From Azolla caroliniana (taxonomy: Eukaryota > Plantae > Polypodiophyta): a DNA stretch of 64,000 bases. The position numbers and the translations under genes are program-made. The stretch covers positions 21,700,001 to 21,764,000 of the forward strand of contig JBHGNT010000009.1 in assembly GCA_043228905.1 (NCBI GenBank), read 5' to 3'. The notes below the pieces were generated by a model. That model searched no databases. It was not told the DNA's origin and saw only the letters and a list, made by a program, of their open reading frames with translations. Of this stretch, positions 1 through 64,000 are shown piece by piece (within the stretch, counting starts at the first letter, position 1; every line of letters starts with the position of its first letter).

Positions 1-143
1 CACAATCGTCTCCGAAAACAAGAATGACCCGATTGTAAACCTAAACGACCGATTCCTTACAATCACAAGTCACCCAATTCATCCTTGGTCAAAGACCCCG
101 GTGGTCCCGTTTGACCGACCCACAGGAGTGGATTTCCACGACA
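1..143 (+). mobile_element. 3' end of an LTR of the tRNA-Trp-primed gypsy group, inserted into the integrase of copia A
   Basis: Ends caaagaccccggtggtccc...ccacgaCA, like the LTR end of element C (ccaagacccccgtggtccc...cgcgaCA). Followed by ACGT (144-147), where the minus-strand copia integrase (QQNGVTER) breaks off. Confidence 0.75.
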
Positions 144-2496
144 ACGTTCGGTTACTCCGTTCTGCTGAGGACTCCTGTAGGATTCCTTCTTGTCTAAGGT
201 ATGTTGTAAAGGCGTCAGAGAAGTACTCTTTGCCACCGTCCGATTGCAGGCATTTGACATGCCGACCGGTTGCCTTTTCGACTTCATTTTTGAATTTTTG
301 GAAGTGTCCGAACACTTTGCTCTTTTGCCGCATTGGATAAATCCAGGTATGTCTGGAGAAGTTGTCAATGAACGTTACATAGTACCGACAACCACCAAAT
401 GTTTCTGTCTAGGCTAGTTCCCATACACATGTCAATGTATTATATCAAGGATCCCTTTGCTTATGTTCCTCTCTTTTGTAAACGGTTGTTGGTGTTGTTT
501 GCTGAATTGGCAGGCTTCGCACATGCATGCAATTTCCTTTTCGGTGAAGGTCGGGAGTCCGATGAAGACTCCTTTCGACTGCATTCCCTTGAGCTTTTGG
601 AGGTTGATGTGGCCAATTCATTCTTGCCACAACTCTATGTTAGTGTCGGCCTTTCGGCCCTTGGCATACATTGCCAATTTCATCTCATGAGAGTCGAGGA
701 TGAATATTTGACCTTCTCTCCGACCGCAAGAAATAAGTCGACCTTGCTTTTTGATGAAGCAACCTCCGTTGTAGAACCAAACTTGCATGCCTTGTTCCAC
801 AATCTGGCTGACCAAGACTAGATTCTTCGTTATTGTCAGAACATGCAAGACATTTTTTATGTACACCTCATTCCCTTCTTTGCCAAATAGGACATTGCCG
901 ACATGTTGAATGGGGTGGATTGTGTCATCCCTAGTTTCCACATAGCTTGGTCGTTCGGGCTTTCGTAGTTCTTTGAACTAATGCTCGTGGGATGTCATGT
1001 GGTTGGATGCACCCGAGTCGACAAACCATACATCTTCTGGTTTGGAGGTGTTGGTAAGGTTGGAGGCTGTCATCGAGTTCGCTTTGTGCCTCATCATAAA
1101 CATTCCGCCACGATTGTCGTAGTCGGAGTTGGAGGCATAGTTTCTGAGTTGTCGACTTGTGGATGCCGACTGACTCTTCTTTTTCCGATACTTTGCCTCA
1201 TAGTGGCCGAATTTACCACAGTATCCACACTAGGCGGGATTGTTTTGTTGGTTGGGTTCAGCATGATTGCTCCCCCTTCTCCCGGACGCTCCGCCTCCCT
1301 CACGCATTCGAAACATCTTGTTGGTAATAGAAGTTATGTTCTCGGGGTTGCTCTTGGTTGTGTCGGCCTTGGCCGAATCAGCCTCTTCCTCTAGGACCTT
1401 GTCCTCTTCCTCCATCGAAGTTCGAATAGAGCATTTGTCCTTCTTGGGCATTGCTTCTTGTTCGAACATGATTCTCCTCGACCAACAACATCGACTGGAG
1501 ATTGAAGGAGGGAGGATTCTCCCTCACGAGGACTGTTGACTGAATGGCTCCGAATTGAGGTGTTAAGCCTCCGAGGAAAATCTGCACCATTTCATCATCG
1601 TCAATGCTAACATTGATCGACTCGAGGGCATCACACAACTCCTTGATCTTCAAGGTGTAGCATTGTTGATTGATATGTCCCTTTGTTGTATATCGTTCAA
1701 CTCTTGATGGAGTTGAAGCTTTCTTGTGGTTGTGTTGGCTGCGAAAATCTTCTTGAGGTTCCCCCATGCCTCCTTCGGCGTTTTGGCCTCTCGGATGTAG
1801 CCAAACATGTGATCATGGACACATGATGCAACGGAATACAATACACGACTCGCCACTTGCTCCCAAGTTGGGTAGTCTACATGTGTTGGGTTGGGTTGTT
1901 TTTCGTTTGCTCCTTCAACATAACTCCAATAGCTTTGGCCGACAAGGTATTGGTGCATCTTGTACTCCCAAGATGCAAACTTGTTTTTGTCGAGCTTCTT
2001 GGTAGGAAGAGCGGTTCCCATCTGAGTGTTCATTGTCGAACTTCTTCTTCTTCTTCTCTTTGATACGAACTGTGCAAGTTGCTACTATAGTGATCAACTG
2101 GTTCTTTCCGGACGCGGGATTGAGCACATCACACGCAGAGGCGATGGTCTTCAATAAAGCAACCACGCGTTGTGATACCATGTAAAGAATCGGATGGATA
2201 GCGGAAGAACTCTGTGTGTGTGTTTGGAGAGAGAGAGAGAGAGAGGGAGAGCTCACGATTACAGAAAAACAGAAAACTATATTAACAAGGAGACAAGAAT
2301 AACCAACAGTTACAAAGAGAAGGAGAAGGTGCTTATGTAGTCACCTTCTCTCTCGATTCTCTCACTAGAAGCGCCTCTTGGGAAAGAGGTCGAGTCTTAA
2401 CTACCTAAAGAATATGTGTCATAGAAGTTAATATTCTATGACACACTAGTTAATGTACAAAGAGAGGGGTGTGTGGGATCAAACACGGGAAGTTTA
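144..2496 (-). mobile_element. Degenerate Ty1/copia element A (5' LTR part, gag, protease, integrase)
   Basis: Gag LPTKKLDKNKFASWEYKMHQYL (1650-2033), CCHC knuckle remnant (1094-1303), integrase CLQSDGGKEY (79-333). Met-i PBS (tgatacca 2173-2180) next to an LTR boundary at 2181. Many frameshifts. Same family as copia L. Confidence 0.88.
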
Positions 2497-2888
2497 TGTC
2501 ATGGACTTGACCTCTTGTATTATAGTCAAATGTTATGTTCTAACTAATACATCCAAATACATGGTTATACTATGTACATCTTATTAGTAGATTATCTATT
2601 TCAAGTTCTAGGAGTTTTTAGGAAGTTCTAGAACTAGAAGGTTCTAGAGGGTTCTAAAATATTCTCCAGAATATTCTAATGCATGTATGTCGACTCACAG
2701 TATAAATACTTGTAATCTCCTTGGTCCCTTTTCAAGGGATTCAAACTATCACAGACACACCAAGCACGGACTAGGATGATGGGGCAGCATGGAACTTAAG
2801 ACACTGGGAACGATATAAGAGCATGAAGATAGAGATGAAGATCAAGGAGACAAGATGGGGCGAAACAAGATACTAGATTGATGTGTCA
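2497..2888 (+). mobile_element. Solo-LTR-like repeat with a heat-shock-element-like array
   Basis: TG...CA termini, TATA box at 2701, homologous copy at 42341-42770. No matching target-site duplication seen. Confidence 0.65.
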
Positions 2889-5800
2889 CCCCTCTTCATT
2901 ATCGCCTTTGCTTCTAGAGTTATCATCTTCACCGTTCTTGCTTCTAGAGTTACCATCATCAACATCCTAGTCTTCAACATCATCTTTTTCTGCATCTCTT
3001 CGCCCAATCTTCATCGTAATCAATACCATAGTACGTAAAATTCGTGTTCGTAGCATAACATTCGTTTTCCTACATTGGAAAATGAATGCGAATGTTATCC
3101 AAACATTCTTGTGTTTTTTTCCCATTTTTTTCCCATTTTTTTTGTTTTTTTTTTGTTTTTTTTTCATATTTAGGCTTATCTACCTCATAATAAATAGTTA
3201 ATCCAAAAGTATGGTATTTATCATTCTTTGAGGGTGTTTTTCTTTCGCGAATGATTGAACCATTCACGAATGCGAATGCACATATGGTATGTATGGTTCA
3301 TACTATGATCAATACTATTTGTTATCATTTATAGGTATCATTTTGCATCACGATTTTGGTGAGGATTGCTTTCGATCACTCACCTTCCTAGTTTCGGTGG
3401 GGATTACAACCACTCACTTTCTTCGTAGGGATCGAATCATTGCTCGCGTGCACTCCATTTTCATTTTTGTACAAGTTTCATGCCACTTTCCTTTGGCGAG
3501 GACCGATTTCGATCGCTCACCTTCTTGTTCCGGTGGGGGTCACAACCACTCACTTTCCTTGTGTTATGTACACATAATGTTGGTGAGGGTAGGTCACTAA
3601 TATTTACATTAGTGAAGGGTATGTTCACTAATGTTAAAAAGGGAGCTAATGTGATTGGATAGAAGGAATGATAGGTGCATGCACTATCATGATTTGGGCA
3701 ACCAATGAATGCAGACCCTTTTAGAAAGGCACATCTATTCAAGGGGCCTAGGAAAAGGTATAAATATGAGGCTTAGCTACCCTCATAAGGACATTACGTC
3801 GGAAGGCTGCTGCTGTCTTAGACATCGGTGGTGCGGGCTAGGCTTTCGTCTCGACGATCGTGTAATCTCTTCCATGGTATTAGTCATCCTAATATCCGGC
3901 GGTATGGGATGTCGGTGGTTGGTTGGCTATATCTAGATCATAGCTCGGGGGTGATCGGGTGGAACGAGTTCTTCTATCCAATCTATTTTCCTTCTTTTAC
4001 TTTATTTTGGTGTATTAATTAGTAATAGACTCTTAATAGTGGTATAAGAGCATTTACTAACAATTTTTTGTTGTTGTTTTTATGTTTAAAGTGTGAGCGA
4101 TGGGGATCTAACAAGGCTCGTCATGCTCTTCATAGGATCAAAACAACATTCTTAACTTGGTATTCTTCTTTTTTGATCTCTCTTTTCTTTTCTATGATGC
4201 TTTCTTCTTGGTCATATGAAAGTGGTATTACGTTTTATGTTCTTTTCTTTCTTCTTTCTACCATGATACGATATTAATCTACTTACGCATCGGATCGAGC
4301 GTGTTTACACTAATCACACATGCTCACCTCATGGCCCTTTTGCATATGATGTTGAGTATGGCACCCTTCCCTTTACTGAGCCATCACTTGGCCGATTCTA
4401 TGGGATGTGGTCTTAACGAGGTGTATGTCGCCTACCTATGCCACTCTACTCTCTATTGAGCCATCACTTGGCCGATTCTATGGGATGTGGTGGTCTTGAG
4501 GAGGTGCATGTCAATTACCCTAGGGTTTCTTACCTTAAGGCATGCTTAATGTTCCATACACCTAATTGATTATTATTCTAATTAATTTCTAATTACACAA
4601 ATTGTCGTTTCACTTTTGTATGATCTTCTAGTAATTGTCATTTACCCACCCACAATTAACTCTATTTTTTCCCTTCCTTTTCATGTTTAAAGTATTTATG
4701 TGCGTTTACCTATGATGTAACGCTTCCGTGTAGACTATTTTTTCGTATTGAGTGGGCATCATGCCGTTTTTTGAACGATTTTTTCCAATGGGTCATCTAG
4801 GTTTAACTTATATTATCGAGCCTTAGAACTCGAGTAAAACCACATGAGTTCCCCTATTGATGTTTTACTCATAGATTTGAGTACTACATCTTTGCGCACA
4901 ACACGACCACCACTTGTATCAATTTGTGGCTTATATCACAATTGTGCAAATTACAACCACCATATTGGGATGGATATGTGCATACTACACACCGTCCATT
5001 TATTTATGGTATTTTTGTTCAGTAGAAAACGCATGGTTTTTGAACCTTGTTTTCGTCACTCCTTGACTCTTATAGGTAGTGACTTTTTTTTCTCTTTTTT
5101 TCATAACATTTGCTTGCTACTCGCAAGATTAGAATATTACTTGCGAGTGCATTTGTTTTTGCACGTAATAAAATTTCTCGACCATATCAATACATGCCGA
5201 GTTGACATTTTAATACAAGGCTAACTAGGAAATTACATTGATGCCAGAACCATGGTTGAGCCTCGAGGAGCTGCCATGATTAAAAACCATAGTGTTACCA
5301 TAGTTATCGGATCTCGAATAACATCTCATATGTCTAGACGGGTAAAGACGTGAGATGCTTTCTTAGTAAAGTTCTTCCAATCAAAATTTCAAGCATTCAT
5401 TTTGCTTGTGTATTTTCTGAAACTCCTTATTTATATTGCATATCCACAACTTGCATCATGGAACAAGTTTTCAACGTTATTGGGGCGATCTTTGCGACCG
5501 AGACCTCTCAACTCCAATCCGCATCTCGCACACAAGCTGAGATCACTATTGAGAAATTGCTCACTACTACCTTGAATCAATTGGCCGAAATGCGGCAAAC
5601 CAATATGGCATTGAAAAAGAAATTCCAAGAATTTACTATTGAGTCCAAGAAAGAAGGTGAACCTTCTTTCGTAGTAATGTTGTCGTGAAGATTCCCGGCT
5701 ACGGTGCGAAACCCGGATGGAATGGGCAAGTTGGTGATGTGCAACGTGTGCACATGTATATTAGGAATAAGTATAGAATAATAAGGGGAGTATTTATCCC

Positions 5801-7836
5801 ACATTGTAACGTCTCTCCCTCCTAGTTCTATAAAAGGAAGGAGGGGTCTCTTGAGAAGGGGTTGCCTATTTTGTGTTAGAAGGGTATCCACTTAGATCTA
5901 GGGTTTGGTAGTCTCTCTCTTCTTTGTTAGGGTTTTGGTTGTTCTAGGGTTCTTCTTCTCCCTATCTGGTCTAGGGTTTCGTCTAGGGTTTCATTCTTCT
6001 TCTCCCTATCCGGTTTAGGGTTTCATTCTTCTTCTTTTCCTATCCGGTTAGGATTTGATCTAGCGGTGTTTGCATACGGCCTATATGGCCATGGTTGTAA
6101 ATCGTTTGGTGGCTTCTTAATGTAACTTGTTGGTGTATCTCGTCTTGGTCTACTACTCTTCTGTGTTAATATCTTCTTCTTTCTCCTAACCTCTTCCTAA
6201 GTCCAAGATCCTCGCGGTCCATCCTAAGATCCTACATGTACCCTGGAATATCGCGACATTCTTGGTGAACCCGACGTGAAAGGCGGCGAGGGAGAGTGAT
6301 CATGGAGGAAGAAGATTTAGAGGAAATGATGTTGAGAATGATCATGGAGGTTTTGAAGGGAAGAGAAAGGCGAGATGCGCCTCAACAAGTCGTTGAGAGG
6401 GTGGTCGATTAAGTTGGCTGGTTCAACGGGGGCGAGGTCCCAAAATTTTTGAGAGCCTACAATGCCGAGATGGTGGAGTGGGGCGTGGACGAAGTGACGA
6501 GGCTAGAATAATTTTGGCGAGTGGTGGCTGTATCGACTCGCGAAGAGGTCAAGGAGCTTCGAGTATAGCTCATGAGTCGTGGGAGTCTTTTGACAGAGCT
6601 CTATTGGAGGCGTACAGGTACGTGAAACTAGAGGGGTAAGGTCAGCTTGAGTTCGATCGATGGGTGGCGTTGGTGAAGGATCATCGGACCGCGATGGAAG
6701 CATTTCGAGAGTTTGGCTGTCGTTTTGCTCAACTCTTGGAGCGGGATCGGAGAGCAGTGGGGGCGGACAAAGTCCTCCTATTTTTGAAGACGGTCAATCG
6801 GGAGGAAAGGATGGACATTCTATTCGAGCTCGAAGATGATTATGGAGCACACGGCCTCACTGAGGATTGGACTAAAGTAGAGAGGGTATGCTGGTGAGAC
6901 GATGAGAAGCGATCGGCCACAATATGGCCCGCGAGCCGCGGCGAAGAAAGGGTGGCGGGTAACTATGCACTACCCCCGGAAGAGAGCTCAACGCGTAAGG
7001 GTTCGAAGGAGTTCAATCTAGAAGCATTGGTATGAGAGGCGTACGAGTTCTTGAAGACAAAGGTTGAAGCTGAAGAGGGGTTTATTATGGAGTTGGGTCC
7101 GAGAGGATCGAAGGACACAGAGGAATGCGCCTCCCTACATGTGGAGGACCGGGCCTATGTGGAGGCCGAAAGAGCGTACAACGCGTAAGGGTTCGCAGGA
7201 GTTCGACCTAGAAGCATTGATACGAGAGGCATACGAGTTCTTGAAGACAACGATTGAAGCGGAAGAGGGGTTTATTATGGAGTCGGGTCCGAGAGGATCA
7301 AAGGACACAGAAGAAGGTGCTTCCCTACACGTGGAGGGCCGGGTCTATGTGGAGGCCGAAAGAGCGTACACCGGTGACATAGGAGAGGGTGCCGAGCGAG
7401 CGACCCTCTCGCCTTGTGGTAAAGGGATGGCCATGGAGAAGGTCGGGAACTACAGAACAATGAGCGCCACTTCGAGAGTGGGTAGAAGTTTCGGGACACG
7501 GTTGGCCGAAAAATCAAACGAGGAGGTGGCAAGCGTAATCGAGGCTTGCGTAATCGGGGACGGGGTAGCCATGGATGATGACGTCCGGATAAAGGTGGCT
7601 ACGGACATGACGAACGGTGGTGCCAGGACCTTGCCCACATCGGTTCTGGAGACTTCGACGGTCGGCTACGAGAAGCCACGTGAGATCGAAGGGACTGACG
7701 GTGGCGGCAACAAGGTGAATGAGGAAGTGGGTAGCGGGCGGAGGCGAGATCCCTTGACACCCGTGCCAGAGACTACATCGGTTGTGCCCGAGTGCCAACA
7801 TAAGACTGGAGAGATGGGCGGTGGCCGTGAGGAGGC

Positions 7837-8146
7837 TGTTACCCGTAAGAATATACGGGGAGGCATAAGGGTATGTGTAATGATGTGGTTGATGTGTATG
7901 TAGTAAAGGAGTGTGTGAGGATGAGTATGTGTATGGACACGTGCAGAACTATGTGCATGTGTACAAAATTGCGTAACGGTCATGTAACTGTTACATTGAA
8001 TGAATTATATAAACCCCCTATGGGGTATGTAATGGATAGCTTTTTCCCCCTGATTTTGGTGTCATCCTTGTTTCACTCTCTCCTTCTTTCTCTCTAACGT
8101 AACTCCCATTAGAGGAAGGATGGCTTCACCCCCAACCCCAACAACA
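7837..8146 (+). mobile_element. Solo LTR (310 bp)
   Basis: tgtt...aaca termini, perfect 5-bp TSD GAGGC, internal TATAAA. Interrupts the ORF of element B. Confidence 0.88.
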
Positions 8147-9398
8147 GAGGCGTGGCCCGGAGCAGGCATATACAAAATGGAGGTGGCTGATGAAGAGGCA
8201 AAGGGGAAAATGGTGGCGAAGACCAGTGAAGAGGTCGGGAGTGGAAAAGAGGAGAGACTCGGGATTTGACCCGACCGGAAGATGACCTGGTCGGTAATCC
8301 GACTCGAATGGAAGACAATCCGGCTAGAATTCCGACTCACACGAAAGAAGAATGGAGCGAGGGCCATTCAACCGGGCCCGACCTGGAAGAGAACCCAGAC
8401 GGCCAAAATTGTTTGGTCGAGCTGTATTGGTTGAGTGCGAAAACGGAAGAAAGCTGACCGAACTGGAACCGAGCTGGTCGAGACCAATCCGGACAAGGGC
8501 TTAGCCGGCACGATCTGAGATCGAGATGGACGAGCCACAACGCACAGTCGGAGTTGGTGAGCATGAGGACGAGGCCAAGTGGGCACAATGACTACGGCTC
8601 GGTGAAAGACTAGGAACGAGGGGAACCCTCCACACCTATTCTCGAGACTTCAGCGGCTGCGGATCTACATAAAACCGAAGAGACGGTGGGTGGCGGCAAG
8701 GAGTTGGAGATCGACGCGGATGATGATGCTGAAGCATGTATTTGGTGCGGAATGATGGCAATGAAGAGGGGAGAGTCCGACGCGGAGGTCGGGACTACGG
8801 CCAGGGAAGGGCGAGAAATGAAGCATGCACTACGGCCGCTCGAGGGCCAAGAAACAAACGTGCACCTAGAGGAGCCGGTACGAGTGACCGATGATAGTGG
8901 TCGGGTCGAGCCTTTGAGAGGCAAGTACGGGAAGAAAGATGGTGCGACGAGGTGATGAGATCGACAGAACGAGTCGAGCGTGATCGGCATGGGCTGAGGG
9001 TCGTGTCTAGGGAAACGGAGGAGGTGCATAGAGAACGAAGGGCTACGCACCGGGAAGAGCAGATCGGCCATGGTATTGTCTTTCCCGAAAATGTGTCCTA
9101 CTTCCGGAAATGTGTCGTATGCTATCCACCTGAGCATCGCCAGGTCCGACGTCGCGCATCCGGAAACCATGCCAAGAATTGGCAGGTAGTCCGTCTCGAT
9201 AATTACCTCTGTCCCGATTAGGTAGTCTCTATCGGCCTTTACCGCCGAAACGATAGCCCAGAGCTCGCGTTTAACCTGGGCGTATCCTCGCTGTCGCTCG
9301 CTGAGGACCTTCGCACCGAACCGGATCGGGAAACGCATGCTGTCCTCGCCCTCTTGGTTGACGACCCATCCGATCCCAATCGGACTCGTGTCCACCGT

Positions 9399-12300
9399 TG
9401 TCGTGAAGAATTTTGGCCATAGGCGAAAACCGGGAAACATTGTCTACATCGACGGGGTGTAGCGTGTGTACGCACCCATGTACATTTGGTGATAATATCG
9501 AGGGCGCTTTTATGACGCCGAAGAGTAGACAAGTCGGGATAGACGATCCCATGCAAGTCGGGATTTGTCCCACATTGTAACGCATCCCTCTCCTTGTTCT
9601 ATAAAAGGGAGGGAACACCCTTTGTAAAAGGGTTGCCCATTTTGGATTAGAGGGTATACCGGTAGGTTTAGGGTTAGGTTTCTTCTGCTTCTTCTTCTTC
9701 CCCTTCGTGTTCGTTTAGGGTTGGCTGCAGCTTATCTCCTGTGCAAGACCCCGCTCGGCGCAACGAGCCCGAGAGCTCCCCGACGACGGCTTGACAACAG
9801 ACGGCTGTTGTAAGCTATCCTGGTCCGGCTCGAAGCCGGGAGCGTTTTCTTCTTATATATATATACATATATGTTTGCGTCTGTCTGTGTATATTGGCGT
9901 CTTGTTGGTGTCGGGTGTTCCCCTCCTTCCCTGCGTTTCCTGTACAAGAGGGCGTGTGTGCGTGTGCGTATGCGCGCGCGCGTGAGTCGGTCTCAAGCAC
10001 GCTCTCTCACTCCCTCTCTCCCTTCGGCTGCTTCCGGTCCGTTTCAGGGGTGCCCCAGAAACGGCGAAGTGCGGTTTCCTACGCTCCGTCGCTCCCTAGT
10101 CCAAGACCCCCGTGGTCCCGCCTTTCTCCACGCACGCGCGTAACAACGCGACATATTTGGTGAACCTGACGTGAAAGGCGGCAAGGGGGGATGGAGTCGG
10201 AAGGCGACGACCTTGCGGAGATGGTGGCCGAAGTGGTGTTGGAGTCGGCACGAGTGGTGATGAGGCGAGAAGCAGCGCAACAAGCGGTTGGGCGAGTGGT
10301 CGAAAGAGTTGGCCGTTTCAACGGGGACAAAGTCCCATCTTACTTGGAAGCCTACAACGCGGAAATGGAAGAGCGTGGCGTAGACGAGGCGTTGAGGCTG
10401 GAGTTGTTCTGCCGGGTCGTAGCTGTCCGGATGCATGCGGAAGTAATGGAGCTCTATGAGGCTCATGGTTCGTGGGAGGCCTTCGAAGAGGCGCTCTTGA
10501 AGGCATACAGAGGACGGCGGAAGAACCGGGGACGGCACCACTTCGACCAGTGGGTAGCATCGGCAAAGACCCACCGGGGTGCGACGAAGGCGTTCCGGGA
10601 ATTCGAGCGACGACTTGCTCGGCTCCCAGAGCGGGAACAAGGTTTGGTGGGGGCGGACAAAGTCCTTTTGTTCGTTAGGTCGATCGATCGACCGGAACGG
10701 GAAGCCATCGGGATTGAGCTCGAAGACGATGATGGAGCGAATGGGCTTATGGGGGACTGGTCGAAGGTCGGAAGGGTGTGCCAAAGGCTAGACAACGAGT
10801 GAGCTGAGAAGGCTAAGAGGAAGGTACGCGACGGCGTGCCATCACATCGGGAAGAGGCCGAACGGCAGGGAGAGTCGGCAAGGGTCGGCGTTGGGGCCAG
10901 GATTGCGGAGGCGTACGCAGCGATCAAAGCGATGCTCGAGGAAGAGGGGAAAATCGAAGCCGAAGAAGGGCTTATTATGGAGTCGGGCCGGAGGCGATCG
11001 GAGGATGAGGAGGCTGAAAATGAAGGGTACGATGGTACCACGGGAGAGGGCGCGGGACGAGCCACCCTCTCGACTTGCGGAGATAGAACGGCCAAGGACG
11101 AGGCCGAGATACCGATCGCGGAATCGGAACGTTTGGACCAGTGGTTTCGGACGGGTCAGCCCGAGATCCCGGTCGTCAGAGAGACAAGCCCAGGCGGGGC
11201 TTGCGCGATCGGTAAGAAGACGACCACCGACCACGAAGAGTCGGTGGCTACGGACAAGGGCATAAAACGGACAGGCGATTCTTTGTGTCTTCCCACACTT
11301 GCTCCCGAGACGATGGCAGTCGGGCCCGAGTGCACTCCTCGTCGGCCCCTTTCCGGCCTGATCGTGCATCGCTGTTCACCCGCATACCGGTTTCCTTTGC
11401 ATCCGAGGAACACCCCGCAGTAGCCCGCTTGGCCCTTCCCGTCATCGTGCTGCTGAAACAGGTCCTGGGTCTTTCGCTTGCCGTTGTCCCCTCGCCCCCA
11501 CCAGCTTGTCACCCCGGCTTGCCGTGTCAGTCTTTGTTACTTCGACGGAGTTACCGAGATCTACGAAGCGAGTGTGGAGGATCCTCCTTAGGCCTCTCTT
11601 GCCATCCTGGTTCCGACCCTGTGCAGTCCACTAGGCACTTGTCCCTTCGTTCTGGGCACCTCCCTTGTGCCGTCTTCCGCTTCCTTCGTTTGGCCTCGCC
11701 CGCGCCGAACACCGTCCCGTAGTCACGCTTCGATCCGGCCCATGATGGCCACTCGTGAGACTCTTGTTCTGTCCAAGGTGTGCCTTTCCGGCCTGACACA
11801 CCTCTCCGTGTTTGCCCCTACCGGCTCCTTCCGAACCTCGTGTCGTCGGGTCCCGTTCCCTGACGCCACCGTCCTTCTCCCTCGGTCTCACATTGCCACG
11901 TTGGCCGAACTGCCGGAGCCTCCGGATCGGTGTGAGGGTCCCATAGGACCGGACTCCGTTTCTATGCTTGCGGTAAGTCGGGTGTCTTTTGTTTGAGTCC
12001 CTCCCGGACTCTCGTCGTGTCTTCCGCGTAGCCGGGTCCTGTTTCCCGCCGCCACCTTCCTTCTCCCTCGGTCTTACGTTGCCACGTTGGCCGAACAACC
12101 GGGGTCTCCAGTTAAGTGTGGGGATCCCGTACGACCGGACTTCCTTATGCCCGTTGTCTTCGTCACCTCGCCGCCACCGTCAGTGTCTTGGTCTTACGTC
12201 GACCGTGTTGTCGACTGCCGAAGTCTCTAGAACCGGTGTGAAAGATCCTCCGTAGACCTCCGATCCATAGCCCTTGCCTTCGTCACCTCGCCGCCACCGT

Positions 12301-14375
12301 CAGTATCTTGGTCTTACGTCGACCGCGTTGCCGACTGCCGAAGTCTCTAGAACCGGTGTGAAGGATCCTCCGTAGGCCGCCGATTTGTCTTCCCGACCCT
12401 GTCCCGGGTCGTCCTTTTCCTCATGCCGAGAGGGCGGTTTACTCCGCACCCTCTCCCGTGGTACCGACGTACCTTCATGCCGAATCCGGCCCCAATCGAA
12501 CGATCCACGACCGGATTCTGCTCCATACGTATCGAAATGCCGATCGCCTCGTGCCGCGTCCGCCCTCGGCCTCCTCGCAGGCCGTTTCCCATCCGTCTTC
12601 GTTGGCATCGTGCCAGGACTCCTCGGTACCGCCATCCATCTCCTCGGTCTTACATGGGCATACGGGCCCGAATGCCGAGTTCTCCGGAATCGGGTTCGAG
12701 GGCTTTAGTCTACTCCTTCCGCGTATCGTCTCGCCGGTGATTCTTGGTCTATCACCGCCACCTTCCTCAGCTTGGGACTCACGTGCAACACGGGCAGTAC
12801 CAAACAACAGACAAGGGTAAGTGGCACACGGAGGTGCCGGAGCGGAAAGACGAGCGTGGAGAAGGCCGGAAAGGGATCTTCCACGTCGTTTCGGAGACCA
12901 TGGCGGTTCGAGCCGACGCGGCGATGTAAGACCATGGAGAAGGAAGGTGGCGGCGGAAGGACGAAGGCAACGCGAAACACCATCGGGACATCACGATTCG
13001 ACAACGGAGGCCAAGCGGGCTGCCATGGGCATTCCTCTAGCGGAGGACATCGGGCATCGTGGTACGGAGATCGCGGCAGAGGACCCATCGACGGGTCGAA
13101 CGAGCCTACGGGGAGGCGAGCGCGAAGGAAGACTCGAAGCTGTCGGATCAAACCGGCAGCGAGCCGAGATGCGGATCACGGGAGACCGGTTTCTCATCGG
13201 CCGAAATCTCTCACCCTTCAACCAGATTGGCACGTACCGGTGGACGTGCAGTTAGGTGGGGGCGGATGTCGTGAAGAATTTTGGCCATAGGCGAAAACCG
13301 GGAAACATTGTCTACATCGGCGGGGTGCAGCGTGTGTACGCACCCATGTACATTTGGTGTGAATATCGAGAGCGCCTTTATGGTGCTGAAGAGTAGTCAA
13401 GTTGGGACAGACGATCCCATGCAAGTCGGGATTTGTCCCACATTGTAACGCATCCCTCTCCTTGTTCTATAAAAGGGAGGGAACGCCCTTTGTAAAAGGG
13501 TTGCCCATTTTGGATTAGAGGGTATACCGGTAGGTTTAGGGTTAGGTTTCTTCTGCTTCTTCTTCTTCCCCTTCGTGTTTGTTTAGGGTTGGCTACAGTT
13601 TATCTCCTGTGCAAGACCCCGCTCGGCGCGACGAAAACCGGGAAACATTGTCTACATCGGCGGGGTGCAACGTGTGTACGCACGCATGTACATTTGGTGT
13701 GAATATCGAGGGCGCCTTTATGGTGCCGAAGAGTAGTCAAGTCGGGATAGACGATCCCATGCAAGTCGGGATTTGTCCCACATTGTAACGCATCCCTCTC
13801 CTTGTTCTATAAAAGGGAGGGAACGCCCTTTGTAAAAGGGTTGCCCATTTTGGATTAGAGGGTATACCGGTAGGTTTAGGGTTAGGTTTCTTCTGCTTCT
13901 TCTTCTTCCCCTTCGTGTTTGTTTAGGGTTGGCTGCAGTTTATCTCCTGTGCAAGACCCCGCTCGGCGCGACGAGCCCGAGAGCTCCCCGACGGCGGCTT
14001 GACAGCAGACGACTGTTGTAAGCTATCCTGGTCCGTCTCGAAGCCGGGAGCGTTTTCTTCTTATATATATATACATATACGTTTGCATCTGTCTGTGTAT
14101 ATTGGCGTCTTGTTGGTGTCGGGTGCTCCCCTCCTTCCCTGCGTTTCCTGTACAAGAGGGCGTGTGTGCATGTGTGCGTGCGTGTGTGTGTGTGTGTGCG
14201 CGCGTGAGTCGGTGTCAAGCACGCTCTCTCACTCCCTCTCTCCCTTCGGCTGCTTCCAGTCCGTTTCAGGGGTGCCCCAGAAACGGCGAAGTGCGGCTTC
14301 CTACGCTCCGTCGCTCCCTAGTCCAAGACCCCCGTGGTCCCGACTTTCTCCACGCACGTGCGTAACAACGCAACA
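9399..14375 (+). mobile_element. Complete pol-less tRNA-Trp-primed LTR element C, inserted in the RNase H region of D
   Basis: LTRs 9399-10153 and 13267-14375. PBS tggtgaacctgacgtga. PPT ggtgggggcgga. 4-bp TSD ccgt/ccat; removing the element restores IYVTVDTSP in D. No pol motifs in the 3.1 kb interior. Confidence 0.92.
10191..10802 (+). CDS. Gag capsid-like protein of element C
   Basis: RFNGDKVPSYLEAYNAEM...KVLLFVRSID...WSKVGRVC aligns by eye with gag of D, B and E. ATG lies just after the PBS. Confidence 0.8.
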   Translation: MESEGDDLAEMVAEVVLESARVVMRREAAQQAVGRVVERVGRFNGDKVPSYLEAYNAEMEERGVDEALRLELFCRVVAVRMHAEVMELYEAHGSWEAFEEALLKAYRGRRKNRGRHHFDQWVASAKTHRGATKAFREFERRLARLPEREQGLVGADKVLLFVRSIDRPEREAIGIELEDDDGANGLMGDWSKVGRVCQRLDNE

Positions 14376-17300
14376 CCATTACGTAAATTGGAATGCTCTG
14401 TCCGTAGACAGCCTTTCGGAGCGCCGGAGCCGCGACAAATGCTCCCTTCATCTTCCGGACAGACTCCGTATGCTCGTCTCTCCACTCGAATTTTTGCCCC
14501 TTTTTCAGCAACCTATATAACGGCTCCGCGACGTGAGCATAATGCGGGATCCATATGTGGTAGAACGCGCACGCTCCCAAGAACCTCCGAACCTCCGTGA
14601 CCGAACTACAGTCGTTCTTCATCGTGGAGATGGCTTCTACCTTAGCCGGAGACGGTTTCCGGCCATACGGCCCGCATAGGTGTCCAACGACCATGATCTC
14701 TGATTGCCTGAAGGCCTACTTTTCCCCAGAGAAGGTGAGCTTCGCGCCCTCCAACCTTTGCAGCACCTTCTCGCAGTCATCGATGTGCATTGCCACGAAT
14801 TTCCGTCATCCATCCGGTCTGATCGTCTCGTCCCTTTCCTCCACCGGGCATCCCTTGATCGGGACGTCGTCCAAAAACGGCATGGTGATGTCCGGGATAC
14901 AATCCCCCAACACTTTGTTCATTGCGTTCACCATGTGAGCCACCGAGTTCGTCCCTCCTTGCGGCAGGGTACACATCCGCACTAGGCCGAGAGGAGTTCG
15001 CATTCTCGTGATGTCTCTGCTCTCTACGGCAAGCTGGAACTGATCGTACCCGAGTAGAGATCACCGACCGAGTAAATCGACCTTCCGACGGAGGCCTCTG
15101 CGAACTCGTCTATTGTCGGTCCGATTCTTGCGTTTCGAATGGTCACCTTGTTGACCGGCTGTAGGTCTTGAATAAAGCGCAGCGTACCGTCCTTCTTTGG
15201 CACGGTAAACCACCGATTCGAGTATGGGGCACTCGACGGTTCAAGGATTCCCATCTCGACCTTCTGCTTTAACAGCTCCATCAGCTTCGGGATGTGAGCT
15301 CTGGGTACTAGAATCGGTTTGAGACTCCACGGCACATGCGGTACCGTGAATATCACCATTGGTTCCACGACTGTCGGGTCTACGCACCCGATCTCCTCGA
15401 GAGAGAATGCGAAAGCCTTCTTGCACCTTCCGAGCATTACCCGAAAACGGTCCTCTTCCACCGACAGTAGGAAGCCGCCCCCACCGACCTTGAGCTCCCG
15501 TAGCGTTATGTCGGTGAACGTGTGTCCTATGCGGGCCGGATTTCGTAAACTCGGGTCCGACACAACCCCCTTTATTCGCAACTCGCTGCCCTTCGGCAAG
15601 GGAGCCGCGACTGGCCTCACCTTCCGGTCCACAGTCTTGTACCTCGTGTCCACCCGGGCCGTCCGATCCGACTCGAGCCCTCTACTGAAGTCTGCGATGA
15701 CTTCGTACATCCTTTCCGAACATACCGGAATCGTCTGGTCCTCTTTAAGGACTCCTCTGACTACCTCCCGCAGCTCCCCCAAGGTATCGTCGAAAGAGAC
15801 CGCCTCCACGGCTCCGTTGATTTCCTCTCCGAGGTCGAGGACGCCACATGCCGGAAGTCGCTCCTCCGCCCTTCTCTTCTTCCGGCCAACAACGTCGACT
15901 ATCGTACACCCTCCGTTGTCGGAGAACCAAAATTTCCTACTTATAGTACAGGTCTTCTTCGCTACCATACACTTGTGGGGTTTTCCCAGAGTGTCCCGAC
16001 TATCGCGGCCCCACGCCTTGATAGCCCTCTTCAAAAATCCTCCCGGCTTTCGCCCTTGAGGGTCTCGCAGTTCCTCTCATGGTTCGGTCTCACCGTCAGG
16101 AACTGGACCGAGTGACGCCCATCCTGGCTCTTGACCCTTGCGTAGGCCGAGCCGTTGTCCAGCACCTTGGTCTCCATCCGTGCTGCCGTGATGTACGGTT
16201 CTCCTGCACGAAGAAGTACTGGTCAATCTCGACATCGCCGATCTTTACTCGTACGTTTGGGCAGGCTCCATGCAGTTCTTCGGTGGCACGCGTCGCCGCC
16301 CGTATTTTCCACCCGTGCTTGGTGTTGATCGGCCATTTTCCCTTCTTATAGAAGTCCATGGACATCAAATTGATTTCTGAACCATGGTCCACCAACACCA
16401 CCACCGGTTCATGAACATCTCCGATCTTCACGGGGGTCTCCGTGGTCGCTCTGGCCCAGTGCGGCCTCGAATAGTGGCTCTCCGCCAACTCGTCTTCCAG
16501 CGCCATGTCCTCTATGTGCGTCGTCCGCACCTCCACCGGCTCATGAACATCTTCGATCTTCACGGGGGTCTCCGTGGTCGCTCTGGCCCAGTGCGGCCTC
16601 GAATAATGGCTCTCCGGTTCTGTCTCCGTCGACAGCCTCTTCTTCTTCACCAAGTCTACGATGGAGTCGTGGAACTCCTTCTTGGCGATCCCGAGCACTT
16701 CCCTCAGCGACAGTTCCACCTTGCTGTCGAGGGTTCGTTCTTCCAGGACCTTCCGCAGGTCCGTGGATCTTTTGATTTCTGTGCCCAGCCGGTACCCGCC
16801 CTTCTTGGGATTATCCTGGGCGCCGGTTACACCGGCCTCATTCCGTCTTTGCCCGAATCGATTTTTATATCGCTGCGAGGGCCCGGCCCCTCCGGTTTTC
16901 CCTACTCGCTTGTCCTCCACCAGAGCCTCGTAGTTTTGACAAGCGGCTTCGACGAAGCCCGTCTTTTCTCCCACCGGGTCACTCCACCTGGTTACCTCCC
17001 GGACCCGTTTTTCCGCGCGGTCCACCTCTTCTTTCCTCAGTCGTGCGTCAGCGAGGCCTTCTAGCATCGTCGGCTAGAACCCGGCTTTGTTTGTCTTCGG
17101 GGCCTCGCCACCTCCGACCCAAATACCAGCTGATGCCGAGTAGTGGACGGTCTCCGCGTGACGAGCCGCCGCCTCCTCCATCAGCCTTTTCATACCCCCT
17201 TGCCCGACGTTCAGGTTCAGGGCCCTTCGGGTCTCGCTGGTGTGCACCCGACCGTTCCACAGGTACACCACCTTGCTTCTCATCGACTCGGCGAAGTCCC

Positions 17301-18198
17301 CGCAGTCCTTCCGGATGTGCCCAACCGCGTCACACCACATGCACCTGTTTTCAGCCAGAGGTCGTCGGTCACGGGCCTGTTCGCCACCATCCCTCTATGC
17401 CTGGGCGATCTGGAGATCCTTTACCATCCTCGTCAGCTCTTCCAGAGCTGCTCCCCCGGACGAGCCCTTGACCATGCCGGTTGAAGCCGATCCGGTCTCG
17501 AGCCAATCTTGGGTCTCTTCCCTTCGCGTTGGTGGTGTTGGCTCAAGCTTCCTTGCTGCGACAGAGCCCGCCCTTGTCAATCCTTTGTCAACCCATTCCC
17601 GCCGTTTGTCGAAACGGCCACAAACCCTTTTCACCACGGCCCAGTCGGCCGTCAGCCCGTCATCAGTCTCCAATAGGAGGCCTACTTGCTCCCGCTCCCG
17701 GTCGTCAACCGACTTAACAAACAATAGGACACGACTTGTGTCCAGAACGGCTCGGTCAAGCACTGAGAGGCGCGCGAAGCGTTCCTCAAACTCCCGGAGG
17801 AGCACTGACGCGTTCCTTCCTTTGTCGGGGGTCTCCACCCACTCCATGAAGTCCCCCTTCGAAAGTCAAAGCGCATCTTCAAGCCCGTATCTTTCGAGGA
17901 GCCGACCTTCGAACTCCTCCGAGGTCCGGCTCTCGGCCCGTACCTCGAGCACCTCCGTATGGATGCCCGGCATCGCCACTCGAGGGAATCCAGCTAGACG
18001 CCTCTCTTCCGGAATGTCCCTCATTACCATTTCAGCCCGGTAGGACGACAAGTAGCTCCTGGCATCCTTCCCACTAAACCGGCTGATCGTACTTACAACC
18101 GCCTCGATAGCCCTATCAAGGGCGCCGGTGCCTTCGCGCGCACTCACTATACGGTCCACAACCGAAGCCATGGCTTCTGCAAGGTCTGACCCCCTCAT
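14376..18198 (-). pseudogene. gag-protease-RT of element D, frameshifted
   Basis: Consecutive ORF pieces 17866-18198, 17395-17847, 17074-17340, 16096-17067, 15024-16034, 14806-15003 and 14266-14694 carry gypsy motifs in order. Confidence 0.9.
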
Positions 18199-20471
18199 CT
18201 TCTACTCCTTTGCCGCCTGTTCACGTTGGGTTCACCAAATATGTCGCATTGCTACGCGCGTGCGTGGAGAACGAGGCAGGACCACTGGGGTCTTGGACCG
18301 AGGAATAGGTGAGGAAGCGAAAGGAGAGAGAGACACGCTCACATACGGATAGACAAAGGAGCGCGTGGGAATGCAGCCTAATCAACACAAGAGACACAAG
18401 TTGGGCAGGAGATAGAGTATAAGAACGCGTATATAAATATATGTATGCAGATGACTCGATCGGCTACAACCGATCAGGTCGGCGAGACGGGTGTCGACGC
18501 CTGATCACCCACGCACACAGGGGAGCAAGATGGAGATTCTGCCGGAAGCACACGGGCGTTCCACGGAGCAGAATCAGCCTCTCGAGAACCTGCGCAAAGA
18601 AAGCTATGGAGAACGACAGAGGAGAAGAGCTCGGTCCCAGTTCGACAACACTTCGTCCCCTCTAGCGCACTATATCTCTCTCCCCCCGTCTGCCTCTCCT
18701 TTATAGCTCAAGGAGGGAGGTTGTTCACCCGTTTACATCACATTAATTCTCTGTCCTTTCGGACAGAGATACTCCTCGATTTCCCCTATAGAATATTGCT
18801 ACCTACCTATCTACTATACAACAAGGGGCGTGCCCACGTGTAAGGGCCGGTTCACGCACATTATACACGGTTTGCGCCTGGGGACGGTTTTCTTCACGAC
18901 AACGTGTAGCGTGGTCGTGTAAGGGCCGAAAGATGAGCGCGAGTTCAAAGAAGGTTGAGGCCGACAGGAAGGGATCGAGAAGGGAAAAATGGGACACGAT
19001 GGTGCTGGGACATGTGCGCGGCCAAGTCGAAACAAGTGCAAGGAGTGAAGGGAGACTTGTCGGTCCGACAGTGATGATCGGGAGGTCTATTCGAGCCGAA
19101 AGGGAGATAGAGTGCGATCGCCGGATTTGGCGAATCGAATGGAGACTACGGTTCAGGAAGCCGCACAGAAGGATCGAATGGGGACGTAAGACGGAGGAGA
19201 CAGAAGCGGGGAACATTGACACAGACATCGGGATGGAGGTGCACTCCACCGTGAGAGAGAACCATGGGCAAGGGCGAGATGAGGAGCGCGTAATGTGGTC
19301 ACATAAGGACCTGAGAATGAGCGGGTATTCGGAGGTCAACATCGACGCGTGGGTAGAGCCTATGGAAGGCAAACGTGGAACAGAGGGAGACGACACACCG
19401 AGGTGCTTGGGACGAGGAAACGGTTGAACAGAAGGAGGAACACAGACAGTATGGGAGGGGCGGTATACAACGTGCAATCGGAGTGACCGGGAGTCCATTC
19501 AGAGGACACGCACGACAGATGAAGGAAGAGTGATTGGATCGGCAACACCGTCCGGGAAGTTAACTACGTTCGGTCGAGGAGGAAGGTTGAAGCGTCAGAT
19601 ATGGTGGATCGAATGGAACCAACGGATCGGGGACATATGGTGGGTACGATGGATTGGGAGGCTATAATGGTTCGTGTGGAAAGGACGGGCATGCTCGAAA
19701 TGGAAGACGAAGTTGAGCAAGGTTAATGAGGAGAACCGCGGGGGCAAGTTCTCGAAAGAAGGGCGGGATTGGTCCCTGAAATTGACGGTGCGGGACCGGT
19801 AGAGGCCAACACGATAGTTAGGTATCGGGACGACGGAGAACCCAGTTGATCACCGTCTCTGAAAATCTTTCACCCTCTCCCTTTCTTGGTAAATACCAGT
19901 GGATGTGCGGTTGGGTAGGGGTAGATGTCATGAAGATTCCCGGCTACGGTGTGAAACCTGGATGGAATGGGCCAGTCAGTGATGTGTAACGTGTGCACAT
20001 GTATATTAGGAATAAGTATAGAATAATAAGGGGAGTATTTATCCCACATTGTAACGTCCCTCCCTCCTTGTTCTATAAAAGTAAGGAGGGGTCTCTTGTG
20101 AAGGGGTTGCCTATTTTGTGTTAGAAGGGTATACCACTTAGATCTAGGGTTTGGTAGTCTCTCTCTTCTTGGTTAGGGTTTTGGTTGTTCTAGGGTTCTT
20201 CTTCTCCCTATCTGGTTTAGGGTTTCATCTAGGGTTTCATTCTTCTTCTTTTGCTATCCGGTTAGGATTTGATCTAGTGGTGTTTGCATACGGCCTATAT
20301 GGCCATGGTTGTAAATTGTTTGGTGGTTTCTTAATGTAACTTGTTGGTGTATCTGTTCTTGGTCTACTACTCTTTCGTATTAATCTCTTCTTCTTTCTCC
20401 TAACCCCTTCCTAGTCCAAGACCCCGCGGTGCCGCCTAAGATCCTACACGTACCCGTGGAATACCGCGACA

Positions 20472-23400
20472 ACATCATTCAAAGGAGATAAGAAAGAAAG
20501 AACCTAGGAGGCTTTTAACACTTGGCTTGGTCGTTGGGAGTCTCACTTTGAGCTCCACCCTAAGCCCGATGTTGTAAAAATTGGTTATGTCGATTGTGAG
20601 TTAGGTGGCTGAAATGCTGCTTGGTGGCGTGGCCTAAGGACTGCCAAGAACTTACCCACAACTTGGGAAGGTTTCATTGATGTTTTTAAGAAATAGTTTT
20701 TGCAGCCAACAGTTAATAAACCTGAGTTCGGCAAAACTCTGAATGTCAAGTTTATTGGGAAATGTAAGCAATCCAATGACACTCTTGATCACGACTCCAA
20801 GAAACCGAACCTCTTCTGTGCATATTGCTAGAAGCGGGGCCACACAAAGGATACCTATTGTCGTCTTGAGAGGAAGTCAATGAACACCCCTCCTCAAGAC
20901 AAATCTATGAGTCACACAAGTGAGTCTTTTGATGTTGTTGAAGTTCATACCAACCACTTAAGTTCATGTGAATGCACTTTTCCTTCACATTTACTTGGAC
21001 CTAATGATTTACTCTGAACAGTCGGGTATATCAATGGAACACAAGCACATTTCTTGTTTGATTCTGGTAGTTCTCACAATATTCTTAATGATCACTTTGT
21101 GCAGCAAATGGAACTCCACATAACTGCAAGTGACCATATCTATCAAGTTCACATGGCAAATGGAAATGTTCAATACATCAGGGGCATTGTTTGTCAATTG
21201 CCAATTCAAAGAGATACCTATTTGGAGAAGCTAGACTGTCATGTTATGAAACTACAATCCACAAATGTCCTTTTAGGATACCCTTGGTTATTTAATGAAA
21301 ACCCTTCTTTGTCCATTGATTGGGTTAATAACTCAATCACATCTGAACTTAATAATTGTAAACATTTTATTCAATGTTCCAAACTTCCTTCTCGTTCACT
21401 TATGTCTTCTAAATCTTTAAGTGAGTATTCTAGTTCATTAATTTATTCGTGTGTAATTGATCCTGCGCTTCAATTTTATTATTTTAATATTGACGCCACA
21501 CAATTACCACATTATGAACAATGATTACTTGACTCTATTTTAGAAGATTTTCAAGACGTGTTTCCTAACGAATTGCCGCTTACTTTACCACCAAAACGTA
21601 ATGTGGACCATCAAATTGAACTCATCCCCGGTGTTGCTCCTGTGAGCATTCTAGCTTACCGACTTAGTCGATTAGAAGAGGATGAGATCGCTAAACAACT
21701 TAAGGAATTCTTGAGTATGGGCCACATTAGGTATAGTAAATCACCTTGGGGTGTGCCGGTTCTATTAGTTAAGAAGAAGGAAGGTTCATGGCGAATGTGT
21801 ATCAATTATCGTCGTTTGAAGAAAATGACAATTAAAAATGCATATCCGTTAACCTCGCGCCGATGATTTGATTGATCGTTTGCATGGGGCTTGATATTTT
21901 ACAAAAATTGACTGACGAACAAGTTATCATCAGATTCGCATTGCCGAGGATGATATTCCTAAAACTGATTTTCCTACGTGCTATGGCTATTATGAGTTTT
22001 TAGTCACGCCTTTCGGGTTGACTAACGCTCTAGACAACCACATTCCAACAAGCGGTGAATGATGTTTTCCGAGATCAACTTGGTGATTTTGTTGTTGTCT
22101 TCTTGGATGATATTTTGATATATAGCCGTACCTTGCAAGATCATGTTCAACATGTTCGATTTGTTTTGCAAAAGTTGTGTGACAACTCTTTCTATGCAAA
22201 ACATTCAAAGTGTGATTTTTTCCAATTTTTTTTTGTTTGTACCTAGGTCATTTAATTATAGAAAATGGCATTGAAATTGAACCTTCTCGTATTGAAAAGG
22301 TTAAACTTTGGCCCATTCCTCGTAATATTCGTGAACTGCAATCATTGTTAGGGTTTGTTGGATTTTTACGAAAATCAAGTCATAATTATTCCAGACATTG
22401 GACTACGCCATTAACGAACCTTTTAAAAGATCATCCATGTAAGTCTGTCAAACCAATTACATGGAATGAACAACTTGACAAATCATTTGAGATACTCAAA
22501 GAGTATGTGTGTCAGGCTCCCACTCTTCCATTACCGGACCCTTCTAAGCCTTTCTTAATTGAAACTGATGCTAGTGATTATGCTATTGTGCCGTTCTTTA
22601 TCATGGTGGTCACCCTATTGCTTTTGAAAGTAAGAAGCTTGATGTTGCTCAATCTCGGTATTTGGTTGAAGAGAAAGAATTGTTTGCGGTAATACATGCA
22701 CTTAAAACATGGAGTCACTATCTCTATAGAAATAAATTTGTGGTTACAACAAACCATCAATCATTGAAGTATTTTTGTGACCAGCCAGATCTTGTTGGTG
22801 GTAAGGTCGTTGGGCTGACCTTATACAAGATTTTGATTTTTCCATACGGTATCGCAAGGATTCTATGAACATCATTGCATATGCTCTTAGTCGCATTAAA
22901 GAAGTTAACATGCTTAGCTTCACGAAAATAAAATCTGATCTTTTAGATCACCTTCGAGGGAAATACCTTGATGACAGTTATTTCTCAAAATACTAGACGA
23001 AAGCTGAATCTGGTTTAGATGTCGTTACTAGCACCCTACCCTCGAAGGTGACCTTTCACATTACAAACGGTTTGCTCTACCGTAGTGGAAAGGTTTGTGT
23101 TCCAGATTTACCAAACGTAAAATAGAAAATTCTTCATGAATGTCATGATGCTTTGCTGGTCATCCTGGAATACAACGCACACTCGTTCTCATCTCGAGTA
23201 CTTTTTTCTGGCCTAAGATACGCTCTGACGTGCATAAATACGTAACTCAATGCTTACAATGTTAGATTAATAAGTCGGAACGACTTAAAGGTGCTGGTGT
23301 TTTACATCCCTTAGATATTCCCAACAACAAATGGAAAAGTACCTCGATGGATTTTATTATTAGTTTACCTCGTACATAGAGGGGTCATGATACCATTTGG

Positions 23401-24783
23401 GTTGTCGTTGATAGACTAACAAAATTGCCATGATTTATTCCTACCAAAACCACGGTAACTTCTCAACAATTGGCTTATCAATTTGTTGATGAGTTATTTC
23501 ATTTATATGGATTACCGATGGATATTGTTAGTGATCGAGATTCCAAGTTTACTAGTGACTTTTGGACTCAGGTCTTTAAGAAACTAGAAACTACGTTGAG
23601 CATGAGTTCCACAGATCATCATCCTCAGTCTGATGGACAATGTCGCGGAAATCCGCGGGTACATGTCGGATCTGGGCGGGACCACCAAAGTCTTGGACCG
23701 GGGAGAGATGGGTTTCCAGAAGGTCGAGCTCTCTAGAGCCGGATATGCCGTCAAGACACCGACAGGAGTAGTTCCTGATGCGACTTGGAGACAACTGATC
23801 CGGACGCGTCCCGGAATACGACCGGAACGCATAGAGGGAGAGCACGCACGTACACGCACCCGCTTGCCCTTCGCAGCCGTATTTATAGAAGGCCTGATAG
23901 ACCTAAGTATATATATTTATATGCATATTAATAAGTACACGGACTATGATCTGGTTTACTGTGCTTGCATGCACGCTCACACACACACATATGTACAAAA
24001 ACGGAAAGAAGAAACTCCGAAGACACCGACACCAACACTGACGCACTCAACTTCACTTATGTATATTTACAAGAGAGAGATATAACTCCGGCTTCGAGCT
24101 GGACTAAGGTAGGTTAGGTTACAACAACAATCTGCGGCCAAGACGCTAATTGGGGAGCTCTCAGGCTCGTCGCGCGAAGCGGGGTCTTGGATAGGAGATA
24201 GAGTAAAAGAGAAAACCCCTTAAGATATACAAGCTCTTAACCAGACTAAACCCTAAATAGACACGAAGACTCAACCCACATGATGACGAAGAAGAAGACC
24301 TAGATGAAACCCTAAATAAAGTAAGGAAGAAAGAAGAGAAAAGCTATCATACCTTAGACCTAGGTCGTATACCCTCCTAACTCAAATTGGGCAACCCCTT
24401 TTTCAAGGGACCCTCCCTTCCTTTTATAGAACAAGGAGAGGGATGTGTAACAATGTGGGATAAACCCCACTTTACATGGGATTCTTTGTCCCGAATTAAT
24501 TACTGTTCGGCGCCATAAAGGCGCCCCTATGTTAACACATTTTATACAAGGGTAAGTGCACATGATGCACTCCGTCGATGCCATTAACTCCCCGAGGTTT
24601 CTCACTATGGTCGTGAATCTTCACAACAATGAGTTAATCAAATTATTGAGGACATGCTTCGAGCTTATGTAGCAAAAACCCCTTCTAAGTGGGAGCAATA
24701 CTTTCATATCTTAGAATTTTCCTATAATAGTTCTAAACATACATCCACTGGATATTAGTCCTTTTATGTTGATTTATGCTTTT
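20472..24783 (+). pseudogene. gag-pol remnant of gypsy N (gag end, protease, RT, RNase H, integrase core)
   Basis: FDSGSSHN; [26 protein letters not shown]; VVFLDDILIYS; IETDASDYA; IVSDRDSKFTSDFW; HPQSDGQ. Many stops. Interrupted by solo LTR F. Confidence 0.93.
23641..24628 (-). mobile_element. Solo LTR F of the tRNA-Trp group
   Basis: TG...CA termini. Reverse complement shares the catccctctccttgttctataaaag...ggggttgccc...gagggtatac block with the B and C LTRs. Flanks acaa/atga. Confidence 0.85.
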
Positions 24784-26037
24784 TGTTGAGCGGCAAGCTC
24801 AACTAGAGCCGGATCGGCTGAATAAGCCTGAGCCGATGAGTGAGACGGATCGGTGAGCCGGTGAGCACCCGGTGAGCAAAAGAGTCAGTGAGCTAGGGAG
24901 CCGGTTAGCCGGATCAAGCAATAACCAAAAGCCGAGTAATAGCTTAGATTACTAGGTTAGTTATTGTCTCGTAGTTAGTGTCAAACGCTCGTGTGAGCAT
25001 TGAAGTACGATGTACTTCTGTCAGTCCCATAAGGACTTGTATAAATAGTGTTGTTGAGCACGTTGTATGTACAGAGTGTTGATATAATTTTTGAATCTAG
25101 ATTCTTATTTTGCTCTCTCTGTCTCTCCCACGTACTCTCTGTATTCTGTGTATTATTCTCTCTCTCTCTTTGCTGCTACATAGCCAAGCTGTTGTCTTAC
25201 GCTTCCGCACATACATTTCGACATGGTATCAGAGCGCGAGGATTGAAGACCTCTGCAGCCGACATTTGCTTTCGCAAGAAAAACTGTATAGGTTGTGAGA
25301 ACAGTAGATAGGGAAAAATAAAATAAAATATGGACAGAGGTATGGCGAGTTCACTTCCTACAGACAAGCTTGACCGGAGCAACTACGCGTCCTGGTCATA
25401 CATAATGCACCAGTACCTACTGGGGCATGGGTATTGGATTTTCGTGGAAGGAATGAATGAGGTAGCACCAGAGCCTGTACATAAGGACTTCCCGGTATGG
25501 GAGCAAGGAGCGAGCCGAGTATTATACTCCCTCGCGTCTTGTGTGCACGACCAGATGCTCGACTACATCAGGGATGCAAAGACGTCGAAGGAGGCCTGGG
25601 AAAATCTGCGTAAGATTTTTGCCGCAAGTACCACAACCCGTAAGTTGCAGCTCCAGCAAGAGCTGAACAACATCCAACAAAGAGATATGTCGGTTACGGA
25701 CTACACCACCAAAACAAAGGAGATTTGCGACGCGCTCCGGTCCATCAACGTGACGGTGGACGAAGATGAAATGGTACAAATCTGCCTTGGTGGTCTAGCG
25801 CAAAGGTACGGGCCAATCCGGACAGCGATCTGCACCTGGGAGAAACCACCTACCTTCTTCGACTTGCAATTGATGTTGATGGTTGAAGAAAACCACGTGA
25901 GTGGGTCAAGGACCACTCAATCAGACAGTCGGATGTTGTACATGGACGTGGATAGGCCCCGTGGGCGTAGGGGACGAGGTGGGTCTGCACGCACTGGAGG
26001 CGGCCGACAAGAGCAGGAAAGAAGGCACAGAGAATGT

Positions 26038-29000
26038 TGTCGTGCCTTTCGGCGCCAGATTGTTTGCGTGAGTCGAGTGGGAACCACTAGGGTTATGGAC
26101 TAAGAAGAGGAAGACTTTGAGGCGATTTTAATTCTGTATAGATTATTAGAAGCTTGTGAATCCCACAAGTAGAGTTGTTTTAGTTTGTCTTAATCATAGT
26201 AATAAATTGAAATAGTTTAGAATAGTTTAGAGTAGAAATAGAAAAGAGATCAAACCTTGTGAATCCCACAAGTATTACATTAATCAATATTTATGTAAGA
26301 ATATGAATTTAGATTGAAAGAGATAGATTATATAAAACTTCGTGAATCCCACGATTATATTAATTGGTGTTTTAGGAAATATATTCAATTTCCCAAATAT
26401 TTTTCACACACCTATTACATTGTGCTCCTCATCCTTATGTAGTGATGAGGGAGTCGTAGGAATCCATGCTTTTTTTTCTCTAACTATAGACTCCATGCTT
26501 TTCCTATAGATAGACTATATGCTTTATCGGCTTTATCTAAAGTGATTATGCTTTTTCTAACCTGTGCGTTTTTTTTTATCAACTATAGCGTTCATGCACG
26601 CTAGATGTGCATGCATAGCTTTTTCTTTTAGCATGCGTTTTTTTCTTTTAACTAAAGTTTATCCTACGTGAACTTACCTTTTTTATGTGGGACATCTACT
26701 TTTTAACATGAATGAAATGCTAGTGTAATGGTAAGACATTACATTATTAACATGGAGGTGCAAGGTTCAAATCTTCCCCTATGCGTGTAATGCTTATTTT
26801 TATTTTTATTTATTTTTTCCTTCATATTTATTCAATTGGTTATTTTATATTATTTTCACGCAGTGTACGAAATACACTACGACACTCGCCCCCTCTGAAC
26901 CCGCACATCCTCCAATATGTGGCGAAGTTGTCGGTGATTGTTAGTCTCGTCTGTCCGTTCTCCGCATGGTTGGTTTCGTCGCCAGTCATTTTTGGTTGCC
27001 AGCTCTGTTTGGACTCCGGTTTTTGGTTGCCGACTCCGCTCGGTTTTAGTTTTGTTCGGTTGTTGGCTCTGTCCGGTCTCCGGTTACCGGCCCTCGTAAT
27101 TCTTCGTTACGTGTTGTACCCTCCGTTTCTCTCACTATGTCAGCTTTGTCTCTCCATTTTGAGCACATCCATTCTTTCCACCCGAACCATTGTCGCCATC
27201 CGATCCACCATATTCTTCGTTCACTCTTTGCATTGCCATGAGTGGTTGTCATGGTCCCTTGTGGTCCTCTTAAGCATCTCAGCGTGCTGTCTCTCTCCGC
27301 TTCACGCTTGTCTTCCGTAGGTTCTACCCACGTGTCGATGTCGACCTCCGAATACGCGCTCGTTGTTAGATCCTTGTGCGGCTTTAATGCATGTTTCATT
27401 TCTCGTTGTTGCGCATTCGTCATATTATGCCGTAGCGCATGCTTCGCATTCCATCGTAGTGCATGCATCGTATTACCCCGTAGTGCATGCTTCTTTTTGC
27501 ACCGTAGCGCGTGCTTCTTTTTGCACCGTAGCACGTGCTCCGTATTATGTGTTTCTCCCATCGTAGACCCGACCTTCGCGTTGTCGTGCTTTTGTTTACA
27601 TCGGAATTTCGGATGGATCATCTTCCCTCCGAACCAGCTTCCGACTTTACCTTCCTTGCTGCCACCTCCCGTCTTTCTGGTCTCACGTTGGTTCCCGGAC
27701 GCAATCGCCGAAGTCTCCAGGATTAGTGTGCATGACCCCTCGGTATTATCATCCTTTGTCATTTCAACCATAGCCACCTTTTCAGCTATCTCTTTGTCGT
27801 ATGCATCGGCTTCGGCCTTCGTTTTCTCTCCGCCATCTTCCATCTCTTTGGTCTCACGTTGCTTTTTGAACGCAACCGTCGGAGTCTCTGGAATCAGTGG
27901 TGGGGAAGTCTCGATATGGCCATCCGCCATTGATTCGTCCATAGCCACCTTCGATTCGATGTCATCTTTCGTGGTGACCTCCTTAATCAAGTCCTCCTTG
28001 CTCTCTTTCACTGCATCAATTATGCAACCATCAATTATGCTTACCCCTTTTTCACCCGATGTTTCAGACACTTGTATTCAGAAATCTTCTTCTAAACTTG
28101 GGTTATCGGCCTTATCCTTCGCCGTCGTTCTTTCGCAAGACAAGAGGGTAGCTTGTTTTACACTCTCTTCCATCGCACCATCATGTTATATTTCGGCCTT
28201 CATATCGGCTCCATCATTTGTCTTCAATCGACCATCCTTCATCGGCCATGTCGTTGACAAGATTCTCATCTTCCTTTCATCATGTCTCTGGCATACCCTT
28301 TGGACTTCGGCCTAATATTCGGTAAGACCATTCGCACCGTCATCGTCTTCGAGTTCGATACCGATGTCGATCCTTTCTTTTCGATCGATGGATTTTACGA
28401 ACATTAGGACTTTATCCTCTCCCACCAATCGTTGTTCCCGCTCTGAGAGTCGAGCAAAACCATGCTCGAACTCTAGGAATGCTTGTGTTGCACTTCGATG
28501 GGTCTTCTCCGATGCCACCCATTCGTCAAACTCACGTCGATCTTGTCCCTTCGATCTCTCGTAGTCATATGCCTCTCGTAAAGCTTCTTCAGAGGACCCC
28601 CATGTTGGATTTTGTTGCCGTATCTTGTAGATTCTTTCTTGTAACTCATCCGTGGCTACCCGACTGAAGGACCTCACTTGCAATCCTTCCAGTATCCCAC
28701 ATCACATCATCTCCACTTTGTAGTCACGTAGATAGCGTGACACATCATTTCCATTGAATTCCCCATTTCGTCGCACAAGCCGCTCTACTGCCGCCTTCAT
28801 CTCCGTCATCGCACGTTGTTCTTGTTGCATCCCCTCAATCATCATCATCATTATGCTCATCGCCTCTTGTTGATTCTCCATCTCCTTGCCACCCGTCTTC
28901 ACGTCGGGTTCACCACTTGTGTCGTGCCTTTCGGTGCCAGATCGTTTGCGTGAGTCGGGTGGGAACCACTGGGGTTATGGACTAGAAAGAGGAAGACTTT

Positions 29001-29728
29001 GAGGCGATTTTAATTCTGTATAGATTATTAGAAGCTTGTGAATCCCATAAGTTGAAATAGTTTAGAATAGTTTAGAGTAGAAATAGAAAAGAGATCAAAC
29101 CTTGTGAATCCGACAAGTATTACATTAATCAATATTTATATAAGAATATGAATTTAGTTTGAAAGAGATAGATTATATAAAACTTCGTGAATCCCACGAT
29201 TATATTAATTGGTGTTTTAGGAAATATATCCAGTTTCTCAAATATTTTTCACACACCTATTACATTGTGCTCCCCATCCTTATGTAGTGATGAGGGAGTC
29301 TTAGGAATCCATGCTTTTTTTTCTCTAACTATAGACTCCATGCTTTTCCTATAGATAGACTATATGCTTTATCGGCTTTATCTAAAGTGATTATGCTTTT
29401 TCTAACTTGTGCGTTTTTTTTTGTCAACTATAACGTTCATGCACGCTAGATGTGCATGCGTAGCTTTTTCTTTTAGCATGCGTTTTTTTTCTTTTAACTA
29501 AAGTTTATCCTACGTGAACTTACTTTTGTATGTGGGACATCTACTTTTTAACACGAATGAAATGCTAGTGTAATGGTAAGACATTACATTATTATCATGG
29601 AGGTGCAAGGTTTGAATCTTGCCCTATGCATGTAATGCTTATTTTGATATATATATATATATTCTTCATATTTATTCAATCGGTTATTTTATATTATTTT
29701 CACGTAGTGCACGAAATACTCTACGACA
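26038..29728 (-). mobile_element. Complete pol-less tRNA-Trp-primed LTR element E
   Basis: LTRs 28920-29728 (5') and 26038-26884 (3'). Trp PBS 28899-28915. PPT agagggggcgag. 4-bp TSD atgt/acgt. The 2 kb interior has no pol. Confidence 0.92.
27046..28902 (-). pseudogene. gag plus unknown acidic, repeat-rich, Trp-rich ORF of element E
   Basis: Gag pieces 28702-28902 and 28312-28683. ORF 27046-28071 has LILETSAIA-type repeats, HALRCKKK octapeptide repeats and RRIWWIGWRQWFGWKEW. Confidence 0.75.
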
Positions 29729-32700
29729 ACGTGCCGACAACAGTTCTGGGACTTCCACAAGCAGGGGGAGTCAAGGCAACGCCGGAATGCTGGTACTGTG
29801 GCAAAAAGGGCCACAGAGAAAGTGAGTGCTGGAAGAAGCGCGCCAATTTGGACAGATCTGGATTTGGCAAAACCGGTCGGGAGAACCGGCAAAGCTCGCA
29901 CTACGCACAAGGATCGAAAGGATTCGGAACTGGGAAGACCGGTAAGGGGCCAACCTTGGTAATAAAGCACGAGGAAAATTTGATGAAGAAGACCACTTCC
30001 AAATCGGAGGAAGTATGGTATGTTGATTCCGGTGCGTCGAAACACATGACAAGGCACGAAGAGTGGTTCTCTTATCTGGAGAAACCGGATCAACCGGGAG
30101 TTGTCGAAACCGGAGACGACACTCCTCACCCAATCGTGCATATTGGAGAAGTCCCTTTGTGCCACGTCGGACAGAGGGGGAAGCTGATGAACGTATTACA
30201 CGTTCTGACCATCACGAAGAACCTAGTGTCGGTTGGACAGATTGTCGACCAGGGGATGCAGGTGCGGTTTACGCACCTCGGGTGCTTCATTGAGGAAGAG
30301 GGCCAAGTCATGGCGCAAGGGCACAGAGACGGGAGGATGTTCATCCTCGACACCAATGACGTTGGCACCGCTTTTTTCGCCAAAGGATAGAAGGTCGAAT
30401 CGAACATCGACCTGTGCCACAAGCGGATCAGCCATGTCAATTACCAGAGGCTTCAAGCCCTGCAAACAAAACCAGTTGTTTTCGGTTTGTTGAAGTTCAG
30501 TGGCCGAAAGGCCCAAATATGTGAAGCCTGCCAACTCGGGAAGCAACACTAGCTTGCATTCCCCACCGAAGGAAACCATAGCCATAACAAGCTCGACCTT
30601 ATTCATTCAGATGTATGGGGACCGGCACAGAACGTGCGTCTTGGTGGGAGTCGATATTTCATCTCCTTCATCGACAACTACACCCGACACACATGGATCT
30701 ACCTCATTGAGTGGAAGAGCAAAGTCTTCGACTGTTTCCGGAACCTCCAAAGCATGGTGGAGCGGGAATTGGAGAGAAAGATCAAGTGCCTACGGTTAGA
30801 TGGCAGAAAAGAATATTTTTCTGGCCAATTCAACAGTTATCTGCAGCAAAAAGGAATTCGGCGAGAGTTCAGTTGTAGATACACACCGGAATAGAATGGT
30901 GTGGTCAAAAGGAAGAATCGGTCGATCATCGACGCGGCAAGGGAAATGCTGGAGGAGAAGAGCATGCCCTATTTCTACTGGGCAGAGGCGGTTCGGATGA
31001 CCGTCTACATCCAAAACCGGATCGGTGACAAGGTGTCCGCGCACGAGCTATATTACGGGCGCAAGCCGAATTTGTGACACCTTTAGATATTCGGTAGCAT
31101 TGCATATGTGCATGTGCCAGATGCGAAGCGGAAGAAGTTGGATGCAAAGTCGGAGAAATGCATCCTGGTCGGTCACTCGCATGAGCAAACGGGGTATAAG
31201 TGTTATAACCCCCAGACAAAGCAGGTCCAAGTTAGCCGGGATGTTGAGTTTGATGAGACGGCATCATGGTATGCCTTACCGGCTCCGACCTTTGACCCCG
31301 ACCCGATACCGGAGGATGAGGCAAGTGAGCCTGAATCGGTCTAGATAGAAGATGAAGACGTCGGCACTCTAGAAGAGAGTCCGATCTAATTTCGGTTAAG
31401 CGGATTGAATGAGCGGCTGAGTCGGGATGACCGGTCGGATGAGGAACTAGCGAGTAGTGGAGACTCTGTCATGCTGTCCCCACGCAAGGAACCGAGGAGA
31501 CGGTTCACGCGCAAAGAGAAGGGGAAGAAGAAGATGCCGGAATACGAAACCAGCAACACCGAGTCGGATCGGTGCGAATCCGACTCCGGAAAAGATGAAG
31601 GCGGATCGTCGGGAATAAAGTCCGACCTAGCCAAGAAGGGCCCCAAACCGGTTAATACCAAGTTACGCCGGTCTTCCCGCTAGAAGAACCCCGTGACGCG
31701 GTACGAGTACAACGAGTACATGGCGCATCACTATGCATACATGAACAAGGTGGCTAAGATGCGTGAGTCGGAGAGCTACGCAAAAGCGGCAAAGGACGCA
31801 CATTGGCATGCCGCTATGGAGGAAGAGGTGCGGGCACTTGATGCCAATGACACATGGGACCTAGTTGAACCTCCCCGACGTTGTAAACCAATCGGATGTA
31901 AGTGGGTGTACAAGATAAAGTACAATGCCGACGGTTCGGTTAACCGGTACAAGGTCCGACTAGTGGCGAAGGGATACGTGCAGACCCACGGAATCGACTA
32001 CGACGAGACCTTCGCACCGGTAGCGAAGATGACGACGGTTCATGTGTGTTAGTGGTTGCTGTGGCAAGGGGGTGACATCTTCACCAGATGGACGTGAATA
32101 ATGCTTTTCTTCAAGGCAATCTTAAAGAAGAGGTCTTTATGACCCAACCCCCCAGTTTTCAGTCGGAGATGAACAAGTCGGCGGTATGCCGGTTGAAGAA
32201 GTCACTTTATGGCCTGAAGCAAGCCCCCCGAGCTTTGAATGCGAAGATCACGCACCGGTTGCGTAAGATGGGGTTTGCAGCCTCCAAGCCCGACTCTTCA
32301 TTGTTCATCCGGCAAGGTCCGGATGGTCTGGTTTGCATCTTGTTGTATGTTGATGATCTAGTCATCACTAGACCCGGCCCCGATGAAATCAGCCGAGTCA
32401 AGTCCCAACTGTTGGACGCATTTGAGATGAAGAACCTAGGGGACCTTCACTATTTCCTTGGGATCGAGGTGATCCAAACCCTCGACAACATATTACTCTC
32501 ATAGAGACACTATGTGCTGAATATGCTGTACAAGTTCGGCATGACTGAATGTCGACCGATCTCCACACCTCTGGATTGGAACTAGAAGCTCTGTCCCGAT
32601 TTCGGACCGGCATGCGATGAGAAGCGGTTCGGACAAATCGTCAGAAGCCTTATATATTTGACCATCACCCGACTCGACATCTGCTATTCGGTCGGTGTGA

Positions 32701-33461
32701 TTTGCCAATTCATGCAGAAGCCGACCGTAGACCATCTTCAGTGTGCGCACCGAATACTGCGATATGTGAGCGACACGGAGGATCAGGGACTATTATACCG
32801 GCGAGGTATAACCAAAGAGCTAGTCGGTTACATGGATGCCGATTGGGCCGACGATGCATCAGATCACTGATCCACCTCCAGATATATGTTTTCCCTTGGT
32901 AGCGCAGTTGTTGCGTGGAGCAGCAAAAAGTAGCCAACAATGGCCCTTTCGAGCATTGAGGCCGAATACTAGGGCGCTATCGTTGCCACTTGTGAAGCCA
33001 TTTGGCTTCGGCGACTGCTGCAAGACCTGTGGATCGAGGTGCCGACCCCGATCATAATCTACTGCGACAACATAAGCAACATGCAGCTCGCCAAGAACCC
33101 CGTATTCCATGTTGGCACAAAGCACATAGAAGTGCACTACCACTTCGTGCGTGAGCGTGGCCTGAGTGGTGAAGTCGAACTTTGGTATGTTCATATGGAT
33201 CGGCAAGTTGCCGACATCTTCACCAAACTGCTCGGATCAGACAAGTTGCAACACTTCACCGAAATGCTTGGTGTTTAGCATCTCGACGTGCCACACTTGA
33301 GGGGGAGAACGGGCAAAGACACTAGAATGGGCAAAGGCAAAGAGACTGTTGATTGCGCCGGTAATGGAAGAACTGACAAGGGGAGAGACAAGAAGAAGAA
33401 AGGAGCCGAGTCAACAGAGGATGTTGACACATCCAAACAAGTCGGAACAAGCGGCGGCGGC

Positions 33462-33553
33462 TGTTGGAGACAAGGCCGTCAATGCGGAAGATCAAACACC
33501 ATTCGATTCGTGTTGAATACCTGCGTATGACAGTTTCTAAGGTCGTGCACAGA

Positions 33554-33592
<39 letters not shown>

Positions 33593-36500
33593 AAAGAGTC
33601 TTTCTATTCAATAAGACAATAATACAACCAACCTTACAAAAAGGTTACAAGGTCACTTTATATAGTGACCGACTTAGGGCAACTACCATTTATGCTAATT
33701 ACACAAATGGCCCAAACTTGATCTATACAAAGAGATAGTGTGAATACGTCCATTATACACTTGTATTCGACACTCCCCCGTAATGGGCATATACATGGGT
33801 TATCTAAGATTACAGGTATAAACCTAGGTTCTCGGACGTATCAGTTTTGTTCGAGTCGGCAGGGTCCGAAGGCAGAAGACCGGACTGGTCGGGTCGGAAG
33901 AGTTGAAGCCGATCATTAAGGAACTGATGTCGGTTGTCGGAAACCATCCTGCGCTGTGTCCGGCTCTAACCGGACTGATTTGTCGTTACGCCCATCTGAT
34001 GCCGAAGGGACCGAAAGCGGTCTGCCGAAAGACACTTGGTCATTCCATCTGCGACATTGTCGGTTGTCGATATTTTCTCTAGACCGATTTTCCCTGAAAT
34101 GACGCAGTCCCGAACGAAGTGATATCGAACGTCGATATGTTTGGAGGCGTTGTGGTGAACCGGATTTTTCGACAAGGCAACAACACCTTGACTGTCGCTG
34201 TAGACAATTGGGGCCGAGTCATGGTCGACTTGTCGAAACGTGTGCGCCAGCCGGCCGAGCCACAAGGCTTCTTTTGCAGCGTCGGACGCAGCTACATATT
34301 CTGCTTCGGTCGTTGAGGTCGCTGTGCACTCCTGAAGTTTCGACTTCCACGAAATTGCTCCATTGCCGAATTTGAAGCAGTATCCAGTTGTTGATTTTCG
34401 ACTGTCTATACAGCCGGCGAAGTCCGAGTCGGTGTAACCGACTACGCCTGAGGTTGAGTTCAGACCGAAAAGAATGCCGTGGTCTTTTGTGCCAGCCAGA
34501 TATTTGAACACATGCTTGACTGCGTTCCAATGCGATCGGCCAGGATTGTGCATAAATCTGCTAACGACTCCTACGGCATGAGAAATATCAGGCCGTGTCG
34601 CGACCATCAGGTACATAAGGGAGCCGACTGCCGGTGCATACGGTACCGACTTCATATCTTCCCCCTCCGGACCGGATGTCGGGCAGTCGCGCTGAGAGAG
34701 CCGAAGATTCATGGGGAGCGGGGTTGAAGCAGATTTGGCTGATTGCATGTTGAAGCGTTCCAAGACACGTCCGATATAGTCGGTCTGAGACAAAAAAAGA
34801 TGTCGTTTATCGCGATGCCGACTAATCTTCATGCCAAGTATGTGTCGTGCAGGACCGAGGTCCTTCATGGCAAACTTCAACCGCAATTGCCGAATGAGAT
34901 CGGCAAGTTCGCCCGCGTGGCGTCCAGAAATTAGCATGTCGTCCACATAAATGATGAGGAAGATGGGTGATCCATCTTGAGCTGTGTTGGTAAAAAGACA
35001 ATGGTCCTCATCGCTTTTTGAGAAGCCGATCGATTGGATGAAGTCGTCGAACTTCTTGTACCATTGTCGTGGTGCCTGTTTGAGGCCGTATAGACTCTTC
35101 CTGAGTCGGTAGACTAGATGTTCTTGGCCAGGTGCAACGAAGCCTTTTGGCTGCTCCATATAAATTTCCTCTTCAAGATTACCATGGAGGAAGGCTGTTT
35201 TGACATCTAGCTGAATCAGCTCCAAGTTGTCGGCTGCCACTACGCCGAGTAGAAAACGAAGGGTTGTCATTTTCACCACTGGTGAAAAAATCTCGTCGAA
35301 GTCGACGCCATATTCTTGTCGGAAGCCCTTCGCAACTAATCTGGCCTTGTACTTTGGGGTGGTCGAATCAGACGTCTCTTTTAGTCGATAAACCCACTTG
35401 CAAGGAAGAGCACGTCGATTCTTAGGTAATTCGACCAGATCCCAAGTCTTGTTTGCCCGAATGGAGTGCATTTCCGACTCCATCGCCAGATGCCAGGTGG
35501 CTGAATCGACAGATGTCGATGCTTCTTCGTAAGACGTCGGTTCGCTGGCGTCGGTGAAGAAAATTCCAGGAGAATACCTCTCCAGAGGTTGCGACAGTCT
35601 CTCGGATCGTCGAGGTATGATTGGACTAGTCGTATCGGGTATCGAGGTCGGATGGTCCGAAAGCGAATTATTCTGCTGTGCCGAGTCGGAGTTGTCCGAG
35701 TCGGTAGTGGAAGGTTCAGCTACCCGTGAAGCTGACCGTGTGTTAAGAGCGGGGCCTTCTTGAAGGGTCGGCACATCGGAAAATGTTACCCTTCGGACTT
35801 CGATCGGTTTTTCGACTGATGGATTCATAGCCGACTCGTTGAACACAACGTCCGAACTTCGAACGATTTGTCTGCGTTCGGGGTCCCAGAGTCGGTATCC
35901 CATTTCGCCGTCTGATCCATATCCAAGGAAAATGCATTTCCTGGACCGAGGTGCAAGTTTTCGGCGATCATCTTTCGGAGTAAGGGCGTACGCCTCGCAT
36001 CCGAAGATCCTCAGCTTGTCGTAATTCGGCTTACTGCCGATCCATAGTTCCTGAGGAATTTGAAGTCCTAGAGGTCTGCTTGGCGACATATTGATTATGT
36101 GTACTGCCGTGAGTAGAGCCTCTGCCCAGAAGCCATCCGACAGTCCGGAGTGTTGGAGCATGGAAACTATCCGTTCTTGGATTGTCCGATTCATGCGTTC
36201 TGCAATCCCGTTTTGCTCCGGACTGTGTGGTGCCGTAAATTCACGTCGGATGCCGCGTTGTCGGCAGAATTTGACGAATTCTTCTGATTTGAACTCTCCC
36301 CCATTGTCGGTCCGAAAGCATTTCAGTTTTCGGTCAGTTTGATTTTCTACCATAGCGAGCCAATCGGAGAAGATCGAGAAGACACGATCTTTGGTGCGAA
36401 TTGGATAAGCCCACACCTTTCGAGTCGAATCGTCAATAAAACTGACGAAGTAAGAGGCACTGCCGAGAGACTGATGCGGCATTGGGCCACAGACGTCCGA

Positions 36501-39031
36501 GTGGACTAAATCGAGAGGTCTCGTTTCTCTTGGTGCTGATGTCGGGTGTGATGCGGCTGCTTGTTTGCCATACTGGCAATGTTCGCAGAATTGATGGTCC
36601 GAGAAGGAGAGTTTAGGGATGTATCCGGCTCTAGATAGGTGCGTAATGCCGGCCTTGCTGAGGTGTCCTAATCTTCTGTGCCATAGTGATGACACAGGTA
36701 TATCCACCAAAAACAGGTTACCCTCTCTGAGCGTAACATGTAACGGATACAATGAGTGTATCTTGGGTCCTCTAGCAAGCAGGAGGTTCCCCCTGTGGAG
36801 TGTCCACCCTCCCGAAGAAAAACCGGCACGAATGCCGTCTTCATCTAGTTGTCCGACTGAGATCAATGGTCTTGAGAGCTCGGGTACATGTCGGACATTG
36901 TGAAGTACAAGTGTAGAGCCACTTGCAAGGTTGAGCTCTACTGTGCCGATTCCAATGATGTCACAGTGTTGCGAGTTGCCGACTCGAACTGAGTCGGAGT
37001 GACGGATCGTATATTGCCGAAATTGGGATCGATGAGGAGTCACGTGAAATGACGCGCCCGAATCTAAGAGCCATGTGCTCGATTCTTCAGTCGTGAGCAG
37101 AACTTCTGATCCGACTGGATTTTCGATTGATAGTATATTCGGGTCGTTTGGTAGCACATCAGCTGAGAAGCTGACGTAATTGATCTCCTCATGCCGGCCA
37201 CTCTTCTTGTCTGATTTCTGAGACTTGTCGTTCTTGTTCTTGAGTGCGCGGCAGTCGACTTTGATGTGTCCGGGTTTCTTGCAATAGTTGCAAATTCGAT
37301 TATCCCGTGACTGGCTCCGTCTTCGCTGATTGTTCGGCTGCCGTGAGGAATCTCTTCCTCGTATGTTCGATCGTTCTGTCGAACCTTGTACTACATAAGC
37401 GTCGTCTGTTGAGTCTTTGGCGAAAGACTTTCTCCGAGCTGCTTCGGTCAGGATTGCGCTCGTGACTTCGGAGTATTTAACAGCTGTGGTTGACGCGTTG
37501 CACACGGTTGTGACGAAAGTTTCCCATGATGAGGGAAGGCTGCTCATGAGTATCATTGCTCTGAGTTCATCCTCGATTGCCGTCCCCTGAGATCAGATTT
37601 GGGAGCTTATGCTTTCGTACTCATTGAGATGTGCTTGAACCGAATCTGATTCTTTCATTCGCAAGTTGTAGAGGCGCCGGATCAGAAACATCTTCGTTGC
37701 AGCGACCTTCTTTTCATAGGTGTCCGACAGTGTTTTCCACAGTTCGAATGCTGTCGTACACGATTGCACCGTAAAGTATACCGATTCCGATAGGTGCATC
37801 CGAATCGTGGCGCGAACGATTCTGTCCAGCTTCTGCCACTCAATTGGTTTGTATCCTTCTGGAGGTTCTTCATTTTCGATGGGATCGATTTGCCCCTTGA
37901 CTATGAGATAGTCCTGCATTTGCTCCTTCCAGAAGTTGAAGTTCGATCCATCGAACTTTCGTAGACTCATTTCTGACGAGCCGGATGTTGATATCATCAA
38001 ATTTGGTTTCGGTTGACGAAGCTCGGTTCGGAGTTGACTACGAACCTTGTTGGAGTGCAGCCGGTTGGCTCACCCGATATCGTTCTAGTCGGATTCGAAC
38101 CCGAGTCGGTTCGGCTTAGGATATATGTATTGTTGAACTTGCTCGAATTGACTCCGGTAACTTGAGGGACAGAACCGACTGGTCTTCCCGAATGTTGCCG
38201 AGTCGGAGTGAGCCCGGTTCGCTTCCGAATATATATGCCAAGTACCGATTATTGAAACCGATTGTCTGGACCGATTCTGCTTCGGGTGACTGCAGCGACG
38301 AGAGAGACGGATCCAACTGATCCTCCCGAATGTCGATCAGCCGGATGAAGCACGAATTGGGGTTGTTGTCTTGAGACCGATCTGCACCAAGTGGTTACAA
38401 TGAGCGGCGAGCAGCGTTTGATGACCTCTTCGGATGCCGTTTAACCGAGTGGAGCACGATCGTGTCAATGTTGCACAAGGGGATTTCACCTCGAGCGGTT
38501 ACGATCACAAGGAACAGAGTACAACCGGCTGGCTTACTCCAAGCGAAGATGATCTAACGCGATGAGATGCAAGCCTCGTTTTTCTTCTTCTTCTCTCTTC
38601 TCTGTTTCTTCGAATGACGCGAATACTGTGCAGGCTGTGACGAAGCGAAGAACCGAATGCTGTGCAGGCTGAGACGACGGCCGACAGCGGGTTGAGAGAC
38701 CGAATACTGTGCAGGCTCTGATACCAGATGTTGGAGACAAGGCCGTCAATGCGGAAGATCAAACACCATTCGATTCGTGTTGAATACCTGCGTATGACAG
38801 TTTCTAAGGTCGTGCACAGAGATGGAGAGAGAGAGAGAGAGAGAGAGACACAAAGAGTCTTTCTATTCAATAAGACAATAATACAACCAACCTTACAAAA
38901 AGGTTACAAGGTCACTTTATATAGTGACCGACTTAGGGCAACTACCATTTATGCTAATTACACAAATGGCCCAAACTTGATCTATACAAAGAGATAGTGT
39001 GAATACGTCCATTATACACTTGTATTCGACA
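33462..39031 (-). mobile_element. Young full-length Ty1/copia element K (Tnt1/Tork-like)
   Basis: LTRs 33462-33772 and 38729-39031, differing visibly only in (GA)n length. TSD GCGGC. Met-i PBS next to 38729. PPT cgggggag. Confidence 0.96.
33966..37997 (-). pseudogene. gag-pol polyprotein of K with a single in-frame TGA at 37593-37595
   Basis: ORFs 37593-38000 and 33966-37556 are in the same frame. SQI*SQG corresponds to SQISSQG in J. All domain motifs present. Confidence 0.93.
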
Positions 39032-39885
39032 GCGGCGGCAGAGTCAAGAAGGACAGAGCCGACCAGAAGAAGAAGGCCAAGACTCGGACATCGTCCAATG
39101 TGGTAAAGGGCCTGGAACCGAAAGACAAGTTGGATTCGGAGGAGCCGGATCAACTAAAGGCCAAGTGGACACGGACGCAGCGGAAGTCGATGCCATCGCA
39201 GAGTAATCAATGGATCGGCAAGCACCGGAGTCGTAGTAGCGAGGGAGCTGAATTGGGCCTGTTGAGCAGATGAGCCGACCGAGAAGGTCAAGGTGCCCAT
39301 AACAAGAGGGGTCACGACAAACAGATCTAGACCGGACGAGGAGCGCGAGCGAGGCGGAGCGACGCCAGAAGGAGCCGGGTAGAAGGACCGGTTGCCATAG
39401 ATGTTGACACTACGACCGGACCTCAAGTTGAGCTTGAGGGGGAGTGTTGAGCGGCAAGCTCAACTGGAGCCGGATCGGCTGAATAAGCCTGAGCCGGTGA
39501 GCGAGACGGATCAGTGAGCCAATGAGCACCTGGTGAGCAAAAGAGCCGGTGAGCTGGGGAGCTGGTTAGCCGAGTCTAGCGGTAACCGGAAGCCGAGTAA
39601 TAGCTTAGATTACTACGTAGTTATTGTCTCGTAGTTAGTGTCAGACGCTTGTGTGAGCATTGAAGTACGTTGTACTTCTGTCAGTCCCATGAGGACTTGT
39701 ATAAATAGTGTTGTTGAGCACGTTGTATTTATGGAGTGTTGATATAATTTTTGAATCGAGATTCTTATTCTGCTCTCTCTGTCTCTCCCGAGTACTCTTT
39801 GTATTGTGTGTATTATTCTCTCTCTCTCTCTCTGCTGCTACACAGCCAAGCTGTTGTCTTACGCTTCCGCACATACGTTTCGACA

Positions 39886-40500
39886 GTTTTCAGCCACGTG
39901 CCCTAGTCGATGTCACGATTCATCGTGATACATTAGATAGTACACGCAATTTTTTGCAAGACATGAACCAAATGTTGCACATTGCCAAAGAAAATGTCAA
40001 AATAGCTCAAGATCATGCTCGATTTTATGCTGATGAGGAGAGATGTCCTCGTGCATTTACTATTGGTCAAAAAGTTTTTTTGTGTGTCCCTACTGACTCT
40101 ATGTCATTGTCTATAGGCAAGTGCGCTAAGTTTTCCCCACAATATTGTGGCCCATTTGAAATCCTTAAATGATTTGGGTCATCTGCTTATCACCTTGCCT
40201 TGCCCCGTAATGTTGGTATTCATCTTGTTTTTCACGTCAGTAGTCTAAAACTTTTTTTAGGCTCTGTGATAACACTATCACAATCCAAGATCTTGTAACA
40301 TTAGAGTATTTTTCTTACAAACATTATGTTCCTGAACAAATTTTTGATTCTCATACTAAACGTTTATATTCTAAAGAGATTCAGCTATTCAAGATCAAAA
40401 GGATTGATAAACCTATTGATGATGCCACATGGGAACGTAAGCATACTCTTAAGGCACAATTTCCTCTCTTTATATTGCAAGAGTGCAATCTTTTAGAGTA
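39886..40500 (+). pseudogene. Integrase C-terminus (GPF motif) and chromodomain of gypsy N
   Basis: KFSPQYCGPFEILK, then PEQIFDSHTKRLYSKEIQLFKIKRIDKPIDDATWE at about 40331-40435. Confidence 0.85.
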
Positions 40501-41069
40501 GGGGAGTATGTTATGTACACATAACGTTGGTGAGGGTAAGTCACTAATATTTACATTACTGAAGGGTATGTTCACTAATGTTAAAAAGGGGGCTAATGTG
40601 ATTGGATAGAAGAAATGATATTTGCAAACACTATCATGATTTGGGCAACCAATGAATGGAGACCCTTTTAGAAAGGCACATCTATTCAAGGGGCCTAGGA
40701 AAATGTATAAATATGAGGCTTAACTACCTCATAAGGACATTATGTCGGAAGGCTACTGTCTTAGACACCGGTGGTGTAGGCTAGGCTTTCGTCTCGACAA
40801 TCGTGTAATCTCTTCCAACGTCGATGGTAGGTTGGCTATGTCTAGATCATAGCTCGGGGGTGGTCGGGTGGAACGGGTTCTTCTATCCAATCTATTTTTC
40901 TTCTTTTACTTTATTTTGGTATATTGATTCGTAATAGACTCTTAACACCTGGTGGGGATCATGTCGGTTTCTCGCTAGCGCTACCGTTTGTGTTGTGTTT
41001 TGGGTCAACCTCGACTATTTACCCTCTCATAATAGAAGAAGTCGCGTCGACGACTTTACTTGCACTCCT

Positions 41070-42262
41070 TTGCCCATTCGTGTTCCAATTCTTGGTGAGG
41101 GCCACACATGGTTGCTCATGTCCGTTCATGTTCCAGTTCTCGGTGAGGACCACATGGTCGCTCATGTTCGTGTTCCAATTCCCATTGAGGATCCTATGGT
41201 CTCTCACTCTTGTTCATGTTCCAGTTCCCGATGAGAACCACATGGTCGCTCACTCCCGTTCGTGTTCTAGTTCCCGGTGAGGGCCGCATATGGTCACGCA
41301 CGTCCATCATGTTCAAGTTCCTGGTGAGGGCCACACATGGTCACTCACGTTCGTTCATGTTCGAGTTCCCTGTTAGGGCCGAATGGTTGCTCACGACCAT
41401 TCGTGTTCAAGTTCCCGGTGAGGGCAGAATGGTCGCTCACTCCCGTTCGTGTTCGAGTTGCCAATGAGGGCCGCATGGTTGCTCATGCCCGCACATGGTT
41501 GCTCACACTGTCGGTGTTCTAGTCTTCGGTGAGGGCCACACATACTCGCTCACGCCCATCGGTGTTCCAATCTCCGTTGAGGACTGCATGATTGCTCATG
41601 TCCGTCGGTGTTCTAGCCTTTTGTGAGGACCACACATGGTCGCTCATGCCCATTCTTGTTCCAATTCTAGGTGAGGACCGGATGGTCGCTCACTCCCGTT
41701 CGTGTTCTAGTTCTCGGTGAGGACCGCTTGGTCGCTCACTCCCGTTCGTGTTCCAGTTCCTGTTGAGGACCACATGGTCGCTCATGTCCGTCGGTGTTCC
41801 AGTCTTCAGTGAGGACCACACATGGTCACTCACTCTCGTCGGTGTTCTAGTCTTTGCTGAGTATCGCACATGGTCGCTCACGCCCATCGGTGTTCGCGTC
41901 TCTGGTGAGGACCGCACATGGTGGCTGATGCCCGTCATTGTTCATGTCTCCGGTGAGGACCCCACATGGTCGCTCACCCCCGTCAGTGTTCGTGTCTCCG
42001 GTGAGGACCGCACATGGTGGCTGACGCTCGTCATTGTTCATGTCTCCGGTGAGGACCCCACATGGTCGCTCACCCCTGTCGATGTTTGTGTCTCTAGTGA
42101 GGACCGCACATGGTCGCTCACGCCTGTCGGTGTCCAAGTTCTCGGTGAGGATTGCACATGGTCGCTCACGCCCGTTGGTGTCCATGTTCTCGGTGAGGAC
42201 CTCACATGGTCGCTCACATTCACTTGTGTTCCATTCTCCGGTGAGGAGTGTTCATGGTCGGC
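41070..42262. repeat. Tandem array of about two dozen 42-48 bp units, each with an internal hairpin
   Basis: Consensus ggtgaggaccgcacatggtcgctcacgcccgtcggtgttccagttctc. Related degenerate units at 3351-3561, on the other side of gypsy N. Confidence 0.92.
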
Positions 42263-42340
42263 CACTCCTCAACGTACTCCAGTTTTCTCTTTCCACTTGC
42301 CCCTACACAATGCTTCCGAAAATGCAATCGTAAAGGATAA

Positions 42341-42770
42341 TGTCATGGACATGACAATAATCATGTCAAGATTTGAATTCTTGACCTCTTGTATAATAGT
42401 AAAATGTTATGTTCTAACCAATACATCCAAATACATGGTCATATTATGTATTCATAGATTATCTATTTGAAGTGCTAGGAGTTTTTCGGAAGTTCTTGAA
42501 CTAGAAGGTGCTAGAAGGTGCTAGAGGGTTCTAGAATATTCTCCAGAGTATTCTAATGCATGTACTTTGACTAACAATATAAATACTTGTAACCTCCTTT
42601 GTCCCTTTCAAGGGATTCAACACCAGTCTTTGACACATCAATCTAGTATTTTTGTTTTGCCCCATCTTGTCTCCTTGATCTTCATCTTTGTCTTCATGCT
42701 CTTATGTTGTTCCTAGTGTCTTAAGCTCCATGCTCTGTCCTAGTTCGTGCTTGGTGTGTCTGTGATAGTT
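42341..42770. mobile_element. Second copy of the 2497-2888 LTR-like repeat, with its 3' part inverted
   Basis: 42341-42620 matches 2497-2744 directly; 42631-42770 matches 2744-2888 as reverse complement. Confidence 0.85.
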
Positions 42771-42772
42771 CA

Positions 42773-43800
42773 GTTTGATTCTCAATAGTATATAACCCAT
42801 TAGGCTAAGAATTCGACACCAACAACTTTTTGCGGCAACACATTCCCAAAATACATGATGCAATTTCTCAGCCACAAACCCACACATAACACATGACCGA
42901 TTACTCACCGATCCCCTTAGTAAATCACCTACTGGAAATGCATAATGAATCAACCACCGAAAATGCAATATCTTATTCATGCATTTAATTGACCAAAACA
43001 GTTTCCAAAATATCACCATATGAGAGGATGAGACATTACCTTCCTCCCAATACTTTTTTCCAACAGGTATCGACTCGGTCTGCTTCAACATAAAATTTCT
43101 CCCAAACGTCACCGAATATGTGAAGAAAGGGAGGACCTTATTTGAAGAGTCAGACATGGACAATTTCCAACCATAATCCGATGGATCCCACTACAGATCG
43201 TCAATTGGCCTAGAGTGTAACACCGAAATATGAGATGAGTAGTTAGCAATTAGTGGACTAGGATCAATATATATATATTTATCTAATCTAGCAGTTACTT
43301 GCACTGGCAACTGCTTCGGAGTGGACATGATTGGAGACTCCTCATCCACTAGTATCAACCTACCATTGCCCATAACTTTTGTGGAATGTTGGATCAACAA
43401 TTGGCTTTTTATCATTGTCATCATTCTTCCTTGTCTTACATGTAAGAAGCTTTCAGGTATATTCTACTTCAAGTTCCTTGCGGAGTTATGTTTGGCAGAT
43501 TGTCTCCTTGTTGGCTTTATGGGTTCTTTGGAAAGCTAGGTGTTTCAAGTTATACAATGATGAAAACAATCATGTTGTGGATCAGGTAAAGTCTTTTTGG
43601 AACTTCTTGGTACATATGATTAAAGGTGATTATGACAGTTATAAGGGTTCTAGAAACACAACTATTCGGGAAAGAAGGAGAATTCGCTCAGTTTGGTCAT
43701 TTATTCCTATAAGGTTAGATGCAGGATCTGAGGTCAGGTGGAACTACGTACCACCTCGTTGATTGTTCCCGCCACTGGCACCATTCTTACTGCAAACAAC
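42773..43800. mobile_element. L1-type LINE ORF2 C-terminal remnant in two opposite-orientation pieces
   Basis: Minus strand: FWKLFWS...CVMCGFVAEKLHHVFWEC (zf-RVT-like). Plus strand 43379-43762: WQIVSLLALWVLWKARC, the motif that follows it in plant L1 ORF2. Confidence 0.8.
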
Positions 43801-43849
43801 ATGAGTTAACATAGAGGAGGCAGTTGTGGCATGTAGGAAGGCTCTTTTA

Positions 43850-44700
43850 ATGTAGAAGGTGTTGATGATAATCGGAGATAGCTAGATGGTGGATTTGGAC
43901 ATGAGGATGAGGGATGATGGTGTGGGGGTTGAAGTAGAATATTATGAGAAGGTGAGGAAATTTTTTACTCAATTTTTGGCTGTCACTACAAGATTTTAGC
44001 GGTAATCGATGGAAATCCTGAGATAATTGGAGATGGCGTTTTCTGTGGATAGGAGGAAACTGGTTTTCTGTTTTTGTGATCAGGATGAGTGATGTTGGTG
44101 TGGGGGCTGAAGCAGATTATTATGAGAAGGTGAGGAAATTTTTTACACTCATTTATTGGCTGTCAGTACAGGATTTTCGTGTTAATCGGCGAGATGGCAA
44201 GAGGGTCAGCGAGATGCTTCAGATGTGGGTTGAGTTAAGAAGATGTTATGGTTCTCATAGGTTGAGGGATGATGGCGATGGGGTTTGAAGCATATTTGTC
44301 ATGACGAGAGGATGAGTGGTGATGGTGTGAGGGCTGAACCAGATCATGAGGGGATGAGGAAACCTTTTTCACTTATTTTGTTGCTACTTGCACAAGACCT
44401 TGGTGGTAATCGGCGAGATGGTTGATGTGGATTTGAATGAAGCAATTTGTCTGTTTTTATGAGTGATGATGGTGGGGGGGGAGCGAAGTAGATCATGACG
44501 GGATGAGAAACACACTAGACTCATTTTGTTGATATTTTGTACAGGACCTTGGTGGTAAGCGGCGGCGAGATGGTTGATGCGGACCGAATGAACCATAATT
44601 TTGTTTTGTGAGAAGGTTGAGTGAAGATGGTATGGGGATCAAAGCAGATTTGTTTGAGCTGAAGAGGACATAGATCATCTTGTTTTATAGAGAGATTCAT
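43850..44700. repeat. Degenerate purine-rich tandem repeat, units of roughly 150-230 bp
   Basis: Recurring gatgagtgatg(a/t)tggtgtgggggctgaagcaga...tgaggaaattttttac...caagat...gtaatcggcgagatgg near 43903, 44083, 44311 and 44460. Confidence 0.6.
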
Positions 44701-46963
44701 TACAAGTACATTTTCAATATTCGTGGAGATGGAGGACATGGTCGTTTCGATATGGGACAGGATTGATGGGGGCTATCCAAGGCGGTCCATCACATTTTAC
44801 CCCAAGCGGCATGTGCATCATGGACTGTTTTCATGTCTTCAATTGCAGCAATTGAAGAAGATCTCGACGTACAAAACATTTGCCAAATAGCAACAACTAG
44901 TGGACAGTCACGCGATGGTGAACAACTTTAGTATATGCGGAACCAAATGCAAAGATGGAGTTTTTAGACTACCAACCATGGTGGACAACTAGGGTATGTT
45001 GAGTATGATTACCACCAAGATATGTATTATCTTGGACCACAGGAATTTGTTTATATGTTGAGTTTGGTTATAGTGAAGAGCTTTAGTATATGTGGAACCA
45101 CATTTAGCCAATTTTGGCTGCAACATGAAGTTTTTTAGAGGCCCTAACAAGGGGCAATTTAAGATGTGTTTCAGACGCTTCATACTACAGATATGGTCTT
45201 GGAATGTAATGGTGATAGAGTTATAGAACATGGTTATTTCGATGTATCATTAAATGTTTTCAGATGTTGGAGATTGATAGTATGGTCCTTAATTTCTATC
45301 CCCTTTTTGGGTGGTATCAAAGGTGTTGTTGGCAAAGGCTGAGAGTTTGTTTCATGGATTATATTTAGGCTTATCTTGTCAAATGCCATCGCTTCATAGT
45401 TGGTCCTTTTTTTGATGATAGATACTTGTGGAGTGGAAACTATTATGTACAATTTGTATTTTGCCTTTGGCATTGTTAATTTTAATACCAAAGGAGAACA
45501 TTTTTTGTGGAAAAAGAAGAAGTATATAACCCATTTGTAAATAGTTCTTAAGTTGCTTAAATACTTCATCCTCTTTGGATCGACTTAAACGATACAGAGG
45601 TATACTTATTGATGCAACACCAAGTATAATATCTACACGATGGTCTATATTACGTTTAGGAGGTAACACATAAAGTGGTAGTTCACTCGTAAAAATATAA
45701 CGAAAATCATTTAAGATTTCATCGAGTTATTGTTCAAAACATGATAAATGATTCGAGACACTATTGATATTATAAATGCAAAGGTTCGGAGCAAGTACAC
45801 AATAAAATAAAGAAGAATAATACAACTCGAATATTGATGAAGAGGAAACAATCGAAAGAGATTGTTTTTTTACACATTGAATAAAATGAGTACAATTGTT
45901 CAGTACAAAGGTAATGGAATGGTGACCCCAATCAATAGATAAAGAAGAGTTTTTATTATAAAACCAGGGATTACCAATATTACATCAGTGGTAGAAAGAT
46001 TCATTACATGGAACTCTACTTCCTCTATATAAGTATCAACCGAAATTCCTAATGAATGAATCGCCTCATTGATGTATTGTACCTACTATTCCATCAGCCA
46101 AGTATCACTTACGATGGGTTGGATTCCCCATATCTAAACCAAATGATCATTCACAAAGTTGTGTGAGCTTCCCGAATCAAATACAAATTGTATAGGAGAT
46201 CCATTAATATACCCATTTGCATGTAGTAAAGCATTGGGTCCCAATACATAGTGAGGGAAAGAACATTTACAACCACTTAAATAATGTGTATAGATCTTAA
46301 GGACATGAAGAGTCTGACCTTTATTGTTTGCAACTTTTGTTTTGTTGTTGTGCCCTTTCCGTCGGAGCTTTTGACATTGCTCTTTTGTATGACTCTTCTT
46401 TTTACAGACTACACAAAAACGATTTTGTCGCTTATAATCATGATCCATGAATTCGTTGGATGTCTTGTGTTTCCTAGCAAATTGTGTCTCCTTCGTTGGT
46501 CCTTCTTCGAAGTGCGTTGATAACGAAGAGCTATTTAAACTTTCCCTTCAAAGGATTTGGGATTATTATCATGCACTATCCAGTGATAGTCCGAATTGGG
46601 GATGCCATTGACAAAACAAGCTATCAACCAATTATCGCCTTCTAGACTAGATTTCTGGATGTGGTTTCTAGCATGGTGAACATAGTTTTCTAGCGAGGAG
46701 AAGTTCCGACTAGAGAGGTTCATTAAAGCTTGTGCTGCCTTAGTTCAAGATGGAGGTTGCAGAAATTGAACATTGAAAACTTTGACAAAGTATGTCCAGG
46801 TATCTGGCAATTTCCCCAAAGTGCGGAGTCCACACCACTAGGTGGCGACCTTAGCCCCTAGTTTTCTACCAACGTATGCAATCTTCGTACTATCTGACTT
46901 GGGATAGAGTTCAAAATGAGACTCCCATTGGCCCAGCCACGTGAAGATTGCTTCTTTGGTTCT

Positions 46964-49900
46964 TGTTGGAAGCAATGTCGTCAGTGCGGAAGATCTTGAA
47001 GCACTCGATTCCTGTTTATTCCCTGTGTATGACAGAATGTAGGTCGTTGCACAGAGAGAGAGAGAGAGAGACACAAAAGACTCTTTATTTCACAAAGCAA
47101 TCATACAACAACCAACCTCACAAAGAGGTTACAAGGTCACTATATATAGTGACCGACTTAGGGCAACTACCCTTTATGCTAATTACATAAATGGCCGAAA
47201 CGGGATGGTGTGAATACGTCCATTATACACATGTATTCGACACTCCCCCGTAATGGGCGTATACATGGGTTATCTAAGATTACAGGTATAGACTTAGGTT
47301 CTCGGACATATCAGCTTTGTTCGAGTCGGCAGGATCCGAAGACAGAAGACCGAACTGGTCGGGTCGGAACAGTTGAAGCCGATCATTAAGGAGCTGATGT
47401 CAGTTTTCGGGAACCATCCTGCTCTGTGTCCGGCTCTAACCGGACTGGTTTGTCGTTACGCCCATCTGATGCCGAAGAGACCGAAAACGGTCTGCCGAGA
47501 GACATTTGGTCATTCCATCTGCGACATTATCGGTTGTGGATATTTTCTCTAGACCGATTTTCCCTGAAATGACGCAGTCCCGAACGAAGTGATATCGAAC
47601 GTCGATATGTTTGGAGGCGTTGTGGTGAACCGGATTTTTCGACAAGGCAACAGCACCTTGACTGTCGCTGTAGACAACTGGAGCCGAGTCATGTTCGACT
47701 TGTCGAAACGTGTGCGCCAGCCAACCGAGCCACAAAGCTTCTTTTGCTGCGTCGGACGCAGCTACATATTCTGCTTCGGTCGTTGAGGTCGCTGTGCACT
47801 CCTGAAGTTTCCACTTCCACGAGATTGCTCCATTGCCGAATTTGAAGCAGTATCCGGTTGTTGATTTCCGACTGTCTATACAGCCAGCGAAGTCCGAGTC
47901 GGTGTAACCGACTACGCCTGAGGTTCGGTTCGGTCCGAAAAGAATGCCATGGTCTTTTGTGCCAGCCAGATATCTGAACACATGCTTGACTGCGTTCCAA
48001 TGCGATCGGCCAGGATTGTGCATAAATCTGCTAACGACTCCTACGGCATGAGAGATGTCAGGCCGTGTCGCGACCATCAGGTACATAAGGGAGCCGACTG
48101 CCGGTGCATACGGTACCGACTTCATATCTTCCCCCTCCGAACCGGATGTCGGGCAGTCTCGCTGAGAGAGCCGAAGATTCATAGGGAGTGGGGTTGAAGC
48201 AGATTTGGCTGATTGCATGTTGAAGCGTTCCAAGACACGTCCGATATAGTCGGTCTGAGACAAAAAAAGATGTCGTTTATTGCGATGCCGACTAATCTTC
48301 ATGCCAAGGATGTGTCGTGCCGGACCGAGGTCCTTCATGGCAAACTTCAACCGCAGTTGCCGAACAAGATCGGCAAGTTCGCCCGCGTGGCGTCCAGAAA
48401 TTAGCATGTCGTCCACGTAAATGATGAGGAAGATGGGTGATCCATCTCGAGCTGTGTTGGTGAAGAGACAATGGTCCTCATCGCTTTTGGAGAAGCCGAT
48501 TGATTGGATGAAGTCGTCGAACTTCTTGTACCATTGTCGCGGTGCCTGTTTGAGGCCGTATAGACTCTTCCTGAGTCGGCAGACTAGATGTTCTTGGCCA
48601 GTTGCCACGAAGCCTTTTGGCTGCTCCATATAAATTTCCTCCTCGAGATCACCATGGAGGAAGGCTGTTTTGACATCTAGCTGAATCAGCTCCAAGTTGT
48701 CGGCTGCCACGACGCCGAGCAGAAGACGAAGGGTTGTCATTTTCACCACTGGTGAAAAAATCTCGTCGAAGTCGACGCCATATTCTTGTCGGAAGCCCTT
48801 CGCAACTAATCTGGCCTTGTACTTTGGGGTGGTCGAATCAGACGTCTCTTTTAGTCGATAAACCCACTTGCAAGGAAGAGCACGTCGGTTCCTAGGTAAT
48901 TCGACCAGATCCCAAGTCTTGTTTGCCCGGATGGAGTGCATTTCCGACTCCATCGCCAGATGCCAGGTGGCCGAATCGACAGATGTCGATGCTTCTTCGT
49001 AAGACGTCGGTTCGCCGGCGTCGGTGAAGAAAATTCCAGGAGAATACCTCTCCGGAGGTTGCGACAGTCTCTCGGATCGTCGAGGTATGATTGGACTGGT
49101 CGCATCGGGTATCGAGGTCGGATGGTCCGAAACCGAATCATTCGGCTGTGCCGAGTCAGAGTTGTCCGAGTCGGTAGTATAAGTTTCAGCTACCCGTGAA
49201 GCTGACCGTGTGTTGAGAGCGGGGCCTTCTTGAAGGGTCAGCACATCGGAGAATGTTACCCTTCGGACTTCGATCGGTTTTTCGACTGATGGATTCATAG
49301 CCGACTCGTTGAACACAACGTCCGAACTTCGAACGATTTGTCTGCATTCGGGGTCCCAGAGTCGGTATCCCATTTCGCCGTCTGATCCATATCCAAGGAA
49401 AATGCATTTCCTGGACCGAGGTGCAAGTTTTCGGCGATCATCTTTCGGAATGAGGGCGTACGCCTCGCATCCGAAGATCCTCAGCTTGTCGTAATTCGGC
49501 TTACTGCCGATCCATAGTTCCTGAGGAATTTGAAGTCCTAGAGGTCGACTTGGCGACATATTGATTATGTGTACTGCCGTGAGTAGAGCCTCTGCCCAGA
49601 AGCCATCCGACAGTCCGGAGTGTTGGAGCATGGAAACTATCCTTTCTTGGATTGTCCGATTCATTCGTTCGGCAATCCCGTTTTGCTCCGGACTGTGTGG
49701 TGCCGTAAATTCACGTCGGATGCCGCGTTGTCGGCAGAATTTGACGAATTCATCGGATTTGAACTCTCCCCCATTGTCTGTCCGAAGGCATTTCAGCTTT
49801 CGGTCGGTTTGATTTTCTACCATAGCGAGCCAATCGGTGAAGATCGAGAAGACACGATCTTTGGTGCGAATTGGATAAGCCCACACCTTTCGAGTCGAAT

Positions 49901-52394
49901 CGTCAATAAAACTGACGAAGTAAGAGGCACCGCCTAGAGACTGATGCGGCATTGGGCCACAGACGTCCGAATGGACTAAATCGAGAGGTCTCGTTTCTCT
50001 TGGTGCTGATGTCGGGTGTGATGCGGCTACTTGTTTGCCATACTGGCAATGCTCGCAGAATTGATGGTCCGAGAAGGAGAGTTTGGGGATGTATCCGGCG
50101 CTAGATAGGTGCGTGATGCCGGCCTTGCTGAGGTGTCCTAATCTTCGGTGCCATAATGATGACACAGGAATATCCACCAAAAACAGGTTACCCTCTCTGA
50201 GCGTAACATGTAACGGATACAGTGAGTGTATCTTGGGTCCTCTAGCAAGCAGGAGGTTCCCCCTGTGGAGTGTCCACCCTCCCGAAGAAAAACCGGCACG
50301 AATGCCGTCTTCATCTAGTTGTCCGACTGAGATCAATGGCCTTGAGAGCTCGGGTACATGTCGGACATTGTGGAGTACAAGTGTAGAGCCACCTGCAAGG
50401 TTGAGCTCTACTGTGCCGATTCCGATGATGTCACAGTGTTGCGAGTTGCCGACCCGAACTGAGTCGGAGTGACGGATCGTATATTGCCGAAATTGGGATC
50501 GATGAGGAGTCACGTGAAATGACGCGCCCGAATCTAAGAGCCATGTGCTCGATTCTTCAGTCGTGAGCAGAACTTCTGATCCAACTGGATTTTCTATTGA
50601 TAGTATATTCGGGTCGTCCGGTAGTACATCAGCTGAGAAGCTGACGTAATTGATCTCCTCATGCCGGCCACTCTTCTTGTTGTTCTTGTTCTTGAGTGCG
50701 CGGCAGTCGGCTTTGATGTGTCCGGGTTTCTTGCAATAGTTGCAGATTCGGTTATCCCGTGACTGGCTCCGTCTTCGCTGATTGTTCGGCGGCCGTGAGG
50801 AATCTCGTCCTCGTATGTTCGATCGGTCTGTCGAACCTTGTACTACGTAGGCGTCGTCTGTTGAGTCTTTGGCGAAAGACTTTCTCCGAGCTGCTTCGGT
50901 CAGGATTGCGCTCGTGACTTCGGAGTATTTAACAGCCGTGGTTGACGCGTTGCACACGGTTGTGACGAAAGTTTCCCATGATGGGGGAAGGCTGCTCATG
51001 AGTATCATTGCTCTGAGTTCATCCTCGATTGCCATCCCCTGTGACGAGATTTGGGAGCTTATGCTTTCGTACTCATTGAGGTGTGCTTGGACCGAGTCGG
51101 ATTCTTTCATCCGCAAGTTGTAGAGGCGCCGGATCAGAAACATCTTCGTTGCGGCGACCTTCTTTTCGTAAGTGTCCGACAGTGTTTTCCACAGTTCGAA
51201 TGCTGTCGTACACGATTGCACCGTAAAGTATACCGATTCCGATAGGTGCATCCGGATCGTGGCGCGGACAATTCTGTCCAGCTTCTGCCACTCAATTGGT
51301 TTGTATCCTTCTGGAGGTTCTTCATTTTCGATGGGGTCGATTTGCCCCTTGACTATGAGATAGTCCTGCATTTGTTCCTTCCAGAAGTTGAAGTTCGATC
51401 CATCGAACTTTCGTAGACTCATTTCTGACGAGCCAGATGTTGATGCCATCAAATTCGGTTTCGGTTGACGAAGCTCGGTTCGGAGTTGACTGTGAACCTT
51501 GTTGGAGTGCAGCCGGTTGGCTCACCCGATATCGTTCTAGTCGGATTTGAACCCGAGTCGGTTCAGCTTCGGAACTTGCTCGAATTGACTCCGGTAACTT
51601 GAGGGACAGAACCGACTGGTCTTCCCGAGTGTTGCCGAGTCGGAGTGAGCCCGGTTCGCTTCGGATATATGTGCCGAGTACCGATTATTGAAACCGATTA
51701 TCTGGACCGATTTTGCTTCGGTTGACTGCAGCGACGAGAGAGATAGATCCAACTGATCCTCTCGAATGTCGATCAGCCTGATGAAGCACGAATTTGGGGT
51801 TGTTGTCTTGAGACCGATCTGCACCGAGTGGTTACAACGAGCAGCGTTTGGTGACCTCTTCGGATGCCGTTTAACCGAATGGAGGACGATCGTGTCAATG
51901 ATGCACAAGGGGATTTCACCTCGAGCGGTTACGATCACAAGGAACAGAGTACAACCTGAGGGCTTACTCCAAGCAAGAGGATCTAACGCGATGAGGTGCA
52001 AACCTCGTTTTTGTTCTTCTTCTCTCTTTCTTCGAATGACGCAGGAAACCGAGTGCAGAGACGACGGCCGACAGCGGATTGAAGGACCGACTACTGTGCA
52101 TGCTCTGATACCAGATGTTGGAAGCAATGTCGTCAGTGCGGAAGATCTTGAAGCACTCGATTCCTGTTTATTCCCTGTGTATGACAGAATGTAGGTCGTT
52201 GCACAGAGAGAGAGAGAGAGAGACACAAAAGACTCTTTATTTCACAAAGCAATCATACAACAACCAACCTCACAAAGAGGTTACAAGGTCACTATATATA
52301 GTGACCGACTTAGGGCAACTACCCTTTATGCTAATTACATAAATGGCCGAAACGGGATGGTGTGAATACGTCCATTATACACATGTATTCGACA
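46964..52394 (-). mobile_element. Intact Ty1/copia element J
   Basis: 279-bp LTRs 46964-47242 and 52116-52394 that read as identical. TSD GTTCT. PBS 52102-52113. PPT cgggggag. Confidence 0.98.
47436..51449 (-). CDS. Copia gag-pol polyprotein (Gag, CCHC, protease, integrase, RT, RNase H)
   Basis: Uninterrupted ORF with CNYCKKPGHIKADC, WLLDSGAS, HSDVCGP, RTDNGGEF, IYVDDM and KHIDVRYHF. Confidence 0.97.
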   Translation of the reverse strand: MASTSGSSEMSLRKFDGSNFNFWKEQMQDYLIVKGQIDPIENEEPPEGYKPIEWQKLDRIVRATIRMHLSESVYFTVQSCTTAFELWKTLSDTYEKKVAATKMFLIRRLYNLRMKESDSVQAHLNEYESISSQISSQGMAIEDELRAMILMSSLPPSWETFVTTVCNASTTAVKYSEVTSAILTEAARRKSFAKDSTDDAYVVQGSTDRSNIRGRDSSRPPNNQRRRSQSRDNRICNYCKKPGHIKADCRALKNKNNKKSGRHEEINYVSFSADVLPDDPNILSIENPVGSEVLLTTEESSTWLLDSGASFHVTPHRSQFRQYTIRHSDSVRVGNSQHCDIIGIGTVELNLAGGSTLVLHNVRHVPELSRPLISVGQLDEDGIRAGFSSGGWTLHRGNLLLARGPKIHSLYPLHVTLREGNLFLVDIPVSSLWHRRLGHLSKAGITHLSSAGYIPKLSFSDHQFCEHCQYGKQVAASHPTSAPRETRPLDLVHSDVCGPMPHQSLGGASYFVSFIDDSTRKVWAYPIRTKDRVFSIFTDWLAMVENQTDRKLKCLRTDNGGEFKSDEFVKFCRQRGIRREFTAPHSPEQNGIAERMNRTIQERIVSMLQHSGLSDGFWAEALLTAVHIINMSPSRPLGLQIPQELWIGSKPNYDKLRIFGCEAYALIPKDDRRKLAPRSRKCIFLGYGSDGEMGYRLWDPECRQIVRSSDVVFNESAMNPSVEKPIEVRRVTFSDVLTLQEGPALNTRSASRVAETYTTDSDNSDSAQPNDSVSDHPTSIPDATSPIIPRRSERLSQPPERYSPGIFFTDAGEPTSYEEASTSVDSATWHLAMESEMHSIRANKTWDLVELPRNRRALPCKWVYRLKETSDSTTPKYKARLVAKGFRQEYGVDFDEIFSPVVKMTTLRLLLGVVAADNLELIQLDVKTAFLHGDLEEEIYMEQPKGFVATGQEHLVCRLRKSLYGLKQAPRQWYKKFDDFIQSIGFSKSDEDHCLFTNTARDGSPIFLIIYVDDMLISGRHAGELADLVRQLRLKFAMKDLGPARHILGMKISRHRNKRHLFLSQTDYIGRVLERFNMQSAKSASTPLPMNLRLSQRDCPTSGSEGEDMKSVPYAPAVGSLMYLMVATRPDISHAVGVVSRFMHNPGRSHWNAVKHVFRYLAGTKDHGILFGPNRTSGVVGYTDSDFAGCIDSRKSTTGYCFKFGNGAISWKWKLQECTATSTTEAEYVAASDAAKEALWLGWLAHTFRQVEHDSAPVVYSDSQGAVALSKNPVHHNASKHIDVRYHFVRDCVISGKIGLEKISTTDNVADGMTKCLSADRFRSLRHQMGVTTNQSG

Positions 52395-52496
52395 GTTCTT
52401 TCCTTTTTTTCTCCCATAAATGGCTTTACAACAAATGATGGTTCACCTTGGCGCTCATAAGGTCTATTAGTATCACGTTGTATACTAATGACACGT

Positions 52497-53381
52497 TGTC
52501 GGGGTAGTTGTGGTTCGTGCGGCGAAGTCGCAAGGACTAAGGTTAAGGGGAGTTGAAGGAACTTTTATTAGGCTTGCGCGCAAATGTTAGGAAGATAAAG
52601 GATATGAGGAATAATAGTTTAAAGTAATATGTGTGAGAGAGAGACTAGTATAGATAAAAGATAGAGGCAATGTATGATTCAAGACGCAAGATAGAGACAA
52701 AGTATGATTTAAGACAAAAAAGTATATGATATGAACATGATGTATATTATGAATACAAGATTTTACCAACTTTACAATGTTTGGTAACAAGATGAACCCT
52801 TTCTCTATCGACCCTTGATTCGAACTCTTGACTCCAACTTGGAAACACGAGCCTCTTCACCAACAAGCTAACTTGTTTGTTTTTTTTTATTATCTTATTT
52901 CTCTAACTTTCTCTTGATCCCTTTGTTTTCCCTTTCCCCTCTTTATATAAGTGTTACCATGCATATGGTAATGTATGGGAGCATGGCATGCATGCAATGC
53001 ATGAGTTACATGTAATGCATGATCGCCATTTGGCGCACATGCATTGCATGTGATGAATGATGGCTATGTATGAAAATAGATATGGGATAACTATAATGAT
53101 GAAAATGCATTCTAAAATAACTAACCTAGCTTAGTGGTGTATACTTGGTGCTTGGTATACAAGGTTGAGGGTTCAAGTCCCTCAATTTTACTTAATACAA
53201 TATATAGCTTCATTCTTATATCATGAAGCACATTTATTACACACTTTTACAAATAAATAGCCTAGCCTAGTGGTATGTACATTGTATATTGTTTATAAGG
53301 ATGTGGGTTCAAGTCTCTCAAATATTATTAAATACAACATTTAAGCTCATTTTTATATCGTGAAGCACATTCTTCACGACA
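52497..53381 (-). mobile_element. Solo LTR H of the tRNA-Trp group
   Basis: Minus strand starts tgtcgtgaagaa, as do the LTRs of C and D. Perfect 4-bp TSD ACGT. TATA near 52945. Confidence 0.87.
53127..53320 (+). promoter_or_regulatory. Two tandem tRNA-like A-box/B-box (Pol III type 2) modules inside LTR H
   Basis: tagcttagtggt...gaggg-ttcaagt-ccctc (perfect T-arm) and tagcctagtggt...gggttcaagtc, with tRNA-like spacing. Confidence 0.6.
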
Positions 53382-56300
53382 ACGTGCCTCAAGAGCACTA
53401 TGAGATTGTCAAAGTTCAAAAATCTCGTGCAAGGTAGAATTAAGGAAATTTTGTATTTGTAAAAAATATGACTCAATGGGGATTGGCCTAGGAGGATTTT
53501 TCCTTCAATTCCTTCTGCTTGGGTGAATGCCATTGGGTCGTTATTACGAGCCATTGAATGATAATTTCTAGCAAAGAAATAGGATAAGGTTAGCCAAATA
53601 GTCATAACATCATGTCGTGATGTAAACATATCATGGGCAAACATCAATCAATATCATTATCTCACGTCAATACCCTTCTAGACATATGGGGCGAGGTTCA
53701 AGATCAGGTTAATATGGTAAGACAAAGGTGTTTTAAAATTCATGGGGGTGACAAATGAATCTTATTTCCCCCTTGTTAACAAGAAAAATATGTAGGTACG
53801 TTACCCAACCTCAAGTCTCAACATTACGATGACATACCCCAAAGTGCAACCTAATGGTTAAGCCACACAAGCCCTCTTTTCGTAGTAGCCCACATGACCC
53901 GTTACATGGTTACATAATTACGAATGCCTTCCGTAATGATGATCTTATGGTGGCATCGTAGCCATGTAACGAGTGAGGAATGTTGGATGCATGTGTCATA
54001 TGGGCGACCTCACATGAAGTGGGTCAAGATCTATGCTCTCAACATCATTGTGGCTATGATCATTTCATTCTAACATGTAGCGAAATCGAGGTGACCAAGG
54101 GAAATAAAATAAATAAACAAATTGTTTGAAGGATGGTGACTACGCCTTTCTCACAAAAAATGTGAGGATGCCCACCAAGTTCCTTTCCCCGAAAAGTACA
54201 ACGTTCGATATTCCAAAATACTGTAATAAACACTAATATACACATATTTATGTTTATCACATGTATGCGATTAAATGCGTATACACATAGAATGAACCAT
54301 ACGTATCATACGTGCATTCACATTCGAGAATGATTCAATCAAACGTGTATGGTAAATCATCTCAAAGTTGAATTGGATTGACAAGTTTGATTGGATTGAC
54401 TATGGTCTATATTATATATTGATTCACTCTCAATCCCTATAAGTGGACTCTAATCCATTGTGAACCACCAACATAAGTATGGTTGCAATATTTGCATTGT
54501 ATCACATGCATAATTTTGGGATGCGTCTTAAGAATCAAGACATCTCTATCATCCTCACTTTAGAACTTTACAAAAAAAGGAGTATGAAGTACAAAGATTG
54601 AATCAAAATATGTCATTATAAATTATAATCAAATGTTCAAAAACTCATAAAATGTACATTCGAGAATATGAAGAAAACATGACATAGGCAATAGTAGCAT
54701 AACAACTTATCACTAGGGTGAGCTAATTTCTAATAACAAAGAAAGAAAGAAAAAGAAGAAAAAAGAAACGATCACAAACTCATAAAACCTATATTTGAGA
54801 ATATAAAGAAAACATGACATAAGCAGTAGTAGAATAACAATTTAGCATTAGGGTGAGCTAATTTCTAATAACAAACAAAGAAAAAAAAGTAACATGACAC
54901 TAACAAGAGGATATGAGAAAGTTGGGAATTTAACTCAAGACACAAGCAATAGTAACATGGCAACTTACCACTAGGTTAAGCTTATTTCTAATAACAAAAA
55001 ATGAAAAAAAACAAAAAAACAAATATAAAATTTTGTACGAACAACAGAGAGATGATAAAAATGGGACTTGAACCCAAGACATACACAACAATAGCCTATC
55101 TTGTTACCACTAGGATGACCTAAACTTATGATAAAAAACATGAAAAATAAGAAAAAAAAAGGAGCACGTATTTTTCCCTTTTCAAACGTTTTCAATCGTT
55201 TGAATGCTTGCACGTACATGAATATTACGTTCTATGCGTATACATGTGATTAAATACGTAACATAGCCAATGAATGATATAATCGAGATATGTAATCGAG
55301 GCATATAGCCTCTACGCACACGAAACATCCATAATAAGGATGAACGTAATATGCAATTGAGGTATTGACGTCTTACGCATACAACACAATTTGCATAATA
55401 TCATTTACATAGAAATTGAGGTATTGAGCTTATACGCATACGTAAGATATGTATGTGAACATAACACACAATTGAGGTATTAACCTCGTACACATACAAC
55501 ACAAATCACATGTCAAATATACGTTAAATGAGGTATTTACCTCATACACATGTGTATACGTTTTATACAACAAAGTATTACCACTACAACATAATTGAAT
55601 CAATGAAAACAATTACATATTGAATATACATGATTAGATTGGGAGAAGAAAGAATAGAATAAAAATTAAGAAAGGGTTACCAAATTTCCTTTGTTGATAG
55701 CTATCTGGATCAAGCTCAATCGCACATCGATCGATCACCATCCAACAAGAAGAAAAAGAAAACAACCAACAAAAGAAATATTAGAAAAAAAACGCAATGG
55801 AAGCGTGGTCGGCCCATAACCCACAACTCCTATGATCGAAACCTGACTCTGATACCAACTGTTAGAGCTAGATCCTAATGTGAGCATATGATAGATAGAT
55901 AGAAAGGAGAGAGAGAAAGAACGGTGTTGATTCACCTGACCACCCTCGAGAGAAGGGATTGAGACGGACTCGAGCCTTGATCGGCGTCCCATACCACTGT
56001 CATGGCTTCAAGCCGTACCTGGTCCTGACAAGCTCGCTACAAGAGTTTGATCCACCATAAGGACAGAGTCAAAGCCTTAGTCAAGAGATGTCAAAGGAGG
56101 GTAGCTAGGCCTCATATTTATAGCCAAACCTAAGGCCCCCAGGCAAGTTCACACTTGACCTTAATGGCTTGTCTCAATTGCAAGGATTAAAAGTAATCCT
56201 TCCCTTCCTTACACTCTTGTTTAACCCTCACACTTTATCCATGTGTATAGAATACTATGGTATAATCTTACCACGGGATATTATATGATCATACCCATAA

Positions 56301-56541
56301 CATTACATTCCCCCATTAAGCATTACTAAAGACATTGCATCTTGTCCTAATAAAAGTATGAGGTTAAAAGCCCATTGTATACATTAACCCAAAAACAAAG
56401 GACCAATTAACATGATCATAAGCTTTCTCTAAATCTAATTGCATCATAATCAATTCTGGTTGAGTGTTTCATCCATAATTCATGGCCATTTGAACGTTCA
56501 ACACATTATGCAATATATTCCAGGTAATTGTGTGTTTTCAC

Positions 56542-56544
<3 letters not shown>

Positions 56545-56591
<47 letters not shown>
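56545..56591. repeat. (GA)n microsatellite
   Basis: Pure AG dinucleotide run. Confidence 0.95.
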
Positions 56592-56594
<3 letters not shown>

Positions 56595-56856
56595 GGACAA
56601 GGAAGCTTCAGACAAGAGTGCCTCACGCCCAATTGTTGTTGCAGGTAAGTCACACATACACTCTTCTCTCTCTCTCTCTCTAAGTGAGTGAAGAATGTGT
56701 GTCTATGTGAGTGAGAGAGAGGAGCATAGCTTGTCGTTCTATGAAATCCTACATGCGTCACTTTGTGAAGCCCTATATGAGTCGTACAATGACATTCGGG
56801 TGTCACAAAACGTGTCACTTACAATGTCACACAATGACAGTACAATATCGATGTTG

Positions 56857-57147
56857 TTAACAATGTGGTTTGTGATGAACTTTGATGACCCTAACACCCC
56901 TTTTTGTTGTAGTGGAATCGCAAACACAATGCACATGGTCATCATTGAGGAGTATTCTAATCTCCATTCTAGCATCCAAATATTTATTGATCTTCCATTC
57001 TCCTAATCCATTTCTTGTTTTAGGATTGTACAATGAGCAATCTATTAGTTGTTTCACGTTTTCTCTTTCTAGGATTAGTTCCGTTATAGTTTTCCACATT
57101 GGATATTTGTGATTTGTGAATTTCTCTACTACATATCTCCTTGTCAT
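56857..57147 (-). pseudogene. Old copia gag N-terminal remnant
   Basis: VEKFTNHKYPMWK...LILERE...ARMEIRILLND resembles the copia Gag N-terminus. Confidence 0.55.
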
Positions 57148-57276
57148 AATGTTGGATGTTGACGAAAAGACATTGGATAAGCATAGGTTTTCTATTTCTT
57201 CTTTAGAGTATATTTTGTTTCAGGATTGGCCGGTTCAATCAAAGGAAATGTGTAATGTCTTGTGTTTTACTTAGAG

Positions 57277-57761
57277 ATGAGGGGAAAGATCCAATAAGAC
57301 AAAGAGGATGGAGATAGATAAATGGATAGATTCTATTATCTTCTTCGGAGGTCAAATATGACTTATGAGACCAACAATATTACATTCCACAGAATACATG
57401 TGAAAGTGAATATCGACTCTTAATGTTCAAGAACATTACCAGTGGATGTTGCAAGCGAGAGTGCACATTGTGACCATGAGAGAAATTTGTACAAGGATTG
57501 GGTTTGGTCAAAGATGGATGAGGGGAAAGATCGAATAACACAAAGAGGATGGAGATGGATAAATGGATAGATTCTATTATCTTCTTCGGAGGTCAAATAT
57601 GACTTATGAGACCAAAAATACTACATTCCACAGAATACATGTGAAAGTGAATATCGACTCTTGATGTTCAAGAACATTACCAGTGGATGTTGCAAGCGAG
57701 AGTGCACATTGTGACCGTGAGAGAAATTTGTACAAGGATTGGGTTTGGTCAAAGATGGATG
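57277..57761. repeat. 241-bp direct tandem duplication
   Basis: ggggaaagat at 57281 and 57522; copies nearly identical. Confidence 0.9.
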
Positions 57762-58493
57762 GAAAGCATAGTCGAATATGATCAAAGGTAGAGCACTATA
57801 TCAAATTGTGGTACCAAGACTCCCAAACTTGTTTCAGGCAAAGTGTGCATAGTCGAGCACTCTCATCACTTGTGGCCCAACACCGTCTCACATCGCAATG
57901 CATGTGAACTAAGGCACATGGAAGCAATCGTTTGGATGGCAGACAACGTGATGGGCTCTAACATGTATCATTGTGTAGGGTTTCCCTATTCGACGAAGAA
58001 TACAATGGATAGAAGAGATAAGACAAACTTCCTAAAAATATTGTATATTCATTATAATAAAGTGCTATTATATAGATTGGCTACAAAACAAACATTGAAG
58101 AAGAAGATGCATATACTAGGTGTCTAATGTCTCCTATTTTTTCTTTAGGTAGACATTAATATATATTATATCTTATTCACTTGTTTCTGCATGTAGGAAG
58201 TAGGAGTAGGAAGTCTGGGGATGTGTTTGAGCCGATAAGTAGTTATGTTACATAGTCGTGATCTTTTACCTTTACATCGCATCTAACCAAATATGTCCCT
58301 GGTTCTCAATTTCAGCACTTTGACATTCCGTGAGGTGTTGAACATTAGGTAATCTTTTCTATCGAATCCTTCGATTTCTCTATGGGGGGCTTTGATAAGT
58401 TGTTATTGCATCCCATGTATTATATATGCATATCTATTGCTTTGACATTCATGCATGATATGGCATAGTGAATTTATCATTGATTATAAATAC

Positions 58494-58536
<43 letters not shown>

Positions 58537-59010
58537 ACAATACATATACATACATATATATATATATATGTATATATATATGCATTCCTCTAAACATTCA
58601 TCCATGATAGGACAAACGTTCCTAAATGGGTGATTATAACGCTCCATATAGCCTTTTTGTCCTATCCTTTTCTGTCTTTTTTCTTATTATTCGCCTAATT
58701 ATTGCCAGCAAGACGGAAACCTCTGACGGGGGTTTGATCAGCAACTGTAGAGTTGTTGATCCTATGTATCATGTATGGCGTTGACATTCATGCATTATAT
58801 CGAATAATGAATATCATTGGTTGGTTATATATGCATATGTACTTATATATATTATATATGCAGTGCTTTGACATTCATCCATGATATACAATCCACAATC
58901 GATCAAAACAAAACATGCGTCAACGATAGTGTTGTCAATCGATCAAAACAAAACATGTGTCAACGATATAGAATCATCAATCCATCAAAACAAAATATAC
59001 TTTACCTATA

Positions 59011-59043
<33 letters not shown>

Positions 59044-59102
59044 ACATGTAATTGGATGACCACCACATAGTGTTAGATAATCAAAAGAGGATAATAGGAG
59101 TA

Positions 59103-61516
59103 ATGGAACCATATAATTGCATCTTTGGTACCATTGTTGTAGCTTCTGTTGTGTAAAGGCGTCCCTCCTTGCGGGGGAGTCGGCCGAAAAGTCGACTTGA
59201 GTGTCGACTGGTCGAAATCGGTCGAAAAGCCGATTAGAGTCGAATCACTGAAATCGGCCGAAAAACCGAATTACCGAATTTGGTCGAAATTCGGAAAGTA
59301 AAAGAATAGTCAGTTGCGAAGAACCGAATCGGGGGTTAGCTGATCGAATTCGGTGAGAGAGTCAAATTCGTACTCAGTCGAATAGACACACATATACATA
59401 TACATATGTCTTCTACATTCAAAGAAGAAATCGACTTAGTATATATATGCTGACAGACCTGGTAGTGCGCCTGTATGTGGGATAACTCACTAAGAGTGAA
59501 ATAGTGAGAAAAGGGGAAAACCTACATAGCGTATGTGAGGGTGTGAGATATATATATATATCTGAGAGAAAAACGAGGAGTGTGTGTTGTGTAAATCTGA
59601 GAACGACTGGTTTTCTGCACAGTAGTGGTTGTGTAAGAGTATACGAACTCAGAAGCTAAGTAAGAAGAAAAGAAGAGTGAAGCAAAAGAGAAAAAGATAG
59701 TGAAGCTTCGGAAGCTTCGGAAGGAATAGTCACCTGCGTGCTAGAGTTTGAAGAGCTTGACTGAAATCGTGGTTTCAGTACAAGCTCATACCAAATCAGG
59801 TTTCATTGTTCTATGATTGTATTCTGTCATTTCTCATAGTGAAAGCTCTGTTCCGTGGTTTTTACCTAAATCAGGGTTTTCCACGTAAATTGTGTGTTCT
59901 TTCTTATTTCCTGTTTGCGTCTAAGTTCAATTTCTGATTTCGAATCGGAGTGAAGTTTTTACAGCTTCTTTAGGATTTCTCATGGTGCATTTATATAGGT
60001 GGAAGAAATGTGCTTATGAGTCGGACGCGCGCCTGCCTGGGCCGCCATTGCTTGTTCCCATCCTAGGTCACCTACCGAATGTCTTCTTCGGAAGAAAGCC
60101 AGCGTATCAATATTTCGCCAACCTCACACACAAATATGGGCCCATCGTCTCGCTCCGCCTCGGCTCCACACCTGTCATTGTGGTCTCGAGCCCGGGACTC
60201 ACGAGAGAGGTGCTCCACACCCACGACGAGACCTTTGCCAACCGTCCCACCTTCTCGAGCTCTCAATTCCTCACTGGTAGAGAGGGAGACAAGGCCATTG
60301 GCATGCTTCCTTACGGCGAGGAGTGGAGGCGAGGCCGGAAGCTTTATAGCGATCACCTTCTTTCGGCTCCCCAGATCCATGAGTTCCAATCCAATGTGAT
60401 TTCTGACGAGATCCAGCACCTCATTTCCGACAAACTTCGGACCGTCAGCACCAAACTAGTCAACCTCACCGATTTCTTCGATAGGCTCATCGAGAATATC
60501 ATATGCCGCATCTTGCTCTGGCAAACCCCCTCGCAAGTCATCGGCTCTTCCTCGGCTCTTCGTCTTTCTCACCTGATGCGAGAAGCTGGTGAGCTTCTTA
60601 CCATTCCTCTAATGAGTGACTATGTCCCTTGGCTTGGCTTTATGGATTGGAAAGCAAAGGCAGCCATGAAGAAATGGAGATCATCCTACAATGCCCTAAT
60701 GGACCACATTCTGGCTGCGCGGGAGAAGGCCAACAACATGTCAGGAGATGTCACATCGCTTAGAGATATTCTGGACGTGCTTTTGTCACCGGAGCACAAT
60801 TTTAGTAGAGGCACCATCAAAGCCTACATTTTGGTGAGTACCACTCTCTGATTCCACGATTATGACTACTTTATAACAATATAATGAACTATATCTATCA
60901 TACTACCACAAAGGCATGACAGTAAATTATATCTATATTTAGTTCATTTTGACATGATATTAACGACAAGATCAACAATTACTATTACTATTCATACATA
61001 TACCACAGGAGTTGCTCGGAGCTGCGACTCAATCATCGAGCACTACATTAGATTGGGCTATGTCGGAATTGTTGTCAAATCGACATGTCTTAACGAAGCT
61101 TCAAGCGGAGATCGATGAAGTGGTGGGACTTGAACGATGCGTCAATAGCTCGGACATCCCGCGCCTACCATATCTCCAAGCTGTATTGAAGGAAACATTC
61201 CGGAAGCATCACGTGGCTCCCTTGCTCTTTCCCCGGATCTCCTACGAGAGCTCTAATGTGGGGGGTTATACGATCCCGAAAGGCACAAAGTTGTTTGTGA
61301 ATACTTGGGCCATAGGCCGTGACCCGGAGGTGTGGAAGGACCCTGAGGTGTTCCTACCGGAAAGATTTCTTGTAGTGCCGGGAGGAGGCAAGGAGGAACT
61401 GGTGGATTTGAAGAAGCATCACTTCAAGCTTCTACCATTCGGGGCGGGGAGACGGATATGTCCGGGAATGGAGATGGGCATGGCCGTTGTGCAGCTGGCT
61501 TTGGCAAGGCTTGTCC
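59103..61516 (+). pseudogene. Cytochrome P450, CYP71 clan (A-type), disrupted. Exon 1: 59103-59146 plus 59969-60833. Intron: 60834-61008. Exon 2: 61009-61516.
   Basis: Restored anchor MEPYNCIFGTIVVASLGFLMVHLYRW, hinge LPGPP, YGEEWRRGRK, phase-0 GT-AG intron before the I-helix, ETFR, PERF, FGAGRRICPG. C-terminus missing. Confidence 0.92.
59147..59963 (+). mobile_element. Solo LTR (817 bp) inside P450 exon 1
   Basis: TG...CA termini with perfect 5-bp TSD GCTTC. Removal restores the P450 frame. Orientation inferred from a TATA-like tract followed by a U5-like end. Confidence 0.9.
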
Positions 61517-64000
61517 GTATAGGATTAGATAGATCCAAGACTCGTTGGCCAATTGCCGAGTATACGTTGTCGTAGTGTAATTCGCACACTATGAGAAAAT
61601 TGCATTTTTTTCCCTCCGGATGGGACAAGGAGGAATCGGTAAAGAAGAATCGGTGAGAACCAGATGAAGGAGGAAGTAGTAAAGAAGAACCGATGAGAAT
61701 TGGATGAAGGAGGAACCGGTAAAGAAGAAGCGGTGAGAACCGGATGAAGGAGGAATTAGTAAGGACCGGACCCAGTAAGGAGAACCGGATGAAGAAGGCC
61801 GGTGAGAGTCTCTCACCGGATGAAGAGACATATTTGTAAATAGAAGAAAGTATAAATATATATATTACATGCATAGGGCAAGATTCAAACCTTGCACCTC
61901 CATGTTTGTAATGTAAAGCCTTACCATTACACTAATATATCATTAGTGTTAAAACAAAGTAAACGTCCCACATAGAAAGGTAAGTTCACCCTAGGATAAA
62001 CTTTAGTTAGAAGAAAATGCATGATAAAAGAAAAAGCTATGCATGCACATGTAGGGTGCATGAAAACCATAATCGATACAAACGCATCAAATTAGAAAAA
62101 GTAGGATCACTTTAGAAAAAGTATAAAGTCTATCTATAGAAAAAGCATGGATTGTTAAAGACTCTCTCATCACTATATAAGGATGAGGAGCACAATGTAA
62201 TAGTGTGTGAAATACTTGGAAATTGGATATATTTCCTAAAACACCAATTAATATAATATATTCATGGGATCCATGAATTTGTGATCAAAATTGTCTCTTA
62301 CTATCTAAATATTGATTAAATACACTAAACTTGTGGGATTCACGAGATTGATAACTTACCTGTTTTTCTACCTATTCATTTCTAGCCTTCTCTGATATTC
62401 TTCTTTCTCGTAGTCCAAAACCTCAACGGTTCCCGCCCGACTCACGCAACGATCCGACGCCGAAAGGCACGACAACGTACATGGGTCTGAGTTTGATTGG
62501 TGGTATCCAAGCTGCTTGATGTAGGAGTCGAACTTTTGGTACCACATCCTTGGTGCTTGTCTTAAACCATAAAGGCTTTTCTTCAATCGACATACGAGGT
62601 GACTTTCCTCCCATGTCACTGTGAAGCCTGCTGGATAAGACATCTAAATGTCTTCTTCCAGATCTCCCTATAGGAATGTTGTCTTTACGTCCATCTTCTC
62701 AAGCTCTAGGTCTTTTGTCGCCACGACCCTACTAGGAGCCGAAGGGTGGTCATCTTGACTACAGGTGAGAATATCTCGTCGTAGTCGACCCCGTGTTCTT
62801 ATTTGAACCCCTTCACGATGAGCCGAGCTTTGTATTTGGGCTTCTCTGAGTTAGATTGATATTTGTACCTGGAAACCTATTTGCAAGGTAGCAACTTCCT
62901 TTCAGTTGGTTGTTCGACCATCTCTCATGTCCGATTCTGATGAATCGAATCCATTTCGGATTTCATGGCTTGTAGTCATGAGGTAGCAGCTTCCTTTCAA
63001 TTGGTTGTTCGACCATCTCTCATGTTCGATTCTGATGAATCGAATCCATTTCAGATTTCATGGCTTGTAGTCATGAGGTAGCGGCTTCCTTTCAGTTGGT
63101 TGTTCGACCATCTCTCATGTCCGATTCTGATGAATCGAATCCATTTCGGATTTCATGGCTTGTAGTCATGAGTCGGCATCTAATGCGGCTATAGATTCTT
63201 CGTATGTGCTTGGTTTGCTTGCATCGGTGTAGTTGATGTAGTCGAGACCCGATTGATAAAACTTTTTTGGTCTTCTAACTCATCCAGATCTCCTGGGTGC
63301 CAAATGGATCGGTTCAGATCCTTCGATCGGTTATGTCGGTCAATCGGCATTTACCACTTATGTCAGGAGTCCTGTTGGATGACTCACCCTTGTAATAGGA
63401 GTTCAGCGATGTCACATCACCCTCCCCTGCTCCAGGATTGATTGACTTGAAGATAGGATTCTTAACCAACTCATGTCGACTTTTCCCCTTACCCTTTTTG
63501 GTGTGGTAGTCGAATCGACTCTGTCTCTATCAATTTTGTCGTTTTCGACTAGCACCTTGTTGGGTTTTGTCAATTTCTTAATGAAATCCATTTCGACTAC
63601 ACGACCTCTTTTGGATTCAGCGATGTCACATCACCCTCCCCTGCTCCAGGATTGATTGACTTGAAGATAGGATTCTTAACCAACTCACGTCGGCTTTTCC
63701 CATTACCCTTTTTGGTGTGGTAGTTGAATCGACTCTATCTCTATCAATTTTGTCGTTTTCGACTAGCACCTTGTCGGCTTTTGTCAATTTCTTAATCAAA
63801 TCTATTTTGATTACACGACCTCTTTTGGATTCGGAGTCCACAGGTGTGGTGTCAACGTGGTCGATTTTGACTGTTTGTCGAATCTCTGATTCAACCTGGT
63901 GGGTTGGTCTTTCTACGACTTCTTTGTCGATTTCGAAGGAGACCTTTTCGCTCACTATTTTCTACTTGTTCCGTTGAGAGAGAATATAGTCTTCATTGAA
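61516..64000 (-). mobile_element. Degenerate copia RT-region fragment M with internal tandem duplications
   Basis: CRLKKSLYGLRQAPRMWYQKFD, SDPCTYTRQLANESWIYLILY (split by G). Three 95-bp copies at 62896-63170 and two copies of about 214 bp at 63402-63830. Confidence 0.88.
61568..62474 (+). mobile_element. Solo LTR G, same family as the LTRs of element E
   Basis: Reverse-complement match to 26038-26884. Perfect 4-bp TSD ACGT. Extra 39-bp-unit minisatellite at about 61616-61830. Confidence 0.92.

What the first reader, a model, noticed from the sequence alone, without database searches (positions are those of the whole stretch)
1..62478. A tRNA-Trp-primed gypsy group always inserts at CpG-centred 4-mers, mostly ACGT
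Seen: eight separate insertions and their flanks. LTR end at 143: ACGT. B: atgt/acat. C: ccgt/ccat. D: ACGT (one flank). F: acaa/atga. E: atgt/acgt. H: ACGT/ACGT. G: ACGT/ACGT. Every mismatch between paired flanks is a C>T or G>A change at the central CG, so all reduce to NCGN and six to ACGT. The other LTR elements here have unrelated 5-bp TSDs (GAGGC, GCGGC, GTTCT, GCTTC). Known: most plant LTR elements make 5-bp TSDs with weak sequence bias, and methylated CpG decays by deamination. Inference: this integrase recognises a CpG palindrome, possibly methylated, which would steer it into silenced transposon DNA without a chromodomain. All eight sit inside other transposons, though the window is mostly transposon anyway.
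Basis: partly seen in the sequence, partly recalled or inferred. Interest (0 to 1): 0.82.

Follow-up and report, generated by a model that had tools for sequence, protein, structure and literature searches.

The report
Phygy-type retrotransposons inserting at CpG sites
Eight retrotransposon insertions in this plant DNA sit at four-base sites centred on CG or its decayed forms, a habit already published for the moss Phygy group, to which they likely belong; whether DNA methylation guides them is untested.

Summary
All eight LTR ends have the stated flanks. The duplication is 4 bp, not 5, and an empty site for H shows a 4-letter overlap. In an independent set, 22 of 22 flanks from related contigs are N(CG/TG/CA)N and 17 of 22 are exact NCGN, against a 6% background. 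'Mostly ACGT' does not hold there: 6 of 22. Neumann et al. 2019 (PMC6317226) define the moss Phygy clade by a 4-bp NCGN duplication (100% of 186), a tRNA-Trp primer site (81%) and no chromodomain. Element D's protease groups with 17 Physcomitrium proteins and with Riccia and Adiantum proteins (SH-aLRT 99, quick tree). Full pol genes of relatives show no chromodomain and no extra RNase H. These are very likely Phygy members in another, unidentified plant. No TA-centred site appeared in 22 flanks, which favours reading of CG over mere DNA bendability. Guidance by methylation is untested, and one indirect test was neutral. What is new is small: a wider host range and an A-CG-T lean.

The parts
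1..143 (+). A: 3' end of an LTR (cut by the window edge), followed by ACGT at 144-147, inside a copia-type element
   Evidence: short matches to 10 PBS-bearing loci
5681..20471 (+). B: element with LTRs 5681-6258 and 19926-20471, PBS 6263-6280, gag remnant; flanks ATGT/ACAT; contains D and C
9399..14375 (+). C: non-autonomous element, LTRs 9399-10153 and 13267-14375 (first ~340 bp doubled), PBS 10158-10175; flanks CCGT/CCAT; sits in D's RNase H coding region
   Evidence: (P0001 residues 316-541 end at 14374; 540-659 resume at 9398)
9045..18901 (-). D: truncated, broken autonomous-type element: 5' LTR 18242-18901, PBS 18220-18237, gag/DUF4100, protease, RT, RNase H; integrase and 3' LTR absent; one flank ACGT at 18902-18905
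23641..24628 (-). F: solo LTR in the integrase of a chromovirus-like host; flanks ACAA/ATGA (left flank ambiguous)
26038..29728 (-). E: non-autonomous element, LTRs 28920-29728 and 26038-26884, PBS 28898-28915; flanks ATGT/ACGT, in a copia gag region
52497..53381 (-). H: solo LTR, flanks ACGT/ACGT, in a high-copy repeat; empty site seen in 4 of 4 runs
61568..62474 (+). G: solo LTR of the E type, flanks ACGT/ACGT, near the edge of a copia-like element that interrupts a P450 gene

Best explanation
These eight insertions sit at 4-bp CG-centred sites and likely belong to the Phygy clade of non-chromovirus Ty3/gypsy retrotransposons, whose integrase likely cuts the target with a 4-base stagger and likely reads the central CG itself, methylated or not. 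Shown: 4-bp duplication, CG centre, shared PBS, and no chromodomain or extra RNase H in full pol genes of close relatives. Inferred: priming by tRNA-Trp; a sharp bend at the central pyrimidine-purine step, as in other 4-bp-stagger integrases, plus base contacts that choose CG over TA and disfavour T at the first position. Also inferred: the two copies are methylated with the surrounding repeat DNA and decay independently to TG or CA, which explains the mismatched pairs. Membership in Phygy about 0.9; the methylation-independent mechanism about 0.7.
For: Published Phygy traits match: 4 bp (100%) NCGN, tRNA-Trp 81%, no extra domain, 186 elements. Independent flanks: 17 of 22 exact NCGN (background 6%, P=3e-17) and 22 of 22 N(CG/TG/CA)N; the 4-mers four bases further out are 0 of 22 and 4 of 22. 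No TA centre in 22 (P=0.005 if any YR step would do); 17 or more CG of 22 under YR-only choice P=7e-7. Empty site of H with a 4-letter overlap in 4 of 4 runs, plus ATGT and ACAT variants. Contigs on G's 3' end run on into ACGT: loose ends after 62477-62479 number 80 (X3) and 75 (X4), while 62475-62476 are not among the 12 rows shown. D's protease lies in an SH-aLRT 99 group with 17 Physcomitrium, 14 Riccia and 7 Adiantum proteins. No Chromo or extra RNase H hit in 5 full pol ORFs or in the 1861-aa Riccia polyprotein. LTR pairs of B, C and E show 19-37% of CpG sites decayed against 3-4% change elsewhere. Precedents: YR centre in 4-bp retroviral sites (PMC4422553); ZAM integrase binds CGCGCg in vitro (PMC2527525 abstract).
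Against: No REXdb profile or Phygy-labelled sequence was on hand, so the Physcomitrium proteins are taken as Phygy by elimination. They cover gag, protease and only the start of RT. The tree is the quick one on 135 columns; the careful search did not finish, the outgroup is unnamed, and long branches meet. One full unit (L008) is 7.3 kb, just under the Phygy range of 7.7-10.0 kb. TSD CpGs are decayed in 6 of 14 flanks against 3 of 21 LTR-terminal CpGs (P=0.11), and all eight hosts are repeats; both would also fit a liking for methylated targets. Nothing here tests methylation at the time of insertion.
Confidence: 0.65

Rival explanations
1. Same lineage, but the integrase prefers methylated CpG and so homes to silenced repeats without a chromodomain.
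For: All eight hosts are repeats. At least 10 of 22 independent flanks look like transposon sequence. TSD CpGs decay somewhat more than LTR-terminal CpGs, 6 of 14 vs 3 of 21 (P=0.11). Empty copies of H's site are themselves decayed in some copies. Phygy is reported enriched at liverwort centromeres (PMC12885004) and nested in Tcn1 in moss (PMC6911290).
Against: The window is mostly repeat, and the loci were chosen by the family's own PBS, so repeat hosts are expected. Deamination of a methylated target in the single-stranded gap would give CA on the left and TG on the right; seen 4 against 7 the other way (P=0.55). A CG-specific gypsy integrase exists in Drosophila (ZAM), where CG methylation is essentially absent (recalled).
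Confidence: 0.2
2. No base reading: a 4-bp-stagger integrase simply needs a bendable pyrimidine-purine step at the centre, and CG dominates in a GC-rich genome.
For: Retroviruses with 4-bp duplications favour a central YR step and avoid T at the first position (PMC4422553 section 6). T is the first base in only 2 of 44 strand-folded flanks.
Against: CG is only 26% of YR steps in the loci, yet 17 of 22 centres; TA is 0 of 22. Paired TG/CA flanks in the window never match each other, as true TG or CA targets would. The retroviral enrichment is only about 1.6-fold.
Confidence: 0.07
3. A different lineage that shares the traits, such as TatI (4-bp TSD, tRNA-Trp) or an unnamed sister clade of Phygy.
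For: TatI also has a 4-bp TSD and a tRNA-Trp PBS. D's gag-protease is only 37-51% identical to the Physcomitrium proteins.
Against: TatI always carries an extra RNase H, which is not found in the relatives. NCGN is reported for Phygy alone. The protease tree joins D to the moss proteins.
Confidence: 0.06
4. Boundary artefact: ACGT is part of the LTR's terminal inverted repeat.
For: ACGT is palindromic and abuts both ends in several copies.
Against: At internal junctions the LTR ends meet the spacer plus PBS or the purine tract, not ACGT. The empty site holds one copy. Flanks vary: CCGT, ACGC, GCGG, TCGC and others.
Confidence: 0.01

Closest known systems
Phygy clade, non-chromovirus Ty3/gypsy (REXdb; Neumann et al. 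2019, PMC6317226)
   Same: 4-bp TSD, NCGN target, PBS read as tRNA-Trp, no chromodomain or extra RNase H, protease grouping with Physcomitrium proteins.
   Different: Described as specific to Physcomitrium patens and later listed in a liverwort (PMC12885004). This host seems to be another plant (37-51% identity to the moss proteins). An A-CG-T lean, short non-autonomous copies and solo LTRs are seen here.
TatI (non-chromovirus, OTA/Tat)
   Same: 4-bp TSD and tRNA-Trp PBS.
   Different: Has an extra RNase H in 100% of members; no NCGN preference reported.
Drosophila errantiviruses of the ZAM subgroup (CGCG targets)
   Same: Ty3/gypsy integrase with a CG-containing palindromic target; ZAM integrase binds its site directly.
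   Different: Animal lineage with env, longer CGCGCg consensus; relationship to this group not tested.
Retroviruses with 4-bp duplications (PFV, MoMLV, PERV, XMRV)
   Same: Central YR step favoured and T avoided at the first position.
   Different: Weak preference for any YR step; here CG is close to obligatory.

Membership tests
Phygy | 4-bp TSD | tested here: met
   6 of 6 pairs fit 4 bp and not 5; 4-letter overlap at the empty site
Phygy | NCGN target | tested here: met
   window 8 of 8 sites allowing CpG decay; independent set 17 of 22 exact, 22 of 22 with decay
Phygy | PBS complementary to tRNA-Trp | tested here: inconclusive
   The 18-nt PBS of B and E is the exact complement of an abundant CCA-ended plant small RNA listed as miR894. 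That this is the tRNA-Trp 3' end is recalled; no tRNA-Trp gene was found.
Phygy | No chromodomain, no extra RNase H | tested here: met
   Tested on relatives, because D lacks its integrase: P0001, P0002, P0019, L008, L079, L067. Control: a decayed chromodomain-like stretch of another element scored only E=0.025, below cut-off, so Pfam could miss a very divergent one.
Phygy | RT/RH/INT phylogeny inside the REXdb Phygy clade | tested here: inconclusive
   No labelled Phygy RT available. The protease tree groups D with 17 Physcomitrium proteins (SH-aLRT 99, quick tree); one moss protein is 53% identical over 119 aa at the RT start.
Phygy | Length 7.7-10.0 kb | tested here: inconclusive
   No intact copy in the window; relative L008 is 7.3 kb with both LTRs
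TatI | Extra (archaeal-type) RNase H | tested here: not met
   only the Ty3-type RNase H in six relatives
Tcn1 and other chromoviruses | Chromodomain, mostly 5-bp TSD, self-priming or tRNA-Met | tested here: not met

The most novel reading that the evidence does not exclude
Phygy is an old lineage shared by mosses, liverworts and ferns, and its integrase reads 5-methyl-CpG directly. That would steer it into methylated repeats without a chromodomain and make it a retrotransposon targeted by DNA methylation itself.
Probability: 0.15. Interest if true: 0.75.

Novelty: new member of a known kind. Interest (0 to 1): 0.22.

Why it matters
As it stands, this repeats a published trait of one plant retrotransposon clade in another host and refines it: strict CG, a lean to A-CG-T, T avoided at the first position. 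It also suggests that Phygy reaches well beyond one moss, since close relatives occur in Riccia and Adiantum. Two practical points follow. LTR finders that need exact or 5-bp TSDs would miss many copies, because the TSD decays at its CpG. And Phygy is the one plant LTR clade that the REXdb survey reports as having a sequence preference. If the integrase proved to read methylated CpG, that would be a new way of targeting heterochromatin.

Tried and rejected
No whole genome is held, so no genome-wide TSD logo could be built. The PBS pattern found 0 stretches in viral contigs. The search for a tRNA gene matching the PBS found nothing. Naming the unnamed RT relatives could not be done. The host lineage is unresolved: the P450 search gave 2 hits, at 39% (unnamed) and 28% (Vitis). 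The ESM Atlas gave only generic Ty3 pol clusters. Earlier findings of this scan: none. Loose-end counts were not used as a logo: the aligner may extend over mismatches, 45 rows were hidden, and the ends at 62474 are mostly PBS junctions. Small-share runs were not used. The strand-asymmetry test was neutral (7 vs 4), and the TSD versus terminal CpG decay test was not significant (P=0.11; 0.21 without F-left). Rows dropped before the count of 22: locus L007 (same contig as L008); 16 of 33 LTR starts preceded by the purine tract (one, L057, assigned by hand); 1 of 6 3' ends (L006, degenerate PBS). The passages read of PMC7466625, PMC13469084 and PMC12405890 gave nothing on Phygy target choice.
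Full report
Verdict. The pattern is real and strong, but it is a published property of a known clade. Interest 0.22; new member of a known kind.

1. Observation. Self-comparison and the sequence give eight LTR insertions of one group, bounded by TGTCG..CGACA. Final flanks: A ACGT; B ATGT/ACAT; C CCGT/CCAT; D ACGT; F ACAA/ATGA; E ATGT/ACGT; H and G ACGT/ACGT. All six pairs fit a 4-bp duplication with changes only at the central CG, while the 5-mers agree at 0-2 of 5 letters. The LTR ends are fixed by the internal junctions. For C, the RNase H match to relative P0001 stops at residue 541 on one side and resumes at 540 on the other. For H, contigs of 4 of 4 runs skip the 889 bases with 4 letters fitting either side, and some empty copies read ATGT or ACAT. 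F is weaker, because its left flank equals the host's Gly-Gln codons. Other LTR segments have matched 5-mers GCGGC, GTTCT, GCTTC and GAGGC; one copia has CTTTT/GTTTT. LTR pairs of B, C and E have lost 7 of 19, 12 of 64 and 6 of 24 CpG sites in one copy, against 3-4% change elsewhere, so CpG decay is a sound reading.

2. Independent test. No genome is held. Their longer matches to the window are 65-87% identical, so they are relatives, probably from another organism. I scanned 120 of them for LTR ends by similarity of the terminal 40 bases, without looking at the flank. Of 33 starts, 16 follow the purine tract and 17 are true flanks. Of 6 ends not followed by a PBS, 5 were kept. Of these 22 flanks from 20 loci, 17 are NCGN (background 6%, P=3e-17) and 22 are N(CG/TG/CA)N; the next 4-mer out scores 0 and 4 of 22. 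ACGT is 5 of the 17 exact sites, against 4% of background NCGN (P=5e-4): enriched, but not the majority. First bases on both strands are A 21, G 11, C 10, T 2. These are low-depth assemblies of repeats, and one contig (L068) has unmatched ends. In two runs laid on G's 3' end, 80 and 75 contigs carry on for 3-5 letters into ACGTA, and depth falls about 25-fold after the 4-mer. This is qualitative support only.

3. What it is. D encodes gag with DUF4100 (E=3e-7), protease, RT and RNase H, broken by stops and frameshifts and cut before the integrase. B, C and E keep gag remnants of the same kind. Named RT relatives are from Riccia (up to 64%) and Adiantum (62%); unnamed ones reach 83%. The gag-protease query hits 17 Physcomitrium proteins among the 120 listed, at 37-51%. 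In the protease tree (53 rows, 135 columns, quick method because the careful search did not finish), D lies in an SH-aLRT 99 group with all moss, liverwort and fern rows, apart from 10 unnamed distant rows. Five full pol ORFs and one full polyprotein of relatives show RT, Ty3 RNase H and integrase, with no chromodomain and no second RNase H. The PBS of B and E is the exact complement of an abundant CCA-ended small RNA listed as miR894; its identity as the tRNA-Trp 3' end is recalled. The host plant was not identified.

4. Prior art. Neumann et al. 2019 (PMC6317226; passages, section 15 and supplementary file 3 read whole; the per-element table was not seen) state that Phygy elements have an insertion preference for NCGN, as the one exception among plant LTR elements. 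Their table gives 186 elements, 4 bp (100%) NCGN, tRNA-Trp 81%, 7656-9968 bp, no extra domain. PMC6911290 (passages) repeats the 4-bp TSD and reports Phygy nested in Tcn1. PMC12885004 (passages) lists Phygy in a liverwort, enriched at centromeres. I found no paper on a fern Phygy target logo or on methylation dependence. Searches; most listed papers were seen as titles only, subscription journals are not covered, and bioRxiv supplements are closed.

5. Mechanism. Shown: 4-base duplication and CG centre. Inferred: retroviruses with 4-bp duplications favour a flexible central YR step and avoid T at the first position (PMC4422553, abstract and section 6), which fits the shape of this site. But CG is 26% of YR steps in the loci and 17 of 22 centres, with no TA (P=7e-7 and 0.005). 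Bendability alone therefore falls short, and base reading is likely. ZAM integrase binds CGCGCg directly (PMC2527525, abstract; PMC5408687, passages), a precedent in a genome nearly free of CG methylation (recalled). For methyl reading: all hosts are repeats, at least 10 of 22 outside flanks look like transposon DNA, and TSD CpGs are decayed in 6 of 14 flanks against 3 of 21 terminal CpGs (P=0.11). Against or neutral: repeats dominate both samples, and the strand pattern expected from deamination of a methylated target during gap repair is seen 4 times against 7 (P=0.55). A 1992 paper on CpG methylation and retroviral integration in vitro was seen as a title only.

6. Scores. Phygy membership about 0.9; plain CG reading about 0.7; methyl-CpG preference about 0.2. 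The most novel reading, a methylation-guided integrase conserved across seed-free plants, has probability 0.15 and interest 0.75 if true.

Noticed in passing
window 3562-40945: A deep nest: an outer gypsy element (LTRs 3562-4036 and 40509-40945; weak chromodomain hit at 40325-40471, E=0.025) holds B (holding D, holding C), F, and a copia at 24784-39885 that holds E and another copia.
   Followed up: partly
window 46964-52394 and 33462-39031: Two related copia elements with no mismatch between their LTRs (279 and 303 aligned bases) and ORFs of 1361 and 1208 aa: very recent insertions.
   Followed up: partly
window 6259-6262, 10154-10157, 18238-18241, 28916-28919: All four PBS-bearing copies have a 4-nt spacer between the LTR's terminal CA and the PBS, longer than the 2 nt usual in retroviruses (recalled); it may bear on how the cDNA end is processed.
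   Followed up: no
window 6263-6280 and 28898-28915: The PBS is the exact complement of the abundant plant small RNA listed as miR894, which mapped to predicted gypsy repeats in the conifer Cryptomeria.
   Followed up: partly
window 60006-61516: Two-exon cytochrome P450 whose last exon runs into a copia-like insertion; the closest hit for exon 1 among longer proteins was only 39% identical.
   Followed up: partly
L008:186-11295: Three LTRs in a row sharing internal regions (starts 186, 6663, 10597): a tandem array or an assembly collapse.
   Followed up: no
window 41076-42298: Tandem array with a unit of about 46-48 bp.
   Followed up: no
window 13267-13974: The 3' LTR of C carries a tandem doubling of its first ~340 bp.
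   Followed up: no
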